Of a stretch of 64,000 bases of DNA, positions 1-64,000 are shown piece after piece (within the stretch, counting starts at the first letter, position 1; each line of letters starts with the position of its first letter). The stretch comes from Myxococcales bacterium (GTDB lineage: Bacteria > Myxococcota > Kuafuiibacteriia > Kuafuiibacteriales > Kuafuiibacteriaceae): the NCBI GenBank assembly GCA_019634385.1, contig JAHQVK010000123.1:1142-65141 (forward strand). The letters run 5' to 3'. The translations under genes were made by a program, and so were the position numbers. The notes under the pieces are model-generated. The model was not told where the DNA came from. It saw only the letters and a program-made list of their open reading frames with translations, and ran no database searches.

Positions 1-121
1 TGAGGCGGCGCCACGCGAATGGGGCGCCTTCCGGGGGCAGGTTCGTTGGGATGATGATGCGTTTGCGCCTCTAAGCGACGAAGAAATGGCGCTCTGGGAA
101 GGTTCGGCTCCAGCGAAATGA
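1..121 (+). CDS. 3' end of a type II antitoxin (Phd/VapB-like), truncated at the window edge
   Basis: Frame 2 reads ...DDAFAPLSDEEMALWEGSAPAK* and stops at 119-121. The stop overlaps the VapC start (ATGA at 118-121). The C-terminus is antitoxin-like. Confidence 0.45.
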   Translation, partial: EAAPREWGAFRGQVRWDDDAFAPLSDEEMALWEGSAPAK

Positions 122-519
122 CGCCGGTTCTTCTCGATACTCACGTGTTCGTTTGGGCTCTGGCCGAGCCCGCGCGCGTACCGGAGTCGGCCTGGACTCT
201 GCTTCGAGATCCCAGACAGCCTCTTCGCCTAAGCCTTGCGAGCGCTTGGGAGCTTGCCATCAAAGCGAGCGCGGGTCGGATTCACCTTCCGATGCGCGCA
301 GCGGACTTCATCGCGGAAGGCTGTCAGCGAACCGGGGTCGACGTGCTAGGAGTCGAGCTAAGCCACATCGCCGAGCTCGAGCGACTTCCTTGGCATCACC
401 GCGATCCATTCGATAGACTCATCATCGCGCAGGCTCGCGTGGAATCGTTTCGCCTGCTATCGTTCGATGGCGAGTTATCTTGCTACGAATTCAAGAGGGC
501 TCAGGAAACGGATTACTGA
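118..519 (+). CDS. vapC: PIN-domain toxin (VapC family)
   Basis: The ORF opens MTPVLLDTHVFVWAL.. with conserved acidic residues (D at the start, ...SFD near the C-terminus). Its start is coupled to the upstream antitoxin stop by a 4-nt overlap. Confidence 0.75.
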   Translation: MTPVLLDTHVFVWALAEPARVPESAWTLLRDPRQPLRLSLASAWELAIKASAGRIHLPMRAADFIAEGCQRTGVDVLGVELSHIAELERLPWHHRDPFDRLIIAQARVESFRLLSFDGELSCYEFKRAQETDY

Positions 520-645
520 GGCCGTCTTCTTATCTCCGCTGATTGAGGTCTCAGGAAACCCGGAGCGATTCACTCGCTTGCATCCCGCTCATGGAGCAGG
601 CGCGTCTCAGGTTCGAGCCATGGGTAGAACGCCACTTCGACCACT

Positions 646-1704
646 TCAGCCCTCCTCGAAGTAGTCTGAGTCCGGATGGCAGAGCTTGATGGTGCGCTCG
701 ACCGAGACGCCGACCTCGAACTCGACCATGAGCCGGGTGAGCTGCTCGCCGTCGACGAGGACCAGGCTGTCGGATGCGTTGCTTGCGAACTCGACCGCCT
801 CCTTCGTGAATCGCGAGGTCGTGATGAACACTCCCTTGGTCGCGCGGCGGCTGGCGAGGGCGCCGAAGAAGCCCTGGATTTCTGGACGACCGACCGGCCC
901 CTGCCAGCGCTTCGCCTGGATATAGACCTTCTCCAGGCCGAGCCGGTCGAGGGTGATGATGCCATCAATACCGCCGTCACCGCTCTTGCCGGTGTGCTCG
1001 ATAGTGGACGACGTGCCGTAGCCCATCGCCTGCAGCACATCGAGGACGAGCCGCTCGAAGAAATCAGGGCTACCTCGACCGATGGTGTCCAGAAGCTCGG
1101 CCGCGAGTGATGCGTTCAGCTCGGCCACGGCCTGGTCGATGCGTTCTGAGGGCGCTAGCTTCGGTGCGGGTTCCCAGGGGCCGATCGGCTTCGGTGTGGG
1201 TGACCCGTTCGGTTTCGCGGTCGAATCGTCGGCGACCACGGCGAGGTCGCGGACCTCGTCCTCGGTCATGGGGCGGCTGTCGAGCTCGCGAGCTCGGTCC
1301 AGACCGACCGGAGTCAGCCTCCAGAAACCCCGCCGGACGCTTGTGCTCAGACCCGCCCGCTTGAGGCGGTCATGCGCCCAGCCGACGCGGTTGTCGAACA
1401 CGGCTTGGCGGCCGCTCGCGAGGCGCTCTTTGAGGTCTTCGGGCCTGACCGCAATCGCCTCGGCCACCCGGGCTCGGGCTTCGCGGCTCATGAGCCCGTC
1501 TGGACTCCCGCCAAGTGCTCGGAGGAGGGGCTCGATGAGTTGGTCGTAGGTTGGAATCGCCAACGGCTCGAACAGTAGTCGTCCAGACGCTCGTGTCCAC
1601 ACTTGTCGTCCAGAACCCTGAGATCCTACCAGCGGAATCGGGGATTTCCGACGGACGGCGATGCCGCTAGGTCCAGACTCTGGATGCCCGACTTCTCTGC
1701 CCAC
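646..1704 (-). CDS. mrr: Mrr-type restriction endonuclease (Mrr_N winged helix + Mrr catalytic domain); true start probably internal
   Basis: N-terminal ..IPTYDQLIEPLLRAL.. and catalytic-core ..GGIDGIITLDRLGLEKVYIQAKRW.. are hallmarks of Mrr. The long N-terminal extension of the ORF lacks a convincing start. Confidence 0.75.
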   Translation of the reverse strand: MGREVGHPESGPSGIAVRRKSPIPLVGSQGSGRQVWTRASGRLLFEPLAIPTYDQLIEPLLRALGGSPDGLMSREARARVAEAIAVRPEDLKERLASGRQAVFDNRVGWAHDRLKRAGLSTSVRRGFWRLTPVGLDRARELDSRPMTEDEVRDLAVVADDSTAKPNGSPTPKPIGPWEPAPKLAPSERIDQAVAELNASLAAELLDTIGRGSPDFFERLVLDVLQAMGYGTSSTIEHTGKSGDGGIDGIITLDRLGLEKVYIQAKRWQGPVGRPEIQGFFGALASRRATKGVFITTSRFTKEAVEFASNASDSLVLVDGEQLTRLMVEFEVGVSVERTIKLCHPDSDYFEEG

Positions 1705-1904
1705 CCGTCGAAGCGCCGCGTTCTAGAGGCGTTGTCCAGAGTCGACCTCGCCGCGATCGTCGATGCCTACAGCCTCGAGGCCGACAAGCGTTCGAAGACC
1801 GCGATTCTGGACGCTCTGGACACCCTCCGCTCCAGATCGCGGTCAGCGGGCTCTCGACTTCGACTCGGTCGCGCGCGAGCCCACGAATCCAGACCTCCTC
1901 GAGC

Positions 1905-2636
1905 GTGACGGTTCGAAGCGGTTGGCAACGTTCGTCCTTGAGTCCGTCCGAGGATTGCGCGAAGGAAGCGGGCGATGTGCTCGCTCATCGCCTCCCTCTT
2001 CGCGGCGCGACCCTCTTCAACTTTCACGTCCGGGCTCAGATGCTGGACGTGGGGGTAGAGCTGTCCATGCCGTGTATGGACGCGGTGCCGCGCTGGGAGG
2101 CCCTGTGGAGGAAGTACGGGAAGAAGTGGCTCCGGCTCGTTGTGGCTCCGGCTCGTTGTGGCTGCGGTGAGGGACGACGAGGAGCTCTGCACGGACCTGC
2201 CGTGGACCCCGGACCGGGTGGTCTGCGATACCGAGGGCGCCCTCTCCGAGCGTTTCGGAGCGAAGGAACTGCCCTCCGCTTTTCTGTGGAACTGGCAGGG
2301 CCACCTGCTCGCGAGCAGCTGCGCCTCGGCCTGCTTTTGGCGGAGAGCCATTGCCGCACCTGCAACGTATACCCATGGGGGAAGGCAAAGCCTACGGCTC
2401 GTCGAGCTAGATTCGACCAAGACTGGAGTGCAGGCACGAAGAAGGTGAAGTCGCATCCAGTGGGAGCAAATGGTCTATACGATATGGCGGGCAACGTCTG
2501 GGAGTTGGTGGAAGATTGCTACGATAGTGACATTTACAACAGTCGTAGTGGCACAGTGACAAGCAACCCCCATCTCCAGCCCAAAGGCTACTCAACTTCC
2601 CGAGGTATCAAACCACTCGTTCCGGCGCTCGTATGA
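1905..2636 (+). pseudogene. Fragmented thioredoxin-like (TlpA/redoxin) + FGE-sulfatase (SUMF1) domain gene, disrupted by frameshifts
   Basis: Frame 0 carries ..SMPCMDAVPRWEALWRKYGKKWLRLVV.., a redoxin CxxC region. After a 16-bp tandem duplication the reading continues in frame 1 (ORF 2140..2448: VVAAVRDDEEL...ELPSAFLWNWQGHLL). Frame 0 later carries ..YPWGKA...HPVGANGLYDMAGNVWELVEDCY.., the C-terminal end of an FGE domain. Only fragments of each domain are present. Confidence 0.45.
2126..2163. repeat. Perfect 16-bp tandem duplication (gtggctccggctcgtt x2 plus a partial third copy) inside the broken redoxin gene
   Basis: Read directly from the sequence at 2126-2141 and 2142-2157; gtggct follows. 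The unit length of 16 is not a multiple of 3, so it shifts the frame. Confidence 0.9.
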
Positions 2637-2847
2637 AAATCTACTTCTGCAATCAGGGGTAGATGGCCTGCTGGTACGACGATCCTTAGCCGGATGGCGA
2701 ACGGACACGGCCCAAGCCATTTACGCAGGAATTGATCCATCCGAGCGAATCGAAGCGGCAAAACGGCTTGATCGGCTACTCATTGGAAAACGGTTACCCG
2801 AAACGGTTACCCGAGAGAAAGCCGCCGACATAACCGTTGATGACTAA
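2560..2847 (+). pseudogene. C-terminal remnant of a tyrosine recombinase/integrase (no start codon, about 95 codons)
   Basis: Frame 1 reads ..NHSFRRSYENLLLQSGVDGLLVRRSLAGWRTDTAQAIYAGIDPSERIEAAKRL..*. This matches the box II / C-terminal pattern of integrases (HxLRHTfat.LLesGVDl..vqelLGH.....t..YthV.perlreA). It stops at 2845-2847, 36 nt from the tRNA-Gly 3' end. Confidence 0.4.
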
Positions 2848-2882
2848 ATCGTATATGTCTAGAATTAGAGGTAAAATGGTTA

Positions 2883-2955
2883 AGCGGGAAACGGGACTCG
2901 AACCCGCGACGTCAACCTTGGGAAGGTTGCACTCTACCAACTGAGTTATTCCCGC
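2883..2955 (-). tRNA. tRNA-Gly (anticodon CCC)
   Basis: The reverse complement reads GCGGGAATAACTCAGTTGGTAGAGTGCAACCTTCCCAAGGTTGACGTCGCGGGTTCGAGTCCCGTTTCCCGCT. It has a 7-bp acceptor stem, D and T arms (GGTTCGAGTCC), and an anticodon loop cTTCCCAAg. Confidence 0.85.
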
Positions 2956-3067
2956 GAAGAGCCGTAACTTCCTGTAAACTGTGAGCTCTTGTCAAGAGCC
3001 TACAAGCGGTGACTCCGATTCTTGTGGGAGTTTGGTGGGTTGTACGGTTATACCTGGGGCAACGAGG

Positions 3068-4729
3068 CTACTGAAATGATAAGTCAAAGTCGATTCGGTT
3101 GAGGGCGGTGGCTTCCTCGGTGAGATCTGCCTGGGTGAGTGGGTGCTCATCTAGCCAGCCCTCTGGGAAGGAGAGGCTGAGATGACCTTCTTTAGCTTCT
3201 GTCACCTGGGGTTGGGGGCTTCCATTGTCTCCGCGAGCACGGTTTAGGAGGATAGCTAGACGGAGGAGCACGGTCAGCTCTTGGGCAAATAAACGAAGGT
3301 CAATAGGGAGGCGCTCGTAGGGCTTGAGGCGAAACCTTCGTCTTTGGTTCTCCAGAAGGGTGGCGAGCATGTTCTTTTGCTCTCTCGAGAAACCGGGCAT
3401 TTCGGAGTGACGTACCAAGTATCCGGCATGCTTGTGGTGGCCCGAATAGGAAATTGATAAGCCAATTTCGTGAAGTAAAGATGCCCAGCGTAGAAATTTC
3501 TCACTACGCTGTTGATGCATATCCCATAGGCTTAGAACTTGGTTTAAGAGTTCTAAGGCCGTCTTTTCTACCTTGCCAGCATGTTCCAAATCTACCTTAT
3601 ATCGTTTGGCAAAGACGTTGACCGTTTCGTCATGGACGCCACCTTTGCTTGCTCTACCAAGAAGTTCGTAGGCGACACCCTCTCGTAGGGCCCCCTCAGA
3701 TACATCCATGACCGAAATATCTAAGATAGTAAATGCGGCGCGTACAATGGCTACGCCACCAGCGAAGACTGGGGCGCGATCGGAATCAAGTCCCTGAAGC
3801 TGTATCTTATCTGCTCGCTTGGTTTGGATAAGTTCAGTTTTTAGTTTGTTGAGACCCTCTAAGGTTATGCCTTCGTGGCTCCAATTATGTGCTCTGAGGA
3901 CAGAGTCTACCGCCTTGAGTGTTCCGGATGAACCAGTGGCTCGCGTCCATCCTAGTCTTTTGTATCGACCGCTGATGGATAATATTTCTCGTTGAGCGGC
4001 TAACTCTGCTGCGCGGAAACTTTTCTCGGTGATACGGCCCTTGGGAAAGTAGTTTTTTGTAAAACTAACACACCCCATATATAAACTATCTCGAAGCTTT
4101 GGTGCTAAGCCTTCACCAATAATAAACTCGGTTGATCCTCCACCAATATCCATAACCATGCGAGGGCCCTCATAGTAGCTTGATTGAGATACACCTAAAT
4201 ATATGAGGCGAGCTTCCTCAGGGCCACTAATAATATCGATCTCGTGTCCCAGGGCCTCTTGGGCGCGCTCTAAAAAGTCTTCGCCATTTTTGATCTGGCG
4301 CATGGTATTCGTGCCTACCGCTCGAACTGCTGCGTCGGGAAGGTCTTTGAGACGCTGCGCAAAACGCTCAAGCGCTTCGATGGCTCGCTCTTGAGCTGGT
4401 TCTTCGAGTTCGCGGTCTTTCGTTAGACCAGCGGCCAATCGAACCGGTGATTTGATCTTGTCGAGCACATGCACCCTACCGTCTGCCTCCTCTCGTACCA
4501 AAACCATGTGAAAGCTGTTGGAACCGAGATCGATTCCGGCGACCACGAGTGTATCGTGCCCTTCTTGGGAAGGTTGGTTTGCGTAGAATCCGAACGACCG
4601 AGCTTTCGGATTCGGAAGGGCCAACGAATGTTGCAAGCGAGTCCGAAAGGATCGGAGCCGCGCCCCGCGAATGCGGGGTTGCCATATACCGCCTAGGAGT
4701 TGAGCCCATCCCCGCGTACTCTGAGACAT
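3068..4729 (-). CDS. ppx: Ppx/GppA exopolyphosphatase / guanosine pentaphosphate phosphohydrolase with C-terminal HD domain
   Basis: It carries ..VAGIDLGSNSFHMVLV.. (ASKHA fold, Ppx/GppA N-terminus) and ..HEIGLSISYSGHHKHAGYLVRHSEMPGF.. (HD domain). The start is probably internal to the ORF. Confidence 0.8.
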   Translation of the reverse strand: MSQSTRGWAQLLGGIWQPRIRGARLRSFRTRLQHSLALPNPKARSFGFYANQPSQEGHDTLVVAGIDLGSNSFHMVLVREEADGRVHVLDKIKSPVRLAAGLTKDRELEEPAQERAIEALERFAQRLKDLPDAAVRAVGTNTMRQIKNGEDFLERAQEALGHEIDIISGPEEARLIYLGVSQSSYYEGPRMVMDIGGGSTEFIIGEGLAPKLRDSLYMGCVSFTKNYFPKGRITEKSFRAAELAAQREILSISGRYKRLGWTRATGSSGTLKAVDSVLRAHNWSHEGITLEGLNKLKTELIQTKRADKIQLQGLDSDRAPVFAGGVAIVRAAFTILDISVMDVSEGALREGVAYELLGRASKGGVHDETVNVFAKRYKVDLEHAGKVEKTALELLNQVLSLWDMHQQRSEKFLRWASLLHEIGLSISYSGHHKHAGYLVRHSEMPGFSREQKNMLATLLENQRRRFRLKPYERLPIDLRLFAQELTVLLRLAILLNRARGDNGSPQPQVTEAKEGHLSLSFPEGWLDEHPLTQADLTEEATALNRIDFDLSFQ

Positions 4730-4874
4730 CCGGTGCGGCTTATAGGCGGTTCGTCCCTAGCAAGCCAGCAAAGGTTACAATTTTGGGAAGGTGGTCACAC
4801 GTGAGGATAACGATATTCATCATGAAGGAGAAATGAATACTTTCAGCGAGGTGGTGACTAATTGTTGGGAGATA

Positions 4875-6140
4875 CTACACCTCCTCCAAAATGGACTCGA
4901 GAAGTTGTTGGGCGGGGGTGAAACGAGGGTCAAGTTCGAGGGCCGCTCGAGCTTCAGCGAGTGCTCGTTGTGACATCTTTTGGGCATGTAAGCAGGAAGC
5001 GAGATAGTAACGAACTTGCGCTTCCCGGGGAAAAACAACCTTTGCTTGTTCGAGCAGTGCCCGGGCGGCGACATAGTCTTGTTCTCGGATTCGCAAGAGA
5101 CCGAGATTGACCAGAGCGGCACCGTTTTCGGGTTCGAGTTGAAGTGCCATATGTAGATCTGCCTCAGCTTCCTGGTGAAGGTTGAGTTCCAATGCGGCTG
5201 CACCCCGACTGGCGAGGATAAACGCCTGGCCAGGGGCGAGGGTGTCCATACGGTTAAGCACTGCGCGCTGAGCTTTGAATCGCTGAAGCAATCCAAGGCC
5301 CACGCGGGCTTCTTCAAGTTCGTTGAGGTCCTCAGTTTCCGTACTAAGTACCTCTTTCTCCAGTTCTTCGAGTCGCTCCTGATTTTCTACCTGATCATAA
5401 AGCCGCATCAGCGCGATTCGAGGTGACATCCGGCCGGGGCGAAGCTCGAGCCATCGCTCCGCGATTTCGATCGCCTCGCCGAGTTGACCGCGTTGCTCCA
5501 AGCGTTGGATGGTGTGCTCTGTCCAATAGTCTGAAATCACCGTGATACCCGAAGGCGAAGGCTCTGTTACCTCGGTCTCTCCTTCCGTTGCATCCAGGGG
5601 ATCTCCCTCTTTCCAGGAAGCATAACCGGGCATGTCAGACCAATGATTTGGGGAACGTAATGGATCGGCCACGTCACCAGGCATTTCCCACGCGTCGGAC
5701 AGGGCACCAACCAGTCGACGGAGTGCCTGGCAGGCCCCTTCCGCAGATCCCCAGTGCGCTGTGCGTTCTTCGATCCATTGATCGTGAGCTTCAGTTTCGG
5801 TGAAAGCCTTTCCATCTTCAAAAGCAGCAGCTGGTAAAAGAGACTGCCCACCTACATGCGCGAGTAAGCCCCGGGACCACAGGTCGATACGGAGAAACCG
5901 CTCGACTTCTACCCTTTCAGGCTCGGGCAGACCACGCGACCACGCCTCTCTGGTCACGATGGTTGCGAGGGCATCGCCGCTCACCTCGTGCAGAATTCGA
6001 GCAACAACCGCGAGTCCCAATCCACCCATTGGATCAAGTTCGGTCGACCACAGGGCATACCATGCAGCATCCCGGGTTTCGCCAAGAGCGAGAGCGCGAC
6101 GCGCCCGGCGAGCAGCTTTGAGTGCACGAGCCGCTTTCAT
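4875..6140 (-). CDS. Tetratricopeptide-repeat protein
   Basis: Repeated TPR-like helical motifs occur throughout (..ALQLEPENGAALVNLGLLRIREQDYVAARALLEQA..). There is no other domain. Confidence 0.55.
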   Translation of the reverse strand: MKAARALKAARRARRALALGETRDAAWYALWSTELDPMGGLGLAVVARILHEVSGDALATIVTREAWSRGLPEPERVEVERFLRIDLWSRGLLAHVGGQSLLPAAAFEDGKAFTETEAHDQWIEERTAHWGSAEGACQALRRLVGALSDAWEMPGDVADPLRSPNHWSDMPGYASWKEGDPLDATEGETEVTEPSPSGITVISDYWTEHTIQRLEQRGQLGEAIEIAERWLELRPGRMSPRIALMRLYDQVENQERLEELEKEVLSTETEDLNELEEARVGLGLLQRFKAQRAVLNRMDTLAPGQAFILASRGAAALELNLHQEAEADLHMALQLEPENGAALVNLGLLRIREQDYVAARALLEQAKVVFPREAQVRYYLASCLHAQKMSQRALAEARAALELDPRFTPAQQLLESILEEV

Positions 6141-6179
6141 AAGTTTGACGATGCGCCTGGAGCGAGGCGGCGTCTACAA

Positions 6180-7133
6180 CTAAGACTGACGAGGATCAAA
6201 GGTGCTTATTGTTCTGAGATGCTCAAAAGCTTCCCGCTCTTCTTCGGTAAGTATGGTGGGTACCGCAATTTGAATCTGGACATACAAATCTCCGGGCTCT
6301 CCATCCCGCCCTGGTTTTTGTGGAATACCTTGTCCCCGTAGTCGTAGTTTTTGCCCAGATGAGGTCCCAGCGGGGATTTTGATGCGTAATGAGCCCTTGG
6401 GTAAGGGTATATCGACCTCTGCACCCAGGGCTGCCTCCCATGGGTTTATATGGACACTTGTGCGCACATCTCGACCTTCGACATCAACGCCCTCGGGGGT
6501 TTCTAATCGAAGAATGACGGTGACTTCAGGGTCTTTCAGCTTTAGCCTGTCTCCGTTTTTTGCACCTTTAGGTACTTTTAAACGAAAGTTATGCGCCTGT
6601 TTAAGCCCTCTAGCATTGGGCAGCTCCACGGCCATATCAATCGTGGTACCGGTGTATGCATGTTCTAAGGGGAGGGTGAGATGCACCTCGGGCACCTTTT
6701 TGCTGCGAGGCTTGGGTGGCGGGTTGCTGTTCGTTCGACGTCGGGTGCGTTGGCGTAGAAAATCGTCAAAGGGGTTTCGGAGGTCGTCGCGGCCTACGCG
6801 GATGTCATCAAAGCCAAAGTCGGTAAAGGGAGTACTGCCAGTATCAGCGCGTCGACGCTTCTTGTTGTTTTTTGAGGAGCGTGAGCCCCCGGTCTTGCCA
6901 AACGCATCATACCGAGCGCGTTTTGCCTCGTCGCGAAGTAGTTCATAGGCATCGACAAGCTCGCGAAATCGCTCCTCGGCATCAGCGGCATGGTTGACGT
7001 CGGGATGAAGCTCCCGCGCCTTACGCTTATAAGCCGCCTGAATCTCAGCCTGAGTGGCTGTCGAGTTGACGCCTAGGGTGGTGTAAGGGTCCTTATGCAT
7101 CGTAAGCGCGTGATGGACAGTGCTTGGTGGCAC
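6180..7133 (-). CDS. cbpA: DnaJ-family co-chaperone lacking a zinc finger (CbpA-like: J domain + DnaJ C-terminal domains)
   Basis: The J domain reads DPYTTLGVNSTATQAEIQAAYKRKARELHPDVN and is followed by a basic linker. The C-terminal beta-sandwich motifs (GDLYVQIQIAVP..) match the DnaJ CTD. Confidence 0.75.
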   Translation of the reverse strand: MPPSTVHHALTMHKDPYTTLGVNSTATQAEIQAAYKRKARELHPDVNHAADAEERFRELVDAYELLRDEAKRARYDAFGKTGGSRSSKNNKKRRRADTGSTPFTDFGFDDIRVGRDDLRNPFDDFLRQRTRRRTNSNPPPKPRSKKVPEVHLTLPLEHAYTGTTIDMAVELPNARGLKQAHNFRLKVPKGAKNGDRLKLKDPEVTVILRLETPEGVDVEGRDVRTSVHINPWEAALGAEVDIPLPKGSLRIKIPAGTSSGQKLRLRGQGIPQKPGRDGEPGDLYVQIQIAVPTILTEEEREAFEHLRTISTFDPRQS

Positions 7134-7322
7134 CGTGTTCGACTAACTACTGCAAATGTCGGTCAAAAAAAACTCTGGTGTGAATGAATGCGTATGCTCT
7201 TTGCGGTTAATGGTGTGTGTGACCCTTACTTGTGTTGGGTTTGGCGGAAGTGCTCATCGTCAGGCTATTTACCGAGGATCTTGCACTCTCTGGGATAAAT
7301 TCTAGGGAAACCTCAGGCGACT

Positions 7323-8891
7323 TTGACAGTTTTTCTCGCAGATATTGAAGATGTGTCCATGCTGCGGAAGGCGAGCCTGGACAATGAAAAGCTGAGGGAC
7401 GAAGCACGTTTCATCCTCAAAAATCTTCAGCGTAATGACCTCTTTGGGGATCGGGTCCAAATGTCGGAAGCGGAACGAATCCTTCAATCAGCCCTGAGTC
7501 TCAGCTTTCAGGAGTTCATCAGCTTTCTTACGAAATATGGGTACGTCCGACTCGATTCTGACGGGCAGGTGCTCACAGTGACCCGTGGGGGACGGATGGT
7601 AGTGGACTCCGAAGATGCCGAGTTCTTTTCCAGACTTGCGAGGCACTTTGCTCGGGAGGTCAATGGGGGATCAAGACCTAAGCCCATAGATACTACCAGC
7701 TCGGTGATTCCAAACTACACGGAAGCGGTAAGTTCTGTCCCGCGGACCCGGCGGCCGCTGTCGGTTGATGCCCTTGAAGAGGGTGAGGTTTTAGATAGAC
7801 GGTACCAGCGAGGCGCCGCGATTGGCCGTGGAGCGATCGGTGTAGTGTACCAAGGGCGACATGTGGGTCTTGGGCGCCAGATTGCCATAAAAGAGGCGCA
7901 GACAATCTTTCAGTATGCAAGTTACCTACGTAGGGACGAAATTGTCCAACGCTTGCGTATGGCGGTGGAAACCCATGCGCAACTAGAGCATCCCCACATC
8001 ATACAGATATTGGATCAGAATGATGAACGCGAGCATCCATATTTCGTAATGGAATTGGCTCAGGGGGGGAATCTACGACAGCGACTGACCGCATCGGAGC
8101 AAGATCCACCGAGTCTACCCACGGCGGTTCGAGTGTTGACTCAGGTAGTCTATGCGCTCCAGTACGCGCACAATCTAGGGGTTGTCCACCGAGGGTTAAA
8201 GCCTGAAAACATACTTTTTGACCATTTGGGTAATGTGAAAATGACAGACTTTGGCATGGCTAGTATTCTCGACCAACCGGAAGATATAGGGCCTGCTCCG
8301 CTCTTGGTTGGCGGTAATACGGTGGCTTATTTTGCCCCCGAGCGGTTGCAAGTAGATGTGGTCAGCACCCCGGGTGAAGCAGCGGATATATATGCACTGG
8401 GCATTCTTTTCTATGAGATGCTCACTGGGAAGATTCCTGGACGACGATCACCACTGCCTTCAGAGGTTCGAGATGACGTGCCCGTCGCTTTTGATGAAGT
8501 ATTCGATCGTATGACTCGTGACTCACTGAGTGAACGCTACGCCAACATGAGTGAAGTGCTAGACGGGGTGTATCAAGCTTTTGGTCGTGAGCTACTATTC
8601 GAGTCAGGCTCCATCCTTGCTTGGGCAAAAGACCCAGGCCCCGTTCCATCGGTGCCTCTACAACTGACGGCGCCGGGTGTACCGATTGCGGATGAATTGC
8701 TTGATATGAGCGGTTCGCAGGTCGATTCATTGAATTCAGGACCAATGACCCTAGATATTGGAAGGGGGATGGCAAGCCTAACCTCAGTCGCCATAGTCGA
8801 ATCAGCCTCGGATGTAGCAAAGGATCTGCCTATTGATGTGCGATCTGTAAGTAGACAGGCTCTTCCACCACCTCCCCCCGTGGACAACTAA
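7323..8891 (+). CDS. Hanks-type Ser/Thr protein kinase homologue with HRD changed to HRG (predicted pseudokinase) and an N-terminal domain of unknown function
   Basis: It has a Gly loop IGRGAIGVVY, a VAIK-like IAIKE and DFG (TDFGMA). The catalytic loop reads VVHRGLKPENILFD: the codon is ggg where gat/gac is expected. Confidence 0.75.
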   Translation: MTVFLADIEDVSMLRKASLDNEKLRDEARFILKNLQRNDLFGDRVQMSEAERILQSALSLSFQEFISFLTKYGYVRLDSDGQVLTVTRGGRMVVDSEDAEFFSRLARHFAREVNGGSRPKPIDTTSSVIPNYTEAVSSVPRTRRPLSVDALEEGEVLDRRYQRGAAIGRGAIGVVYQGRHVGLGRQIAIKEAQTIFQYASYLRRDEIVQRLRMAVETHAQLEHPHIIQILDQNDEREHPYFVMELAQGGNLRQRLTASEQDPPSLPTAVRVLTQVVYALQYAHNLGVVHRGLKPENILFDHLGNVKMTDFGMASILDQPEDIGPAPLLVGGNTVAYFAPERLQVDVVSTPGEAADIYALGILFYEMLTGKIPGRRSPLPSEVRDDVPVAFDEVFDRMTRDSLSERYANMSEVLDGVYQAFGRELLFESGSILAWAKDPGPVPSVPLQLTAPGVPIADELLDMSGSQVDSLNSGPMTLDIGRGMASLTSVAIVESASDVAKDLPIDVRSVSRQALPPPPPVDN

Positions 8892-8916
8892 CCAAAGCGT
8901 TTTGATAGACACTAGC

Positions 8917-9104
8917 TAGGGCGTATCTTTAAACTCTGGCTGGGGAGATGACGCCGTATCCCGCGTTTGTGAAGGGTCGGCCCCCAGAGGAAGGGTACTG
9001 GATCTGCCGGGCCGAAGAGCCCGAAGGGTGGCGAAGCCACCGACCCCTCACATATGTGGGAAACAAGTCAGGACGCGGTCCGGAGGTTAAAGACACACCC
9101 TACA
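8917..9104. mobile_element. Family-A palindromic repeat element (MITE-like), copy A1
   Basis: It starts ctagggcgtatctttaaactctgg and ends ccggaggttaaagacacaccctac, so the two ends are inverted repeats of each other. The interior is an imperfect foldback. It is homologous to copies at 12635, 23023, 31383, 40743, 41222 and 48296. Confidence 0.85.
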
Positions 9105-10389
9105 CTAGTGCACGAAATGACGCTCTTGCTGTATCTATAGTGCGTTCTATATCTTCGGGGGTATGGGTAAAGGATACAAACCACGCCTCGTAACCCGAAG
9201 GAGGTAGATAGATACCCCGTTCTAGCATCGCATGGAACCATTGACCGAAGCGATTGTGGTCGCAGGCGGCAACGTCCTGGAAGTTGTGTACCGGACTGCC
9301 ATCGTTAAAGAACAGGGTGAGCATGGAACCGACCCGCTGAATACATGCGGTAATGCCGGCATCTTTGAGGGCTTCTTGCAGGCCATCTTCAAGGCTTTGG
9401 CAGGTCTTTTCGAGCTGATCGTACAGGTTTTGGTTTTCGAGACTCTTGAGGGTGGCTGTCCCTGCGGCTACGGCACATGGGTTCCCGCTTAGGGTTCCTG
9501 CCTGGTAAACGGGGCCAACGGGAGCTACCATGTCCATGATCTCGGCTCGTCCACCATACCCCCCCATGGGTAGGCCACCTCCAATAATTTTTCCGAAGCA
9601 AGTGAGGTCTGGGGTGATGCCTAAGAGCCCCTGAGCGCATTGGGGATGAACTCGGAAACCGGTCATGACTTCGTCGAAAATGAGAACAACCCCATGTTGG
9701 GTGCAGAGTTCCCTGAGGCGAGCATGGTAATTGGGTGATGGTTTAATGACCCCCATATTCCCGGATATGGGTTCGATGATTGCGCAGGCGAGCTCCGAAC
9801 CGCGCTCAGCGAAGAGCTCTTCGAGCTTGTCTATGTTGTTGTATGGCAGTGTGAGGGTTTGTTGAGCGAAGCTAGCGGGAACACCGGGGGAGTCTGGCAA
9901 GCCAAAGGTAGCTACGCCAGAGCCTGCTTTGACGAGCAGATAATCGGCGTGGCCGTGGTAGCAGCCTTCAAACTTTAGGATTGTTTCTCGTTGTGTATAT
10001 CCGCGTGCTACGCGGATCGCACTCATGCAGGCTTCGGTTCCGCTAGAAGTTAGGCGTAAGCGATCGACCGATGGCATTCGCTCCACTACCAGCTCCGCCA
10101 GTTTCACTTCGCCTTCTGTCGGGGCTCCGAAGCTTGAGCTACGTTTGATGGCATTGGTGGCTGCCTCTACGACATCCGGCGCAGCATGCCCAAGGATCAT
10201 TGGACCCCAGGATCCGACGTAGTCGATGAAACGATTGCCATCAACGTCCCATATATAGGCGCCTTCAGCTCGACTGATAAATGGGGGGGTTCCGCCAACA
10301 GCTCGGAACGCGCGAACTGGACTGTTGACGCCTCCGGGGATCACAGTTTGAGCGCGACGCATCAATTCAGCGGACCGTTCGGTTTTCAT
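9100..10389 (-). CDS. hemL: Glutamate-1-semialdehyde 2,1-aminomutase
   Basis: It carries ..VIPGGVNSPVRAFRAVGG.PPFI..G.YIWDVDGN.FIDYVGSWGP.ILGHA.., a class III aminotransferase and a HemL signature. The start is placed at MKTERS (10389). The stop codon lies inside the A1 terminus. Confidence 0.9.
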   Translation of the reverse strand: MKTERSAELMRRAQTVIPGGVNSPVRAFRAVGGTPPFISRAEGAYIWDVDGNRFIDYVGSWGPMILGHAAPDVVEAATNAIKRSSSFGAPTEGEVKLAELVVERMPSVDRLRLTSSGTEACMSAIRVARGYTQRETILKFEGCYHGHADYLLVKAGSGVATFGLPDSPGVPASFAQQTLTLPYNNIDKLEELFAERGSELACAIIEPISGNMGVIKPSPNYHARLRELCTQHGVVLIFDEVMTGFRVHPQCAQGLLGITPDLTCFGKIIGGGLPMGGYGGRAEIMDMVAPVGPVYQAGTLSGNPCAVAAGTATLKSLENQNLYDQLEKTCQSLEDGLQEALKDAGITACIQRVGSMLTLFFNDGSPVHNFQDVAACDHNRFGQWFHAMLERGIYLPPSGYEAWFVSFTHTPEDIERTIDTARASFRALV

Positions 10390-10514
10390 GGAGCACCAGC
10401 CTACTGCGTATTGGGGCCAGCGCGAAAGGAACAAGCGTTCGGAAGCGGCTTGGCGACGCATTCTTAGAGAAGGTAACGGACTCCTAAACGAAAATCTGGC
10501 AACTTAGATGAAAC

Positions 10515-11150
10515 ATGGCTGTTAGTACTGACCATGAACCGCAATCGGTCCAGGCCCTGGTGAACGCGGTTCGGTCTTTCCATAGCCGGGGGTGGACCCC
10601 GGCCACGAGCTCCAATTTTTCTTATCGTCCGGAGACCTCCACGCAATTTTGGGTTTCCCAATCTGGGGTGGACAAAGCGTACTTTGGGCCTGAACACCTG
10701 ATGTTGGTGGATTCACAAGGTGTGGCTGTGCCGCCGGAGAGCCGTCGTCCGTCAGCGGAAACAGGCCTTCATGCAATGATCTACGCGATGCGCCCACAGG
10801 CCCGCGCGGTCATCCATGTACATGCACCCCATTCGGTAGCTTATGCTCGTCTCTACCTGGTTGATGGAGCCGTTTGTATACAGGGTTGGGAACTGCAGAA
10901 AGGGTTACAAGGCGTGCATAGCCACACCGACGAAATATCGATCCCGGTGTATGAAAATTCCCAGGACATAGCGGCGCTCTCCTCGTATATCGGACCGCGG
11001 TTAGCAGCGGATCAAAGCAGTCATGCCTTTTTGTTAGCAGGGCATGGACTCTATGCATTTGGTTCCTCGGTTGCGGAAGCAAAACGACATGTGGAAGTGG
11101 TAGAGGGACTTTTAGAACAAGATTATCTTTGGAGGACACTCACCAAATGA
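10515..11150 (+). CDS. mtnB: Methylthioribulose-1-phosphate dehydratase (class II aldolase/adducin fold)
   Basis: It carries ..GWTPATSSNFSYR.. and HVHAPH metal-binding motifs. It lies upstream of mtnD and mtnC. Confidence 0.75.
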   Translation: MAVSTDHEPQSVQALVNAVRSFHSRGWTPATSSNFSYRPETSTQFWVSQSGVDKAYFGPEHLMLVDSQGVAVPPESRRPSAETGLHAMIYAMRPQARAVIHVHAPHSVAYARLYLVDGAVCIQGWELQKGLQGVHSHTDEISIPVYENSQDIAALSSYIGPRLAADQSSHAFLLAGHGLYAFGSSVAEAKRHVEVVEGLLEQDYLWRTLTK

Positions 11151-11695
11151 CGGTGCTAGAAATTCCCGGTAAAGACCGTTCGACAACTGATGAAGGCGAG
11201 ATTCGCCAATTTCTCAACGAGCGAGGCATTCTATTTGAGCGATGGGCCGCCAGTGTGCAACTAAGCTCGGATGCTTCACCCGCAGATGTTTTGGATGCCT
11301 ACGCGCACGAGCTTAAGCCTTACATGGAGGCTCATGGCTATCTGACCGCTGACGTTATTCGGATCCTCCCGACTATGGATGGACTCGATGCTGTTCGGGC
11401 GAAGTTCTTGGACGAGCATACTCACAGTGAGGATGAGATCCGATTCTTCGTTGAGGGGAAGGGTGCGTTTTGGTTTAACCTAGCCCGTACGCCCGCTGAT
11501 GAGGTCTTTTGTCTGATATGTGAGGCCGGCGATTTTATTAGCGTCCCTGCTGGGTTTAGGCACTGGTTTGATATGGGTGCGAGTCCGAAAGTAACCGCGA
11601 TACGCGTCTTCTCGAATAAAGAGGGATGGGTACCCCAGTACACTGACTCTGGTATCAGTCATCAATATAACAAACCTTATGAGGTCTCCCTTTGA
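11129..11695 (+). CDS. mtnD: Acireductone dioxygenase (ARD, cupin)
   Basis: It carries ..HTHSEDEIRFFVEGKGAFWF.., an ARD cupin motif. It overlaps mtnB by 22 nt. Confidence 0.75.
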   Translation: MEDTHQMTVLEIPGKDRSTTDEGEIRQFLNERGILFERWAASVQLSSDASPADVLDAYAHELKPYMEAHGYLTADVIRILPTMDGLDAVRAKFLDEHTHSEDEIRFFVEGKGAFWFNLARTPADEVFCLICEAGDFISVPAGFRHWFDMGASPKVTAIRVFSNKEGWVPQYTDSGISHQYNKPYEVSL

Positions 11696-12432
11696 TACCT
11701 ATTCCTGTCCGTGATGTATTGCTTGATATCGAGGGTACTACCTCCTCGATAAGCTTTGTTCACCGGGTGTTATTTCCTTATGCTCGGACCCATCTGCCAG
11801 CATTCATTCAAGAACACCACGGTGATCCCGCAGTGCAACGGGCGCTAGCTGCTGCTCAGGCGTCCCTTCGAGTTGACGGATGGCCATGTGATAGCCTTTC
11901 GGACCAGATAGGAGGCTTACTAAGATATATTGATGAGGATCGAAAAGACACTGGACTGAAAACGTTGCAAGGTATGTTGTGGCGCGTCGGCTACGAGCGG
12001 CAAGACTACCAGGGGCATATGTATTCCGATGTTTTACCAACCCTAAAACGGTGGCGTTCATATGGCTTGCGAGTATCCATCTATAGCTCTGGTTCTGTAG
12101 AGGCTCAAAAACTTATCTTTGGGTACTCCGAGTCAGGAGACCTGACCTCTTATATTCACAGTTATTTTGATACCCGAGTGGGACACAAACGGGAAGTTGG
12201 TTCATATCGAGCGATTGCCTTCGCCTTAGCTCGAGAGTCCTCGGAAATACTATTCCTGTCGGATACTCAAGAAGAGTTGTCCGCAGCGGCTGAGGCTGGA
12301 TTTTATACACTTCAGGTGGTCCGGGATGCCTCAACGGATGAGCTTGGTCCGCCAATGTTGGGAGCACCAGGGGCTTCACCCGCACCGATGGTGACTTCGA
12401 TCGCTCAGGCGGCAGAACTTTTGCGGGTCTGA
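11692..12432 (+). CDS. mtnC: Enolase-phosphatase E1 (HAD family)
   Basis: The N-terminus ..LLDIEGTTSSISFV.. is the HAD motif I DxxGT arrangement typical of MtnC. It overlaps mtnD by 4 nt. Confidence 0.75.
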   Translation: MIPIPVRDVLLDIEGTTSSISFVHRVLFPYARTHLPAFIQEHHGDPAVQRALAAAQASLRVDGWPCDSLSDQIGGLLRYIDEDRKDTGLKTLQGMLWRVGYERQDYQGHMYSDVLPTLKRWRSYGLRVSIYSSGSVEAQKLIFGYSESGDLTSYIHSYFDTRVGHKREVGSYRAIAFALARESSEILFLSDTQEELSAAAEAGFYTLQVVRDASTDELGPPMLGAPGASPAPMVTSIAQAAELLRV

Positions 12433-12634
12433 GCGAAACCGCGTATGTCCTTGAGGATACAGCAGAGATCACTTGGGTTAAGCCCCAGTGCCTGCTTCTT
12501 CGTGGGGCTATACCTCGCTGCGTGACCCCTTGTTGATTCTTACAGAATCAATGCAAGCGGTCTGTGCTGTAAGCTTCCGACTCCGGGTACTTCCAGATAC
12601 AGAAGATGTGTCGTTGCTGAGTTCTTATTTTCTC

Positions 12635-12821
12635 CTAGGCGTTTCTTCACCTTCCGGCGGCGGAGATGACGCGGTATCCCGCGTGTGTGAAGGTTTGTCC
12701 CCGGAGGAAGGGGGCTGGACGTACCGGACCGCGGGGCCCAAGAGGGTGGCGAAGCTACCGAGCCCGCACACATGTGGGAAACAAGTCAGAACGCGGTTCG
12801 GAGTCTGAAGACACGCCCTAA
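12635..12821. mobile_element. Family-A palindromic repeat element, copy A2
   Basis: ctaggcgtttcttcaccttccggcgg ... acaagtcagaacgcggttcggagtctgaagacacgccctaa. It has the same orientation as A1 and sits between convergent genes. Confidence 0.85.
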
Positions 12822-12866
12822 AGACGACAGTTTGGTGGATTGTTCTCTTACAACCTGCCACCAGGT

Positions 12867-14774
12867 TCAGCGACCAACGGAGTACTGTACAACCGGTTTG
12901 TCCTCGGCAAGTTCAACGGTACCTTTGTAGCGTACGTTACCATCTTCAAGCAGTTCGATCGGCAAGGATCCGCTGCCTCGACGTCGCTCGACCGCAACTG
13001 GAGTTGGATGAAGTAGGCGAACACCGTCCAGGCGAACCTCCATACCAGAAGGTACTGACCTAATCAGGACCAGACCTAGTCCTGGTACGGCTTCTCTGCG
13101 GTTGCTAAGCTCCATCTGGCGGAAGATTTTTTCTTGAGATGCTGCTCGAGCTCGTAGGCGGCCGACAACGGCACCAAATATGATGAAGCCAATCAAAATA
13201 CTAGCAACTCGCAAGGCGGCCTGTCGTCGCTGACGGTTTACACCGGACGGTTTTGTGTGACCGGGACGTAGGTGTCTCCGCCCAATGGGCGCCTTGTTGG
13301 TGAGCTGTTTCTTTTTTGGGGGTGCTGGCATGGCCGCAACCTTTGGTGTTGGTTTCTTTTTATCTGCATTTTCTGCTTTTTTGGCTACGGGAACGGGTAC
13401 CTTTTTCTCTTCCGGGGCTTTGGGTGATGCCTTGGCGGGGGGGGGCGGGCTCTTTACTTTGGGCGCGGGTGGCGTTGTGGGTTTCTCAGCCTTGGGGGAT
13501 TTCTCTTCCTTGGCGGGTTTTCCTGGTGTGGGAGCTGGATCTTTCGGTTTTGCCGGTTTAGGTGGGTTTGAGGGGGCGTTGTTGACCGGTTGATCAGCTA
13601 GAGATGGTGCTCGTTTGGTGCTACCGCGCGGTGGCTTTTTTGAGGGTGAACCCTTTGGTGTGAGTGAGGGTTTTTCAGACTCGCCCACACTCTGCATTTC
13701 CAGAACACCTGTACCACCACTTGCCTTAGCTGGAGTTTCGTTAGGCTTGAACAGACCACAAATGAACTCAGTGAGATCTGCACGGGTAACGAGGGCATTT
13801 TCAGCGCGGACCCAGTCCCCTAATATTTTGTCGAGCTCAAGAGCGGTCTGCGGCCGGGTTTTCTTCTCCTTGGAGAGTATCTTGAGGACGATTTTTTCCA
13901 GTGACTTTGGTACATTAGCGTTGACACTTGTCGGGGGGCTAACCTCCGCATTGCGCATAAGATTCAGGGTCGAGAAATCACTTGAGCCGGCAAAACAGCG
14001 CTCACCGACCAACATTTCATAAAGGACAATACCCGTATTGAAGATATCGGAACGTGCATCAACGGGCTGACCGCGTGCTTGTTCTGGGGACATGTACCCA
14101 TATTTGCCCTTGAGAATTCCGACTGCGGTTTGACTAACGATCGACGAGGCCTTCGCGATACCGAAGTCTACAATTTTTACTTCACCAACGTAACTAACCA
14201 GCACATTGTGCGGGCTCATGTCTCGATGCGTGATGTTTAAAGGCGCACCATCTCGGTCTGTTCGGGTGTGTGCGTAGGCTAAACCTTGGCAAACCTCTCT
14301 TGTGATGTGTACTGCGATCTCTGGTGGAATTTCCCTGCCGGCTAGTTGGGTCGCACGAATGACGTCAGACAGGTCTTTGCCTTCCACAAACTCCATGACG
14401 ATGAAGTATTCACCAACATCTGAAACACAAAGATCGTGTACTTGCACGATATTGGCACAATTCAGCGATGCGGCTAACTTCGCCTCATTGATGAACATCG
14501 TGATGAACGACTCGTCTTCGGTGAGGTGCGGCAAAATCTTTTTGACGCACACTTCCTTTTCGAAGCCCTGGAGGCCAGTGGTCCTCGCTCGATACACTTC
14601 GGCCATTCCACCCTTGGCGATCATTTCGAGAATTTCGAACTTCTTGACACTCAACTTCCTAAGTATCGGTAGAGATGCGTTTCGGGACAAGCATTCTGAA
14701 CCCTCTTCCCCAATCAGATGTTGCCGTCTAGCATACGCGTGTCGGCCATGACGGAATCTACGCCGAGCGAGCAA
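12867..14774 (-). CDS. Membrane-anchored Ser/Thr protein kinase (kinase domain, Pro/Lys-rich linker, TM helix, C-terminal PEGA-like domain)
   Basis: It has a Gly loop IAKGGMAEVY, VCVKK and DFGIA. The catalytic loop is HRDMSPHN. The low-complexity linker reads PKPAKPKDPAPTPGKPAKEEKSPKAEK... and the TM helix reads ALRVASILIGFIIFGAVVG. Start codon uncertain. Confidence 0.85.
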   Translation of the reverse strand: MLARRRFRHGRHAYARRQHLIGEEGSECLSRNASLPILRKLSVKKFEILEMIAKGGMAEVYRARTTGLQGFEKEVCVKKILPHLTEDESFITMFINEAKLAASLNCANIVQVHDLCVSDVGEYFIVMEFVEGKDLSDVIRATQLAGREIPPEIAVHITREVCQGLAYAHTRTDRDGAPLNITHRDMSPHNVLVSYVGEVKIVDFGIAKASSIVSQTAVGILKGKYGYMSPEQARGQPVDARSDIFNTGIVLYEMLVGERCFAGSSDFSTLNLMRNAEVSPPTSVNANVPKSLEKIVLKILSKEKKTRPQTALELDKILGDWVRAENALVTRADLTEFICGLFKPNETPAKASGGTGVLEMQSVGESEKPSLTPKGSPSKKPPRGSTKRAPSLADQPVNNAPSNPPKPAKPKDPAPTPGKPAKEEKSPKAEKPTTPPAPKVKSPPPPAKASPKAPEEKKVPVPVAKKAENADKKKPTPKVAAMPAPPKKKQLTNKAPIGRRHLRPGHTKPSGVNRQRRQAALRVASILIGFIIFGAVVGRLRARAASQEKIFRQMELSNRREAVPGLGLVLIRSVPSGMEVRLDGVRLLHPTPVAVERRRGSGSLPIELLEDGNVRYKGTVELAEDKPVVQYSVGR

Positions 14775-17700
14775 GAGATCGCTGCCTTACGAGCACAAGT
14801 GAACGCCGATACGAGATCGGAGGCGTTTGTTGATTTGGCTAAAGCGTTAAACGCGCAGGGCAAACACGAGGAAGCGGCCCAGATCGCTAACCAGGGTCTT
14901 TTGTCTCATCCTGACTTGGTTGAGGGAAGGATAGTCCTGGCGATTGCCGAATCCCGGCGAGGTCGAGTCAAAGAGGCGTTAGAGCAGATTCAGCGCGCGC
15001 TTCTTATCGATCAGAATAATGCGGTCGCGCTGGGGCTCATGGGAGAAATACTGCTCGATAGGGGCCTCGCTAAACGAGCAGCACAGTTCCTAGCGCACGC
15101 GGTGAAACTTGAGTCTGGCAACGAAGGGTTTAGAGAGCTTCTGGCCCGCGCCCGCCAAGCTATGGCGGATGTCAGTAAAGATGAAACTGGTGGTCCTCGG
15201 GTAGTAGCTAACAAGGTCAACCCACTGGGTTTGAGCTCCATCCCTAGTGAGGATAGCCCTTGGCCCTTGGAGGAAGCACAAACGGTGTTCGCCGCCAAAG
15301 CTGCGGATTCGGCATCGAATGGTCCTGCCGATGTGCCAGTTGCGCACCTTGCTGCCATACCAGAGGTTAGCAAGCAAGTGGTCGGTGGCGCCCAACAGGG
15401 GCTAGCCTCGCTGGTGTCAGGGGATGAAATTGCTGTTGATCACGCTGATGACGAACCGACGAAGTTTACGTCGGCGGTTCCAAAAAGGCGAGGGAAACTG
15501 GGAGGGAGCGCAGCTGAACTCTCGTTGATGATCAGCACGGGCAATGATCGAAGTAAGTCTAGCGTGCCCCCCCCGCAGGCTCCAAGTAAGCTGGCCGCGG
15601 AAGGATCAGGGCCAGCGAAGCCCAAAGCAAAGCCCAATGGGGTATCGGCTGGGCCTAAAACCCCTTCAGGTGAAGCGGGTGTCGGAAAGCCTCCTTCCCC
15701 AGCGAAGGGTCGGCCAGCGGTTGCAAAGGCGCCTGCAGTCCCGAGCAAGTCAAAGGCCGCAAAGGTCCCGCCACCCCCTCCGAAGCCAGAAGTTTCAGAT
15801 ACTTCTGCGTCTCCAAGCAAAGCAGGAGAGGCAAAGACGTCTGCAGGCAAAGCAGGCGCGGCAAAGACGTCTGCAGGCAAAGCAGGCGCGGCAAAAACGC
15901 CTGCAGGCAAAGCAGGCGCGGCAAAAACGCCTGCAGGCAAAGCAGGCGCGGCAAAGACGCCTGCAGGCAAAGCAGGCGCGGCAAAAACGCCTCTTGATCC
16001 TAGTAAATCGGGAGGGGCAAAAGAGCTCCCCAGTCCCGGCAAGGCGGCGGCTGCGAAACCGCCAGCAGCTTCTGCCAAGCCTGGGATTGCGGAGGTGCCA
16101 CCGGTCTCGAAAGCCCCCCCGCCGACACCGAGTAAACCTCCGGCTCCGACAGGAGATGAGGCTAAATCAACCCCAAAAAATAGTAGCGCTAAACCTAGTG
16201 CGGCTCCTGGACCCAAAATGAATGCTGTTGCTCAAGAAAATAAGCGCTCTCAAGACGAACCAGCCTCCGTAAATGGATTTGGACCAGTTGCTACGCGAAT
16301 GATCGATGACGCGCTCTTCGCGATCTTAGGTACCCCGCGGGAGGAGCTGGATAAACAACCGGCTCCAGCGGCTCCCGCAGAGGCGGCGCCGCTCGCTGGA
16401 GGGGCGCATATACTCAAGCCTCGAGTAGTGAGAACCAGCGCTAAACTGGGGTTTTGGGCACGGGTTGCGGGGGGGGTAGTCTTGTGTTCAAGCGCATTCG
16501 GTTTGGGGTATGCGGTTGCATTAGCTCCGGGTGCAGCCTCACCGGAGGTTGTCCGGGAAGAGATTAAAGGGGTTGCTGCAGAACTTGAAAGAGGCGGCTT
16601 GGCAGCCCTCCGAACCGCTGAGGAGCGAGTTCAGGTGCTGATTGAGTCGAATCCCAGCATTTCTCCCCTAATGAATGGCGTTCTAGCTGAGACCTTAGCG
16701 CGACGCTATGCGCGCTTCGGGCGCTCTGAGGAGTTGAGAACGAAGGCTATCGATGCACTTGAAGCCACAGGAGACGGGTACGTTAGTTTGGAGAAGACTG
16801 TGGCCCAAGTCCTGCTCTCTACGAGTACACAAGACCTTGCGCAGCTGGACAAGCAACTAGAGCTGTCGCTGAAAAGCTATGCCGACTCGCCCAAGGCGTG
16901 GGTGGCTCGGGCGGAGATCGCCCACCGTTCTGGAGACGCGGATGCAGCTATTTCTCATCTAACACAAGCTCGATCCATTCATCCCCAGCATCGGCAGACG
17001 CTCCTTGAAACCGCTCGATGGTTAGCGAGAGAGGGCGCGTTCGCATCCAGCTTAGAAACTTATGCCTTGCTGCAAAGTAACTCCGACCTCGATGTGGAGG
17101 TGGCGATCGAGCGATATCTGTTGGGATGGTCTACCGACGCTGACTCGGCCCATTCTGAGGCGGTTACTTTGCTAGCTGGGTTGGTACGGGAGACGATACC
17201 AGAAGTAGCACCAGACGAAGTCGGCCGAGCTGCGTTTGCTTTTGCTCTTGGGCACTTGTGGGAAGGTCGGATTGAAGAGGCGAATGCAAGCTTGCGCCAA
17301 GCCTCTCGGGCTTATCAACAAAGTGCAGCCTATCAGCAGATGATTGGACGCGTGTTTCTCGCGCTGGGGGAAGTTAAAGGGGCGGAGGCGTGCTTTACAA
17401 GAGCGACTGATGTGGAGCCGGATAGTGCCGAGTTGTGGATGGATAAAGCCCGTGCTCGATTTGCTCGGGCGCTCAAACTCCGACCGAGCCCAACAGCACT
17501 CGAGCGTCAGCTAGCGCGTGTTAGGGCCAACAAGTCCAAGGAGCGGTTGATGCTTCCCCTTGGGGAGGTGAGGGTACGCCCAACAGAGTTTGAGCTCGTG
17601 GAGGTTACGCTCGATCCGGCAGTCTTTAGGGAAGAAGACTATCTGCCGCTAAAAGAAGCCACTGCCCAAGAGGTATCGTTTGAGCAGGCTATGAAATCGC

Positions 17701-18491
17701 TGGTTGCATCAGCGGTGGCGCAGAAGGCCGTTGATTCGGGTGATCTCTCTAAGGCGAGACGTGTTGTAAAGCGGATGGCTGACAGAGATAATCAGATGTC
17801 ATCGATCGCGATAGCTAAGGGGCAATTGCTGCTGGCTGAGGGCAATTCGGATCAGGCGGTTCAACTCTTGGAATCGGCGGTAGATGGTGAGTCGTCGAGT
17901 ATATCTACCCTGGTGGCTTTGGCGCGAGCCCAAGTGGCGGCGGGCAATCTTAGGGGGGCCTTTGATGCCTACGAGCGGTTTTTTGATGCGGGCGGAAAGT
18001 CGACGGTTGCTCGCTTAGAATATGCTCGGCTGCAGAATGATAAAGGTGATCTTGAAGATGCGTTGGAGACCCTGGACCTTCTAGATACGGAGCAGCCAGA
18101 TAATGTTGCTAGCATGGTGCTACGTGCGGAATTGCATCTCGAACAAGATAAATATATTAAAGCACAAGCAACCATTCAGAAGGCGATAGAAGTGGATGCT
18201 AGGCTAGTAACTGGCCGTGCCCCTGAAGGGATTGATGAGCTGTCCCCCGAGTTTATTATGCAGATGGGTCGCATTGTCTTAAAAGATGATCGAAAGAAGG
18301 GCATGCGTTTGCTGAGGAACGCTGTTGAGCGCCCCGGGGCTCCGCCTAGTGTGCACTTCTTCTTAGGCAAGGCGTTGATGGCAAAGCGCAAAACTCGGCG
18401 AGCTGGGCGGCGATCGCTTCAGAAATATTTGGCTCTTGAACCAAGAGGATCTCATGCCGTTGAGGCTAAAAGACTAAGGCGACGAAGATGA
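14718..18491 (+). CDS. Large TPR-repeat protein (1257 aa) with a Pro/Ala/Lys-rich low-complexity region and a 10-aa tandem repeat
   Basis: There are many TPR units at both ends (..LGLMGEILLDRGLAKRAAQFLAHAVKLE.., ..AQATIQKAIEVDARL..). The central region is (AGKAGAAKTP)n. The true start may be MTEST at 14748. Confidence 0.65.
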   Translation: MLPSSIRVSAMTESTPSEQEIAALRAQVNADTRSEAFVDLAKALNAQGKHEEAAQIANQGLLSHPDLVEGRIVLAIAESRRGRVKEALEQIQRALLIDQNNAVALGLMGEILLDRGLAKRAAQFLAHAVKLESGNEGFRELLARARQAMADVSKDETGGPRVVANKVNPLGLSSIPSEDSPWPLEEAQTVFAAKAADSASNGPADVPVAHLAAIPEVSKQVVGGAQQGLASLVSGDEIAVDHADDEPTKFTSAVPKRRGKLGGSAAELSLMISTGNDRSKSSVPPPQAPSKLAAEGSGPAKPKAKPNGVSAGPKTPSGEAGVGKPPSPAKGRPAVAKAPAVPSKSKAAKVPPPPPKPEVSDTSASPSKAGEAKTSAGKAGAAKTSAGKAGAAKTPAGKAGAAKTPAGKAGAAKTPAGKAGAAKTPLDPSKSGGAKELPSPGKAAAAKPPAASAKPGIAEVPPVSKAPPPTPSKPPAPTGDEAKSTPKNSSAKPSAAPGPKMNAVAQENKRSQDEPASVNGFGPVATRMIDDALFAILGTPREELDKQPAPAAPAEAAPLAGGAHILKPRVVRTSAKLGFWARVAGGVVLCSSAFGLGYAVALAPGAASPEVVREEIKGVAAELERGGLAALRTAEERVQVLIESNPSISPLMNGVLAETLARRYARFGRSEELRTKAIDALEATGDGYVSLEKTVAQVLLSTSTQDLAQLDKQLELSLKSYADSPKAWVARAEIAHRSGDADAAISHLTQARSIHPQHRQTLLETARWLAREGAFASSLETYALLQSNSDLDVEVAIERYLLGWSTDADSAHSEAVTLLAGLVRETIPEVAPDEVGRAAFAFALGHLWEGRIEEANASLRQASRAYQQSAAYQQMIGRVFLALGEVKGAEACFTRATDVEPDSAELWMDKARARFARALKLRPSPTALERQLARVRANKSKERLMLPLGEVRVRPTEFELVEVTLDPAVFREEDYLPLKEATAQEVSFEQAMKSLVASAVAQKAVDSGDLSKARRVVKRMADRDNQMSSIAIAKGQLLLAEGNSDQAVQLLESAVDGESSSISTLVALARAQVAAGNLRGAFDAYERFFDAGGKSTVARLEYARLQNDKGDLEDALETLDLLDTEQPDNVASMVLRAELHLEQDKYIKAQATIQKAIEVDARLVTGRAPEGIDELSPEFIMQMGRIVLKDDRKKGMRLLRNAVERPGAPPSVHFFLGKALMAKRKTRRAGRRSLQKYLALEPRGSHAVEAKRLRRRR
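15811..15990. repeat. 30-bp tandem repeat, 5 perfect/near-perfect units plus one degenerate unit (ctgcaggcaaagcaggcgcggcaaaRacgY)
   Basis: Units at 15841, 15871, 15901, 15931 and 15961 with a degenerate copy at 15811. They encode (S/P)AGKAGAAKT and differ only at wobble positions. Confidence 0.9.
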
Positions 18492-20623
18492 GTGAAGCAC
18501 CTCAACTCTACCTAGAGCAGTCTCAGGATAATCTGATAGGAGAAACCGACCCTAAGGTTGCGATCCGTCAAATGCCACTATTCGAGGGGCTTACCGCGAG
18601 TGAAGTGGACAAGATTGCGAGTATATCGGAAATAGTTCACCGACCTCAGGATCGTATTGTTGCTCGGGCCGAGCCGGCGGATGCCGCTTATTGTTTTGTG
18701 CTCCGAGGTCAGGTGGCTTTTGCAGAATTTGCCAAAGGTAAAGTTCCTGAAGAACCCAAGAACCTCAAAAAGAGAATTACACCGGTCATGGAGCTTTGTG
18801 AGCGGGTAGTTGCCATATTTGATGTGGGGGATGTCTTCAAGAACGACCATGTGGCTACATCGACCGAGGAAAGCAGCGTTGAATATGATATGGCGCTGTT
18901 TACTTGTGTAAATATTGTCCTTCTTCAGGTTAAGCAAAAAGATCTAGATGCTGCCCTGAAGGGACTGTCTCGAATTAAAGAGCGAATTGATAGTTTGTCG
19001 GAAGTCTCTTTCTATCGGCAGACCTTACTCAAGGTGGATGGCCGATCGGATATCCTCGATTTTTATGTCAAAAACGGGTTTGAGTACGCCGGCGCAATCA
19101 AAGTTATTCAAACAGATAAATGTATAGATTGTGACGAATGTATCAAGGCTTGTGAAGATCGCCACGGGATATCCCGCATCGAGCGTTTTGGACCACGAGT
19201 AGGTTTGCTGCAGTTCACACGGAACTGTCGGAGCTGTCTGGATGCGCGGTGCATTGAAGTCTGCAACTTTGAGGCAATTGGTTATGACTCGAGAGTCCCG
19301 GAACGGGAGGTTGTTGTTTATGACAATTGCGTCGGTTGCATGAAGTGCTCTAAGGCGTGCCCCCACGATGCGATACAGATGGTGGAGGTCGAGGAACCGG
19401 AAGATCTCGATCTTGTGGGTTTGGTAGAGGGGCAGAAAGATAGGCCCGCGACTCGTATAGCGAAAGGTGAAGAAGCTCCGCCGGTAGCTAAGAAAAAAAA
19501 GAAGCCTAAGCGTATCGCTAACAAATGCGACCATTGTTTTGGGTACAGCGATATGGCCTGTATCTCAGCCTGCCCGACCGCGGCCATTATTCAGATAGAT
19601 CCTCGAGCGTTATTCCGTAGAGATGGTGGTCTCATAGAACGTTCCGATCGGTACTTCGAGCAGGCACCATTTGAGCAAGGATGGTCCCAAACTACGCGAA
19701 CTCAGGGTGTACGCTTGATGCACGGGACATTTGGGCTTGCAACCCTCGGTGTTCTGTTTGCCATCGTTGAGTATACGCTACGAGTTGTAGCGCCGGAGTG
19801 GAGTCTTTACCGAGGCCTAATTGCACTTACCCAAAGTGATAAGATGGCCGCCGACCTGGATCTGAGTATGAGTCCGGTTTTCGGTTTTCTTCGGTGGTTG
19901 GGTTATCTGGGGGGAGGTATGATGGTGGTGTCGGCCATGTATACTGTTCGCCTAAATGTGCCATTACTACGGCGGATGGGTGGCGCAAGAACTTGGTTTG
20001 ACCTTCATGTGGTATTTGGGCTCGCTGGCCCTATCCTAGGACTTCTTCATACAAACTTTGCCATAACTGACATTGCTGCCCGCCCTATGGTTGTGAGTCT
20101 GTGGTGGATGGTCTTTGCGATCGTTTTGTCTGGACTGTTGGGACGTTTTTTCTATACCGCGATACCTCGGCTGGAAGCAGCAGCAGAGCGTGCCCGCACA
20201 GAGCTGGATCGGGGTATCAAGAGCGTTGCTGATGAGTGGTCTTCAATGACCGTGAGTGTCAATGTGCTCGCCCAGTTTATGAAAGCACAGGAAAAAACCG
20301 GCCCAGCGGCTGCCAAGCTAGAAGAATTGAGTGCCGGGCGTGCCTTGATTGAACTTCTCAAGAACGAATACCAGCATATTCGTAGTCGAAGAGCTCTGCG
20401 GAAGAGTACAATCGGAAAAATTAAGAACGATGAGCTACGGAATACAACTCTCCAGCTTGTTCGTCAGCGGGCGGATGTGGACCGAAGGGTGGCCCTATAC
20501 TCTGTCACTAAACGGATGCTTGGTTGGTGGCGTAGTATCCACATAGCGGTGACCGTGTTTATGTTTGTCCTCCTTATCTTCCATGTTGCTATCTCGCTAT
20601 ATGCCACGGGTCTGGGAGTATAA
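18488..20623 (+). CDS. Fusion protein: cyclic-nucleotide-binding domain + multi-[4Fe-4S] ferredoxin domain + C-terminal polytopic His-rich membrane domain
   Basis: The N-terminus ..FEGLTASEVDKIASISEIVHRPQDRIVARAEPADAAYCFVLRGQV.. is a cNMP-binding beta-roll. Cys motifs are CIDCDECIKAC, CRSCLDARCIEVC, CVGCMKCSKACP and CDHCFGYSDMACISACP. At least 5 predicted TM helices carry conserved His. The start overlaps the TPR gene stop (ATGA). Confidence 0.7.
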   Translation: MSEAPQLYLEQSQDNLIGETDPKVAIRQMPLFEGLTASEVDKIASISEIVHRPQDRIVARAEPADAAYCFVLRGQVAFAEFAKGKVPEEPKNLKKRITPVMELCERVVAIFDVGDVFKNDHVATSTEESSVEYDMALFTCVNIVLLQVKQKDLDAALKGLSRIKERIDSLSEVSFYRQTLLKVDGRSDILDFYVKNGFEYAGAIKVIQTDKCIDCDECIKACEDRHGISRIERFGPRVGLLQFTRNCRSCLDARCIEVCNFEAIGYDSRVPEREVVVYDNCVGCMKCSKACPHDAIQMVEVEEPEDLDLVGLVEGQKDRPATRIAKGEEAPPVAKKKKKPKRIANKCDHCFGYSDMACISACPTAAIIQIDPRALFRRDGGLIERSDRYFEQAPFEQGWSQTTRTQGVRLMHGTFGLATLGVLFAIVEYTLRVVAPEWSLYRGLIALTQSDKMAADLDLSMSPVFGFLRWLGYLGGGMMVVSAMYTVRLNVPLLRRMGGARTWFDLHVVFGLAGPILGLLHTNFAITDIAARPMVVSLWWMVFAIVLSGLLGRFFYTAIPRLEAAAERARTELDRGIKSVADEWSSMTVSVNVLAQFMKAQEKTGPAAAKLEELSAGRALIELLKNEYQHIRSRRALRKSTIGKIKNDELRNTTLQLVRQRADVDRRVALYSVTKRMLGWWRSIHIAVTVFMFVLLIFHVAISLYATGLGV

Positions 20624-20667
20624 GTTGTGACTTGTCTAGTTAGGGTGAACTGTGGTCACCGTGCTGC

Positions 20668-21633
20668 GTGCCGAGATTAGCCAGTATTGTTAGTACCTCG
20701 GGCACGGCACGAGGGCTGCTCCTTGCCACGATGGCTGCGCTTTTTGCTGCGGCTTTTCTGATACCTTTTAGGCAAGCAATTGAATACGCGCCACATTTTT
20801 CGGTCATCACCGCCATGTTTGTGGTGGCGACGGTGTTCAATGGGTGCGTTATGGTCCTCCGGCCATCGGGCCCCCCTCGCATACGGGACAGGGATACGAT
20901 CGTCACTGCCGTGGCCTTGGCGGTCTGCACAGTAGCTGGAAATGTTGGTGTTGCTCTTGCCCTGCCGTTGATTGGAGCAGGCATGACCAGTGTCATTCTA
21001 AAGGCCCAGGTGATCATTACCCCGTTCCTTGTATGGTGGGTTTTCAAAGAGACACCTACTTCGAGACTTTGGGTGGGTGTATCACTTTCTTTGGTGGGCT
21101 GTATCGTGCCTCATTGGAGTGCGGGTTCAGACGGAGACGGGCATGGCTACGGATGGGCGTTATTAGCCGCGCTTGGTTTCGCCAGCATGCAGATTCTCAC
21201 CCGGAAGGTGATTCACCGGGTTCAAACGTCGGTGGTGAATATGCTTCGGTTGTTGGTGACCGTCTTTTTTCTTCATCTGATACCTGAGGGACGAGCTGCG
21301 TGGATGCTTCCTCTTTGGGTATGGCTATTGGCCGGTACGGCGGGCCTGTTCGGACCAGGTATGAGCCGGTTATGTCTCATGGGGGCACTGCGGTACATGA
21401 GCCCTTCACATACTGCATTGGTAGCCCTGGTGGGACCGGTGTTTGCCTTCATCCTAGGATATGTCTTTCTCCAAGAGATTCCCAGTGGGACTGATATTCT
21501 GGGATCTTTACTGATCTTCGCCGGGGTAGTGTGGGTGTTACTGCCAAGGATACTTGCGGTTATGGGGGAAGTTTCTGGGGAGCGGTCTCGCCCGGGGGTA
21601 CAAGGTAGTCGTCCAGAGGTTCAGCGTAGTTAA
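20668..21633 (+). CDS. DMT-superfamily (EamA-like) transporter
   Basis: About 10 hydrophobic helices, with the two-EamA-repeat architecture (..LALPLIGAGMTSVILKAQVIITPFLVWWVF.. / ..ALRYMSPSHTALVALVGPVFAFILGYVFL..). Confidence 0.65.
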   Translation: MPRLASIVSTSGTARGLLLATMAALFAAAFLIPFRQAIEYAPHFSVITAMFVVATVFNGCVMVLRPSGPPRIRDRDTIVTAVALAVCTVAGNVGVALALPLIGAGMTSVILKAQVIITPFLVWWVFKETPTSRLWVGVSLSLVGCIVPHWSAGSDGDGHGYGWALLAALGFASMQILTRKVIHRVQTSVVNMLRLLVTVFFLHLIPEGRAAWMLPLWVWLLAGTAGLFGPGMSRLCLMGALRYMSPSHTALVALVGPVFAFILGYVFLQEIPSGTDILGSLLIFAGVVWVLLPRILAVMGEVSGERSRPGVQGSRPEVQRS

Positions 21634-21657
21634 ACTATGTTGTGTTATGGGTTGCAC

Positions 21658-22908
21658 TCAGCCCCTGGCTGCGTGCATTTTGAGAGCTTCTTCAAGAGCA
21701 GCGATCGTAAAAATTTGAGGCAGAAGGTGCTTGTTACCGGTGCTATCAATGAGCATCACTAATGGAATTCCTGACCTCCCGCTTGCTTCGATCCACTGGG
21801 TCATCACTTCGTCGGCATTGGTGTAGTCGGCTTGCATAGGGATGATCCTCAATTGCTCAAGAACAGTATGGATGCGGGGTGTATCTATAACGGTGGCCTC
21901 GAGGGCTTTACACGCGGTGCACCAGTCGGCGGTAAAATCCAATAGGATAGGTTGTTGATTTGCGGTGGCGGTCGCAACCAATTTTGGATCAAACGGGATC
22001 CATTGAATTTCCCCGTTCTCAATGATGGGGCCACTGAGGTTAGATTCATTGAACTGATGGCGAATGGGCGCCTCAAGTTCTACAAACTTGGCCCAAAAAA
22101 TAAGGCTGCCAAGAATTGCTACGGTGCGTACTGTCCACCGGCGGCCCATGGGATGAACGGGGCTACCAAAGCGCTGTATAGCCCACAATAAAATGGTGAG
22201 AACGAGTAAGAACATCAGCACCCGGTTGGCGCTATGCGGTGTAAGCTGGGCTTGGAGAGAACCAAAGAGCCAGACCGCAGCGCCGACAAGGGTGAAACCC
22301 ATAAGGTACTTGAAGTCGTTCATCCATGTTCCGGGTTGAGGCAGAAGACGAATAAGCGCAGGTACAAAACTTAGACAAAGAAACGGAAAAGCGAGTCCTA
22401 TTGCTATGGCCGCAAATAAAGATAGCGTTTGTATAGCGGTAGCCTCAGTACCCATCGCAAAAGCTGCTGCTGTGCCCAGAAACGGAGCGGTACAAGGCAT
22501 AGACATTAAAGCAGCGAGCATTCCGTTGCCGACCGAGCCAAAAATACCATCAGGGACTTTGGAGGTTCGAACGTTGAACGCGATTTCAAAAACGCCCAAC
22601 GCGTTCAATCCAAAGACATAAAGGGCAATAACTAAGGTGGCAACAAACCCTGGGTATTGAAATTGCATACCCCAGCCGATGGTTTTGCCCGACGCACGAA
22701 TAGCAATAACCATCGTTGCGAAGATGCTAAATACCAGCACTGTTCCGACCGCATACGCGATGCCATGGATCCGAGCTTTCTCCGGATGTGCACGAAGAGC
22801 GTCAACGATGTGAAACGCCTTTAGGGTAAGCACCGGCAACACACACGGCATGATGTTGAGAATCACGCCACCGATGAAGGCGAAGGCGAGGTATTGCAAG
22901 AAGTCCAA
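21658..22908 (-). CDS. dsbD: Thiol:disulfide interchange protein (DsbD/CcdA family: membrane core + C-terminal thioredoxin domain)
   Basis: The membrane core has Cys pairs (..IMPCVLPV.., ..MPCTAPF..). The C-terminal thioredoxin motif is LLDFTADWCTACK. Confidence 0.8.
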   Translation of the reverse strand: MDFLQYLAFAFIGGVILNIMPCVLPVLTLKAFHIVDALRAHPEKARIHGIAYAVGTVLVFSIFATMVIAIRASGKTIGWGMQFQYPGFVATLVIALYVFGLNALGVFEIAFNVRTSKVPDGIFGSVGNGMLAALMSMPCTAPFLGTAAAFAMGTEATAIQTLSLFAAIAIGLAFPFLCLSFVPALIRLLPQPGTWMNDFKYLMGFTLVGAAVWLFGSLQAQLTPHSANRVLMFLLVLTILLWAIQRFGSPVHPMGRRWTVRTVAILGSLIFWAKFVELEAPIRHQFNESNLSGPIIENGEIQWIPFDPKLVATATANQQPILLDFTADWCTACKALEATVIDTPRIHTVLEQLRIIPMQADYTNADEVMTQWIEASGRSGIPLVMLIDSTGNKHLLPQIFTIAALEEALKMHAARG

Positions 22909-23022
22909 AGTGGATGGAGCGTATCACGTGGATGCCGGCCTGTTGAGAATAGCTGTAGAGTTGTGACATGTAGTTGATAGATGGCCTTGTTGTTAATACG
23001 TGCGCGTCACTCGAATTAATAC

Positions 23023-23182
23023 CTAGGCGTGTCTTTTACCCTTCGGACCGCGTTCTGACTTGTATCCCACATTTGTGAGGGGTCGGTGGCTTGGCCACCC
23101 TTTCGGGCTCGGAGGGAGGGTACATCCTCTACCCTCTCTCCGAGCCTGAACCCTAACAAACGGGGGCTACGGCGTAATCTAG
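23023..23182. mobile_element. Family-A element, copy A3 (inverted relative to A1; right end truncated)
   Basis: ctaggcgtgtcttttacccttcggaccgcgttctgacttgtatcccacatttgtgaggggtcggtggctt... ending ..ctacggcgtaatctag. Confidence 0.8.
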
Positions 23183-23253
23183 CTCTACGCCGACTTCAAA
23201 GCACCAAACCATTGTGCCCTCCTTGTAATCACGGGATCGTTGGACACCGACAC

Positions 23254-23432
23254 CTAGCAGGCCATCGGAAAAGTGAGTTAAGCGCTTCGCGGGTCCTTTT
23301 TCCGTGGAAGGTCTGGACTGGCTTCGCCTTTCATCGGTTGCATACGCCCGCTATGCGCCCTCTTCATCCAGAGCGTTCCACGGAAAAGATACTTCGCGGA
23401 TCACCCATCCCACTTTTCCGATGGCCTGCTAG
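23254..23432. mobile_element. Family-B palindromic repeat element, copy B1
   Basis: ctagcaggccatcggaaaagtg ... cacttttccgatggcctgctag, with perfect 22-bp inverted ends. It is homologous to copies at 41046 and 48121. Confidence 0.85.
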
Positions 23433-23769
23433 TGGACAAGGATTGGTATTGCTCTGTGAATGATAAGCCTCTTGGGGGACAGCTGATAGACAACAGATTC
23501 AGCAGGAAGGTTATGCCCAGCCTCGTCGTCGGAGCGTTTCACGCAAAGCCGGGCTCGATAGCCACACACATGGCTAAATCAACCGGCTGCTAGGGAGCGT
23601 CATGAATGTTGGCATGGAGCTATTGTGAAGTATCTGGTTTGACCGAATGTAATGGTAGCGATTGCCTAGCTGACCGAGAGCTCCCGATAAGCGAGTCACC
23701 GAGAGCTCAACGGGGCCTTCAGGCAAATCACTGACGACTCATAGACCGAGTTCTATGTTAAAGATATGC

Positions 23770-23838
23770 CCAGGAAAGAGGAAAGGGTAGAGGACCCTAG
23801 CTTTTGGGCGCGAGTCCTCTAATTTCCGTAGAGCGACC
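23770..23838 (-). terminator. Putative groEL terminator hairpin
   Basis: The inverted repeat gaggaccctagcttttgggcgcgagtcctc lies immediately 3' of the groEL stop. The downstream minus-strand stretch TACCCTTTCCTCTTTCC is pyrimidine-rich but not a clean U-tract. Confidence 0.3.
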
Positions 23839-23841
23839 GCT

Positions 23842-25527
<1,686 letters not shown>

Positions 25528-25599
25528 TTATAAGAACCGAAAGTATCTATCCAGACCAAGCTGCAGTAAGCACCCGCTCTGGATACTCCGCTGAGCACT

Positions 25600-25890
25600 C
25601 TATTCAAGTACGCCCAGGACTTCATCTTCACGTAGGATGACGTGTTCGACGCCTTCGATCTTGATTTCGGTGCCGCTATACTTACCGAAGAGGATTCGGT
25701 CGCCAGGCTTCACGTCAGGAGCTCGGGCTTTTCCGTCGTCGAGGACTTTACCGTTGCCTACCGCAATGACTTCTCCCTCGATGGGTTTTTCCTTTGCGGA
25801 GTCAGGAATGATGATGCCACCTTTGCTTTTTTCTTCGGCGGCTGTGCGTTGTACGAGAATGCGATCCTGAAGAGGACGAAATTTCGCCAT
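25600..25890 (-). CDS. groS: Co-chaperonin GroES
   Basis: [15 protein letters not shown]...[24 protein letters not shown].. The start is placed at 25890 with the RBS ggagaa upstream. Confidence 0.9.
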
Positions 25891-26117
25891 AGTGGTTTTC
25901 TCCTTAACGAGCAAATAGGTCTATCAACCTGTAATTGCTCTCAAATTTGGGTTGCTTTAGCCACCAGAGGTGTGTGGCTGCCAACCGCCTAAGCCTTCTA
26001 TGCACCTCATCGAAGACCGTCAAGCATCGAACAGAGCTGAAGGCATTTTTGCTGAATGCCTACGATGGAGGCTGTGGTGAGTTTATGGGGTCTGTGTATT
26101 CAGAAGGTAGGGCGACT

Positions 26118-27206
26118 TCAATGTTGGTAGGGTTGGTAAGGTTGGAAGGTACCACTCGATGTTTGGACCAACTTAAACCAACGGAGTTCGTTTGTTGTGT
26201 AGTGATCTACCGATGATCGTGGAATCTCGGTTTTGATAAAATGGAGAACGGCAGCGCGAATGTATTCGCCGGCGGCCCTGCGATCGGACTCTTGTCCCTG
26301 GTAGACGCCGTCCCATATTTTAAAGAGTTTCTTTTTTCGGATGGAAGCAGTGGCTTGGCTCCGGTACCAAATGGTCCGCAGTCGCTTAAAGATATTTCTT
26401 TTGGCTGTTTGCCAGTTGCGCTGCCAGGCGGCCTTTCGGAGTTGGGCTCGAAACGTCCTTGTTTCTCTCAGGAATTGTTGTTTTCGTTGGGCGTAGGGGT
26501 CGTCACCTAGGGAACGGATGACAGCATCGGTCATATCAAAGCGCAGCTGGGTGAGCGATGTCACCTGGAGAGACTGATTTCGGAAATATACGTCACCTTC
26601 CGCGGTAATGTGGGCGGTGACTGGTCCTAGTTTCTTTGCGTAGCTTCCATCTTTTAGTCGGCGAAGGCCTTTAGGGACAACGAGGGTGACATGATTGGGC
26701 GCTCTATCGGTAATGCGGAGTGCTGAAGGGAGTCGGGTGAGGGACGGCAGCGGGGAGAGTCGATTGATGGATGCTGGAGTGGTGGACGATGTCCGGCTTT
26801 TTGACGAGCGACGAACACTGGCCACTTCTTTTGGAGCAGCGGGGCCTGGCTTTTTGGGTCGCGCCCTGGTCAGCTTTCTCCGTACGGTGGTTGGGCGACG
26901 TCTCTTACGCCCGGCTCTGCGTAGGATCTTTTGTTTGGAAGGGTTGTCAGTAGTAGTCCCTCGTTTGTTGGGCGTGTTCTGGATAGTATCTGCTGCGGTG
27001 CGTGGTGCTGGAGAAGGAGAACGACGCGGTTGTTCTTGGACGCTCTCCGGCGAAGCAGCCGACGGAGCTGCAGATTCAGCGCTGAGGGTGACCTGAGCCA
27101 GGATTCGATGAGGTTTCGGTATGGGGGTTTGAACCGGTATCGGAATCCGAGTAACTACGAGGTGAAGGACGAGGGTTATGAAGACCGGGTAACTCCATCG
27201 ACCCAC
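26118..27206 (-). CDS. Hypothetical secreted/membrane-anchored protein with an Arg/Lys/Pro-rich spacer and a conserved C-terminal about 200-aa domain
   Basis: The N-terminal hydrophobic segment is SYPVFITLVLHLVV. The basic low-complexity region is ..RRAGRKRRRPTTVRRKLTRARPKKPGPAAPK... Codon usage is consistent with a coding ORF. No recognisable family motif. Confidence 0.45.
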   Translation of the reverse strand: MGRWSYPVFITLVLHLVVTRIPIPVQTPIPKPHRILAQVTLSAESAAPSAASPESVQEQPRRSPSPAPRTAADTIQNTPNKRGTTTDNPSKQKILRRAGRKRRRPTTVRRKLTRARPKKPGPAAPKEVASVRRSSKSRTSSTTPASINRLSPLPSLTRLPSALRITDRAPNHVTLVVPKGLRRLKDGSYAKKLGPVTAHITAEGDVYFRNQSLQVTSLTQLRFDMTDAVIRSLGDDPYAQRKQQFLRETRTFRAQLRKAAWQRNWQTAKRNIFKRLRTIWYRSQATASIRKKKLFKIWDGVYQGQESDRRAAGEYIRAAVLHFIKTEIPRSSVDHYTTNELRWFKLVQTSSGTFQPYQPYQH

Positions 27207-27461
27207 CTTAGTTCAACCCATAGGCCAAATGACTTCGTCCCTGAAGTCCATAATTGGCGTGTGATCTTTTTCAAATACGATCAACGTTCACCGTATCCAT
27301 CGGTATACGTAGCCTCTAACCACCTTATTCGGGGCTATGCGACCCTCCATGAGGCGCTCTTGCGTCGATAACCGGTAGGTAAGGGAACAGTGAGCTTTCG
27401 CCGCCTGCTGCTTAGGGGGAGGGTTGAGACCCAATTCTTCATTCCGCAGGAGAATTTCGCC

Positions 27462-30400
27462 TCAGTGTTGAGTCTGGGGCTCTGCTTCTACTGGATTCGA
27501 GTGCTTAGCCATCTGCTTAGCATCCTCCCGATAAACAAATAGAGTTCGCCGGCTGATGACGGTCTCATTTAAGCGGGCGACGATCATAATTTTGTTGAGG
27601 CCATCCTGGAGATCGACGTTGAAAGAGAATGGCAATTGCGCTGAGTCATCGTTTGGTGGAGCCCACCCATCGATAGTTTTAAGCCCGGTTAATGCCGGTG
27701 ATGGGGGAGGGGCTGCCCGTTGGAAGAATATTTTATCGTCGTTGTGCAGCACATACATATCGCGCAGGGTTCGCCCACTGACCTTGCCTTGAAGCTGGAC
27801 GCTAGCACCAGTTGATACCTGTCCGCTCGGTTCGTCTGCAATCGCGATATGAGGGGGGCGAATCCACGGTTGGAATGCCGGTGTCGTTTTTTTGGACAAT
27901 CTCCGGGCCCGTTTCTTATTTTTCATCCATGAGATGGCCTGGGCGGATACAAATACGGGGGCTTTATCCCCTAGCTCAACCCGTATGAATGGACCCACTT
28001 TTGCGTCAGCTTTTAGTACCTCGCCCTTTGTTAGGGTTGCTACCACTGGGCTGTCTGGTGAGGCGCTTCGTCGTAGGACGGTAGTGTGCTTGGCTCGAAT
28101 CCAACCGGATTGGGTCTGGGCGCTTAGCTTTTTGGGGTGGGTTTCAAGTTTGAGGTCGAATTGAGCTTCGAGCCATTCCCCACTGGAGGAGTCATAGATG
28201 GCCAGTTCCAGGGGAAGACTTTCACGACCGCTCTGTACCTCAGGAATTCTAAAGGCAAGAGTACCATTTTGTGTTGCGCCCGAAGCAATCTCTCCGATAC
28301 GTACCCGACCCCGTTCGAGGAAAAGATCCTCCTTAGCTGCGGAGCGAAGTCGCAGGGCGGTTGCGCCAGCGGTACCGTGACCGATGTTGGTGACAAAAAC
28401 TGCCATATCGATGCCTTCTCCAACCTCCAGTCGACCATCGCCATCCCCTCGCTCCCGATCATCAAACGTCCAGGTGAAAGCGAATTGGGGAGGATGAACC
28501 AATTCGGTTCGTACAGACATGGCGGCTTCGCCGAGCGGCGTGCTCCCGTCAGACTCGAGCTCCAAAGTGACTTTATCAGTACGAGCAGATTCGTTCCTGG
28601 GGACACTCGTGTGAATTGTCCAGGTCTTGGATTCACCAGGGTTGATCATGCCAAAGAGCATTTCTCTGCCTTCAAAAGAGACGTGCTCTGATTTTAGCGT
28701 CCCATGCACCCGGAAGACTGGTTGCATGCCAGTGTTGGTGACGGTAGCACGCAGCGCAATATCGTTGCCAGCTTTCACAACTCCCGGCTGTACTGCGTCC
28801 TTGAGTTCTAGCCGGGTATTCAAAGAGGCCGGCCTTTTGGTTTTTTTCGGAGAGGGAGTCCAATCTACCCCCAGAGTGGCCAGTCGGGTGCGAATAGTTT
28901 TTTCTTCAGCTCTGACGGTTTTCCGGATAAGAGCTCGGGCTTGCTTGAGCGCTTGTTCACGGTGTGGAGACTTGACTGATATTAGATAGTTTCGGGCGAA
29001 TTCTATCGGGAAGTCGTTCGGCTTTTCGCTCTCCTCTTCGGTCTCCTCAAAGTTATCTTCCCGAACCAGGTATGGGAACGAAAAGGTAGATTTTGATGAG
29101 ATTGACTCGACATGATCATTGGCTCGGTCCAAATGCTGTTCGAGAGCTGATTCTCGGTGGGAATTACTTTCGTAAAACATCCGTACACTTTTCTCTTTGA
29201 GCCATGCTGGTCGTAGAGCTATGTCAGGAGTCACGCCCGTATTCTGGATAGATATATCACCCGGTGTTAAGTACTGAGCTATTGTGAGTTTCAATGCCGA
29301 GTTGTCAGCGAAATCGTAAAGAACTTGTACTGAGCCCTTACCGAACGTTGTTTCTCCAATGATGGTGGCTCGATTCAGATTTTTTAAGGCCCCAGCTACG
29401 ATTTCTGAGGCGGAAGCGGAGCCGCGATTGACCAGAACGGCAATGGGCAGGTCAGTCTCAGTGCCTGACCACCGTGCTCGTTTGGGCTCGCGAAGTTTGT
29501 TTCCATAGCCAACGGTGGTGACAATTTCTCCAGCGGATATGAACTTGTCACTTACCCTTGTCGCCTGTTCGAGAAGCCCACCGGGGTTATTACGGAGATC
29601 TAGAACCAGGCCTTGGAGGGGTTTGTTCGATTTTTTGACCAGTTGTTGAAGGTGGTCTTCAAGGTCTCGCCCTGTGTTTTGTTGGAAGTTCTTGATCTTG
29701 ATATAGCCAACATTGGAGGAGAGCAACTTACTCTCGACAGATTCAAGCTTGATACGCTCACGGACAATAGGAAAGCGTTTTGGGGTCGCCCACCCATCCC
29801 TGTCTACCCAGATGACAATTTCGGAGCCTTTGGGACCGCGAAGCATACGTACGGCCTCATCTACTGGCATGGATACGGTTGAAACGTCACCGATGCGGCT
29901 AATGACGTCCCCGGCCTTGAGTCCAGCCCTAGATGCCGGCGTACCGTCTATTGGGGAAATGATGGTTAGCTTTTCGTCGCGAATAGAAATCACTATGCCT
30001 AATCCACCGAACTCCCCTTTGGTCGATGTTTTCATTTCAGCAAAAGCTGCTGGTTTGAGCAGAATACTATGGGGGTCCAATGTGGATAGAGCCCCATTGA
30101 CGGCCGCATATTCGATCAAGCGCACGTCGTCTTGTGGAGGCAAGTACTTCTCAAGAAAGCGAAAGACCTCACGGAGCTTTAGGTTGATTTCCCACAGGTT
30201 CTCTACGTCGTTTACAATGACCTTTCGGCGGCCCATAACCTCCACACTAAGAGAATCATTGTCGAGGGTTTCAACCAGGACTTCCGCTGTTTGGCGCTCG
30301 ACTTCTTCGAGGGCTCGCACCAGCATCTTCCGTGGTTTTATGCGAGTGGGGTCTACATAATGGTCTTTAACGTGAAGAGCGACGTTCGACAGGACGGAGA

Positions 30401-30620
30401 GCGATGATAGCCGGTAGCCAGCGATGTTTTTGGCGCGGTTGTCTTCGTTGCTGACTGAGGCCGAAGAACTAGATGTTTCTCCGCCGACATGCGCCAAGGC
30501 TTCTTCCGCAGTTGTCGCTGCCGACTGTGCTCGAAGTAATGAGACTCGATACCCACCATAAGCCATGACGGTGCAGGTAGCGGCGAGCACCGCGGCTCGA
30601 CCAAGAATCCGTTTTAGCAA
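27462..30620 (-). CDS. Giant (1052 aa) S41-family C-terminal processing peptidase with PDZ domain, multiple beta-sandwich repeats and an SH3b-like domain
   Basis: The signal peptide is [20 protein letters not shown]. PDZ: ..[38 protein letters not shown].. The S41 catalytic region is ..[38 protein letters not shown].. The SH3b-like segment is ..[32 protein letters not shown].. Confidence 0.8.
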   Translation of the reverse strand: [1052 protein letters not shown]

Positions 30621-31382
30621 TGCGGGGCCTCTTTCTCTTCACGCTTGTTACTCACCACGGGACCTCTTGTAGGCTTGCTTGAGGTACATGGGGTTTACAA
30701 ACTTGTGTTTCATTGTCTTGGTTTGTGACAAACCGAGTGATGCGGCATGGTGCATAGGCTGAAACATTCGCCACTCTTTCGAGTGGGGGGCTTTCTCCGG
30801 ACAACAGCGCACTATTTGCCGAAGCATCATGTAGGGTCAACAAACCACTCGAACCAATACATTCCGTTAGCGAGATATTGTCGAGTGTGGTGGATAGGGG
30901 CGTATGAGTGACGAGGTTGCTTCTCTCGCTCCTTCTCGCCAGTAAATCTATCATCCCAGAGAGATCATCAGACGCCTTACCCGTGCTGATGGCAACAATA
31001 TCGGCGCAGACGTTGTTAAACTCTTGGTTGATACCCGGTTTAACAGTACCCAGTGATCTATGGAGATGTGGGTTATTGTATTCTTTTTGTTCGAGGGTGT
31101 GGTGTAATGACCTTTGTTGCCTGCGAATTACCGCGATGTTCTGATTGGTGAAGCAGAGAAACCAACGAAATAGGAGTAGGTGTGGGGATTCTGCGAAAGG
31201 CTGCGGTGATTCTGCACCCATGGTCTTCACAATAGCGGCCCCAAAGGAGGTCGACAACTGTTCAGAGGGTAAACGCCTGGTTGGTTTGTTGGGGTGTATT
31301 AAAGCAACTCAAGCACTCGACTCGGGTGCTAGAATGCCCAGGGGCGAAGCGTGTCCGCCCCACTGGTTAAGTCACAACCTAG

Positions 31383-31570
31383 CTAGGGCGTCTCTTTAAG
31401 CTCCGGCCCGCGTATTGACTTGTTTCCTGCGTTTGTGAGGGGTTGGTGGCTTCGCCGCCCTCTCGGTCCCCTCGGCCGGGTACATCCAGTACCTTCCCTC
31501 CGAGGCTGACTCCTCACAAACGTGGGCTTTGGCGTCATCTCCCCAGCCGGAGGGTAAAGACACGCCCTAG
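31383..31570. mobile_element. Family-A element, copy A5 (orientation as A3)
   Basis: ctagggcgtctctttaagctccggcccgcgt ... ccggagggtaaagacacgccctag. It is preceded by an extra ctag. Confidence 0.85.
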
Positions 31571-31677
31571 CGGATTGGTTTTGGCCACTTTGCGGTTCGC
31601 ACAAACTTATTTTGGCTACTTCATCTCTTGATGAGTAAGTCATTCCATGTGTTTGGGGGTCGCGGTTTTGGGGTTGC

Positions 31678-32172
31678 GTGGCCCTAGACTCTACAGTAAG
31701 CACGCTGGACGCTATGTCGGGCGGTGACTTCAAGTTGAAGTCAAAAGATCCGATACGCAGGAGAACTACAATGAAGCCTACCCCGCTTCAAATTATTAAG
31801 GACAAATTTGGTAGCCGTGCTGAGCTCGCTAAGCAGCTTTCTAGCATGGTTGACAAGATGCACGGTGATAGCTCAACCGCTCAGGTTAAGTCCCGGCTTT
31901 TGGGGCTTTCGAACCCGAAGCTTCTCCGCCTATATGCCGTAGAGCAGACTGTGCGAGAGCGGTTTGGTTCTAAAGATAAGCTTGTTGACGCCATTGTTGA
32001 AGCGCGTCTGACAGCGGGTCACACTGCTGATGAAAGCTTTAGGACGAAGATTTCCGGCTACTCCAAGGCTCGATTGCTGGATCTGACCCGACAAAAATTG
32101 GGTGCACGCTCTGAGAAGCTTACGGACGACGAAAAAGCAGCTCGGCGAAAGAAGCGTAAGAAAAGCTCATGA
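31678..32172 (+). CDS. Hypothetical basic protein (start possibly MKPTPLQ at 31771)
   Basis: The ORF has two similar helical modules (..RAELAKQLSSMVDKMHG.. / ..KDKLVDAIVEARLTAGH..) and a Lys/Arg-rich C-terminus. No family motif recognised. Confidence 0.4.
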   Translation: MALDSTVSTLDAMSGGDFKLKSKDPIRRRTTMKPTPLQIIKDKFGSRAELAKQLSSMVDKMHGDSSTAQVKSRLLGLSNPKLLRLYAVEQTVRERFGSKDKLVDAIVEARLTAGHTADESFRTKISGYSKARLLDLTRQKLGARSEKLTDDEKAARRKKRKKSS

Positions 32173-32826
32173 GTTGACCGGGCGCGAAGGCGTCTGATCA
32201 ACGAGCAATCCCCTAAGAATAAACTCGGCGATTTCAGAGCCCACGACCTTGGGCTCTGGCGGAAGCTGCTCCCGTCCCTTGAGAATCCATTCCAGAGATA
32301 TTTCATCGATCGCGCCAAAAAGTGCGCGACGGAATACCCCGGGGTGGAGCTCTTTACGGAAGATATCGCACTGTTGTCCCTCCTCCAAAATGGCTCCGAG
32401 AAGAGCCAGGTATCGGGCGAATCCCTTGGGGGAGTACTCTTTGATGAATCGAGCACTCTGCCTCAATTCTATAGTAAGTACCTGCATTAACTCTGGTTTG
32501 GCGGCAACGAGCTCAAGGTGGAATACGATATACCTCCGGAGTTTCTCTGCTGGGTCATCAATCTGATCAAGGATTTCCTGTAGGTCAGTGATGATGACCT
32601 CCATGCGCTCTTCGAACAACGAAATGAGGAGATCGTCTTTGGAGCGGAAGTAGAGGTATATGGTCCCATCTGCAACTCCGGCTGCGTCTGCAATCTCAGA
32701 CACTTTGGCGCCAAAGAAGCCTTTGCGGGCGAATACGATGACAGCGGCATCAATAATGGCTTTCCGACGGTCCGCACGGCTAATGCGACGATTTACACTG
32801 CTCTGTTTGAGCTCGTCGACAGTCAT
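32167..32826 (-). CDS. TetR/AcrR-family transcriptional regulator
   Basis: The N-terminal HTH reads ..RRKAIIDAAVIVFARKGFFGAKVSEIADAAGVADGTIYLYFRSKDDLL.. Confidence 0.8.
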   Translation of the reverse strand: MTVDELKQSSVNRRISRADRRKAIIDAAVIVFARKGFFGAKVSEIADAAGVADGTIYLYFRSKDDLLISLFEERMEVIITDLQEILDQIDDPAEKLRRYIVFHLELVAAKPELMQVLTIELRQSARFIKEYSPKGFARYLALLGAILEEGQQCDIFRKELHPGVFRRALFGAIDEISLEWILKGREQLPPEPKVVGSEIAEFILRGLLVDQTPSRPVNS

Positions 32827-32877
32827 GTCGTTTTCGAATACGGGCAGCTTTCGCCAAGGGCAAGACGGGGACGCACC

Positions 32878-33510
32878 TTATAGGGAATTGAGCTGGGGTC
32901 GGGCTTTACCTGGTGTGAGGACGGCAAAAAGTAAGTCTGCGACTGTATTGTAGATATTGGGCCGTACGGATGAAGGATCCAGGAAGCGCTGAACAAATAT
33001 TCCATCGTAGGTTGCGAGGAAAATGCATGCCAGTTCTTCGGGGTGAATCGCTGGGTTGAAGTGCCCCTCCTGTTGGCCGGTCTCAATGATTTGTGCCGCG
33101 GAGCGTCGGTAGCCTTCATAGATTCGCTGGAAGCGAACACGAATCGCTTCGTCGCCGTCAGCGGTTTCGAGCAGGAGGCCTAGTAATAGTCGGAGTGTGT
33201 GGGAGTGATCATTGGCGAGTTCGTGATGAAGTTGAAGCAATCGCGCAAACCGGAGTGGGGGTGTAGGTTGTGCTAGTACTGCATCTCCCGCTCTGGACTC
33301 CCAAACAGACAAAGCCTGGTCAACAACCGTGAATAGTAGGTCCTCTTTGTTCTGAAAATGCCAGAAGATAGAGGATTTGCTCGTGTCAGCTTCCTTTGCT
33401 ACGAGATCGAGTGAAGTACCTGCGTAGCCTCGTTCAGCAAAAAGACGAGCCGTCACATCAATAATGGTTTGACGAGTCTTTTCCCCTTGTTCCTTCCGCG
33501 GTCTCTGCAT
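32878..33510 (-). CDS. TetR/AcrR-family transcriptional regulator
   Basis: The N-terminal HTH reads ..TRQTIIDVTARLFAERGYAGTSLDLVAKEADTSKSSIFWHFQNKEDLL.. Confidence 0.8.
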   Translation of the reverse strand: MQRPRKEQGEKTRQTIIDVTARLFAERGYAGTSLDLVAKEADTSKSSIFWHFQNKEDLLFTVVDQALSVWESRAGDAVLAQPTPPLRFARLLQLHHELANDHSHTLRLLLGLLLETADGDEAIRVRFQRIYEGYRRSAAQIIETGQQEGHFNPAIHPEELACIFLATYDGIFVQRFLDPSSVRPNIYNTVADLLFAVLTPGKARPQLNSL

Positions 33511-33697
33511 CCACTACTATCATGCGGTGAAAACATAGGCCGCGGCAAGTCAGTTGTTGTACTCGATGGTATGATTCGATAATTGAGGCAGTCAGGCTTT
33601 TTAAGAACCAAGTTGGGATTTAAGGCTCGACTTTCCCCTTCGTACTCTTCGCGCTTTACTGTGAGCAGGTTGTGCAAAGGCCTAAGGTATTAAGTCT

Positions 33698-34756
33698 ATG
33701 GAGCATAAAAAATACACGGCCGCGGTGATTGGCGGCAGTGGATATGGAGGCGGGGAAATCATTCGTCGGCTTCTGTCTCACCCAACTGTCGAGCTCAAGC
33801 GGGTGACAAGCATCGATTATTTCGACCAGCCATTGTCTGCCGCTCATCTCAATTTGGAAGGACAAACCCATCTCTACTTTGAGAAAGTGTCCCCGTTAGA
33901 GGCGGCACAGGGGGTGGATGTAGCGCTCTTTGCTTTGCCTCACGAAGTTTCAGCTCGCACAATTCCAGAGGTGATAGCGGGAACCGAGGCTAAGATTATT
34001 GATCTTTCGGGAGCATTTCGATGCGCTCATGCAACTGCTTATGAGAAATGGTATGGCGTTTCACATCCTCATCCGTCCTACATCGAGCGGTTTGTATACG
34101 GGCTTCCAGAAGTCTTTAGGTCAGAAATTCAGCGGGCACGGTGTGTAGCCAATCCCGGCTGTTTTGCCACGTGCATCGAGTTGGGATTGTTACCTCTTGC
34201 GAAAGAAGGTTGGTTAAAGGGTGATATTGAAACGGTGGCTATGACCGGTTCTAGCGGTAGTGGTGCAGCGGCTCAGGTTGGCACACATCATCCTATCCGA
34301 TCACTGAACATAAGATCTTACCAAACGTTAGGTCATACTCAAACGCCTGAGATTCAAGAAACGCTGCTAGCGATAGGCAAGCACGAGGTCCGCCTGTCCT
34401 TAGTTCCAGTATCTGCACCACTTGCTCGAGGTCTCTGGGCTACGAGTTTTGTTAGAGTTCCAGCTTTGATCTCGGAAGGTCAGATTAGAGAAGCCTTTGA
34501 AAGAACCTATGCTGATGAGCTTTTTGTGCGAATTCCGAGTGATCGACTGCCGGAAGTCGGTGCGGTGGTTGGTTCAAACTACGCCGAAGTAGGTGTTGTT
34601 CTAGGTGAGGTGGTTGGTGGTGAACGACTTCTGGTTTGTGTCTCAGCGCTTGATAACCTCATCAAAGGTGGGGCGGGACAGGCTGTGCAAAACATGAATC
34701 TTGTTTTGGGGGTTGATGAAAGGCTAACCTTAGGGGACCCCGGCAGCTGGCCATGA
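33698..34756 (+). CDS. argC: N-acetyl-gamma-glutamyl-phosphate reductase
   Basis: ..AAVIGGSGYGGGEIIRRLLSHP.. is a Rossmann fold. The catalytic-Cys region is ..ANPGCFATCIELGLLPL.. Confidence 0.9.
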   Translation: MEHKKYTAAVIGGSGYGGGEIIRRLLSHPTVELKRVTSIDYFDQPLSAAHLNLEGQTHLYFEKVSPLEAAQGVDVALFALPHEVSARTIPEVIAGTEAKIIDLSGAFRCAHATAYEKWYGVSHPHPSYIERFVYGLPEVFRSEIQRARCVANPGCFATCIELGLLPLAKEGWLKGDIETVAMTGSSGSGAAAQVGTHHPIRSLNIRSYQTLGHTQTPEIQETLLAIGKHEVRLSLVPVSAPLARGLWATSFVRVPALISEGQIREAFERTYADELFVRIPSDRLPEVGAVVGSNYAEVGVVLGEVVGGERLLVCVSALDNLIKGGAGQAVQNMNLVLGVDERLTLGDPGSWP

Positions 34757-35595
34757 GAGTATCTTTTGCATCGCGCACTACCGTTGTTAAACTTGGTGGG
34801 GAACTGCTGTTTGACGAAAATGCTGACGAGCTGCTAAGTATTTTGGTTTCCCTTCGAGCCCGAGCCCGAGCGGGTGACCATATTGTTTTGGTTCACGGGG
34901 GTGGCCCGCAAACGAGTGCGCTTATGGGGCGCTATGGGCTTGAGCCGCAAATGATTGAAGGTCGTAGGGTCACCGATGAAATGACGCTTCGGATACTTAT
35001 GCAAGCGGTAGGGGGTGAGGTAAACACACGGTTGGTCAGTAAGTTTATTTGTCTTGGTGTTGGAGCCGTTGGGTTGAGTGGGGTGAGTGGGCGTTGTGTT
35101 CTTTGTGCTAAAGAGCCGGCTCAGTTGCTGGTTTCTGAGCCAGGAAAGCGAGTGGACTACGGATTCGTAGGAGAAGTCATTCGCGTAGATGAAGACTTTA
35201 TTCTTCAATTTTGCAGGCAGGGCATAGTCCCGGTCCTTGCTTGTCTTGGGGTAGATGAAAGCGGACAAGTATACAATGTCAATGCAGATACTCTCGCTGC
35301 CGCGGTGAGTGTGGCGCTCAAGTCGGACCATCTATTACTTATTACGGGTGCACCAGGTGTCCTTCAGAATCTTGACGATCCGCAGACGAGATGGAGTAAA
35401 TTACGGGTATCAGAGGCTCAGAAGGCTATTGCCGACGGCCGAATTCGCGGGGGCATGATCCCCAAAATTAGGGAGGCATTTTCAGCTCTTTCGGGGGGCG
35501 TAGGCGAGGTCCATATTCTTGGGCAACTGAGAGATGGCGATATAGAACGAGCTCTAGAGAGTCCTGGCGAAATAGGTACCGTGCTGATACCTTAA
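34753..35595 (+). CDS. argB: Acetylglutamate kinase
   Basis: ..VVKLGGELL...IVLVHGGGPQ.. is an amino-acid kinase family signature. A 4-nt overlap with argC couples the two genes. Confidence 0.9.
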   Translation: MRVSFASRTTVVKLGGELLFDENADELLSILVSLRARARAGDHIVLVHGGGPQTSALMGRYGLEPQMIEGRRVTDEMTLRILMQAVGGEVNTRLVSKFICLGVGAVGLSGVSGRCVLCAKEPAQLLVSEPGKRVDYGFVGEVIRVDEDFILQFCRQGIVPVLACLGVDESGQVYNVNADTLAAAVSVALKSDHLLLITGAPGVLQNLDDPQTRWSKLRVSEAQKAIADGRIRGGMIPKIREAFSALSGGVGEVHILGQLRDGDIERALESPGEIGTVLIP

Positions 35596-36026
35596 ATGTG
35601 TGGGCAAACCAAGAGAACCGCTGGACTTGAGTCCAAGGGCCGGTTCGTTCTTCGCTTTGCGACCACTGGCTGACGTGAGAGCACCGAGAGGAATACTACC
35701 TTGGTGTTGCTCATAGTCTTGTGCGGGTTTGGACTTAAGCTAAACCATTTGGTATTCTGTTCTAGCTGTGTCTTTAACGGCAGAAGTGATTGATAATGGT
35801 TCCCTGATTTACCTGAGTGTTTTGCTTCGGGGAATGTTGACCATAACTAGCATGCTGACAAGCCAGGGTGGGTCGTCGCTCGATGAATATTTGGATGCCT
35901 CGGAGGTTCAACAGACCCTTCGCGAAGTTTTGTAACTCATCCTAGCAGGCATGTGATGACCGAACGACTGTACCCTTTGCAGCCTTTTTGTTGAAGATAC
36001 GCCAAAGCCACTTGAATTGATTCTGT

Positions 36027-36112
36027 AAGAATCAACAAGAGGTCGCGCAGCGGGGTATAGCCCGGCGTAGAAGCAGGAACTTGGGTTCAAGCCAAGTGAT
36101 TTCTGCTGTACT
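36027..36112. repeat. Family-C structured repeat, copy C1
   Basis: agaatcaacaagaggtcgcgcagcggggtatagcccggcgtagaagcaggaacttgggttcaagccaagtgatttctgctgta is about 85% identical to 41748-41836. It contains nested hairpins: AGCAG..CTTGGgttcaagCCAAG..CTGCT. Confidence 0.7.
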
Positions 36113-36134
36113 ATGGCGTGTCCTCAAACGCGGG

Positions 36135-36206
36135 CTGCGGAGCTGACGCCGTATCCCGGATGTGTGAGGGGTTGGCGCCGGAGGGAGGGGTAAAGACAGG
36201 CCTTAG
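36135..36206. mobile_element. Family-A element, internally deleted copy A4 (about 72 bp)
   Basis: gcggagctgacgccgtatcccggatgtgtgaggggttgg joins directly to cgccggagggaggggtaaagacaggccttag. Its terminal tta (reverse complement taa) is the stop codon of the downstream gene. Confidence 0.7.
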
Positions 36207-38596
36207 CCAGGGCTACGAATGGTCAGTGGTGGTGCCTCAATCGGAACCTCTGGTTTAAGCATATCCAGCAAAGCGCTTGAGTCATTCACGGGTAGCTTAC
36301 ACGTGCCTTCGAAACAAACGAATGCAGTAGCTTTTTCGTTGAGGGGAACTTTGCCTTCTAACCACGGTACGATTGGGGTCAGTGAGTTGAGGGTTGCCTG
36401 ATCACCAATGATACGAACGCTATTGGGGATAAATGTTTTTCTGAGTGTGTCGACCAGATCTTCACCACCATCTTTGGGGTGAGTGACAATTACAATTTGA
36501 CGGGCTTTATCGAGTCTCCAGTCTAGTGCTTGGGCCATTTTTGGGTTCTGGACTGCCCCGTTATTGAGGAGTTTTGCAAAAGCCAGAATAGTTTTATCAG
36601 CGAGCTCCCTGTATTGCTCCTCTAGGGTTAATGTATGAATCCGAAGGAGGTTGAGGGCAGCAACAGAATTACCAGATGGTTGTGCGCCATCATAGCTGGG
36701 TTTGTCTCGAACTAATAGCGTTTCAGATTGGGTTGAGGTGGCGAAGAATCCACCCTGAGTTTTATCCCAAAATTGGGTCAGCATGCGTTTCGATAGATCT
36801 AAACTAATCTCTAGCCACCGAGCTGAACCTGTGACTTCAAATAGATCCAGAGCGGCCCCAACCATATACGCGTAGTCTTCAAGAACGGTCTGACCAGAGG
36901 TCTTTCCCCGCCTCCAAGCCCGCATGAGCTCCCCGTCATTGTCACGGAGTTCATTGAGTACGAACTCCATAGCTTTGACAGCCGCGTCCAGGTACTTCTG
37001 TTCTCCGAGGACAAAAGAAGCACGAGTCATGGCGGATATCATGAGCGCATTCCATTCGGTTAAGATCTTGTTGTCCAAGAGCGGATGTTCTCGTTGCTCT
37101 CGGGCAATGTATAACTTGTTGCGAGCCACCCGAAGGCTTTGTTGCACGGACTCGATGCTAACTTTTTGTTCTGAAGCAATATGTTCCACCGATTTGGCGA
37201 GGTGGAGAATATTTTGCCCCTCGAAGTTTCCCTCTTCTGAGACGCCATAGACCTCAGAAAATAGTTTTGCATCGGGGGGGGCGAGTGTCTTCATGATCTC
37301 AGCTTTTGACCAGACGAAGAACTTACCTTCGACACCCTCGGAGTCGGCGTCGGTGGCAGAATAGAACCCACCTCCTTCGTTGGTCATTTCGCGAACGACG
37401 TAGTCGAGGGTGTCGCGCAAGACGTTTTCGAATGAGGGGTCGAGCCCATTCTGAATGGCTTCGGCAAGCAATATAGATAGCTGTGCATTGTCATAGAGCA
37501 TCTTTTCGAAATGAGGCACAAGCCACTCGCGGTCAGTAGAGTATCGAGCAAAGCCACCCCCGAGGTGATCGTATATTCCACCGGCAGACATTTTCTTGAG
37601 GGAGAAAGCAACAATTTGCTTAGCTTGTTCATCATTGCTGCGGAGACCATAACGAAGCAGCAACTCGTAGGTGCTGGGACGAGGAAATTTAGGAGCACGG
37701 TGAAAACCGCCCCAAACCGGGTCAAATGCGCGGGCGAGGAACTGCGCGGCGCTAATCAAGGCATTCACGGTGGGTAGTTCATCGGGGACTTGAGGTTGAG
37801 TGGCTTTCTGGAGAGCGTCCAGCCATTCGCTAGCCCCGGAAAGAACCCGATCTCGCTCATTTTCCCAAGCCTCCGACATTCGCCGCAGGATGGACAGGAA
37901 CCCTATCCGGGCTCCCCGATCACCATCTCGGGGAGGAAAATAAGTTCCGGCAAAGAAAGGATGCCCATCAGCGGTCATAAACACCGTCATGGGCCATCCC
38001 CCTCCGCCAGTCGCCATCTGTACGGCCGTCATGTAGACCGCATCCACATCCGGGCGCTCTTCTCGATCAACTTTGATCGCTACGAAGTGACGGTTAATGT
38101 ATTCGGCGATCTCAACATCTTCAAAGGATTCACCTTCCATCACGTGGCACCAATGGCATGTGGCGTACCCGACACTGAGGAGAATCGGTCGGTTCAAGGC
38201 TCGAGCGGCCGCGAAGGCTTCTTGTCCCCACGGGAACCAGTTGACCGGATTATGAGCGTGCTGGAGCAGGTAGGGACTGATACTGTGAATAAGACGATTG
38301 ATGTATTTGGGTTCGCCAGCGGTCCTCAGGTGATGGGTGCGTGGTACATAGTTTTTTGGTTGGGCCTCTAGGGCTGATACGAGCTCTCTTGAAAGAGATG
38401 GTGGGAATGGATCCAGACCAGGGAGGGAAATATTTGCCACGGTGGGCATCTGAGAACCTCTGATGGACGCTCCTAGACCAGCAAAAATGCACACCGAGAT
38501 GAGCAGGATCGGCAAGCCTATGCGGACGGCCCTCTGGCGATGTTTGGGAGTCACGAGGACACGATTGCCTACTTCGTCAGAGGGCGCAAAGGGCAA
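36203..38596 (-). CDS. Thioredoxin-domain protein of the DUF255/YyaL family (thioredoxin fold + (alpha/alpha)6 barrel)
   Basis: The N-terminal TM is followed by ..[52 protein letters not shown].., the YyaL signature with CxxC. Confidence 0.8.
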
Positions 38597-38680
38597 TCAC
38601 TTTGAGTAAGCCTATGAAGGTGGCGATCAATAGGCCTCAGCCATGAAGCAATATGCGCAAAGCTGTTACTTAAGCAGCGG

Positions 38681-39847
38681 CTATGCTGCCTTACTGTTGT
38701 GTGGCTTATTGTGCGACTTTTTTGTCTCCGGAGGAGATGGCGTTGGAGGTGCGGAAGGAGAAGGAGGCTCATCGGGATGATGCCATCGGGAAAGTTCACC
38801 GAGAGACTTCAAAGCCTTTGAAACATCTATCTTGTCCGAACGAAGGATCTTTTTGAGCTCATCAAGGAGGCTGGGACGAGCATCTAGAAATGCGCGAGCT
38901 TTCTCTCTACCTTGACCAAGCTTCAGCTCTCCGAGGGCAAACCAGGCGCCGCTTTTGGAAAGAAGATTTTTTTCGAGGGCTAAATCAATGGTTTCTCCAC
39001 TCTGGGAAATACCGCGTCCATACATAATATCGAATTCTGTATCCCTGAAAGGGGGAGCGAGCTTGTTCTTTACAACTTTTACCCGAACTCTGTTGCCCAT
39101 GGTCCGTTCGCCGTCTTTGACCGAGCCGATGCGGCGAATGTCTAGTCGGACTGAGGCGTAGAATTTTAGCGCCGTACCACCAGTGGTGGTCTCTGGAGAA
39201 CCAAAGGTGACCCCGATTTTTTGGCGCGTTTGATTGATAAATATGAGGGTGCTTCGACTCTTGGCGGCATGGCCGGTCAGTTTTCGCATCGCTTGCGACA
39301 TCAGTCGAGCTTGCAGACCCATATGGGCATCACCCATATCTCCTTCAATCTCAGCCCGTGGTACGAGTGCGGCTACGGAATCCACTACCACGAGATCAAT
39401 GACTTCACTTCTCAAAAGAGTTTCAACGATCTCAAGAGCTTGTTCTCCGTTATCTGGCTGGGAAATAAGAAGCTGCTCGATGTTGATGCCCAAAGCTCTG
39501 GCGTATCGTGGATCAAGAGCGTGTTCCGCGTCGACGATTGCGCCTACCCCTCCTTCGCGCTGCACCGCGGCAAGTGCATGGAGCGCTAAGGTGGTTTTTC
39601 CGGAAGCTTCGGGCCCATAGATCTCAATTATGCGTCCACGGGGCAGTCCGCCAACGCCTAAGGCCCGGTCCAAACCTGTCGAACCGCTGGCTATTACCGG
39701 TATGGGTTCGTCGATTTGTGGATTGGCACCCAACATCATAATAGCGCCTTGTCCAAATCGCTTTTCTACTTCGGAAATAGCGTTTCGAATGCTTTCGAGT
39801 TTGTTCTTAATCAATAGTAAAATCTCCCGGTAGCCCAAATGAGCCAC
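38681..39847 (-). CDS. recA: Recombinase RecA (with Pro-rich basic C-terminal tail)
   Basis: It carries ..[13 protein letters not shown].., the Walker [14 protein letters not shown], and the L1/L2 regions. The C-terminus ..[33 protein letters not shown] is atypical. Confidence 0.9.
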
Positions 39848-39961
39848 GGGGTGTCACTCCGCAAAGGTCGTGCCGAAATGCTACAGCAGGAGGAGTTTAG
39901 GCCTCTTTCCGATTTCCGGAATGGGACCTGACGAGGCCGGTTGGTTGAACCAAGACACGCC

Positions 39962-40702
39962 CTAGATGAATTGGCGATCGAGTGCTATCGCCCGTTCAAG
40001 TCGTTTGAGGTAGACGGCTCGAGGTACTTCTTCGGCCCCTAGGGAGAGCATGTGGCTTGTAGCCTGCTGAATATCCAACAGTACAAAGCCTTTGTCTCGG
40101 AGTCGTTCAACGAGATACACCACCGCTGTTTTTGATGCATCAGAGCATCGAGAGAACATTGACTCCCCAGCGAAGAAACCGCCTATTGCCACCCCATAGA
40201 GCCCCCCCACGAGCTTTCCGTTCTTCCAGCTCTCGACGGAGTGAGCATGACCCGCTTTGTGCAGATGAATGTAGGCCGTCGCCAGCTCGTCGGTAATCCA
40301 TGTTGTTGGCCGGTCGGGAGCGATAGCTGCACACTGAGTAACAACGTCGCTGAAAGCGGTATTAAACCGCACCTCGAAGGTTTTCCGGCGAATCGTCCTC
40401 GCTAAGGAGCGGGATACGTGCAGCTGGTCTAGCTCCAAAACTGCCCTAGGGTCCGGGGAGAACCAGGTCATCAGGTCTTCGGCAAATATAGGCCATGGGA
40501 AGATACCCCGCTGGTAGGCCACCAGAAGGCGGTCAATGGAAAGATCCCCGCCAATGGCAACCAGACCATCAGCCGAGGCCGTCTCGGGTGGGGGGAAGGC
40601 AAGTTCGCTGGTCAAAATCGCGACCACGGGGGGATTGTTGCTGCCTGGACACTCCAGGTCGAGTCTCCTCTTTTTGATGTTCAATTTCGTGTGGGTGTGC
40701 AA
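39962..40702 (-). CDS. aat: Leucyl/phenylalanyl-tRNA--protein transferase
   Basis: It carries ..LLVAYQRGIFPWP.....WFSPDPRAVL.. and ..GESMFS.., the Aat family signature. The start is probably internal or non-ATG. Confidence 0.8.
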   Translation of the reverse strand: MHTHTKLNIKKRRLDLECPGSNNPPVVAILTSELAFPPPETASADGLVAIGGDLSIDRLLVAYQRGIFPWPIFAEDLMTWFSPDPRAVLELDQLHVSRSLARTIRRKTFEVRFNTAFSDVVTQCAAIAPDRPTTWITDELATAYIHLHKAGHAHSVESWKNGKLVGGLYGVAIGGFFAGESMFSRCSDASKTAVVYLVERLRDKGFVLLDIQQATSHMLSLGAEEVPRAVYLKRLERAIALDRQFI

Positions 40703-40742
40703 GGAACCCTTTTCACGACAGCCTGAGTCGGCTTCGTTCTAG

Positions 40743-40929
40743 CTAGGGCGTGTCTTCAAACTCCGGACCGCGTTCTGAATTGTATCCCTCATTTGTGAGG
40801 GGTTGGTGGCTTCGCCCCCTTTTGGGCTCCTCGGTTAGGTACATTCCGTACCCTCCCTCCGGGGCCTACCGTTCACAAATGCGGGATACGGTGCCATCTC
40901 CGCCGCCGGAGTTTGAAGCCACGCCCTAG
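40743..40929. mobile_element. Family-A element, copy A6
   Basis: ctagggcgtgtcttcaaactccgg ... ccggagtttgaagccacgccctag, a near-perfect 24-bp terminal inverted repeat. It is preceded by an extra ctag. Confidence 0.9.
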
Positions 40930-41045
40930 ATAAATTTATGACTGCTATTGGTTTTTCGTGCCCACGTTGCTGCTGACTCGCTTCGGTTACGTCTGCGGAT
41001 ATGTGTTCTCTTGGCGTGAACACGGAGGCCTACTGGCTAGCAGGC

Positions 41046-41225
41046 CATCGGAAAAGTGGGAGGGGTGATCCGCGAAGTATCTTTTCCGTGGAACGCTCTG
41101 GATGAAGAGGGCGCATACCGGGCGTATGCAACCGATGAAAGGCGAAGCCGGTCCGGACGTTCCACGGAAAAAGGACCCGCGAAGCGCTTAACTCACTTTT
41201 CCGATGGCCTGCTGGGGCGTGCCTT
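41046..41225. mobile_element. Family-B element, copy B2 (inverted relative to B1)
   Basis: ctagcaggccatcggaaaagtgggagggg ... cacttttccgatggcctgctgg. Its 3' end runs directly into A7. Confidence 0.85.
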
Positions 41226-41399
41226 TAAGCTCCGGACCCCGTTCTGCCTTGTTTCCTACGTGTGTGAGGGTTCGGTGGCTTCGCCACCCTTCCAAGTCCC
41301 TCGGCCGGGTACAGCCCGAACCTTCCTTCCGGGGTCGATCCCACACGCACGCTAGATACGGCGTCATCTCTCCCGCCGGAGGGTACAATACACGCTCCA
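41222..41399. mobile_element. Family-A element, copy A7, fused to B2 through a shared (mutated) CTAG
   Basis: gggcgtgcctttaagctccggaccccgttctgccttgtttcctacgtgtgtgagggttcggtggcttcgccaccc ... ccggagggtacaatacacgctcc. Confidence 0.8.
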
Positions 41400-41591
41400 A
41401 AGCTTATCGATGCACACCGGCTGGTCTGGGCTACGAGGGTTGGGTGAGATATTTATCCCTATAATACTCTTCGGGCTGAATAAGATTGGCCATGGATCGA
41501 CAGGCTCGTTTCCCTCAAGCATATCTTTATGGCCAACCTGGAACTATTGCGAAGTACCAGGTTTGGTAGTGCCCCTCCTCCGTGGCCGGAT

Positions 41592-41648
41592 CCTTACACA
41601 CGCGGGATACGGCGTCATCTCCCCCGCCGGAGGGTAAAGACACGTCTG
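41592..41648. mobile_element. Family-A solo half-element (right arm only), A9
   Basis: ccttacacacgcgggatacggcgtcatctcccccgccggagggtaaagacacgtct matches the right-hand 57 bp of A5 and A7. Confidence 0.65.
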
Positions 41649-41747
41649 GTGAAGACAGAGGCGGTCAAGTTGTAGTGACAGATAGTGATGCACGAAGGCA
41701 TTCTAGAGCTAGAATATGCATACAAATGTGTCTACAGCAAAGCCCAC

Positions 41748-41836
41748 TTGGTTAGAATCACCAAGTGGTCGCGCAGGGGGGCATAGACCGGCGTAGAAGC
41801 AGGCACTTGGGTCCAACCCAAGTGATTTCTGCTGTA
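41748..41836. repeat. Family-C structured repeat, copy C2
   Basis: agaatcaccaagtggtcgcgcaggggggcatagaccggcgtagaagcaggcacttgggtccaacccaagtgatttctgctgta. Confidence 0.7.
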
Positions 41837-41877
41837 TTTGCTTGCGCTGGTTGCTAGCTTTGTGAGAGCGCACAAGT

Positions 41878-42243
41878 ATGACGGATGAGGCTACAGCGAT
41901 CATCGCGGACGCTATCGCTGCACTCAAAGCAGAGGCTGCTGATATTCAGGGTAAGATTGTGGCGCTTGAGGGGGCTCTGGGGGGTGATGCTGTTGAAGGT
42001 TCCGTTTTAGCCGTTGGGCCCTCCCGTCGATCAATACCTACTGATGGTCGTCGTAGACGTAAATCTCTGGCCCCTCCTTCTGTGGTGAAAAGAGCTCAAG
42101 TTTCTCTTCCTAGGGATGAAAGAGTAAATGAAAGCAAAAAGCTTGATGAAGGGACCAATAAACGTTCCACTTCATGGACACCCGAGAAAAAGCAAGCAGC
42201 CGCTGAGCGTATGCGTAAGTATTGGGCTGATCGTAAGAAATAG
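41878..42243 (+). CDS. Hypothetical small protein (amphipathic N-terminal helix, Arg/Lys-rich C-terminus)
   Basis: MTDEATAIIADAIAALKAEAADIQGKIVALEG... The ORF lies immediately downstream of the A/B/C repeat nest. No family motif recognised. Confidence 0.35.
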   Translation: MTDEATAIIADAIAALKAEAADIQGKIVALEGALGGDAVEGSVLAVGPSRRSIPTDGRRRRKSLAPPSVVKRAQVSLPRDERVNESKKLDEGTNKRSTSWTPEKKQAAAERMRKYWADRKK

Positions 42244-42326
42244 TATTGAGTTGTAGAGCTGCGTTCGGTCCTTGGCTAGCTTAAGTTTCACAATGCCGAA
42301 TTCTATGAATATAGAACTGATGAACA

Positions 42327-43874
42327 TCAACGGGAACGCCAATTACTGGGGTTCCGATAATGTAGTGCTTCCACGAGATAGCTGTCTTGGATACGGCACT
42401 CTCCGGCTAGGTCGGCTATCGTACGGGCCACCCGTAGGACACGGTCTAAACCTCTTGCGGACATACCCAAAGATCGGGCTGCGTTCCTTAGTAGTGCGCG
42501 AGACGATGTACTAAGATGCGCATCACCGCGAAGTAGGTTTCCGGATAGTTCTGAGTTGGTACAACCACCTCGATCAATTTGACGTTTATGGGCGGCTTTT
42601 ACCCGCAAACGGATCGATTCAGAAGCCTCCCCCGGTGGTGCATCAAGGAGTTCCTCGGGGGTCAGGCTCGGAGTCTCAGCAATGAGGTCAACGCGATCCA
42701 GCAGAGCTCCAGAGAAGCGTTGTGCATACTTGTGCATGTGCTCAGGTGAACATTTGCATCGACCGGATGAATGCCCATACCAGCCACACGGACAAGGGTT
42801 TGCTGCACCCACGAGCATGAAGGCAGCAGGTAACCGCACGGTCTGTTTGTATCGAGAAATAACAACTTCGTGGTCTTCGAGTGGTTGCCGCAAAGATTCG
42901 AGAATACGCCGAGGCATTTCGGGGATTTCATCAATAAAGAGAACTCCTCCATGGGCTAGGGTTACTTCACCGGGTTTTATGGGTTGTCCTCCTCCGAGTA
43001 AACCGGCTGAAGAGATCGTATGGTGAGGGGCTCGAAACGGTCGGCAGGTCACCAGTCCTTTGTGGTCTCCGATCAGACCGGTTGCTGAACGGATACGGGT
43101 GAGCATAATCTGCTCCTCCGTTTGCAAGTCGGGTAAGATTGAAGGTAAGCGTTGGGCCAGCATGGTTTTGCCGCAGCCAGGGTTTCCGATGAGGAGGAGA
43201 TTGTGGCGACCAGCAGCGGCTACTTCCATGGCCCGCCTGGCCTGGTATTGTCCCCGTACATCTTTGAGATTGGGCAACCGTTGTTGATCTTCTGAGGTAT
43301 CGAGTGCTTTGGGGGAAGGCAAAACATACTCTCCGTTTAGGTGCCGAACGAGTTGAGTTAGGTTAGGGCTAGCAATCACTTGGAGACCTTCTATAACTGC
43401 TGCCTCAGCGCCATTTGGTTCGGGAACAATGAGTGTAGAATACCCAAGTGTGCGGGCGAGCTCAGCCGCCGGAAGAATACCTTTGACCGGACGTAAATTG
43501 CCCGAAAGCGCCAACTCACCGATGGCTATTGTATGGCTAAGGTTGGGAAAATGAAGAAGCTTAGCGGCAGTGAGTAAGCCCAAAGCCATCGGGAGATCCA
43601 ATCTGGTGCCATCTTTCCGGAGATCTGCCGGAGCTAGGTTGATCGTGATACGTTTGTGCGGCAAATAGAGTTGGCTTGCTCTCAACGCTGCATGTATGCG
43701 GTGTCGTGCTTCTTGAACCGCAGTGTCCCCGAGACCAACAATACAGAAATGGGGGATGCCTTGGGACAATTCCACTTCAACCTCAATGGGGTGCGCGTCG
43801 ATTCCAACAAGAGTTGTGCCGAAGGTGGTGGCAAACACGACCGACGAATAGAGCAAGCAGCTTGCCAAGCTCAT
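42327..43874 (-). CDS. comM: YifB/ComM-family Mg-chelatase-like AAA+ ATPase
   Basis: N-terminal ..TTLVGIDAHPIEVEVELSQG.., Walker A GNPGCGKTML and C-terminal ..HYRNP are ComM/YifB hallmarks. The start is placed at MSLASC (43874). Confidence 0.85.
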   Translation of the reverse strand: MSLASCLLYSSVVFATTFGTTLVGIDAHPIEVEVELSQGIPHFCIVGLGDTAVQEARHRIHAALRASQLYLPHKRITINLAPADLRKDGTRLDLPMALGLLTAAKLLHFPNLSHTIAIGELALSGNLRPVKGILPAAELARTLGYSTLIVPEPNGAEAAVIEGLQVIASPNLTQLVRHLNGEYVLPSPKALDTSEDQQRLPNLKDVRGQYQARRAMEVAAAGRHNLLLIGNPGCGKTMLAQRLPSILPDLQTEEQIMLTRIRSATGLIGDHKGLVTCRPFRAPHHTISSAGLLGGGQPIKPGEVTLAHGGVLFIDEIPEMPRRILESLRQPLEDHEVVISRYKQTVRLPAAFMLVGAANPCPCGWYGHSSGRCKCSPEHMHKYAQRFSGALLDRVDLIAETPSLTPEELLDAPPGEASESIRLRVKAAHKRQIDRGGCTNSELSGNLLRGDAHLSTSSRALLRNAARSLGMSARGLDRVLRVARTIADLAGECRIQDSYLVEALHYRNPSNWRSR

Positions 43875-44029
43875 AAGGTCAAAGAGAGATATATGCGCCT
43901 GTAAAAATATGCATTTAGCGACTATTGTGATGGTTGGCACCTCAACTAAGACCGCTTTTCGAAGCTAAAACGATTTTCGGAGTTGGTTCTGGGCTAGACA
44001 ACCATGCGCTAGCGTCATGAGTTGCTGCA

Positions 44030-44806
44030 ATGGGATCATGTGCCGAGTCCGCTTTTTATATTATTGAGGGCGCGATTGCTGACCTTCGACTTCGTCCATC
44101 CTATCTGTTTTTCCCAGTGGCTGCGGGGAGAGGGATCGAAGTCAGCGGATGGTTATGGTTGGCACAAACTCGTGGTCTATTTGGGGCATGGGTTGGGATA
44201 ATGATGATTTTGGTTGCGTTGTTGTCTCATGCTTACCTAGCCACCCCTCCCGCCGGTGCGTGGTCTCGTTCATGGCCGTGGGATTGGCTTACAAGTATGG
44301 GGCTGAGTGGTGTTCGGGGGTTCTTGGTGGGCTTTGTATTGGCGTTTCCACCGATAATTTTACTCGCAGTTTATGCGCGATTGGCTACCGACTCGGAGCG
44401 GGCAGTCTTGTTTCTCATCGGACTACCAGTGGGTTTGGCCGCGTTGGTGGCTGCGTTTTTCGTGACCGTGAGAAGTGTGTTGATGCCGGTGCTGGGAGAG
44501 AAAAATAGATGGTTTCGCACTATTGGTGTGAGTTGGCGACTGACGGCCAGTGCGCGGATGACCCAGTATTTGGTGGCCCTGGTGATCGTATGGGGATTGG
44601 AGTTGATGGCTGCTCTGTTGGTGGCGGCGTTACTCGGCGGCGATTCACCGGCTGAACTAGGCGAGCGCTCATGGGGAGAACTCACCGATTTGGAGTTATA
44701 CGGGATTGCTGCGTGGCGTCTAGTGGACCTCCCAGTGGAGTTGTTGGCCGGTCGGGTTCGCTGGTATGGATTGAATACCGCCGATTGTCGTTGCAAGACT
44801 GCGTGA
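44030..44806 (+). CDS. Hypothetical polytopic membrane protein
   Basis: 5-6 hydrophobic helices (..GIMMILVALLSHAYL.., ..FLVGFVLAFPPIILLAVYA.., ..LVALVIVWGLELMAALLVAALLG..). No recognisable family motif. Confidence 0.45.
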   Translation: MGSCAESAFYIIEGAIADLRLRPSYLFFPVAAGRGIEVSGWLWLAQTRGLFGAWVGIMMILVALLSHAYLATPPAGAWSRSWPWDWLTSMGLSGVRGFLVGFVLAFPPIILLAVYARLATDSERAVLFLIGLPVGLAALVAAFFVTVRSVLMPVLGEKNRWFRTIGVSWRLTASARMTQYLVALVIVWGLELMAALLVAALLGGDSPAELGERSWGELTDLELYGIAAWRLVDLPVELLAGRVRWYGLNTADCRCKTA

Positions 44807-44824
44807 GCTCATCACAATGGAACT

Positions 44825-45625
44825 GTGAATCGGCGTCCAGCAACCATCAAAAGCCAAGCGGAAATTGAGGCCATGCGTACCACCTGCAAGCTTGCAGCTC
44901 GTATTCTCAAGATGGCTGGGGAGCTTGTTAAACCCGGTGTATCGACTGAGGAAATCAATGAAGCGGTCCATACCTACACAGTTGAGGCCGGTGCGATTCC
45001 TGCTCCCCTCCACTATGGTGCGGATGTGGCTAGGGGTATACCGCCGTTTCCTAAATCAGTGTGCACTTCTGTTAACGATGTCATTTGTCATGGAATACCA
45101 TCTTCGCGAGAAATTCTCCGGGACGGGGATATCGTAAACATTGATGTTACCTGTATTTTAGATGGCTTTCATGGAGATACCAGTCGAACTTTTCTTGTTG
45201 GGGAAGTAAGGCCGGAGGCTTGTCGGCTCGTAGAAGTGAGCTACGAATGCATGATGCTTGGTATCGAGACGGTCAAGCCGGGAACCCGCACTCGGGATAT
45301 TGGCATAGCCATCGAAAATCACGCTAAGAAGTATGGCTACGGGGTTGTTGAGGAGTATGTTGGTCATGGCATCGGAAGAAACTTTCATGAAGAACCCCAG
45401 GTGCCACATTATCGATCTCGAGGTGAGAATCCCCGTTTGCGGCCAGGAATGACATTCACGATAGAACCGATGATCAATCTAGGGGCCAAAGAGACGGTTC
45501 TCGATCCGGATGATCATTGGACGGTCCGTACCGCTGATGGTTCATTGTCTGCGCAGTTTGAGCACACGATCCTAGTGACCGACCATGGTCATGATATTCT
45601 TACTGACTGGGCTAAACTCTCCTGA
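44825..45625 (+). CDS. map: Methionine aminopeptidase, type I
   Basis: ..TTCKLAARIL... ..VCTSVNDVICHGIP.. ..DIVNIDVT...GFHGDTS.. ..VGHGIGRNFHE.. are the metal-binding residues of M24A. Confidence 0.9.
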   Translation: MNRRPATIKSQAEIEAMRTTCKLAARILKMAGELVKPGVSTEEINEAVHTYTVEAGAIPAPLHYGADVARGIPPFPKSVCTSVNDVICHGIPSSREILRDGDIVNIDVTCILDGFHGDTSRTFLVGEVRPEACRLVEVSYECMMLGIETVKPGTRTRDIGIAIENHAKKYGYGVVEEYVGHGIGRNFHEEPQVPHYRSRGENPRLRPGMTFTIEPMINLGAKETVLDPDDHWTVRTADGSLSAQFEHTILVTDHGHDILTDWAKLS

Positions 45626-45657
45626 ACGGTTGGTTTTGAACTGGAAGGCTAGGTACC

Positions 45658-46920
45658 ATGACCTTGCCGCCCCCCCCACCTTTGGGCTGGATAATGGTAA
45701 CTTCACGCCTGGTGAGGCGACTTGAGGAAAAGATTCGGATCGGAATCGTCGGCCTGGGCTCTGTCGGTCAGGATATGGCTCGTGCAGCTCTGGAAGATAA
45801 ACGGGTCCGTTTGGTGGGGGTTACCGATAGGGATCGGATCAAAGCGGGACGGGATCTGGGTGAAATTATCGGTGAAGGACGAGTCGGGGTCCGCGTTGAT
45901 AGTCAGATTGAGTCGATGTTGAGCCGGGCTCGTCCCGAGGTTGCGGTGGTGACGACTACGTCGGAGCTCTCGGGCTTGGGTGACACCTTAGAGAGTTGTC
46001 TTAAGTATGGCGCACACGTGGTCACTTCCTGTGAAAACTTGGCTGACACTGAACAGGCTCTTCCCATTCTTCCCGAGGGGATTGATGAGCGAGCTCGAGA
46101 GGCAGGCATAGTTATTCTTGCAACCGGAGTTAATCCCGGTTTTGCGATGGATCGCTTGCCGGTTATGTTGGCGCAAGCCACCCGTAACATACGCAGAATT
46201 CGGGTCGCAAGGGTTGTTAATGCTTCTTCTCGCCGAGCGCAGCTTCAGGCCAAAATTGGGGTGGGTAGGCATCCATCTGAATTTGCGGAAGGTATACGGG
46301 AAGGGCGGCTGGGGCATTCTGGTTTGACGGCAAGCTTGCGTTTGGTTGCCAAAGGTCTCGGGCTGACTTTGGAGAAAACGGCGGAGGCTTTTTCGCCGGT
46401 TATAGCTGCCCACACCATGTCCTCTACCCTCGGTGAAGTGCCGCCGGGACGGGTACGAGGTATCTATCAGATCGCGCGAGGTTATCGCGCGAATAGGGAA
46501 ATGATCACCCTGGAGCTGACTATGGCTCTGGGAGAATCTAAGCCCCGAGATACCATCGATATTGTGGGTGAGCCACCTATTCACTTTGAGGGTGAGCTAG
46601 CCGGCGAAGAATGTACAGTAGCGACTATTCTCTCCGCGATTTCAGTGGTTGTAAACATGCAGCCTGGCCTGCGAAGTGTGCTGGATGTTCCGCTGGAGCA
46701 GCCAGAGGAACCGCTGGAGTCTTCACCAGCCAAGCGCAATATGGTACTGCCGGGCGCGGCGAGGCTTGAGCGGGGGGCCTCCTCGGTCAGACATCGTAAA
46801 CGAAGAGCCCCCATTCGGAAGGGGCATCACATTCCGATGGAGCGAAAGATAGCTCTACGCAAGCGGGCTGCGGAGAGGTTCAAGGCTCGCCGAGGTGCCA
46901 ATCGTGGACACCAAGAATGA
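45658..46920 (+). CDS. NAD(P)-binding DapB-like oxidoreductase (dihydrodipicolinate-reductase / amine-dehydrogenase fold) with basic C-terminal tail
   Basis: The Rossmann region is ..IRIGIVGLGSVGQDMARAAL.. followed by ..VVTTTSEL..AHVVTSCENL.. The C-terminus ..RKRRAPIRKGHH..RKRAAERFKARRGANRGHQE is unusual. Confidence 0.55.
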   Translation: MTLPPPPPLGWIMVTSRLVRRLEEKIRIGIVGLGSVGQDMARAALEDKRVRLVGVTDRDRIKAGRDLGEIIGEGRVGVRVDSQIESMLSRARPEVAVVTTTSELSGLGDTLESCLKYGAHVVTSCENLADTEQALPILPEGIDERAREAGIVILATGVNPGFAMDRLPVMLAQATRNIRRIRVARVVNASSRRAQLQAKIGVGRHPSEFAEGIREGRLGHSGLTASLRLVAKGLGLTLEKTAEAFSPVIAAHTMSSTLGEVPPGRVRGIYQIARGYRANREMITLELTMALGESKPRDTIDIVGEPPIHFEGELAGEECTVATILSAISVVVNMQPGLRSVLDVPLEQPEEPLESSPAKRNMVLPGAARLERGASSVRHRKRRAPIRKGHHIPMERKIALRKRAAERFKARRGANRGHQE

Positions 46921-47392
46921 TGGACCAAAATCCACGTGGGCAGATTGCCTTATTCGTACGCTTTTTAAAGTTGGTCACCCAGTGTACAGAAGGTTAAAAC
47001 CCTTCCTGTTTCCTATAACCCGCGGATCATGCCTGGCCATTTGGTGTCAAGGGCAGGTATTGGTCATAAAAAATTCCTACCTTCCATATTACTCTTTTCC
47101 AGGAGGTGGCATCGCCCCGGGTGAACAACCGCTGGTGGCGGCCGTTCGTGAATGTTTCGAGGAAGTAGGTATTCGGACTGCACCGGAGCACGTTAAACTC
47201 GACTTTGTGGAGGAGCTGCGATGGAAAAACACCCTGGATACGGTGTGGGTCTATCACGTCCGCCTCGAGAAGTGGCCAGATGTGCGTATCGACAATCGAG
47301 AAGTTATTTCTGCGTCTTTCATGGACCCATCAACGGCGTTGCGACATCGGCTGTTTCCGCCGGTCCGAAAGCACATTGAGCGCCGCGTGTAG
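46895..47392 (+). CDS. NUDIX hydrolase
   Basis: The Nudix box is ..FPGGGIAPGEQPLVAAVRECFEEVGI.. Start uncertain. Confidence 0.65.
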   Translation: MPIVDTKNDGPKSTWADCLIRTLFKVGHPVYRRLKPFLFPITRGSCLAIWCQGQVLVIKNSYLPYYSFPGGGIAPGEQPLVAAVRECFEEVGIRTAPEHVKLDFVEELRWKNTLDTVWVYHVRLEKWPDVRIDNREVISASFMDPSTALRHRLFPPVRKHIERRV

Positions 47393-47425
47393 TTACCGGC
47401 TGCATTATCAGAGGTCGTTTTAGTT

Positions 47426-47800
47426 ATGGATAGTAGTATTTTCGCGCGGCGACGCTTCATGATCCTCTCCGGGGTGCTGTTAAACGGCGTGCTAGCCCTG
47501 ACTACGGCGTGGATGGTAGAATCAGACCGTCCCACAATTGAAGCCTCATTTGCGTCTGGTTTGCCGTCCGATATGTTGGTCATCCGAAATCAACAAGCAA
47601 AAACGAAGGTGGAACTTGTGTTGGACAACCGATACGTCCTACGGCTCGCTGAGTTCAGTGCGGGCATGCACGGAATTGATGTTCAGCAAGCATTTCGGGA
47701 CAAAGAGCACCTGACCCCAGACTCGGGATATGTACCTCGACATCTACGAATAATATTTCAGGATGGGGAAGAAGAAATAGTGGTTCAAGAGGAGCCCTGA
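47426..47800 (+). CDS. Hypothetical small exported protein
   Basis: An N-terminal signal/TM segment (RRRFMILSGVLLNGVLALTTAWM) is followed by an acidic C-terminus. Confidence 0.35.
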   Translation: MDSSIFARRRFMILSGVLLNGVLALTTAWMVESDRPTIEASFASGLPSDMLVIRNQQAKTKVELVLDNRYVLRLAEFSAGMHGIDVQQAFRDKEHLTPDSGYVPRHLRIIFQDGEEEIVVQEEP

Positions 47801-48120
47801 CAGCTGGTTGATTTGGCGGCGTGGTTATAAGTTGACGGTTGGCTTCCGCGGGACGCGAATTAAAGAATTTCGGGCGTATACTGGCGATCAACGGTGCAGG
47901 AGACCAGAAATCCCGCCGGATGGTTGTTGGCCAAACCAACCGGCTACTATTGGGGTGTAGGCTTGTTAGTTGCGCATCCTAGGTGTGTTGCTCTTTGCGC
48001 CAAAGAACTATCGCGAACAGCCAGGAGAACCGGAATATTTTGTTTCGGGGGAGGTTCGTCTCAGCTAGCGGAGGAGATTCGGGGGGGACCGTGTTACCGG
48101 GCATTCTGGTACTTGATGAA

Positions 48121-48299
48121 CTAGCAGGCCATCGGAAAAGTGAGATGGGTGATCCGCGAAGTATCTTTTCCGCGGACCGCTCCGGATGAAGAGGGCGCAT
48201 ACCGGGCGTATGCAACCGATGAAAGGCGAAGCCGGTCCAGACCTTCCCCGGAAAAAGGGCGAGCGAAGCGCCTAACTCACTTTTCCGGTGGCCTGCTAG
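48121..48299. mobile_element. Family-B element, copy B3 (orientation as B2)
   Basis: ctagcaggccatcggaaaagtgagatgggtgatccgcgaag ... cacttttccggtggcctgctag. Its terminal CTAG is shared with A8. Confidence 0.85.
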
Positions 48300-48681
48300 G
48301 GCGTGTCTTTAACCTCCGGCGGCGGAAATGACGCCGTATCCCGTGTCTGTGAGGGGTCGGTCACGGAGAGGGAGGGTACGGGGTGTACCGCCGCCCTTGA
48401 GCTGGATGCCTCTTGCCTGGGCTGCTCGAGAGGGCGATGATGGGATTCTGTCTGCACCCGGCCCGGTGCGCATTGATGTTCCCGCGGAGCAACGCGGGTT
48501 CCCGGCGGTGGCTTGCCGCCGTCGGCCAGGAGAAACGAAGCGTGAGAGTTGAAATGGCTCGTGGTGGCGGTCCGCTGCTGTGGCCGGGGCCGAGGGGCCC
48601 GAAAGGTGTCGAAGTCTCCGACCTCTCACAGGCGCAGAAAACAAGTCAGAACGCGGTCCGGAGGCTAAAGACACGCGCTAA
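48296..48681. mobile_element. Family-A element, long variant A8 (386 bp, with about 190 bp of extra internal sequence)
   Basis: The left arm is ctagggcgtgtctttaacctccggcgg cggaaatgacgccgtatcccgtgtctgtgaggggtcgg and the right arm is ...acaggcgcagaaaacaagtcagaacgcggtccggaggctaaagacacgcgctaa. The internal segment 48390-48620 is absent from other copies. Confidence 0.75.
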
Positions 48682-48778
48682 CGTTAGACCGGGACCATTT
48701 TAGCAAAACGCACTAAGCAAATCATAGTGAACTTCAGTAGCACCGGACAGTGGGCGGGGAATGTGCTAGGCGACGGCT

Positions 48779-49987
48779 GTGTTGGGCAAGTTTCAAGAGC
48801 TGGCTAAAGAAATCCCAAGCTTGTGGGTCAATCGGGAATTAGAGCCGGTTGTGGAACCTATGAATGTAGCTATTGTTGGATGCGGATATGTTGCTGATTT
48901 GTATATGCGCAACTTTGTGCTCCACCCGGAGCTTCAGCTGAGTGGCGTTTACGACCGCATCATAGAGCGGCGAGACAACTTTTCGAACTTTCACTCCGTG
49001 GGTATCTACCCTTCGTTAGAAGAGATTTTGAACGATCCAAAAGTGGATATTGTTCTAAATCTCACGAACCCAAGCTCCCACTATGAAGTATCAAAAGCCG
49101 CACTCCAGGCACATAAGCATGTGTACTCCGAAAAACCACTCGCGATGAGTTATGAACAGGCGGAGGAGTTGGTTTCCTTCGCCAAAACCCAAGGGCTTGA
49201 AATAGTAGCGGCTCCGTGCAACGTCTTGTCCGAGTCTGCTCAAACCCTGTGGAAGGCGCTTCGAGAAGAAAAGATAGGCAGAGTTCGAGCAGTATACGCG
49301 GAGATGGACGACGGCATGGTTCATCGGATGGCGTTTCAGCGGTGGGTGAGTGAGTCAGGTATTCCGTGGCCATATAAGGACGAATTTGAAGTGGGATGTA
49401 CACTCGAGCATGCCGGCTACTATTTGGGATGGCTTTTGGCCTTTTTTGGTCCGGTCACGACCATGACCTCATTTTCGGAAACGGTGGTAGAAGATAAGCT
49501 TGCTAACGAAGTGCTGGACGTTAATGCTGCGGACTTTTCAGTAGCTTGCCTAAAATTTGCCTCGGGGGTAGTAGCCCGGCTGACCTGTAGTATTATTGCT
49601 GAGCATGATCATGAGCTGAAAATTTACGGTGATCGCGGTGTACTTTTTACTGAGGACTGCTGGCGATATCGTTCCCCGGTCTATATAAAAAAGCGGATAA
49701 CCATTCGGAGAAAAACTCTAGTGACTCCGTGGAAAACTAAAGTTTCTTTGCAGGGCAAAGCATTGCCGCTCAACGCTCGGCAGGGCCCAGCACAGATGGA
49801 TTTTTGCCGTGGTCTTGGAGAGATGGTAAAGGCTATCCGTGTGGGTCGAAAGCCTCGGTTGTCATCTGAATTTTCGCTGCATGTCACAGAGTTGGCGTTG
49901 GCTATTCAGAATGCGGGGAATGAACAGGCGGTGTATAAACCAAGATCGACTTTTGAGCCCATGGAGCCCATGCCGTGGGCTACATAA
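48779..49987 (+). CDS. Gfo/Idh/MocA-family NAD(P)-dependent oxidoreductase
   Basis: MNVAIVGCGYVADLYMRNF.. is a Rossmann fold. ..EKPLAMSYEQAEELV.. is a signature of the family. The likely start is 48860. Confidence 0.8.
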   Translation: MLGKFQELAKEIPSLWVNRELEPVVEPMNVAIVGCGYVADLYMRNFVLHPELQLSGVYDRIIERRDNFSNFHSVGIYPSLEEILNDPKVDIVLNLTNPSSHYEVSKAALQAHKHVYSEKPLAMSYEQAEELVSFAKTQGLEIVAAPCNVLSESAQTLWKALREEKIGRVRAVYAEMDDGMVHRMAFQRWVSESGIPWPYKDEFEVGCTLEHAGYYLGWLLAFFGPVTTMTSFSETVVEDKLANEVLDVNAADFSVACLKFASGVVARLTCSIIAEHDHELKIYGDRGVLFTEDCWRYRSPVYIKKRITIRRKTLVTPWKTKVSLQGKALPLNARQGPAQMDFCRGLGEMVKAIRVGRKPRLSSEFSLHVTELALAIQNAGNEQAVYKPRSTFEPMEPMPWAT

Positions 49988-50528
49988 AGAAAATAAGTTG
50001 AGTGGTAGTTTGGAAAGCCTCGGTGTCCTCGCCGTTGAATGATATTAGATAGTTACCATCAACTTGGATACCCAAAAAGAGATCTCGCCGAATTTTGAAC
50101 TCGATTCCGCCAAGGAGTCCCGGCCCCCATTGAGTCACACTGCTCAAACTGGTGTTGAAGACTAAATGAAAACAACTAGCCACACCCAAAAAAGGGCGTA
50201 GGCTATCGGTCCAAATATAGTATCGCGCATCAATAGGGGTGAGGTGTAGCACTATATTGGTGCGATTTTTGGGGGTGACATCTCCGCGAAAGGAGATGAG
50301 AGACCGTGCGGTAAGCCACCAGTGATCGCTGATTTTGAAACCACCTCGTGCACCGAAGTTTGCACCGTGGGAAATAAGCCCAAGATCGTCCTCGATGAAC
50401 TGGTATCCGGCTTCTATCCCAAATTGTTGGCTTTGATATTGGGCGTACCCTTGAGATGTGCCTAGGTTACAACTGCCTATATATATCAAGACAGTCATCC
50501 GTATTGAATTCTTTTTGAAGGAGGTCAT
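49980..50528 (-). CDS. Putative outer-membrane beta-barrel protein (OmpA-like/porin family)
   Basis: A signal-peptide-like N-terminus is followed by alternating hydrophobic beta-strand patterns (..GFKISDHWWLTARSLISF.., ..GGIEFKIRRDLFLGIQVDGNYLISF..). This is a lower-GC region. Confidence 0.45.
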   Translation of the reverse strand: MTSFKKNSIRMTVLIYIGSCNLGTSQGYAQYQSQQFGIEAGYQFIEDDLGLISHGANFGARGGFKISDHWWLTARSLISFRGDVTPKNRTNIVLHLTPIDARYYIWTDSLRPFLGVASCFHLVFNTSLSSVTQWGPGLLGGIEFKIRRDLFLGIQVDGNYLISFNGEDTEAFQTTTQLIFFM

Positions 50529-50567
50529 TTCTTATATGTATAGTAACTATAAACAACGTGGGTAGTT

Positions 50568-51728
50568 ATGTATTTAAGGAGTATGGTGTGTTCGCAGGTA
50601 AAGCGTCAGGAGCAGTGGGTATTATTATCGGTTGTAAGCGGATGGATGTTGGTATGTGCTTCATGTGTAAACCATGTGATTCATTCCCATGCGGTGAAGC
50701 ATCAGAATGTGGCTATACGTTACTTGGAGGATGGTAAGTGTATTAAGGCGGAAGAGCGGTTTCGTTTAGCCTTGGAATACGGGGACCAATTTGCTCATCC
50801 CCATAACGGACTAGGGATGGTAGCCTTACTTTGTAGAAGTGACCTAGACCAGGCAGCTCAGCATTTTAAAGATGCCTTAGCTATTGATGATGACTTTGCC
50901 GAGGCTCACAATAATTTAGGAACAACTTTTTTTCGCCGCAGCCCCTCGCAATATAGAGAAGCCTGTGAACGGTTTGAGGCGGCGATTGAGATCAATCCGG
51001 CCTATTTGGATGCCCGAGAGAACCTGGGTATGTGCCTTGTTCGTTGGGGCGTAGAGCAGGGGGAAAAGGGGAATACGGCCGCCCGAAAGAGACATTTTAG
51101 AAAAGCTCGTAGTCATCTGCTTCGCTTAAGAGAACTATCCCCCACAAATACTAATGCCGAACACCACTTAGGTTTTATGCACCTGAGCATGGAGCGATAC
51201 GAAGCGGCTGAACGTCATTTTCAGCGTTGCTTGGAGATCGATACTGACAAGTCCGCTTGCGCCTACAATTTGGGGTATGTGTACCTTCTCTCTGGGCGTT
51301 GCTGGGACGCCATCCGGTTGTTTTTCTCTGTGCTCCGTGACCCACAAGCCGTAGATACGGCAGTGGGTGCCGGGCGCAACGTGAGGGTGGCTTATGAGTT
51401 ATGTGCTGCAAAAGATCATGTTATCCAGTTGTTCTTAGACCGTATTCGCTTAGCGTTTGAAGATCCTGGTCTCCATGACGAGTTGGGAAAATTGTACCTG
51501 GAGCGGGGACTCAATCGTCAGGCAATCCAAGAGTGGAAGAATGCTCTCGCCCTCGATCCGAGGTATTGTCAGGGGCACTATCAGTTGGCAAAGGAAGCGA
51601 ATCATCGGCGAGACTTGGTTACGGCGCGCCGTCACTGCCGGGACTTTGCAACTTGTACGGGCAGTACGGCATCGGGCTTAAAATATTTGCGTTGGTGCAA
51701 GTTTAAGCACCAACTGAGTGCTCCATGA
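50568..51728 (+). CDS. TPR-repeat protein
   Basis: At least 7 TPR-like units (..AHNNLGTTFFRRSPSQYREACERFEAAIEINPAY.., ..HHLGFMHLSMERYEAAERHFQRCLEID..). Confidence 0.6.
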   Translation: MYLRSMVCSQVKRQEQWVLLSVVSGWMLVCASCVNHVIHSHAVKHQNVAIRYLEDGKCIKAEERFRLALEYGDQFAHPHNGLGMVALLCRSDLDQAAQHFKDALAIDDDFAEAHNNLGTTFFRRSPSQYREACERFEAAIEINPAYLDARENLGMCLVRWGVEQGEKGNTAARKRHFRKARSHLLRLRELSPTNTNAEHHLGFMHLSMERYEAAERHFQRCLEIDTDKSACAYNLGYVYLLSGRCWDAIRLFFSVLRDPQAVDTAVGAGRNVRVAYELCAAKDHVIQLFLDRIRLAFEDPGLHDELGKLYLERGLNRQAIQEWKNALALDPRYCQGHYQLAKEANHRRDLVTARRHCRDFATCTGSTASGLKYLRWCKFKHQLSAP

Positions 51729-52729
51729 GCACGGGGGAGGCTGATCTCGGAACCTTACCACCGATGGTACAAATGGTGGTTGAAGTGGTGCTTCCCCACG
51801 CTGGGCCTTGCGCCTTCGAATACGATTTTTCTCAATCAATTATTAGTCTGGGGAGGGATCCTAGTAACGACATTCCGATCCCGCTGACCTCAGTCAGTCG
51901 CCATCATGCTCGTGTCTTTTTTGAAGCCGGAAATTTTTTTCTTGAGGATCTTCGTAGTTCTCATGGCACTGAGCACAATCAACATCGGTTGGAGCCGCCG
52001 GAACGTCGGCGACTTATGTCCGGTGACACCATTCGTATTCTTGCTTTTCGCATCACGTTTTCTATGGGGCCGGATCCATGGTTGGTCCAGGGTTCCAACG
52101 AGTCTACGGAACACTTAGTCCGGCGTATGGTGGGACACATATTGGCGGATCTTGGACAATCACGCCCTGATCAGTTGCCGGCCCTAACTGTGATGAACGG
52201 TGCTTTTGAGGGGCTGCGCCACATCCTTTCACCCGACGTATCGGTAGTGGTGGTTGGTCGCAGTCCGGCGTGCGAACTAACATTGGATGATGAGAATATT
52301 TCTCGTCGCCATTGTCTGGTTCGGCGGGATACGTACGGCTTTAGCGTCCAAGATCTCGGCTCCCTAAATGGGGTGCAACTAAACGGACAGCGATTGCTGG
52401 CTGAGGGTCGATTACAAGATGGCGATGAGCTTGCGTTGGGACCCATAAAACTGACCTTTCTGGACCCTCCCTCTCGGATTCTTCATAGCCTGGGAGGTGC
52501 GTCCAGGGTTTGCGAGGGTGCGGAAGTTGCTCGGGTCATTGTTGATGGGACGATTGAACTCCAGTCTGATGGGTCTGAGGAAGCCGATCCTCAACAACTA
52601 CTGTCAGAAGCGGACCAAAAACTGATCCAAGCCGCTGGTCAGGTATCAAGTCTAGAGACGGTTAGTCTGTTGATTGGGGTATGTTTTCTCTTGCTGAGCT
52701 TGGTGTTTATTGGAGTAATTTTTATTTGA
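51725..52729 (+). CDS. Double-FHA-domain protein with C-terminal TM anchor
   Basis: FHA1 is ..[45 protein letters not shown]2 is ..[50 protein letters not shown].. The C-terminal helix is [19 protein letters not shown]. The ATGA overlap couples it to the TPR gene. Confidence 0.8.
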
Positions 52730-52770
52730 AGTTTGCTTTTGCCTCATTTGCGGCCTACAGTGCTGCCGTT

Positions 52771-53949
52771 TTGCGGATTGACTCGGATAGCAAGGGGTGG
52801 GTAGCCCAAAAAGAAGGAACATCGCGAAACCCTGCGATTTTAGTTTTGGAGGATGGAACCCTCTTTGAGGGGACAGCTATTGGTGCTGATGGTTATGCAT
52901 CCGGAGAAGTGGTTTTTAATACGGCCTATACCGGCTATCAGGAGATCCTTACCGACCCATCTTACTGCCGGCAGATTGTGACCTTAACTTACCCTCACAT
53001 TGGTAATGTGGGGGTCAACGACAACGATGCTCAGAGTCGGGCGATTTTTGCCAGTGGCTTAGTTATTCGGGACTATCCGGTACTGTCCTCCAGTTGGCGA
53101 TCTCAGGGCGACTTGGACTCATATCTTAAAGAACGGCAGGTCGTGGGAATCGCGGATATCGATACTCGTCGTCTTACTCGCATCCTTCGGACAAAAGGGT
53201 CTCAACGCGGCTGTGTTGTGGCTGGCCCACAGATTGATCGGGAACAAGCATTGGCCGAGGCGCGGCGCTTTCCTGGGCTTGCGGGGATGGATCTAGCTAA
53301 GGAGACAACGACCGAGCATGGCTACACATTTGAGGAGTCAGTATGGCGTTGGCCTACAACTTCACCACCGCCAACTCCAAAATATAAGGTTGTGGCCTAT
53401 GATTTTGGGGTAAAGAAAGACATCTTGCGCATTCTTGTGGGCAAAGGTTGCGCGGTTGAGGTCGTTCCCGCACAAACATCCGCTGAGGTTGTGCTTGCTC
53501 GTTCTCCGGACGGAGTTTTTCTCTCTAATGGCCCCGGTGATCCAGAACCGTGTGCGTATGCCATCGAGGCCATTCGCAGCTTATTGGAAAAAGGTATTCC
53601 TATATTTGGGATTTGTCTTGGGCACCAACTATTGGCTCTAGCGACGGGTGCGACAACCACCAAAATGAAGTTTGGTCACCATGGAGCAAACCATCCGGTT
53701 TTGGACTTGGTCTCAAAGCAGGTTATGATCACTAGCCAGAATCACGGTTTCTGCGTGTCTTCGAAGGGTCTTCCAGACCATGTACGAGTGACTCATCGGT
53801 CGCTTTTTGATGATAGTATTCAAGGGATTGAGCATACAGATAGGCCGGCCTTCGGGTTTCAAGGACATCCAGAGGCAAGCCCTGGTCCTGCCGATGCCCA
53901 ATCTCTGTTTGATCGTTTTGTTCGCCTGATGCAGGCGGCTCGGATCTGA
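52771..53949 (+). CDS. carA: Carbamoyl-phosphate synthase small (glutaminase) subunit
   Basis: ..[60 protein letters not shown].. is followed by the GATase triad region (..GICLGHQLL..). The ORF opens at 52681, but the likely start is TTG 52771 downstream of the FHA gene stop. Confidence 0.85.
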
Positions 53950-53956
53950 GCAAACC

Positions 53957-56900
53957 ATGCCGAAGCGTGACGATATTAAAAGTATTATGATCATCGGGGC
54001 TGGTCCAATTGTGATTGGACAGGCCTGCGAGTTTGATTACTCAGGAGCTCAGGCTGTCAAAGCCCTCAAGGAGGAAGGCTACCGAGTCATATTGGTGAAC
54101 TCCAATCCGGCCACGATAATGACCGATCCGGAGTTGGCTGATGCAACTTATATCGAGCCGGTAAATTGGCGTACCATGGAGCGCATTATAGAGAAGGAGC
54201 GGCCTGATGCGTTGCTCCCAACTATGGGCGGGCAAACAGCTCTCAATTGTGCTCTCGATTTGGCTAAGCAGGGGGTCCTAGAACGTTTTGGCGTAGAAAT
54301 GATCGGGGCGGACGAAGAAGCTATCGACAAGGCTGAAGATCGCAAGAAGTTCCGAGCTTGTATGGATAAGCTCGGACTAGAGTCGCCTCGTTCGTTTTTG
54401 GCTCATTCCATGGATGAAGCCTGGGAAGCACAAAAAAAGCTCGGGTTCCCGGTGGTGATTCGGCCGAGTTTTACTCTTGGGGGTAGCGGTGGGGGTATCG
54501 CGTTCAACCGCGAAGAGTTTGAGCACATTTGTAACAATGGCCTAGAACTATCTCCGGTTGATCAACTTCTGCTCGATGAGTCCATTATCGGATGGAAAGA
54601 ATTCGAGATGGAGGTTGTTCGGGATCGCCGTGACAACTGTATTATTGTCTGTTCGATCGAAAATGTTGATCCTATGGGTGTCCACACTGGAGACTCTATT
54701 ACGGTAGCTCCGGCTCAGACTTTGACCGATCGTGAATATCAGCGGATGCGGGATGCCTCGATTGCGATTCTCCGAGAAATCGGGGTCGAAACTGGTGGCT
54801 CGAATGTGCAGTTTGCGGTCGACCCTAAAACCGGACGTATGGTTGTTATCGAGATGAATCCTAGAGTCTCTCGGTCTTCAGCCCTCGCGTCTAAGGCCAC
54901 GGGATTTCCTATTGCCAAGGTTGCTGCCAAACTAGCGGTCGGTTTCACTCTCGATGAACTCCGGAACGAAGTCACTGGGGGGAGTACTCCCGCATCTTTT
55001 GAACCGACCATCGATTACGTGGTGACCAAAGTTCCAAGGTTTACCTTTGAAAAGTTTCCAGCCGCTGAAGCCAAACTGTCCACGCAGATGAAATCGGTTG
55101 GGGAGGCAATGGCCGTCGGGCGGACTTTTCAGGAGTCGCTTCAGAAAGCACTTCGCAGTCTTGAAACCGATCGCTGCGGGCTCAATGAGCGCCTTGACCC
55201 GAAAATGGCCCATGCTACCGCTATGGAAAGAGTGCGAGCGGAGCTTGTTTATCCGGGGCCTGACCGCCTCTGGTATATTGCAGATGCCTTTCGGGTGGGC
55301 CTAAGTTTCGAAGAAGTCCGGAATGGATGTCAGTACGACCCTTGGTTTCTGGCCCAGATCGAAGACCTGGTCAGGATTGAGGCATCGATTCGGAATCGGC
55401 CATTAGAAACGCTCGATCATCACGAATTCCGCCAGCTGAAGCGCAAAGGTTTTTCTGACCAGCGCTTGGCTCAACTGCTTTCTACTGACGAGGACAAGGT
55501 TCGAGCGTACCGATATCAGCTAGATGTCCATCCGGTTTTTAAGCGGATAGATACTTGTGCGGGTGAATTTTCGGCTGAGACCGCCTATATGTACTCCACC
55601 TACGATGAGGAATGTGAGTCCGAGCCTACAAAACGAGACAAGATTCTCGTTTTGGGTGGAGGGCCTAACCGCATTGGTCAGGGAATTGAGTTCGATTACT
55701 GCTGCGTACATGCCGTTCAAGCTATGCGCGAAGATGGTCTCGAAACCATCATGCTAAACTGTAATCCGGAGACTGTTTCAACGGATTATGATACATCTGA
55801 TCGGTTATACTTTGAACCTCTTACCCTTGAGGATGTTCTGGAAGTTATCCGAAAGGAATCTCCCAAGGGTGTGGTTGTTCAATATGGGGGGCAGACGCCT
55901 CTTAAGCTGGCTCGAGCTCTGGAAGCAGAGGGAGCTCCCATTGTAGGGACCTCCCCGGACGCTATTGATCTGGCGGAAGACCGGGAACGTTTCCAGCAGA
56001 TGCTGGAAAATCTGGGGCTCAAGCAGCCACCCAATCGCATTGCACGATCGGTGGATGACGCGGTGCGCTTGGCTCAGGAGATTGGTTACCCGTTGGTTGT
56101 TCGCCCGTCTTATGTGCTGGGAGGGCGAGCGATGGAAGTTGTCCACGATGATGACGATCTTACTCGGTATATGCGGGAGGCAGTCCAGGTAACCATGGAT
56201 GCGCCCATCCTTTTAGACCGCTTCATTGATGACGCGATAGAAGTGGACGTGGATGCCGTCGGTGATGGGAAAGATGTGCTTGTAGGAGGGATAATGGAGC
56301 ATATCGAGCAGGCTGGGATTCACTCTGGAGATAGTGCTTGCTGTTTGCCTCCTGCAAACCTTTCGGCCGCGATTCAGGATGAACTTCGGCGTCAGGTTCG
56401 ATTGATGGCTGCCAAGCTAGAAGTTCGGGGGCTGATGAATACCCAGTTTGCGATAAAAGATAACGATGTTTACGTGTTGGAGGTAAATCCCAGAGCCTCT
56501 AGAACTATACCCTTTGTTTCTAAGGCTATTGGTCGGCCGCTAGCTAAGATAGGGGCGCGGTGCATGGTGGGGCGTTCACTCGCAGCGCAAGGTGCCTTGG
56601 ATGAGATTGTTCCCCCATATTTTTCGGTCAAGGAGGCGGTGTTCCCATTTGTGAAGTTCCGCGGCGCGGATCCGATCTTGGGACCGGAGATGCGGAGCAC
56701 TGGGGAAGTTATGGGAGTAGGTAATGTATTTGGCGAAGCTTTTTCTAAAAGCCAGCTTGCGGCTTCGGTGACTCTGCCTGCTGGGGGGCGAGTGGTACTT
56801 AGCGTTCGCCGGGGTGATCGCTCTAAATTGCCTGCATTGGGCAAAGCCCTGGTGGATGCAGGTTTTGAGCTGATGGCTACTCGAGGAACGTCTCAGGTGC

Positions 56901-57178
56901 TGCGATCGGCTGGTCTCCAATGTGAGGTTGTGGCCAAAGTATCGGAGGGGCGGCCGCACATTGTAGATGTGATCAAGAACCGTGAGGCAGCGCTGGTGGT
57001 CAATACAACGGAGGGCCGTAAGTCTATCGAAGATTCTGCGGAGATCCGTCGCAGTGCTCTTCGAGAGGGTATAGCCTACTGCACGACAGTGTCAGGCGCT
57101 TTTGCTGCCCTGGATGCACTACCGTACCGAGAGCTCAGCTCCGTGGCTTCCCTCCAAGAGCTGCATAACCGACTGTAG
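53957..57178 (+). CDS. carB: Carbamoyl-phosphate synthase large subunit
   Basis: [33 protein letters not shown].. is followed by two ATP-grasp halves and an MGS-like C-terminal domain; the protein is 1073 aa. Confidence 0.95.
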
Positions 57179-57783
57179 TTGCAGCAAAAATTGTAGCTGC
57201 TCCCTCAGAGACTAGAAGGGGGCCGTAGCCTCCTTATCCGTCACTCCGATGGTCTTGCTCGATGTCATGATGAGATGTCAAAAGTAGGTGATTGTATCCG
57301 CTAGGTGGTTCTTCCTACTTTTGCGTTCGAGTTTTTACCCCAATAAAACTGTAATAACTGCTCGGTGAACCCCCAAAAGGACACATTCGCCAATGTCTGA
57401 TGAACCTTCGCCTGTGGAGCTTTTGGGGCCCGGACTACGGATGATACAGTACCCGGGTCTTGAACAAGACACCGCCAGTCGCGCCACGAGCGCTCGCTCT
57501 TCCTCGAAGACCTCACCGCGACGAGCAGCTTGCAGAGGTGATCGACTTGGTTATGCTTCCGCTGGGTGCTCGTCCGACGCCGGTTGCGTACGTAGAATGG
57601 GAGGAGGTGCCGCTTCTCCGGGTTTTAGCCTGTGAGTCGTATCATCGGTGCCTCGCATTTGCGGCTCAGGTGCGGTGGAAGAGTTTTCACTGCCGCCAGT
57701 GTCCGCGTAATCCGGTGTGTGGTGAAGGAAGGTCCCTTTCCGTAGCTGCTGCGGTTGAGGTCGTTGACCGGGGAGATTGATTC

Positions 57784-59274
57784 TTGGAACTACATGATAC
57801 TCTCACGGTTGCGGTTAAACACGGAGCTTCCGATGTTCATCTGAAGGCCGGACTACCGCCTATGTTTCGGCTGAATGGACGGCTGATTCCCCTCAAAGAG
57901 GCCCCTCGCGTGTCACCGGAAGAAATGAATCGGTTGGCGGCCTCCATCATGAACGATTACCAGCGGGAACACTTTAGGCAGTACAATGAGCTAGACCTCG
58001 CTTACGGAATCCCAGGTCTTGGACGATTTCGCGTCAATGTCTTCCAGCAGCGGGGGACGATCGGTATCGTGCTTCGCGTTATTCCGTTTACTATTCGCTC
58101 CCTTAAGGAATTATCTCTCCCCCGGATTCTAGAGACCATATCCATGGAGGAGCGAGGGCTGGTGCTGGTGACTGGAACCACGGGCTCTGGAAAGTCGTCG
58201 ACTATGGCGGCGATGGTTGATCATATAAACTGTAACAAAACTGTCCATGTTATGACAGTTGAGGATCCAATAGAGTTTCTTATTCGCGATAAGCGCTCGG
58301 TGATAAATCAGCGCGAGGTTGGCGTGGATACCGCATCATTTGGGCAAGCGTTAAGGTCTGCTCTAAGGCAGGATCCGGATGTAATTCTCGTTGGAGAGAT
58401 GCGGGATCTAGAGACGATCCAGACCGCCCTTACCGCGGCGGAAACCGGGCATCTCGTTCTTTCTACCCTCCATACGGTTGATGCTACCGAAACCATCTCC
58501 CGGATTGTGTCTGTCTTTCCGCCACACCAACAGCAACAGGTTCGGCTGCAGTTGGGGGCAACGCTCAAAGCGGTCGTTTCTCAACGGCTTGTACCAACAA
58601 AGGACAAAAGGGGAAGATTGCCGGCCCTGGAAATTCTCCGCAATACGCCACGCATTCGGGAGCTGCTCGAGGATGCTGAGCGAACGCGAGAGGTTAATGA
58701 TGCCATAGCGGAAGGACATATATCTTACGGCATGCAGACCTTTGACCAGTCTCTGATGCAGCATTTTCGCGAAGGTCGTATTTCTTACGATGAGGCGCTG
58801 CGCCAGGCTGGCAATCCTAGCAACTTTGCTCTGCGGGTGCAGGGCATTGAGTCTGCCTCGGACGGTAAGTGGGAAGGCTTTGATCAACAACCGGGACCTG
58901 AAGGCGCACCAGGAATAAGATCGCGCTCGCAACCGAAGGTTGATCAACATCGGTCTGATTTTGGGGGAGCGGTTACACCGCGTAGTTCTCGCCGGAGGTC
59001 GGTGAGAACCGGCGATGATGTCTCGCGTTTAGCCAAAGACGTACCCGACGAGGAACTGCCCCGGGGGCAAACGAGTGTATTTCTCCTCCCTCCCGAGATG
59101 CGGGTAAAAGATTTTGACGATGAATCAATTACTCGGGTTTCTCCTCTGACTGAGGCGTCTAAGCGTTCGCTACGAACGGAAGACTCGGGCCGCAAGCGAC
59201 GGAACACTGCCGCAAAGCGGCAGCCTTCTTGGCCCGGTGACTTGGATAGCTCTGACCGGGATGAGTCTCTATGA
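57784..59274 (+). CDS. pilT: PilT-family type IV pilus retraction ATPase homologue with about 150-aa disordered C-terminal extension
   Basis: ..GASDVHLKAGLPPMFRLNGRLIPL.. is followed by the Walker A LVLVTGTTGSGKSST, Asp box, His box and ..AIAEGHISYGMQTFDQSL.. The tail (residues about 350-496) is low-complexity and charged. Confidence 0.85.
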   Translation: MELHDTLTVAVKHGASDVHLKAGLPPMFRLNGRLIPLKEAPRVSPEEMNRLAASIMNDYQREHFRQYNELDLAYGIPGLGRFRVNVFQQRGTIGIVLRVIPFTIRSLKELSLPRILETISMEERGLVLVTGTTGSGKSSTMAAMVDHINCNKTVHVMTVEDPIEFLIRDKRSVINQREVGVDTASFGQALRSALRQDPDVILVGEMRDLETIQTALTAAETGHLVLSTLHTVDATETISRIVSVFPPHQQQQVRLQLGATLKAVVSQRLVPTKDKRGRLPALEILRNTPRIRELLEDAERTREVNDAIAEGHISYGMQTFDQSLMQHFREGRISYDEALRQAGNPSNFALRVQGIESASDGKWEGFDQQPGPEGAPGIRSRSQPKVDQHRSDFGGAVTPRSSRRRSVRTGDDVSRLAKDVPDEELPRGQTSVFLLPPEMRVKDFDDESITRVSPLTEASKRSLRTEDSGRKRRNTAAKRQPSWPGDLDSSDRDESL

Positions 59275-59753
59275 AGAGCCCCTGGGGATCATCCAATAAA
59301 CGGAAACGATCCATATTAGATGATGCGGTGCGTGTCTTAGCTCACAGGAGTCATGGTCGGAAGGAACTGGAAGCTAAACTGCGCCAACGTGGTCACACGA
59401 ATGCAGACATTGTGTCCGTATTTCAACGGCTTGAAGAATTATCCTACCTCGAGTCTGATACCGAGCTCGCGGAGCGTTATGCTCTGGAGTTGGCTAGGAA
59501 GCGAGGGGCAACACCGCTGATGACCGCGCGAAAGTTGCGCAGTCGGGGGTTCAGCGAAGCGGATAGTAAGGCTGCAGTCGAAACCGCGTTTCAGGCATGG
59601 GACCCTCAAGCGGCTGCTCTAGAGACGGTTGAAGGGGTGTCGGACCCTGCGAAAGCAGCTCGTCGGCTTCTGAATCGAGGCTTTCCGTCCGATGCGGTGG
59701 CAAGGGTGGTGTCTCGCCTGCGAGATGCTGCCTCCGTCGAGGAGGATGTCTAA
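59271..59753 (+). CDS. recX: RecX-family regulatory protein
   Basis: It has three-helix repeats (..AVRVLAHRSHGRKELEAKLRQRGH....VFQRLEELSYLESDTELAERYA..). The ATGA overlap couples it to pilT. Confidence 0.7.
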   Translation: MKSPWGSSNKRKRSILDDAVRVLAHRSHGRKELEAKLRQRGHTNADIVSVFQRLEELSYLESDTELAERYALELARKRGATPLMTARKLRSRGFSEADSKAAVETAFQAWDPQAAALETVEGVSDPAKAARRLLNRGFPSDAVARVVSRLRDAASVEEDV

Positions 59754-59756
59754 GTC

Positions 59757-61325
59757 GTGAGCGGACCAACGCAAGTGCCCCAGAGAATGATAGGATCTCC
59801 ACCGAAACCGGAGATATTCGACGATCGTCGACCTCGCTATGAAATCCTTCGCGTAGTCAATCGTGGCGGTATGGGAGAGATCGCTCTCGCTCGAGCGAAA
59901 GGGGTCAAAGGCTTTGAGAAGCTGGTCGTGTTGAAGCGTCTCCGGGCGGATGCGGAGCGTGAAGACCATATACAGATGTTTGATGTGGAGCAGGAGGTTA
60001 TGTCTCGCATCGAGCACCCCAATATTGTTCAAGTCTTCGACCAGCCATATATCGACGATGTTCCCTATATGGCTATGGAGTACATCCGAGGCCGGAATCT
60101 TGATCAAATTATTCGCGCAGCCCTGCAAGTAGGAAGAGAGTTACCACTGAATCTATCTCTCTCCATTACTTCGGAGGTGCTTCGGGGACTTTCTTTTGTT
60201 CATCGTCTGAAAGATTCTGATGGTCGCCCGTTGGGTGTTGTTCACCAGGACATGACGCCCAGCAATGTGATGGTTTCCTTCTTTGGGGAAGTCAAAGTCA
60301 CCGATTTTGGAATAAGCTATGTCACTTCCCGCGATGGTGGACTTCGGCAGGGTGTGCTTAAGGGGAAGCCGCGATACGTAGCACCCGAAGTTCTAGCGGG
60401 TAAGCGGGTCAACAATCGAGCTGATATTTATGGGGTGGGGGTGGTGTTGTTTGAACTCCTGACCGGAAAGGCTTTGTTTGCTCGACCTTCGATAAAAGAG
60501 ACGCTTTCAGCAGTAGCTCGCAACGAATTGCCTGATTTCGAAACTCAGCTCCACAGGTTTGGACCCGGAGTTGCCAACATTCTCGGTCGCTCATTGCGCA
60601 AGGATCCCGTCGAGCGGTACCAGTCGACGGATGAGATGGCAGCTGAAGTGTTGGATGAACTGAGTCAGCGAGGGGGACCTATGCCCCCCGCGACGGTGGG
60701 ATATCTCGTACGCGAGCTGTTCAGGGAGGACCCGGATGTTCCTGAGTTGGATCCAGCGCTTGAGCAAGCCATCACCCGGGCACCTACAACCTCTGAGCGG
60801 GCGGCGGGTCTGTCTCCACGAAACCTAGATGAAACGCTCAAAGAGCTTGATCGTCTGCTGGGCCCCAGTAATAGTGTGGATCTGTTTACTCTCCCGCCAG
60901 AATTGGCGTTAGAGCTGGATGAACTAACGGATATGGATCCGTTTAATGCGGAAGCGCCAGTTACAGACCCTTATCAACCTCCTTTGGATCGAGTTGGTTA
61001 TCGTTCGGAGGTAGAGGGGCCAGTGACGACTCCGGAGGCGATACCGAAGGCGATGGTTGACGAGGTCAGCTTGCCCCTTGCGGTTCCGGCTTCGGTGCCG
61101 ATGGGGTCCGTGTACGTAGAGCGCCCAACTTCCGATATGGTCAGGGCTTCCCTTCCTTCATCCTCTGGTGTGGAGGAGCTGGCTGCTCAAGCACTGGAAG
61201 ATACGGACGCTCCGATCCAAGAATCGGTGTTGCATGAGGTCCGGATGGCCCACGGCCGCGGCGTGCTACTCGGGTTTATTCTCGGCACTTGTGTATCGTT
61301 TGGGCTTAGACTGTTGGGTATTTGA
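59757..61325 (+). CDS. Ser/Thr protein kinase, C-terminally tail-anchored; paralogue of 12867..14774
   Basis: It has a Gly loop VNRGGMGEIA, VVLKRL and DFGIS. The catalytic loop is HQDMTPSN. The C-terminal TM helix is GVLLGFILGTCVSFGLRLLGI. Confidence 0.85.
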   Translation: MSGPTQVPQRMIGSPPKPEIFDDRRPRYEILRVVNRGGMGEIALARAKGVKGFEKLVVLKRLRADAEREDHIQMFDVEQEVMSRIEHPNIVQVFDQPYIDDVPYMAMEYIRGRNLDQIIRAALQVGRELPLNLSLSITSEVLRGLSFVHRLKDSDGRPLGVVHQDMTPSNVMVSFFGEVKVTDFGISYVTSRDGGLRQGVLKGKPRYVAPEVLAGKRVNNRADIYGVGVVLFELLTGKALFARPSIKETLSAVARNELPDFETQLHRFGPGVANILGRSLRKDPVERYQSTDEMAAEVLDELSQRGGPMPPATVGYLVRELFREDPDVPELDPALEQAITRAPTTSERAAGLSPRNLDETLKELDRLLGPSNSVDLFTLPPELALELDELTDMDPFNAEAPVTDPYQPPLDRVGYRSEVEGPVTTPEAIPKAMVDEVSLPLAVPASVPMGSVYVERPTSDMVRASLPSSSGVEELAAQALEDTDAPIQESVLHEVRMAHGRGVLLGFILGTCVSFGLRLLGI

Positions 61326-62145
61326 TGGCGTCCAGCAGCTGCCTTAAATGAATTTCACGAATCGAGGTTGGCAGCTTATGGCGGAGTTCTACTGTGTCCC
61401 GAGGAGACGCTCCTTGTTGGTAGCCAATCCAGCCGATCAGCTGACGATCCGACCGGGTCAGCACGTACCACCACCGCTCTACGTCGGATATTGATAGGGT
61501 TTGAGCGAACGGTGGAATGGTCCACTCTGGCGCTACTGACAAAGCTCCAAGTCCCACACGAAGTGCTTCCTGACTTTGCTGGGTAGCGTGTCGAAGATTG
61601 ATGGTGTCTGCCACCAAAATAAAATCTGATGCGAGAAAGGTCTCGGGCGTCAGCGAACAAATGGTAGATGCGGCTTGTGGGTACTGACTCACTAAGTCCG
61701 GCCGGCTTCCCAGTTCGAAATCATTTAGCTCAAATCCAGGGGCCATGGTGGTGCCCAGGAGGGCAAATTGCCCTCCTGGTTGCAGCTGTGATCCCTGCCA
61801 GTGTTCTGCTGGCACGTTATACTGGACGTGTTGCCCATGGAGCACGCTCGGCCCAAGTACAACATGGTGATGTCCTCCCTCGGGGTCGAGACGCAGCATA
61901 TCCACCGGGTCTCCTAAGTAGAAATGGTATGTTTCGTCGGTCCTCAAGCGGTGAAGAAAGGAGCGACTACTAGTAGTCAGGAGATAGTAGATAGCGGTTC
62001 CCGCCGCACGAAATGGGCCTTCAGGCGTTGTAGAGGCCCTGGTTACCATAGCCTGACTTCGGTAAGTTTCACGGAAAAAACCACCTTCAAAACCGAGAGG
62101 GGCTAGGCCCAGATGATCGATGAGTTGTTCAGCGGTAGTGATCAC
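61306..62145 (-). CDS. Cupin-domain protein (DUF985-like N-terminal cupin) with uncharacterised C-terminal domain
   Basis: MITTAEQLIDHLGLAPLGFEGGFFRETYRS.. matches the DUF985 cupin N-terminus. Confidence 0.55.
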   Translation of the reverse strand: MITTAEQLIDHLGLAPLGFEGGFFRETYRSQAMVTRASTTPEGPFRAAGTAIYYLLTTSSRSFLHRLRTDETYHFYLGDPVDMLRLDPEGGHHHVVLGPSVLHGQHVQYNVPAEHWQGSQLQPGGQFALLGTTMAPGFELNDFELGSRPDLVSQYPQAASTICSLTPETFLASDFILVADTINLRHATQQSQEALRVGLGALSVAPEWTIPPFAQTLSISDVERWWYVLTRSDRQLIGWIGYQQGASPRDTVELRHKLPTSIREIHLRQLLDAIKYPTV

Positions 62146-62156
62146 GTGATGCTCGC

Positions 62157-63671
62157 TTAGGCAGTATGATCATCCAAGTGGGTATATTCAACCAGAGTGC
62201 GAACGGCAAAGCCGGTGCCGCCTTTAGGGATATATCCGCGTGCTTTGGCCGCAAATACCGGGCCGGCGACATCTAAGTGTGCCCAAGGGACGGTTTGGTC
62301 CACAAATTCGGAAAGGAACAATCCAGCGGTAATAGCTCCGCCACTACGGTCTCCAATATTTTTGATGTCTGCAACGTCACTTTCCAGGTTTTCTCGGAGG
62401 TCTAGGGAAAGGGGCATTCTCCAGAATTTCTCTCCGGAAATCTCCCAGGCCTGTTTCAAACGAGTATATATGTCCTCATCTCGGATAAATGCTCCAGCAG
62501 TGTTGGTCCCAAGAGCCACAATGCACGCTCCAGTTAAGGTGGCTAAGTTGATGACTTCGGTTGGTTTCTGATCCTGGGCGTAAGCGAGGGCATCCGCCAA
62601 TACTAAGCGGCCTTCCGCGTCGGTGTTGAGGATCTCAACCGATATGCCTTTCTTCCCGGTGATGATATCCCCCGGACGAATGGCAGCCCCGTCGGGCATA
62701 TTCTCGGCAGCTCCCACGATTCCGTGGACTATGCAACCGGGTTGACTGACCGCGATCCCTTCCATTGCGCCGAGTACGGCGGCGGCCCCGCCCATGTCGA
62801 TCTTCATGGTCATCATCGCGTCCGGCGGCTTGAGGGACAGCCCGCCAGCGTCGAAGGTTAAGCCCTTTCCTACAAAAGCAATGACTCGGTCGGAGGTTTT
62901 GTTTTTCGGGGTATAGGTGAGATGGATCAGCTTGGGCTCGTGGGATGAGCCTTGACCTACTCCGAGGTGGAGATACATCTCTTCCCGCTCCAGATCTGCG
63001 GCGTGGAGAATGGTGCAGTCCAGTTGGTGGCGGGTGGCGAGCGCCTCTGCCTCCGAGGCTAGACGGCTGGGCACGAGGTCATTTGGGGGCATGTTCACCA
63101 GGTCTCGGGCGAGGTTCACGCCTTGAGCGCAAGCCCGGACTCGCTGGATGCCGGTGTGGAAAGCGGTTTCGTTTACACCGCCCTGTGTGGAGGCAATATG
63201 TAAGTGTTCGACCGTAGGTGAGCGCCCTTTGTCAGATAGGTAGCTCGTATAGCGATAGTTACCAAGGAATACCCCCTCACAGAGTGCAACAATCGGTTGG
63301 ATCGATGATTCTTCGACCGAGTTGTCGTCAGGGATATGGGCTACAATTGCCGCTGCACTGGTACGGTTGGCGACCCGGATCAAGTCTCCCCCAAAGCGGC
63401 GGGCTATCTCTGAAGTGTAGGATGTTTGTTCGCCAAGGCCGTAGATGAAGACTCGTCGAACTGCGGACTTTGATGGAAGACTGACGATGACTTGCTGACC
63501 AGGCTTTCCGGTGAAGTCTTCTTCCGAGCAGCACTGGGAGAGGGCACCGTCTAGTTCCTGGTCCAGCTCGGCAAAGACTGGTCCACGATCGGTGTGATCG
63601 GAAAAGACGCCAATACCGACCATTTGTGCAGGAGCGTTGATCAGGTTGCCAGAGTAAAGGGAAACTTTCAC
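62157..63671 (-). CDS. pepA: Leucyl aminopeptidase (M17 family)
   Basis: ..NTDAEGRLVLADALAYA.. is the M17 signature; further motifs are ..GKGLTFDAGG.. and ..IVGAAENMPDG.. Confidence 0.9.
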   Translation of the reverse strand: MKVSLYSGNLINAPAQMVGIGVFSDHTDRGPVFAELDQELDGALSQCCSEEDFTGKPGQQVIVSLPSKSAVRRVFIYGLGEQTSYTSEIARRFGGDLIRVANRTSAAAIVAHIPDDNSVEESSIQPIVALCEGVFLGNYRYTSYLSDKGRSPTVEHLHIASTQGGVNETAFHTGIQRVRACAQGVNLARDLVNMPPNDLVPSRLASEAEALATRHQLDCTILHAADLEREEMYLHLGVGQGSSHEPKLIHLTYTPKNKTSDRVIAFVGKGLTFDAGGLSLKPPDAMMTMKIDMGGAAAVLGAMEGIAVSQPGCIVHGIVGAAENMPDGAAIRPGDIITGKKGISVEILNTDAEGRLVLADALAYAQDQKPTEVINLATLTGACIVALGTNTAGAFIRDEDIYTRLKQAWEISGEKFWRMPLSLDLRENLESDVADIKNIGDRSGGAITAGLFLSEFVDQTVPWAHLDVAGPVFAAKARGYIPKGGTGFAVRTLVEYTHLDDHTA

Positions 63672-63775
63672 TGCCCTGGTATTGACCGTTGAAAAACCTC
63701 AATCAAGTGAGAGCCATCGACACCGGATATGAATTACGGTGCACCGCCCAGGTTGACCCTCAGATTGGTGGCATT

Positions 63776-63973
63776 CTAGCGCCTGGCCAGGAGTTCCCGC
63801 AGCTCATTGTTCTCATCAGTCAGGCGATCAACGGCTGATTCTAGCTGAGTGACTCGTTCTGCGATCTGGCTTTGCATGACCGCAAGATTTTTGAACTCGT
63901 CAAAGATCATGTCGGCTGAGATCCGCATTGGGCCAGGGGGTTCTTTGGGGGCCGCTGCTGAATGAGTGGTCAT
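63776..63973 (-). CDS. Hypothetical small coiled-coil protein
   Basis: The only support is a 65-aa ORF with a heptad-like C-terminus (..QIAERVTQLESAVDRLTDENNELRELLARR). Confidence 0.25.
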   Translation of the reverse strand: MTTHSAAAPKEPPGPMRISADMIFDEFKNLAVMQSQIAERVTQLESAVDRLTDENNELRELLARR

Positions 63974-64000
63974 ATGCCCGCCATTTCGCTGGTGTGGTAG

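Follow-up and report, generated by a model that had tools for sequence, protein, structure and literature searches.

We analysed a 64,000-nt stretch of DNA, referred to here as the window, from a Myxococcota bacterium with about 53% GC. From left to right, its first 2.9 kb hold the end of an antitoxin gene with its toxin gene, a restriction endonuclease gene, a tract of gene debris (1564-2600) and the tail of an integrase gene that faces a tRNA gene (Table 1). An earlier note on this DNA had listed an antitoxin end, a toxin, an Mrr enzyme, debris, an integrase tail and a tRNA, and we found each of these elements at or near the position assigned to it. The flank to the right of the tRNA gene is housekeeping-like.

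Table 1. Features in the left 2.9 kb of the window (coordinates are window positions).
Feature	Coordinates	Strand	Description	Record or evidence
Phd/YefM-family antitoxin 3' end (vapB-like)	2-121	+	39 codons + stop, cut by window edge	
vapC	118-519	+	intact, 133-aa PIN-domain toxin	MBX2812257.1 (exact NCBI record)
mrr	646-1563	-	intact, 305-aa type IV modification-dependent restriction endonuclease (predicted)	MBX2812258.1
74-aa ORF	1684-1908	+	hypothetical protein KTR25_10635	MBX2812259.1 (NCBI record)
Thioredoxin-like (TlpA-like) pseudogene	1975-2372	+	secreted, high GC, four lesions	HMMER, tblastn lesion map
16-nt tandem duplication	2126-2157		exact, GTGGCTCCGGCTCGTT x2; frame 3 to frame 1 in thioredoxin-like gene	
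GC change point	2360-2407		right edge of high-GC block; coincides with thioredoxin-like remnant/FGE junction	
FGE-sulfatase (SUMF1/EgtB/PvdO-type) fragment	2370-2579	+	internal, ~70 codons, host-like GC	Pfam
Tyrosine recombinase/integrase C-terminal fragment	2596-2847	+	~84 codons	PHROGs, NCBIfam, tblastn, alignment A2
13-nt tandem duplication	2788-2813		exact, AAACGGTTACCCG x2; shifts frame of last integrase codons	
tRNA-Gly(CCC)	2883-2955	-	intact, without encoded CCA; 3' end faces integrase remnant	

The translated antitoxin end, EAAPREWGAFRGQVRWDDDAFAPLSDEEMALWEGSAPAK (39 residues), is by eye close to the C-terminus of an 83-aa PhdYeFM (PF02604) antitoxin in locus L082, which lies upstream of a VapC 83% identical to that of the window. 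About 130 nt of the antitoxin gene are expected beyond the window's left edge. Positions 4-500 share 80% nucleotide identity with L082 and L083. VapC matches the Pfam PIN profile at E=1e-11 (profile positions 1-115 of 120), and its homologues of 128-132 aa cover 96-99% of the protein. The acidic residues D7, E45, D96, D99 and D117 are invariant in an alignment of 18 homologues that includes the window protein (A3). A PIN domain with four conserved acidic residues and a coupled antitoxin gene just upstream are thus both present, and the Pfam match, the ATGA shared by the antitoxin stop and the vapC start (118-121) and the antitoxin tail match bear out the earlier reading of a vapC-like PIN toxin behind an antitoxin 3' end. 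As in other VapBC-type type II modules with a Phd/YefM-fold antitoxin, a 4-nt overlap links the two genes, the 133-aa PIN toxin keeps every conserved acidic residue, and the antitoxin C-terminus is homologous to the PF02604-containing antitoxins of close relatives, while its 5' part lies outside the window. The window VapC is a predicted RNase toxin that would be neutralised by its antitoxin. Elsewhere vapBC occurs as a separate cassette: in L082 it adjoins Fic and Uma2, and L081 has a decayed copy beside an FG-GAP gene. Judging from these contexts, it moves on its own.

The mrr gene starts with TTG and encodes the same 305-aa product (MAIPTYDQ...) as in the NCBI annotation, with a GC3 of 0.81. 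Its product matches Mrr_N (6.9e-22) and Mrr_cat (9.8e-38) in Pfam, and residues 1-303 of 305 align with positions 1-315 of 317 of the PADLOC mREase_IV profile (E=4.5e-86); the protein is full length, with both the Mrr_N DNA-binding domain and the Mrr_cat PD-(D/E)xK nuclease domain. The best homologues listed are mostly 296-310 aa long with coverage of 99-100%, and in L080, a near-identical contig from the Logan assembly of run SRR12681089, the TTG is replaced by GTG, likewise a start codon. Gene callers over-extend Mrr to 352 aa, an ORF reaching 1704 that we rejected in favour of 646-1563 on the basis of the TTG start, the homologue lengths and the NCBI annotation. The Mrr-type identity proposed earlier is retained, with support from Pfam and PADLOC. 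The enzyme shares the Mrr_N winged helix and Mrr_cat with the E. coli Mrr family in a full-length match to mREase_IV and is likewise solitary, as none of the ORFs in 1-3000 encodes a methyltransferase domain. On the other hand, it is just 54-66% identical to its nearest relatives, all of which are uncharacterised; the named best matches come from Sandaracinus, Polyangiales and Polyangiaceae (54-56% identity), and the closest Mrr has another neighbourhood, adjoining HsdM and Cas6. We predict that the window Mrr is a modification-dependent cleaver.

Within the debris, the 74-aa ORF gave no significant match in Pfam, NCBIfam, PHROGs, PADLOC or plasmid tblastn. Its coding-like codon bias is confined to 1681-1830 (frame 1 of the frame plot, GC3 0.83-0.87), the remainder being an Arg-rich tail, and it is probably the N-terminal fragment of another gene. 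The thioredoxin-like pseudogene, which would start at the ATG at 1975, has a GC3 of 0.86 and belongs to a family typical of Myxococcota. An exhaustive HMMER search with the ORF at 2140-2448 returned 331 matches at E<=1e-3, headed by P0124 (66% identity, E=7.9e-22), and the best matches of the remnant are Myxococcota MAG proteins. Secreted Myxococcota proteins with this N-terminal thioredoxin-like module have variable C-termini (PEGA, FGE-sulfatase, Sel1, Lcl_C, OmpA); compared with the conserved N-module of P0124 to P0126, the window copy shows 63-70% identity, but its CXXC is destroyed and its C-terminus lost.

The tblastn lesion map places four lesions in this gene and so upholds the earlier description of a multiply frameshifted gene. 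About 16 codons are deleted at ~2072, taking the first Cys of the CXXC; the 16-nt tandem duplication makes family residues 71-79 appear twice, in two frames; a further deletion, at ~2316, removes about 93 codons; and the gene is truncated at ~2372-2396. The motif WCxPC is nearly invariant in the family, and the window reads ...VELSMPCM with a 16-residue gap, leaving neither the intact CXXC nor the continuous frame (there are two frame changes) of a TlpA-like protein. Among exact tandem duplications of at least 10 nt, only the 16-nt one at 2126 and the 13-nt one at 2788 have a unit length not divisible by three anywhere in the 64 kb. The host apparently keeps its own intact, low-GC paralogue elsewhere, namely P0129 (MBX2814337.1; contig L087, same run), with a GC of 51% and a GC3 of 0.49.

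The FGE fragment matches Pfam FGE-sulfatase at E=1e-8 over profile positions 131-202 of 255, well short of a complete domain (~255 positions), and NCBIfam gave weak matches to GldK, PvdO and GldJ. It lies upstream of ~2596, where integrase homology begins, and in a different frame from the integrase tail. The tail keeps box II HSFRR, GW and the Tyr nucleophile, and is matched by three PHROGs integrase families (phrog_1, 1.1e-4; phrog_216, 5.4e-4; phrog_7685, 0.077) and by NCBIfam XerD (0.046). Dozens of tblastn matches fall almost all on annotated integrases, and both loci inspected match the tail at the 3' end of the gene. When the tail is aligned with the Gordonia phage Jace and Streptococcus phage LYGO9 integrases (A2), H19, R22 and Y55 do not vary, and W45 falls in the column of His-II of HxxR...H...Y. 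The box II residues (H-x-x-R, H/W, Tyr) are present; the box I Arg and Lys of a complete catalytic domain and the core-binding domain are absent. The missing N-terminal part amounts to roughly three quarters of the integrase, and the island is therefore immobile. The tail had no match in Pfam, PDB or a 5.8-billion-protein word search. Taken singly, its matches are weak, but they are mutually consistent.

The tRNA-Gly(CCC) gene was found by ARAGORN and by Rfam RF00005 (66.2 bits, model positions 1-71 of 71). As it stands, the integrase ORF has its stop codon at 2845-2847, which leaves 35 nt to the tRNA 3' end at 2883; the original stop was probably the TAA at 2831-2833, which would put the convergent integrase end 35-49 nt from the tRNA, depending on whether 2847 or 2833 is taken. 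The convergent geometry claimed by the earlier note stands, while its distance of 36 nt becomes 35. As in tRNA-associated islands of P4/lambda-type geometry, an integrase 3' end converges on a tRNA 3' end, with foreign composition and defence and addiction cargo, and as in anchored islands whose integrases have decayed, pseudogenes have built up beside an inactivated integrase. The window differs in that only ~84 integrase codons are left and in that composition changes 480 nt short of the tRNA, a distance that implies two or more layers. The att direct repeat and the left end of such islands are not visible in the window: no second copy of the tRNA 3' end occurs in the 64 kb at up to 3 mismatches, and the distal boundary lies to the left. 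A search for relatives via Ppx (genome_contigs, metagenome_contigs) returned none above 49% identity, so there is no empty site for comparison, and none of the 46 loci scanned has a tRNA-Gly beside ppx.

The accessory character that the earlier note ascribed to the left 2.9 kb is confirmed by a foreign composition beyond chance: GC is 64.0% in 1-2372 vs 52.8% in the remaining window, and no other 2372-nt stretch exceeds 58.3%. The excess is more than 6 SD among windows of the same length (64.0% vs 51.6% and 52.8%), the lower of these values being the host-like GC of 2373-2882. A maximum-likelihood split of the first 8 kb into two segments gave an LLR of 41.6 at 2363-2407. The GC break is sharp and falls at ~2360-2407, not at the tRNA but about 480 nt to its left, and therefore the high-GC block with vapBC and mrr does not directly abut the att side. 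At the same point GC3 falls from 0.86 in the thioredoxin-like remnant to 0.58 in the FGE fragment, with 0.48 in the integrase tail. Given this step and the two compositions, the region looks layered.

This anatomy, with its composition, gene identities and lesions, is observed directly, and we favour, with some reserve, the reading that the region is probably the immobilised, decaying right end of a two-layer composite genomic island at the tRNA-Gly(CCC) site. We infer the order of events, the donor and the selective retention of vapBC and mrr as follows. The first layer (2373-2882, host-like GC) would be the leftover of an element that integrated via its tyrosine integrase into the tRNA 3' end, of which only the last ~84 integrase codons and the 70-codon FGE-domain fragment would survive. 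The second (1 to ~2372 and on leftwards beyond the window, 64% GC) would have arrived later or been ameliorated less, and would stem from a Polyangia-like myxobacterium of high GC; a non-homologous junction would join it to the first. Deletions and out-of-frame tandem duplications would then have wrecked at least two of its genes, one of them that of the thioredoxin-like lipoprotein. Only two self-sufficient modules would have stayed intact. One, the addiction module Phd/YefM-VapC, would penalise deletion of the DNA, since the PIN RNase would be freed once the labile antitoxin is lost. The solitary Mrr, also intact, would cut modified incoming DNA and need no partner methylase. In favour of this layered origin, decay is real and local, with four lesions in the thioredoxin-like gene, truncation of both the FGE and the integrase genes, and both of the out-of-frame duplications. 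Further support comes from the GC change point, the Polyangia-type best matches of Mrr and the Myxococcota matches of the thioredoxin-like remnant, the low GC3 of the apparent host paralogue (0.49 vs 0.86 in the pseudogene), the mobility of vapBC, the second assembly, the geometry and catalytic residues of the integrase, the intact modules and the housekeeping-like right flank.

Against it, the window has no repeat of the tRNA 3' end, no relative with an empty site was found, the integrase homology is weak and, apart from the window's own, no retrieved contig spans 2098-2912. In addition, thioredoxin-FGE fusions are natural (13 of 80 family members, e.g. P0126 and P0189; only one other architecture is more common), so the two pieces could descend from one mosaic gene. 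They lie on one strand in the correct order, and the island could be a single mosaic from one integration, in which thioredoxin and FGE are the ends of one fusion gene without its middle. Island integrase genes are often unlike their cargo in GC, and the heterogeneity would then reflect a mosaic element whose integrase differs from its cargo. We consider this unlikely, however, since the GC3 drop falls exactly at the junction, family residue ~250 is joined there to FGE profile position ~131 with no simple in-gene continuity, and the best identity of the FGE piece with an FGE domain of the family is 44%, vs 52-70% for the thioredoxin part. The single broken redoxin/FGE gene of the earlier note is unsupported for the same reason: the two pieces are of unlike composition, with a GC3 drop at a non-homologous junction. 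It is a long shot that this junction is the footprint of homology-facilitated illegitimate recombination, which would have brought DNA of a high-GC myxobacterium into a mid-GC myxobacterial lineage.

Alternatively, the first ~2.37 kb could come from another myxobacterium in the sample, one of high GC, and have been mis-joined at ~2372 to the host contig near its end in assembly or binning. In support, GC changes abruptly, the block occupies the left edge of the window, and a contig end is no more than 4.6 kb away (the contig is 68,567 bp long). The Logan assembly of SRR12681089, a run that may also have fed the MAG, is a separate one and reproduces 611-2098 at 99.87%, including the CXXC deletion (L080), and 2912-8955 at 99.90%. 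Its contigs stop at 2098 and 2912, and besides the window's own contig none of those retrieved covers the junction or spans 2098-2912, so it is the MAG contig that ties the high-GC block to the tRNA side. Nevertheless, we regard a chimera as quite improbable. De Bruijn chimeras form where k-mers are shared, but here two gene fragments meet without homology; the DNA on either side shows decay of its own, which a mis-join would not produce; and L080 and L086, from one run, each differ from the window by ~0.1%, which fits one population.

It is very improbable that the region is no island remnant and that vapBC, mrr and the debris came one by one into an ordinary variable region, whether as selfish cassettes or through illegitimate recombination, with an integrase tail that is a chance resemblance or unrelated debris. 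In favour of this, vapBC stands by itself as a cassette in unrelated contexts, the neighbourhood of the closest Mrr is a different one and the integrase homology is weak. Against it, the three PHROGs models, XerD and the tblastn matches agree on an integrase, the two inspected loci match its C-terminus with catalytic residues aligned, and its position facing the tRNA is the canonical geometry. It is a long shot that the window edge cuts a larger defence island with more defence genes, some perhaps uncharacterised, unseen to the left, in which just vapBC and mrr would survive amid eroded DNA as a functional pairing, the toxin-antitoxin module acting as abortive-infection back-up to the type IV restriction enzyme.

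The left 2.9 kb is probably an ordinary kind of bacterial genomic-island remnant, of little importance beyond annotation and raising no new mechanistic question. It would document that an uncultured Myxococcota lineage of ~53% GC acquired Polyangia-like DNA of high GC by horizontal transfer, and a textbook island decay, in which selfish and defensive modules (toxin-antitoxin, Mrr) outlive the integrase and metabolic cargo. It also corrects the public annotation of MBX2812260.1 (1905-2636), a "SUMF1/EgtB/PvdO family nonheme iron enzyme" that we rejected as one intact 243-aa protein, as it is a chimeric ORF across the debris of two genes.

The region at positions 1-2960 is probably a composite, immobilised remnant of an island at a tRNA-Gly(CCC) integration site, which makes it a routine instance of a known phenomenon. 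The elements that the earlier note had named here are all present, with the tRNA found by ARAGORN and Rfam, VapC, Mrr and FGE by Pfam, and the integrase by PHROGs, NCBIfam and tblastn. The geometry, composition and content of the region bear out that note's reading in part, as a remnant island, but the region looks layered, with a GC break at 2360-2407 located by likelihood. GC is 64.0% in 1-2372, 51.6% in 2373-2882 and 52.8% in the rest of the window, where no other 2372-nt stretch exceeds 58.3%. GC3 is 0.81 in mrr and 0.86 in the thioredoxin remnant, compared to 0.58 in the FGE fragment, 0.48 in the integrase tail and about 0.5 in host genes. Therefore, the edge of the foreign high-GC block is the thioredoxin/FGE junction and not the tRNA. 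We propose that the integrase tail and FGE fragment adjoining the tRNA would represent an older layer, to which the high-GC block would have been attached later by a non-homologous junction, and that deletional decay may then have spared the addiction module and a solitary type IV restriction enzyme alone. Only the intactness of vapBC and mrr amid the debris suggests that they may be kept by selection.

Features of the region at the tRNA-Gly(CCC) gene
Feature	Position	Strand	Remarks
Antitoxin gene 3' end, last 39 codons	2-121	+	stop overlaps next start (ATGA)
VapC, 133-aa PIN-domain protein	118-519	+	Pfam PIN, 1e-11; MBX2812257.1
Mrr, 305 aa, MBX2812258.1	646-1563	-	Mrr_N and Mrr_cat (Pfam); PADLOC
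74-aa ORF, hypothetical protein KTR25_10635	1684-1908		coding bias over first ~50 codons only
FGE-sulfatase domain fragment, ~70 codons	right of thioredoxin-like homology		Pfam positions 131-202 of 255, E=1e-8
Tyrosine recombinase C-terminus, ~84 last codons	from ~2596		frame other than that of the FGE fragment; PHROGs, NCBIfam, tblastn
tRNA-Gly(CCC), intact	2883-2955	-	ARAGORN and Rfam

Between 1564 and 2850 lies a field of debris in which coding-like GC3 switches between frames on a frame plot. Neither the stretch 1564-1975 nor the 74-aa ORF had a match in Pfam, NCBIfam, PHROGs, PADLOC, plasmid tblastn or local tblastx/blastx; a UBA_2 match (0.025) fell below the cut-off and was rejected. 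We treat this ORF as a fragment of a gene without a recognisable family; its N-terminus may resemble the SAP-like leaders found in helicases or restriction proteins, a similarity that plays no part in our reading. From about 1975 onward, the sequence derives from a secreted thioredoxin-like family. Queried directly, the thioredoxin piece gave no match in Pfam or NCBIfam, and its identity comes only from an exhaustive HMMER search with the ORF at 2140-2448, which returned 331 matches (best P0124, 66% identity), and from the domains of those matches. Proteins of this family, whose named members are from Myxococcota MAGs, share a conserved thioredoxin/TlpA-like module of about 260 aa at the N-terminus and differ at the C-terminus, which can be of PEGA, FGE-sulfatase, Sel1, Lcl_C or OmpA type, among others. 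Comparison by tblastn with P0124 and two other members, P0126 and P0129, mapped four lesions in the pseudogene. At about 2072, 16 residues are missing, and with them the first Cys of the nearly invariant WCxPC motif. A 16-nt unit is duplicated exactly in tandem at 2126-2157, which changes the frame, and at about 2316 the counterpart of P0124 residues 128-230 is deleted and the frame changes again; thioredoxin-like homology stops at about 2372-2396.

At NCBI, the 243-aa ORF at 1905-2636 on the plus strand (MBX2812260.1) is annotated as an intact SUMF1/EgtB/PvdO family nonheme iron enzyme. We rejected this annotation because the ORF crosses the damaged, partly out-of-frame thioredoxin-like pseudogene and the 70-codon FGE fragment, which differ in GC. 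What had been described as one broken redoxin/FGE gene does contain frameshifted thioredoxin-like and FGE pieces, but these are probably two genes, given their GC3 (0.86 vs 0.58). A single mosaic island with one thioredoxin-FGE gene, for which the FGE-sulfatase C-termini within the family offer a model and against which this GC3 difference speaks, is thus unlikely. An intact thioredoxin-like paralogue with a PEGA-domain C-terminus, P0129 (MBX2814337.1), occupies 174-1883 of L087, a contig from Logan run SRR12681089. P0129 has a GC of 51% and a GC3 of 0.49, bears the same organism label as the window, has an accession 2,079 away and lies on a contig from the same sequencing run, and is thus apparently in the same MAG. 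Since it is intact and apparently belongs to this MAG, the host apparently retains its own copy while a foreign high-GC copy decays. The composition of this apparent host gene also suggests that the pseudogene is a xenologue whose source was a relative with high GC.

Logan contigs of SRR12681089 match window 611-2098 at 99.87% and 2912-8955 at 99.90%, and none of the contigs retrieved spans 2098-2912. Being a separate assembly, the Logan contigs confirm some of the pseudogene lesions as well as the host flank; their run may or may not also underlie the MAG. An assembly chimera at about 2372 is quite improbable, because there is no homology at the junction and the sequence has decayed independently on either side of it. 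The two Logan contigs concerned, L080 and L086, end at window 611, 2098 and 2912. These positions lie, respectively, in the vapC-mrr interval, 28 nt short of the 16-nt duplication, and at nucleotide 44 of the tRNA-Gly. Contig breaks of this kind can be branch points that reflect strain polymorphism or shared k-mers, and might be a hint of alleles without the island, or of other junctions, in the population.

In the high-GC block of the proposed composite remnant, VapC has homologues of equal length that cover 96-99% of it, and the acidic residues D7, E45, D96/D99 and D117 are all present. In VapBC pairs, a PIN RNase is neutralised by a labile antitoxin, so losing the locus is toxic. In two retrieved Logan contigs, L082 and L083, the gene for an 83-aa PF02604 protein comes before one for a VapC 83% identical to ours. 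This PF02604 protein closely matches, at its C-terminus, the 39 antitoxin residues in the window; because of this match, the antitoxin can be typed from sequence as Phd/YefM. The pair forms a cassette of about 500 bp that recurs in unrelated contexts. Its nucleotide identity to L082/L083 is 80%, and the neighbour there is Uma2, plus Fic in L082. A decayed copy at 4968-5388 of L081 (NCBI GCA_020357715.1, JAHLSW010034092.1), with about 90% nucleotide identity to window 22-173 and 249-526, lacks the 5' part of the antitoxin gene, the vapC start and about 75 nt; it adjoins an FG-GAP protein gene, and GC drops from about 62% to about 50% just beyond.

Mrr enzymes cut incoming DNA that carries methylation or another modification, and require no methylase. 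The Mrr in this region gave a full-length match to PADLOC mREase_IV (4.5e-86) and starts at the TTG at 1563 (MAIPTYDQ...). Where the window has this TTG (1561-1563, minus strand), the 99.87% identical L080 has GTG (535-537); since both are start codons, the 305-aa model is favoured over a 352-aa ORF (646-1704), which was rejected as over-extended because homologues and the NCBI product are 305 aa long. The best named matches are from Sandaracinus, Polyangiales and Polyangiaceae, at 54-56% identity. The closest homologue, P0002 (66%), has HsdM and Cas6 as neighbours, with no vapBC or thioredoxin gene nearby. Since vapBC occurs in other contexts and the closest Mrr sits beside HsdM/Cas6, no second instance of the high-GC block as a whole is seen among the contigs examined. 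At the DNA level, 1-2960 shares only short Mrr and tRNA matches with plasmids, and no paralogues of the region's fragments were found elsewhere in the window.

The integrase tail matched three integrase families in PHROGs (1.1e-4, 5.4e-4 and 0.077) and XerD in NCBIfam (0.046, profile positions 231-275 of 290), and had no match in a word search of 5.8 billion proteins, in Pfam or in PDB. Searches by tblastn gave 74 and 70 weak matches (phages and plasmids); among the matches listed with annotation, the underlying feature was almost always an integrase, and at the two loci examined the match extends into the final codons of the integrase. The alignment pairs HSFRR with HxxR, GW with the second His and a Tyr with the nucleophile, and Trp is a known substitute for the second His in Cre-type recombinases. 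Piecemeal accretion with a spurious integrase can thus be given very little credence. At 2788-2813, a 13-nt unit is duplicated exactly in tandem, which places the last integrase codons out of frame; without this duplication the stop would be the TAA at 2831-2833, and the actual stop, at 2845-2847, leaves 35 nt to the tRNA 3' end. Apart from this duplication and the one at 2126-2157, the 64 kb contains no exact tandem duplication of at least 10 nt with a unit length not divisible by three, which fits relaxed selection in the stretch where the two lie.

The tRNA-Gly(CCC) is the sole RNA gene that ARAGORN and Rfam detect in the window. No second copy of its 3' end (AGCGGGAAACGGGACTCGAACCC..., an att repeat) occurs within the 64-kb window, and the left boundary would lie beyond it; at most 4.6 kb of the 68,567-bp MAG contig falls outside. 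Scans for ppx in GTDB species representatives and JGI metagenomes reached identities of at most 49%, with no ppx-tRNA-Gly synteny seen, and so yielded no empty site for comparison. To the right of the tRNA, genes for Ppx/GppA, a TPR protein, a DnaJ-like protein, Ser/Thr kinases, an aminotransferase and an aldolase look like ordinary chromosome. Eukaryote-like Ser/Thr protein kinase genes lie at 7323-8891 (plus strand) and 12867-14774 (minus strand), less than 12 kb from the tRNA, and the two are in keeping with the MAG being labelled Myxococcota, even though its GC, about 53%, is unusually low. Further right, a 1257-aa ORF at 14718-18491 (plus strand) contains an in-frame 30-nt tandem repeat at 15817-15992 (5.9 copies, 95% matches, unit GCAAAGCAGGCGCGGCAAAAACGCCTGCAG). 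Finally, a secondary BLAST match of L086 revealed a 41-nt stretch present at both 8915-8955 and 31531-31571 with 90% identity.

Follow-up and report, generated by a model that had tools for sequence, protein, structure and literature searches.

The 64,000-nucleotide stretch of DNA analysed here (the window), from an uncultured myxobacterium, carries nine loci of one repeat family, all of them listed in an earlier note on the sequence and all recovered by blastn against the window with the reference copy (31383–31570) as query. We confirm as real a previously uncatalogued family of non-coding mobile elements (MITEs) of approximately 185 bp, here called family A, represented by six full-length copies, a split copy, an internal-deletion derivative and a half copy; the other loci share 72–84% identity with the reference copy, and the mean column identity of the alignment is 80–83%. 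The full-length copies lie at 8917..9102 (minus strand; 182 bp plus a TA on each side, between convergent genes for a Ser/Thr kinase and hemL), 12636..12820 (minus; between convergent HAD-hydrolase and kinase genes, with a copy of another family, C, 76 bp away), 23024..~23206 (plus; between dsbD-like and cpn60 genes, the left end intact and the right terminus degenerate, …GACTTCAAAGCAC), 31384..31569 (plus; the reference copy) and 40744..40928 (plus), the last two directly preceded by CTAGC, and at 41213..~41398 (plus), where both ends have decayed, with TG in place of TA on the left and a degenerate right end. This last locus is real but starts at 41212/41213 and not, as had been reported, at 41222. 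The split copy at 48297..48680 (minus) is interrupted by a unique 198-bp insert (48390–48587) that has no TIR and no second copy in the window, and the half copy at 41577..41647 (plus) is a right-hand fragment covering consensus positions ~115–182. The locus previously described as a fragment at 36135 extends over 36112..36205 (minus; ~90–94 bp) and retains both termini, keeping the left terminus and consensus positions 110–188, which makes it an internal-deletion derivative rather than an end fragment.

The unit repeated at these loci is about 182 bp long (179–182 bp without the TA), is bounded by TIRs of 20–24 bp and has the same two boundaries throughout, the first ~20 bp reading CTAGGGCGTGTCTT[C/T]AA.C. 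Within the window, the 24-mer CTAGGGCGTGTCTTTAAGCTCCGG has eight matches with at most three mismatches and none in 100 shuffles, and both termini of copy 40744 are of the GTCTTCAAACTCCGG type, the form most like that of the termini from other organisms. The reading frames of the elements are short and unrelated to transposases, and the sequences flanking the copies are unrelated to each other. Two further features resemble the family in their ends. An unpaired solo terminus, matching CTAGGGCGTGTCTT at 14 of 14 positions, lies at 39952..39965 (minus), with its TAG forming the stop codon of a Leu/Phe-tRNA protein transferase gene, and is probably a remnant. More tentatively, a degenerate unit of about 245 bp at 35762..36007 (plus) has A-like termini, CTAGCTGTGTCTTTAACGG … GTTGAAGATACGCCAAAG, around an interior unlike family A; its left terminus was found by eye and its right one has five mismatches, and base-shuffled windows yield ~2.5 matches at that tolerance.

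The insertions are flanked by TA and placed inside a YTAR/CTAG target, with TA at both ends in six of eight copies in the window. Elements with the same terminus elsewhere are likewise flanked by TA and have unequal bases outside it (CTA…TAA in an element from Gloeothece, L014, and TTA…TAA in a separate element, L005), which argues for a duplication of 2 bp rather than 4 bp, although the palindromic form of CTAG would formally allow the TA to be part of the inverted repeat. The copies are intergenic, as the earlier note had it, in that they touch Pfam-supported genes only at two stop codons: the TAG of hemL (9100–9102, minus strand) and the TAA of a DUF255/YyaL-like gene (36203–36205) each consist of the TA and the terminal base of an element, copy 8917 and copy 36112, respectively. 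That the element supplies the codon is thus literally true at both sites, but in both cases the better reading is insertion into the TA of a pre-existing TAG or TAA stop, the stop being rebuilt after the insertion because the first base of the element is G (TA+G). Three copies are preceded by CTAGCTAGGG, also as reported, and the only three CTAGCTAG octamers of the window are found at these copies. This recurrence at three termini counts against the completeness of the MITE explanation.

Copies of other repeat families lie next to some of these loci. Copies of family B at 41037–41216 and 48121–48299 directly abut the family A copy 41213 and, at a common CTAG, the split copy 48297, while family C abuts the derivative 36112 at 36110/36111. 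With its 92–97% identity, family B is younger than family A and inserted at the CTAG of the family A ends. The adjacency of the three families and the clustering of copies at 40.7–41.6 kb could be taken to suggest local segmental duplication, or pieces of some larger IS or prophage, and the earlier note had named both as outcomes that would undo its reading. The family extends far beyond the locus, however: a profile built from translated copies found eight small ORFs that are family A translations, on eight contigs of ‘MAG: Myxococcales bacterium’ (KTR25_ locus tags), one of them being copy 8917 of the window and seven lying on other contigs. With copies on at least eight contigs of the same genome, mutually unrelated flanks, the same two boundaries in every unit, IS likeness only in the terminal 20–24 bp and no match to the terminus pattern in the phage collection searched, we give duplication or fragmentation practically no weight; dispersed copies with discrete, constant ends refute it.

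Outside this genome, the same translated-element search gave no family A match in other organisms. Two syntenic sites in a relative are empty, its gaps there measuring 13 bp and 3 bp against 208 bp and 434 bp with family A copies in the window, and no copy was present in 43 kb from three relatives. Because the copies have spread to 72–84% identity with the reference copy, their divergence indicates that the family A burst is old; it followed the split of the lineage from relatives with 82–84% HemL identity.

The long imperfect hairpin attributed to the elements is real in that the arms pair with each other, but only over their outer ~62 nt; rather than one continuous hairpin of 90 bp per arm, the central ~60 nt form separate local hairpins. 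The predicted fold of copy 31384 is highly stable (−96.5 kcal/mol, z = −6.9), and three of the seven host loci are flanked by convergent genes, both of which could be expected if selection maintained the copies as functional RNA structures or DNA hairpins, with mobility secondary, and they acted as terminators or attenuators, as sites of RNase III or RNase E processing or as stabilisers of mRNA 3′ ends. Furthermore, compensatory, double-sided changes slightly exceed expectation, with nine cells against 3.5±1.6 and nine reached in 0 of 500 shuffles, and for this reason there may be some selection on the hairpin. The remaining evidence goes against such a function. Paired cells make up 90.1% of the total and still 88.6% after shuffling, meaning that the structure is almost wholly inherited; the covariation term of the alignment fold is unfavourable (+5.19), and the counts of G-U and A-C (19 vs 14) reveal no strand preference. 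Copies are present in both orientations, no T tract or terminator-like site is found in, at the edge of or after any of them, none matches Rfam at the gathering threshold or at E ≤ 1, and the ends of copies 41213 and 23024 have decayed. Covariation in the hairpin is weak, neither the terminator role nor the RNA-level selection that the earlier note had envisaged finds support here, and we regard a primarily functional hairpin as unlikely.

The ends of family A match those of IS5-family ISs of about 0.9 kb, present on plasmids of Nostoc and Gloeothece as well as in metagenomes, and the suggestion of an IS5- or IS630-like parent was in this respect well placed. One is a 905-bp IS on Nostoc flagelliforme pNFSY07 (L015), in which both ends match (CTAGGGCGTGTTTTCAAACT…, ~20 of 21 positions compared with copy 40744); the ends of the ~917-bp IS of Gloeothece PCC 7822, annotated as ‘IS5 family transposase’, match as well. 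The matching ISs have a two-ORF transposase of NCBIfam type transpos_IS5_3: the ORFs of the Nostoc and Gloeothece ISs hit NF033580 (E 2e-42 and 8e-37) as well as Pfam DUF4096 and DDE_Tnp_1. In the metagenomes, three more homologous transposases are each bounded by CTAGGG[C/T][G/C]T.T..GCAAA termini, and the two plasmid ISs and the metagenome ISs (L016–L024) have CTAGGG.(G/C)T.T…CAAA at both ends. The parent-type ISs, classed by NCBIfam and Pfam, appear to resemble the IS427 group in their size, two-ORF frameshift layout and 2-bp duplication; ISs of that group are 832–865 bp long with two overlapping, frameshifted ORFs, and 12 of the 13 listed have direct repeats of 2 bp (PMC3281130). The resemblance of family A to all these ISs is confined to the terminal 20–24 bp. 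No IS5_3-type transposase was found in the window (tblastn, 121 queries, best E 0.07), upholding for this type the earlier report of no transposase there. Among the ISs sampled, the ends read …T(T/G)CAAAC… and diverge beyond, while MITE ends of four phyla share the longer …CTTCAAACTCCGG, from which we conclude that the exact partner IS is not among them.

The TA flanks inside CTAG-like sites would also suit a MITE of the IS630/Tc1-mariner superfamily, the parent gene of which would have GGGCGTGTCTT… ends, and according to Tenzen and Ohtsubo (1991), as relayed in PMC2170065, IS630 inserts at the TA in 5′-CTAG-3′. Yet 2-bp duplications are made by IS427-group ISs too and, with TA duplication and CTAG preference common to that group, the target site does not discriminate between the two. 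Every transposase gene found beside the terminus is IS5-type (transpos_IS5_3, DUF4096 + DDE_Tnp_1), leaving an IS630 parent very improbable.

The terminus is not limited to family A. Unrelated short elements with this terminus at their boundaries occur in an Opitutaceae MAG, in several metagenomes and in Embleya, where the record has it in 12 places, and the 23-bp end TAGGGCGTGTCTTCAAACTCCGG is nearly identical in short elements of Myxococcota, Verrucomicrobiota and Actinomycetota and of several unassigned metagenome contigs, these ends being nearer to each other than to any sampled IS end; a ~1-kb unit with a lipoprotein-like gene has this end at its boundaries too. One could propose that a single IS427-type transposase lineage, spreading horizontally or domesticated by its hosts, drives a superfamily of MITEs and small cargo cassettes that spans several phyla, with the hairpin under weak selection as an aid to mobilisation or to neighbouring transcripts; we consider this rather unlikely. 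One metagenomic case (L007) is a bare terminus–terminus doublet of ~55 bp and, together with the abundance, palindromic form and intergenic placement of family A, brings to mind the REPINs to which the earlier note had likened the family, REP doublets moved by a RAYT (Y1, IS200/IS605-like) transposase. That doublet is the only REPIN-sized object seen, however, and the 182 bp of family A is far above it; its ends belong to DDE-type IS5 elements with their own transposase, the copies are surrounded by TA duplications and, as an incidental observation only, no RAYT gene was noticed beside them. The comparison is unsupported, and a RAYT origin seems barely credible.

MITEs are generally under 200–400 bp and have no transposase gene (PMC3184786), and family A agrees with them in its size, missing transposase gene, TIRs, TA flanks, dispersed copies and presence/absence polymorphism. 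The core of the earlier reading, short, non-autonomous, TIR-bounded fold-back elements inserting at CTAG, stands, and we infer that family A very probably consists of MITEs with IS427-group-like IS5-family ends, mobilised in trans by a transposase of that kind, and that they probably have no host function. The end sequence would come from an IS of ~0.9 kb with a two-ORF, frameshifted DDE transposase (transpos_IS5_3); the transposase, encoded elsewhere in the genome or since lost, would bind both ends in trans, and an IS427-type transposase with GGGCGTGTCTTCAAAC ends would be expected to bind and move the copies. An element would be moved or copied into the TA of a YTAR/CTAG site, duplicating the TA, and would survive only where harmless, in intergenic regions, especially between convergent genes, and at the TA of stop codons; the long hairpin would mostly be a legacy of a palindromic founder sequence. 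As the ends match a common IS5-type IS, the family is an ordinary genomic parasite and no new type of system.

There are several parallels among known elements. Like family A, MITEPsy1 of Pseudomonas syringae pv. phaseolicola is short and non-coding, its TIRs copy those of an IS5-family IS, and its multiple dispersed copies occupy CTAG/YTAA-type sites with a short duplication; it is 100 bp long with a 4-nt duplication, experimentally mobile and derived from the IS5-group ISPsy2 of the same genome (PMC3189936). Family A differs in its length of ~182 bp, the 2-bp TA duplication, the IS427-group-like ends and its old, diverged copies, has no sequence similarity to MITEPsy1, and its partner IS has so far not been seen. 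The IS427 group (IS1248, ISPpa2, ISPaes1; PMC3281130) and the Nostoc and Gloeothece ISs have in common with it the terminus CTAGGGCGTGT.T.CAAAC and the 2-bp TA duplication, but these ISs are autonomous, 0.83–0.92 kb long and encode the transposase, whereas family A shares the first 20–24 bp only and is non-coding. Correia elements (NEMIS) of Neisseria and ERIC of enterobacteria are also intergenic MITEs of 100–200 bp with TIRs and long hairpins (Delihas 2011, PMC3184786), but they belong to different hosts and a sequence relationship is not expected; promoters and IHF sites are documented for Correia elements (PMC3184786), and none are shown for family A. REPINs and REPs, similarly abundant, palindromic and extragenic, differ in their RAYT enzyme and end structure from the DDE IS ends and TA duplications found here.

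While family A leaves the current understanding of mobile DNA unchanged, it matters in practice. Its copies give rise to spurious ‘hypothetical proteins’, of which the NCBI annotation of the MAG contains at least eight, and occupy the stop codons of real genes; they also break short-read contigs, the Logan contig of this locus ending in family C on one side and stopping 61 nt into a family A element on the other. The signature CTAGGGCGTGTCTT[C/T]AAAC could serve for finding related MITEs and ISs across phyla. For the organism itself, the copies point to a burst of IS427-type MITEs in a marine-type lineage of uncultured myxobacteria, after which came at least one further family (B).

All nine family A loci listed in the earlier note are real: the 24-mer reported there has eight matches in the window at three or fewer mismatches and none in 100 shuffles, and blastn with copy 31383-31570 recovers every locus. 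With the flanking TA included, copies lie at 8917-9102 (−), 12636-12820 (−), 23024-~23206 (+), 31384-31569 (+; the reference copy), 40744-40928 (+) and 41213-~41398 (+), the last being the copy previously placed at 41222, whose true start is 41212/41213; a further locus occupies 41577-41647 (+). The supposed fragment at 36135 retains both termini and is better described as an internal-deletion derivative (36112-36205, −), and the copy at 48296 is indeed complete, with the correction that it is split (48297-48680, −) by a unique 198-bp insert at 48390-48587. This insert, which breaks the centre of the copy, contains no inverted or direct repeats, has no second copy in the window and matches nothing among the fetched loci. 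By blastn, the remaining loci share 72-84% identity with the reference copy; the mean column identity of the alignment is 80-83%, and the flanks of the copies are unrelated to one another. By the definition of bacterial MITEs that we adopted (PMC3184786), family A is a MITE family.

In the window, six of eight copies are bordered by TA on each side, which upholds the claim that CTAG is involved at the insertion sites, the TA flanks lying inside YTAR/CTAG. Beyond the TA, the next base is C, T or G at the left end and G at the right end; in elements of other organisms that share the terminus the two sides are unequal, with CTA…TAA in the insertion sequence (IS) of Gloeothece and TTA…TAA in an Opitutaceae MITE. 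This mismatch of outer bases, seen in several independent insertions, led us to drop a 4-bp CTAG duplication; duplication of the 2-bp TA within a YTAR target fits better. Copy 8916 is bracketed by a 7-bp direct repeat, CTAGTGT, which we considered as an alternative duplication and dropped, as it is present at no other copy. The octamer CTAGCTAG said to precede three copies occurs only three times in the 64-kb window (8912-8919, 31379-31386 and 40739-40746; ~0.4 expected by chance), each time at a family A terminus, and could represent either an extended target preference or the trace of a previous insertion followed by excision.

The element's first base is G, so that a copy inserted into the TA of a stop codon, whether TAG or TAA, restores a stop. 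Such insertions would account for the stops located at element ends, and it is in this sense that we read the earlier observation of termini supplying the stop codons of hemL (9100-9102) and the DUF255 gene (36203-36205); a solo terminus holds that of the Leu/Phe-tRNA protein transferase gene (39952-39965). TAG likewise ends the HemL gene in a syntenic relative (L003). The reported intergenic placement, with several copies between convergent genes, is borne out: every copy lies outside Pfam-supported genes, three in convergent gaps (kinase/hemL, HAD hydrolase/kinase and amino-acid kinase/DUF255), while three host gaps separate same-strand genes and the seventh, around copy 31383, is bordered by ORFs that lack Pfam support. 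The window is mildly short of CTAG (163 sites observed, 245 expected), yet the motif is common within genes, and the purely intergenic distribution thus reflects survival rather than a shortage of targets. The ORFs at 23086-23463 and 48309-48674, which overlap copies and match no Pfam family, are probably spurious. As to the surrounding genes themselves, the true start of the window's hemL is 24 codons downstream of that of the 453-aa ORF, and the 1257-aa ORF at 14718-18491 contains a tandem repeat of three ~60-bp units, 88-93% identical, at 15808-15992.

Family A shares the window with two other repeat families. Family B, a second fold-back element of ~180 bp with the ends CTAGCAGGCCATCGGAAAAGTG…CACTTTTCCGATGGCCTGCTAG, is present at 23254-23432, 41037-41216 and 48121-48299 in copies 92-97% identical, and is younger than family A. 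Two of the three directly adjoin the end of a family A copy, with one CTAG common to both, and another contig supplies a third A|B junction: the annotated protein P0247 there passes from the end of a family A copy directly into family B. Family C is a repeat of ~103 bp with two small hairpins, found at 12458-12560, 36008-36110 and 41751-41837; terminator-like sites, a stem followed by a T-rich tail, were flagged in the latter two. A 38-bp part of it recurs three times in a single intergenic region of a 6-Mb genome with 82% HemL identity (L002; 5591-5628, 5685-5722 and 5822-5859), showing that family C, unlike family A, is shared beyond this MAG. Remains of several element types seem to have accumulated in the gap at 35.6-36.2 kb: CCTAGCAGGCATG, at 35942-35955, resembles a family B terminus and is found there together with family C and a degenerate A-like unit.

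The earlier note had left open that the copies might be confined to this locus, and they are not. When the open frame of several family A copies was translated and made into a profile, the search retrieved eight small ORFs, all from the same MAG (four under the name 'Myxococcales bacterium' with KTR25_ tags, the rest as NCBI records), and nothing from any other organism. They sit on contigs of 73.9, 68.6 (the window's own), 8.3, 28.1, 25.4, 19.3, 31.6 and 25.1 kb, which adds seven further contigs to the window's own. The HemL encoded in the window is 100% identical to one from this MAG, on a 68,567-bp contig. The annotation of this MAG includes no fewer than eight 'hypothetical proteins' (P0241-P0248; 59-87 aa) that are translated family A copies, in some cases continuing into family B; they are annotation artefacts. 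Multi-copy repeats also break assemblies, as in a Logan short-read contig of the same locus (SRR12681089), which starts within family C and stops 61 nt inside the family A copy adjoining hemL. In 43 kb from relatives with 82-84% HemL identity, including L002 (a 6-Mb ENA genome) and L003 (a syntenic Logan contig), there is no copy of family A; two orthologous gaps that measure 208 bp and 434 bp in the window, family A copies included, are 13 bp and 3 bp in L003. Given this absence from relatives, family A expanded after the split from them, and the expansion is old enough for the ~20% divergence among copies.

The conserved internal 23-mer TGTGAGGGKTYGGTGGCTTSGCC, which matches five of seven window copies, had no hits in an exact-pattern scan of 185,579 species genomes and of the JGI metagenomes, collections without the source genome itself, and the interior of family A is thus absent from both. 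Full-length family A and family B queries gave only chance-level hits among plasmids. In the searchable literature, we found no report of MITEs in myxobacteria, and the terminus string retrieved only unrelated primer and aptamer matches; IS5-family-derived MITEs such as MITEPsy1 are already known. What is new is the sequence family; the kind of element is well known.

A copy of family A is predicted to fold at -96.5 kcal/mol, compared with -66±4.4 in shuffles, so the stable hairpin proposed earlier stands, but not its arms of ~90 bp: only the outer ~62 nt of each arm pair mutually, and the central ~60 nt form separate local hairpins. Across seven copies and 62 consensus pairs, a small sample in which the relatedness of the copies is a caveat, double-sided changes occupy 9 cells against 3.5±1.6 expected, and 90.1% of cells are paired against 88.6±0.5% with partners shuffled; the alifold covariation term is unfavourable, and G-U and A-C counts of 19 and 14 give no strand preference. 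We read the hairpin as a palindrome that came from the founder, with maintenance at most weak. No Rfam family matches any copy, and a terminator-like stem with a T tract is found inside none of them, such sites belonging to family C copies; the sequence lends no support to a role of family A as terminator, RNase III site or promoter.

The terminus, by contrast with the interior, does occur elsewhere. A degenerate pattern of it matched at least two contigs of an Opitutaceae MAG, among the matches listed, and six metagenome contigs, with no match in viral contigs. At these loci it bounds short elements of ~55, 130, 180 and 295 bp with interiors unrelated to family A, and a terminus pair also bounds a ~1-kb unit, its interior likewise unrelated (L011 6418-7424, Ga0209724_1006064; L012 13652-14629, Ga0123336_10002890). 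Its product is a Cys-rich protein of 242 aa whose signal peptide is lipoprotein-like; no transposase is encoded, and the unit may be a small cargo cassette with MITE-type ends or a gene flanked by two solo ends by chance. Among plasmids, the terminus doublet occurs at 12 places in an Embleya record, including a MITE of ~190 bp. Interior homology of family A with the Embleya or Opitutaceae MITEs, suggested by a shared CCCTTCGGGCTCCTCG-like stretch, failed in alignment.

The earlier note had suggested looking for an IS with the same inverted ends, likely IS5- or IS630-like. The plasmid search found the terminus bounding a complete 905-bp IS in Nostoc flagelliforme pNFSY07, with CTAGGGCGTGTTTTCAAACT at each end, and a complete ~917-bp IS in Gloeothece PCC 7822 annotated 'IS5 family transposase'; the two overlapping ORFs of these ISs have matches to NCBIfam NF033580 (transpos_IS5_3) and to Pfam DUF4096 and DDE_Tnp_1. 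The transposase has a great many homologues, with 7,413 candidates at E <= 0.001; three fetched from metagenomes, each 60-64% identical to the query, are again bordered by CTAGGG[C/T][G/C]T.T..GCAAA ends. Published members of the IS427 group of the IS5 family have the size, two-ORF frameshift layout and 2-bp direct repeats of these terminus-bearing ISs (PMC3281130), and the ends of family A place it with such IS427-group-like elements. An IS630 parent would also be expected to target the TA in CTAG, as IS630 does, but is disfavoured, since every transposase found beside the terminus is IS5-type. At four loci (L016 1465-3117, L017, L018 and L019), a gene of the SMI1_KNR4 family comes after an IS5_3-type transposase gene and is itself succeeded by a terminus-like sequence. 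An IS with a passenger gene was considered there and dropped, as the contigs differ in their left flanks but remain identical to the right of the putative right end; the second gene may or may not travel with the IS. A longer form of the terminus, …CTTCAAACTCCGG, is common to MITE ends from four phyla and occurs in none of the sampled ISs. If an IS5-type element is indeed the partner of family A, the ends of the parent IS would read GGGCGTGTCTT(C/T)AA.CTCCGG.

Follow-up and report, generated by a model that had tools for sequence, protein, structure and literature searches.

A predicted transmembrane electron conduit that joins a CNB-like domain, a four-cluster ferredoxin and a putative di-haem cytochrome b in one Myxococcota protein

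The gene and its neighbours

The window analysed here is a 64,000-nucleotide stretch of DNA from an uncultured lineage of the Myxococcota. Its forward strand holds a gene for a 711-aa protein (18488..20623), recognised from the open reading frame list and from homologues, in which a CNB-like domain is followed by a ferredoxin with four predicted [4Fe-4S] sites and by a five-helix membrane module of the 'conserved inner membrane protein' (IMP) type, a putative di-haem cytochrome b. The identical MAG protein in the databases (P0001) is named only '4Fe-4S dicluster domain-containing protein', and no NCBIfam equivalog matches the protein at its cut-off. A homologue search returned about 72 near-full-length homologues at 48–69% identity and a second tier at 25–31% identity. 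The three-part build reported in a preliminary description of this DNA is present and is kept across homologues. In an alignment of 32 homologues with identity to the query down to 28% (A1), the invariant ligand residues are 16 Cys and exactly four His. The first ~400 residues lack a signal peptide and are placed in the cytoplasm by the positive-inside rule.

The gene is translationally coupled to the one upstream, as had been noted: its ATG (18488–18490) overlaps the TGA (18489–18491) of a gene for a 1257-aa TPR protein (14718..18491, forward strand; open reading frame list, Pfam and TM prediction). This protein has N-terminal TPRs, a Pro/Ala/Lys-rich region, one TM helix (aa 583–601) and a C-terminal TPR region that is predicted to be periplasmic. 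On the reverse strand lies a divergent gene for a Ser/Thr protein kinase with one TM helix and a C-terminal PEGA domain (12867..14774; TM prediction and Pfam, with Pkinase at 1e-38 and a weak PEGA match). Downstream, an EamA/DMT open reading frame follows after 44 nt, in agreement with the DMT transporter described earlier.

As suggested, the TPR protein and the kinase do co-occur with the target, within the window's own clade only. A TPR homologue lies immediately upstream of the target gene in 13/13 close-tier loci, and the kinase is divergent from the TPR gene in 10 of these 13. Within about 10 kb, no haem c gene was found in the window or in the close-tier loci (0/13), nor was an Fe-S flavoprotein gene found in the window or in any of the 13.

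The CNB-like domain and the ferredoxin

The N-terminal domain (aa ~25–185; 18560..19042, forward strand) adopts a CNB/CAP fold in an AF2 model with a pLDDT of ~85. The top 50 Foldseek matches in the PDB are all CNB domains (prob 1.0), and hhalign to canonical CNB domains gives 91% and an E of 1e-6. Pfam cNMP_binding (PF00027) has no match in the 711-aa protein at E<=0.1, and in a PDB profile search only the first ~60 residues align, with E >= 0.02. The domain is thus a CNB homologue that is recognisable only by fold and profile–profile comparison, and the 'cNMP-binding domain' of the preliminary description stands as regards the fold; the Pfam match and the cassette residues are missing. In the hhalign alignment, the phosphate-binding cassette (PBC) is degenerate: FGE is replaced by F-x-N and PR[ST]A by x-x-[DE]-M, with Tyr116 at the Arg position, which is variable across the clade.

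The preliminary description went further and proposed a nucleotide-gated electron-transfer module, or a redox sensor with a cNMP input, a reading on which cAMP or cGMP at the N-terminal domain would switch electron flow or signalling, and it had itself named these cassette residues as the point on which that idea should be judged. Gating by cAMP or cGMP is not supported by the sequence, because the PBC Gly-Glu and Arg-Ser/Thr are replaced and Pfam cNMP_binding is undetected. A canonical PBC was found in 0/27 fused representatives, and KCNH CNBHD domains, known for their lack of nucleotide binding, are among the best matches by fold. The idea does draw on a genuine CNB homology, on the conserved kinase, which makes a regulatory link plausible, and on a set of unfused relatives. 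Three of these (P0085, P0087 and P0089) match Pfam cNMP_binding and have a canonical PBC, e.g., FGELAALGRTPRTASV, and P0085 and P0088 have genes for a stand-alone IMP and for multihaem cytochromes as neighbours. These relatives, P0085 and P0087–P0089, are soluble tandem-CNB proteins with a four-cluster ferredoxin; they share with the window protein the four Cys motifs and the junction ..F[LY]V..G....C..CD.C..AC, and the related P0086 carries the JGI name 'CRP-like cAMP-binding protein/Fe-S-cluster-containing hydrogenase component 2'. However, they have two CNB domains and a separate membrane gene. In the window protein a single CNB-like domain shares one chain with the IMP and, unlike in P0085, P0087 and P0089, the PBC is missing. 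A cyclic nucleotide switch is very improbable for the window protein. The domain most likely has a docking or regulatory role, or binds a ligand other than a cyclic nucleotide.

The ferredoxin domain (aa 206–375; 19103..19612, forward strand) would lie in the cytoplasm and is of the HycB/HydN type, as judged from Pfam, from HycB in the PDB and from its invariant Cys. Several Fer4 families score over their cut-offs, and HycB (PDB 7z0s_B) aligns to aa 208–375 at an E of 6e-8. Its four Cys motifs run in order along the forward strand as C212-x2-C-x2-C-x3-C222 (C212/215/218/222; 19121..19153), C247-x2-C-x4-C-x3-C259 (C247/250/255/259; 19226..19264), C281-x2-C-x2-C-x3-C291-P (C281/284/287/291; 19328..19363) and C347-x2-C-x7-C-x3-C362-P (C347/350/358/362; 19526..19576). 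All 16 Cys are invariant in the 32 homologues of A1, and they constitute four predicted HycB/HydN-type [4Fe-4S] sites, at the upper end of the three to four motifs first counted. AF2 models the ferredoxin poorly (pLDDT <50).

An acidic and then Lys-rich stretch (aa 300–343, with ...KKKKKPKR; 19385..19516, forward strand) had been read as a linker to the membrane domain. It sits instead inside the ferredoxin, between Cys motifs 3 and 4, and is length-variable in A1. The same insertion point is occupied in HycB, and in the relative P0126 it holds a whole Pyr_redox_3 FAD/NAD(P)H domain. The sixteen Cys, the four motifs, their order and the insertion point are shared with HycB, HydN, NarH, FdnH, NrfC and DmsB, although the window protein lacks the molybdopterin or hydrogenase catalytic partner of such four-cluster respiratory subunits.

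The membrane module

The membrane module (aa 408–711; 19709..20620, forward strand) has five TM helices and a cytoplasmic helical insert. Its AF2 model reaches a pLDDT of 80.5 and a pTM of 0.70, and its topology follows from hydropathy and the positive-inside rule; the range of five to six helices given earlier narrows to five. TM3 (19994..20062) carries W503-x3-H507-x13-H521, a pattern that is invariant in A1 and supported by a motif count, and TM5 (20528..20602) carries W681-x3-H685-x13-H699, which is invariant. The two helices are parallel, each with two His at the same H-x13-H spacing, and H507 and H685 are the proposed ligands of an inner haem and H521 and H699 those of an outer one. TM4 (20093..20161) carries the conserved S548-G549-x-x-G552 (SGxxG). 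Between TM4 and TM5, AF2 and hydropathy place the cytoplasmic insert (aa 559–680, with 24 K/R; 20162..20527). Of the His-bearing helices quoted in the preliminary description, those with H507/H521 and H685/H699 are borne out, and H412 in 'MHGTFGLATL' is unconserved.

An exhaustive search with a profile of the module found 3040 representatives, mostly stand-alone proteins of ~290 aa that retain the TM4–TM5 insert (the profile match spans positions ~60–311). Across 64 diverse members with 19–27% identity to the query, the four His, W681, G549 and G552 are invariant, and W503 and S548 are >=90% conserved. This is the signature of the IMP of PCC3 and PCC4 porin–cytochrome clusters, in which TM3 and TM5 of the five TM helices carry WX3HX13H and TM4 carries SGXXG (He et al. 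2017, PMC5566968). The match to the signature of this ~300-aa module is exact; the likeness lies in the signature, and membership in the same family is suggested by stand-alone IMPs encoded beside multihaem cytochromes. Weak but consistent Pfam affinities, all below gathering thresholds, point to a di-haem b: DUF4405 in 15/15 and 20/64 members (best E 1e-5 to 1e-6), Ferric_reduct in 10/15 and 6/64, and Ni_hydr_CYTB. Haem b binding has been demonstrated experimentally for a DUF4405 protein (PMC11334425). The invariant H-x13-H pairs, the IMP signature, these affinities and the multihaem cytochrome and Fe-S flavoprotein operons of relatives make the module a well-supported putative bis-haem b transmembrane electron-transfer module, as had been proposed.

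The proposed arrangement of two bis-His haems on TM3 and TM5, with His 13 apart, is also found in the ferric-reductase superfamily (NOX, FRE and MsrQ/YedZ; PF01794) and in DUF4405/PepSY-like/FezC proteins (PMC3591440, PMC11334425), where a cytoplasmic redox domain likewise supplies electrons through the membrane. The window protein could be a terminal reductase of the NOX/FRE/MsrQ kind that works with no multihaem cytochrome. Its outer haem would act directly on a small periplasmic substrate, either a ferric chelate or O2 with superoxide as the product, or would feed a periplasmic enzyme encoded elsewhere. The canonical four-His geometry (PMC3591440) and the weak Ferric_reduct matches favour this, as do the missing cytochrome c partner in 13/13 close-tier loci and P0126, whose FAD/NAD(P)H domain gives it the look of a rearranged NOX. 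The resemblance to a ferric-reductase fold extends only so far, however. Foldseek of the membrane domain against solved structures gave nothing significant (best E 0.13), and hhalign with E. coli MsrQ and YodB was negative. The window protein has five helices where the superfamily has six, a 120-aa cytoplasmic helical stretch divides its TM4 from TM5, and its input comes from a 4x[4Fe-4S] ferredoxin in place of FAD/NADPH or FMN. NOX proteins have an extra His four residues past the outer His of TM3 (PMC3591440); the window protein has Ala there, at position 525, and no candidate periplasmic enzyme is conserved beside the gene. Such a reductase is an unlikely role.

Relatives and the path of electrons

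Relatives outside the window's clade have a different setting. In 46/60 distant-tier loci (Kofleriaceae), an open reading frame with 15–29 CxxCH lies just downstream of the fused homologue; this cytochrome carries a signal peptide and is counted as a 25–29-haem cytochrome c, and the gene after it encodes an outer-membrane-barrel-like protein with a beta-barrel-like terminus. A Fer4+Pyr_redox_3 flavoprotein is encoded directly upstream of the homologue in at least six loci. Stand-alone IMPs adjoin multihaem cytochromes in 3/3 sampled contexts, and there are unfused operons with CNB-ferredoxin, IMP and multihaem cytochrome c as separate genes. A response-regulator gene is conserved beside type-A homologues.

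The window protein is probably an inner-membrane electron conduit in a single polypeptide. The [4Fe-4S] clusters would act as a wire that connects the membrane face with a donor or acceptor in the cytoplasm. A cytoplasm-proximal haem b would be held by H507 and H685 and a periplasm-proximal one by H521 and H699, giving electrons a route through the membrane like that in ferric-reductase domains of the NOX/FRE type. What can be said of partners is borrowed from relatives at 25–31% identity.

A cofactor set of a four-cluster ferredoxin and a di-haem b is that of NarHI and FdnHI, with NarI and FdnI as the di-haem b subunits; the cytochrome b of the window protein is of another family than these two and is covalently fused to the ferredoxin. 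By analogy with NarH–NarI, HdrDE and DsrMK, the haems b could act on membrane quinol or quinone, and the ferredoxin would exchange electrons between the quinone pool and a cytoplasmic partner instead of serving a periplasmic protein. The periplasmic cytochrome partner is absent nearby in the window's clade, two invariant residues within or close to the helices, Glu428 and Tyr485, might form part of a quinone site, and the IMP itself was proposed to be a quinone-active cytochrome b and not a cytoplasm-to-periplasm wire (He et al. 2017, PMC5566968). However, no recognisable quinone-site motif was found in the window protein, and in the wider family the module consistently adjoins a flavoprotein of the NAD(P)H type and multihaem cytochromes c that are secreted, which fits a through-membrane relay. 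Quinone coupling is best regarded as a minor possibility, and it is compatible with conduction through the membrane.

The neighbourhood in the window's clade also invites a reading as a transmembrane redox sensor that works with the kinase and a TPR scaffold, the redox state of the Fe-S clusters and haems serving as a signal and not for bulk electron flow. The kinase, TPR and target trio is conserved, with TPR and target translationally coupled, and the cytochrome and flavoprotein partners are lost; a Ser/Thr-rich motif (ADxW-x-SMT-x-S-x-NV) is conserved in the cytoplasmic insert, and the response regulator of the type-A loci would suit such a role. Yet all ligands for through-conduction are invariant, which a pure sensor would not need, and adjacency of a kinase is weak evidence because Ser/Thr kinases are very numerous in the Myxococcota. 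A pure sensor is improbable. Control or scaffolding of the conduit by the TPR protein and the kinase is likely.

The pairing of Fe-S protein and IMP is already known bioinformatically. In PCC4 subgroup II, an Fe-S (pfam13247) gene lies directly upstream of the IMP gene, and in one genome the two are annotated as a single gene (PMC5566968); calling the combination not a textbook one was fair with this reservation from 2017. PCC3 also has a 21–27-haem periplasmic cytochrome, comparable with the 25–29-haem cytochrome c and barrel-like protein of the distant-tier loci. The window protein differs in joining ferredoxin and IMP in one chain with an N-terminal CNB-like domain, in its host (the Fe(II)-oxidising Proteobacteria of those clusters are replaced here by an uncultured lineage of the Myxococcota) and in having TPR and kinase genes but no porin or cytochrome genes nearby.

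Similar logic is seen in unrelated protein families. In Hmc and Tmc of sulfate reducers, a membrane cytochrome b joins periplasmic multihaem cytochromes c to a cytoplasmic Fe-S protein, through HdrD-like CCG Fe-S subunits, and Geobacter CbcL, CbcBA and ImcH link periplasmic multihaem cytochromes c with the electron-transport chain, with the quinone pool as source and c-type haems of their own.

In the window's clade no cytochrome or flavoprotein partner lies near the gene, and its conserved neighbours are the single-pass TPR protein and the receptor-type kinase. Across the family, because the module, fused or split, is encoded in related loci between a 2x[4Fe-4S]/FAD/NAD(P)H oxidoreductase and a secreted 25–29-haem cytochrome c with a barrel-like protein, its role would be to connect a pool of reductant in the cytoplasm (probably NAD(P)H) with periplasmic or extracellular multihaem cytochromes, and the window protein is an unusual fused form of this pairing.

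Architecture, CNB-like domain, and ferredoxin

The 711-aa protein encoded at 18488-20623 (+) joins a domain with the cyclic-nucleotide-binding (CNB) fold, a ferredoxin domain with 16 invariant cysteines, and a module of five transmembrane (TM) helices; the three-part build given in the preliminary description holds with small corrections. A protein from a Myxococcales MAG (P0001) is 100% identical and carries at NCBI only the name 4Fe-4S dicluster domain-containing protein. About 72 near-full-length homologs with 48-69% identity (the close tier) come from uncultured Myxococcota, and a second, distant tier with 25-31% identity is found in MAGs of the Kofleriaceae, Haliangiales, and Nannocystineae, with two copies in some genomes. 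The presence of homologs in two tiers indicates that the architecture is real and conserved, and not a chance arrangement of motifs. Literature searches for this tri-domain architecture found no description of it. As first described, the start codon overlaps the stop codon of an upstream gene for a 1257-aa TPR protein (ATGA), and an EamA (DMT) transporter gene follows, beginning 44 nt downstream. Promoter and terminator scans around the operon gave the same counts as shuffled sequence.

The N-terminal domain has the eight-stranded beta-barrel and flanking helices of the CNB fold. In an AF2 model (pLDDT ~85 in this region), its top 50 Foldseek matches in the PDB are all CNB domains (E ~1e-5, probability 1.0), and they include CAP, PKG, SthK, and the CNBHD of KCNH channels, a domain type that does not bind nucleotide. 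The family profile also aligns with canonical CNB domains in hhalign (probability 91%, E 1e-6). The target has no Pfam match to PF00027 (cNMP_binding) at E<=0.1, and precomputed PF00027 assignments are absent for all of the proteins P0001-P0084. The phosphate-binding cassette, Gly-Glu...Arg-[Ser/Thr]-Ala, is missing, with Lys-Asn and Tyr116-Asp-Met at the aligned sites. Opposite the canonical F-G-E...P-R-[S/T]-A, the hhalign consensus of the family reads F-x-N...x-x-[D/E]-M; the position of the cassette arginine, Tyr116 in the target, is variable within the clade, and a canonical cassette occurs in 0 of 27 fused representatives. The domain is a predicted CNB homolog in which the residues for clamping the cyclic phosphate have been lost. 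The cNMP input originally proposed therefore lacks support here: there is no PF00027 match, and loss of the cassette residues is the very outcome that the proposal had named in advance as counting against it. A docking or regulatory function is probable for the CNB-like domain.

The sixteen cysteines of the ferredoxin domain form four CxxCxxCxxxC-like motifs in the canonical order of 4x[4Fe-4S] proteins of the HycB/HydN/NrfC type (C212/215/218/222; C247/250/255/259; C281/284/287/291-P; C347/350/358/362-P). All are invariant in an alignment of 32 homologs, three of which have 28-30% identity. Residues 208-375 align with HycB of formate hydrogenlyase (PDB 7z0s_B, E 6e-8) and also with HycB3/4. 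The Lys-rich stretch, earlier read as a linker leading to the membrane part, is actually an insertion between Cys motifs 3 and 4, and HycB also has an insertion at this point. Fer4_9, Fer4_6, Fer4_7, and Fer4_10 of Pfam score above their cut-offs, PF13247 (Fer4_11) falls below (19.4 vs 26.2), and every NCBIfam equivalog score for the whole protein is far under its cut-off.

The membrane module

The membrane module spans aa 408-711. Hydropathy and an AF2 model of aa 395-711 (pLDDT 80.5, pTM 0.70) show five TM helices, with TM4 and TM5 separated by a helical insert of 122 residues. Exactly four histidines are invariant in the alignment of 32 homologs. They lie in W503-x3-H507-x13-H521 on TM3 and W681-x3-H685-x13-H699 on TM5. 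Of the histidines reported earlier within the helices, H412 of TM1 is not conserved. TM4 carries S548-G549-L-L-G552 (SGxxG), in which both glycines are invariant and the serine is at least 90% conserved. In a second alignment of 64 diverse members with 19-27% identity to the query, the four histidines, W681, Y485, and the two SGxxG glycines remain invariant, and W503 and S548 are at least 90% conserved. Both WX3HX13H motifs and SGxxG are present in 112 of 137 representatives.

These features match a published signature. He et al. (PMC5566968) described a conserved protein of the inner membrane (IMP) from the PCC3 and PCC4 porin-cytochrome clusters, with ~300 aa, five TM helices, SGXXG in TM4, and WX3HX13H in both TM3 and TM5; they proposed that it holds two hemes b in the manner of ferric reductase domains. 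Directly 5' of the IMP gene in PCC4 subgroup II is an Fe-S (pfam13247) gene, and in one genome the pair is annotated as a single gene (PMC5566968). The target has the ~300-aa five-TM module, both WX3HX13H motifs, and SGXXG. The match is to the signature and not to a named IMP sequence; kinship was computed against unnamed IMPs that adjoin multiheme cytochromes (hhalign 96.6-98.4%). Literature searches found no experimental work on IMP itself.

An exhaustive search of 1.84 billion representatives with a profile of aa 395-711 found 3040 relatives, 1713 of them at E<=1e-10. Most are stand-alone proteins of ~290 aa (285-300 aa), cytoplasmic insert included, and the stand-alone IMPs returned only the database name hypothetical protein. 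In the 150 best representatives, IMP stands alone in 113, is joined to a ferredoxin in 9, and forms CNB-like + ferredoxin + IMP in 27.

Three bis-His di-heme cytochrome b families were compared with the module, and affinity to each was weak, with all scores below gathering: DUF4405 (15/15 and 20/64 members), Ferric_reduct (10/15 and 6/64), and Ni_hydr_CYTB (3/15 and 3/64). DUF4405 (PF14358) reaches 19.2 bits on the query against a cut-off of 26.7, with a best member E of 1e-5 to 1.5e-6, and the best E for Ferric_reduct (PF01794) among members is 5e-4. The four heme-ligating-type histidines, two on TM3 and two on TM5 and separated by 12-13 residues, are placed as PF01794 and PF14358 call for. 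NOX/FRE domains share this geometry; in them, the first His of either helix carries the inner heme and the second carries the outer heme (PMC3591440). A DUF4405 protein, distantly related to the module, has been shown experimentally to bind heme b (PMC11334425). No relation of the module to a characterized PF01794 or PF14358 member and no fold match to a solved structure was found. A PDB sequence search with the membrane-domain profile gave chance matches only, and Foldseek of the model against the PDB gave none that was significant, the top ones being unrelated helical ABC transporters and cytochrome b561 appearing at E 0.93. NCBIfam returned no family at cut-off for the 64 members, and hhalign gave no relation to MsrQ or YodB of E. 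coli. The module is presumed to be a putative di-heme cytochrome b of the IMP type.

The target has no signal peptide, the TM2-3 loop has 4 K/R and 0 D/E, and the TM4-5 insert has 24 K/R. This distribution of charge places the CNB-like and Fe-S domains, by prediction, in the cytoplasm, with H507 and H685 predicted close to the cytoplasmic side of the membrane and H521 and H699 close to its periplasmic side. Invariant ligand sets for four predicted [4Fe-4S] clusters and two predicted bis-His hemes are shown by the alignments. The preliminary description had read the protein as a nucleotide-gated transmembrane electron-transfer module: the transmembrane di-heme/Fe-S part survives on the invariant ligands and the IMP signature, and the gating does not, the cassette residues being lost.

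Within the TM4-TM5 insert, on the cytoplasmic side, aa 579-601 (20222-20290 in the window) read ADxW-x-SMT-x-S-x-NV-x-x-F-x-KAQEK, a motif strongly conserved in the window's clade. With its Ser and Thr residues, it might be phosphorylated, or used for docking, by the neighboring kinase.

Partners in the window's clade and in relatives

In PCC3 and PCC4, IMP is clustered with a porin and multiheme cytochromes c, which is not the case in the window or in the 13 close-tier loci. No ORF in the 64-kb window contains two or more CxxCH. A multiheme cytochrome c gene was found in 0 of the 13 loci, where the selected ORFs lack CxxCH and open frames within 3.5 kb downstream hold at most two. Instead, a TPR protein gene lies directly upstream of the target homolog in 13/13 loci and a divergently transcribed Ser/Thr kinase in 10/13, so the co-occurrence that had been proposed as a check is found within this clade.

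The TPR protein (14718-18491) has one hydrophobic segment (aa 583-601). Basic residues precede it, and the N-terminal TPRs and a long Pro/Ala/Lys-rich region are therefore probably cytoplasmic; the C-terminal TPR region (~650 aa) is probably periplasmic. The kinase (12867-14774) has a single TM helix and probably follows the same membrane plan, with its PEGA domain outside. Six tandem AGKAGAAKT[S/P] units occupy aa ~290-500 of the TPR protein (~nt 15585-16220) within the Pro/Ala/Lys-rich region, and a similar linker precedes the TM helix and the PEGA domain of the kinase; the two appear to be single-pass membrane proteins built alike. A TPR_CcmH_CycH match on the TPR protein (45 bits vs a cut-off of 42), a possible hint of a cytochrome c chaperone, was set aside because TPR models cross-match freely. 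Two apparent fusions of the TPR protein to target homologs were also rejected: the 1361-aa ORF of locus L001 results from a spurious extension upstream, in a different frame, and in protein P0081 the tail is frameshifted.

Beyond the kinase, a HemL-like class-III aminotransferase gene occurs in 6/13 close-tier loci and at 9100-10461 (-) in the window. Its only Pfam label is Aminotran_3, and we take the window's copy to serve heme-precursor synthesis. Three methionine-salvage-like genes, encoding a class II aldolase, an ARD dioxygenase, and a third protein with no Pfam match, lie between it and the kinase (10515-12432, +). Downstream, a DsbD_TM + thioredoxin protein of the type that supplies periplasmic reductant in cytochrome c biogenesis is encoded 1 kb from the target (21658-22908, -); the EamA and DsbD-like genes are not conserved beside the target in related loci. 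A thioredoxin-like DUF255 protein with one CxxCH (36203-38596, -) is likewise not conserved near the target in relatives. At the window's edge, positions 1-2000 have a GC content of 0.636 vs ~0.53 elsewhere and encode a PIN-domain (VapC-like) protein (118-519, +) and an Mrr-type restriction endonuclease (646-1704, -); this segment may be foreign or island-like.

The distant tier has other partners. Downstream sequence was sufficient in 60 loci, and in 46 of them the homolog is closely followed by an ORF on the same strand that has 15-29 CxxCH (25-29 in 44 of the 46). The ORF has a signal peptide and Cytochrome_C7, c3, and MtrC/MtrF-like domains in Pfam, and the next gene encodes a signal peptide and an outer-membrane-barrel-like C terminus (...YFRASYRF). 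Upstream, in divergent orientation, are genes for a response regulator and a ~220-aa unknown protein. In the Kofleriaceae and Haliangiales (loci L014-L080; L048 12108-16345, for example) the order is response regulator (-), ~220-aa unknown (-), fused homolog (+), 25-29-heme cytochrome c (+), and ~560-aa barrel-like protein (+). The heme count agrees with the 21-27 hemes of the PCC3 periplasmic cytochrome (PMC9900912), and the arrangement is a predicted PCC3-like conduit in Myxococcota; no such conduit or multiheme system of this phylum is described in the literature searched. The remaining 14 of the 60 loci have no downstream cytochrome, and in at least 6 of the 14 a same-strand gene for a 2x[4Fe-4S] + Pyr_redox_3 flavoprotein lies directly upstream. 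In one protein, P0126 (1008 aa; locus L086 1095-4121), an entire FAD/NAD(P)H Pyr_redox_3 domain sits at the ferredoxin insertion site between Cys motifs 3 and 4, ahead of IMP. This is in effect a rearranged NOX-like enzyme, with Fe-S clusters predicted between flavin and hemes.

Unfused versions are also found. Stand-alone IMPs adjoin 660-710-aa multiheme cytochromes in 3/3 sampled contexts, one of which also has the flavoprotein. Four soluble proteins (P0085, P0087, P0088, and P0089) combine two CNB domains with the same four-cluster ferredoxin type as the target and share with it the junction motif ..F[LY]V..G....C..CD.C..AC. Three of them (P0085, P0087, and P0089) have a canonical cassette, for example FGELAALGRTPRTASV. 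The operons of P0085 and P0088 (L087 4931-10708; L089 4882-13744) run from a cytochrome c554-like gene through the CNB-ferredoxin gene, its cassette canonical in P0085, and a ~275-aa protein to 711-849-aa multiheme cytochromes c. The ~275-aa protein is IMP (hhalign 96.6% and 98.4%). The existence of operons with a CNB-ferredoxin protein and a separate IMP marks the target as the fused form of a two-subunit module, and the operons themselves are a candidate cyclic-nucleotide-controlled electron conduit. P0086 has neither IMP nor cytochromes in its context, so not every CNB-ferredoxin protein is part of the system.

Possible electron route and its implications

In the relatives, the predicted module recurs with a flavoprotein and with secreted multiheme cytochromes. 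Electrons would pass from a cytoplasmic donor along an Fe-S wire to the inner heme (H507/H685), and from there to the outer heme (H521/H699) and a periplasmic partner; the reverse direction would also be possible. In relatives, this path would connect NAD(P)H with a cytochrome that spans the periplasm and with an outer-membrane barrel. IMP has so far been assumed to be a quinone-active cytochrome b, with a role for quinones proposed by He et al. (PMC5566968). Taken together, the fused, split, and flavoprotein-inserted versions put a four-cluster ferredoxin on the cytoplasmic face of IMP along with an NAD(P)H-type flavoprotein, which speaks for a direct route from cytoplasm to periplasm, in place of a quinone-linked one or alongside it.

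A fuller reading is speculative, and we think it improbable that all of its linked parts hold together. In it, IMP would be the membrane half of a quinone-independent wire from a cytoplasmic NAD(P)H/Fe-S flavoprotein chain to periplasm-spanning multiheme cytochromes, and cyclic nucleotides would genuinely control the unfused form by way of the canonical CNB domains of its ferredoxin subunit. In the window's Myxococcota clade the wire, cut off from cytochromes c, would have been combined with a membrane TPR scaffold and a receptor Ser/Thr kinase to give a transmembrane device for redox signaling or for kinase-regulated electron export. The conserved kinase and TPR protein do suggest clade-specific control or scaffolding.

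The target belongs to a kind of protein that bioinformatic work predicted in 2017, and is a new fused form of it, CNB-like + ferredoxin + IMP, set beside TPR and kinase genes in Myxococcota. The window's gene can thus be annotated more informatively than as a 4Fe-4S dicluster domain-containing protein, and it should carry no cNMP label. One 711-aa polypeptide with all six presumed cofactors makes a convenient subject for expression work, spectroscopy, and cryo-EM. Three points seem to be new: the ferredoxin's position on the cytoplasmic side, a flavoprotein as partner, and canonical CNB domains on an unfused subunit. At stake is the path that electrons take through the inner membrane in large porin-cytochrome systems, PCC3/PCC4 and their relatives, where the role of IMP has so far been a bioinformatic guess, and the canonical CNB domains on unfused ferredoxin subunits suggest that some extracellular-electron-transfer conduits may be under second-messenger control.
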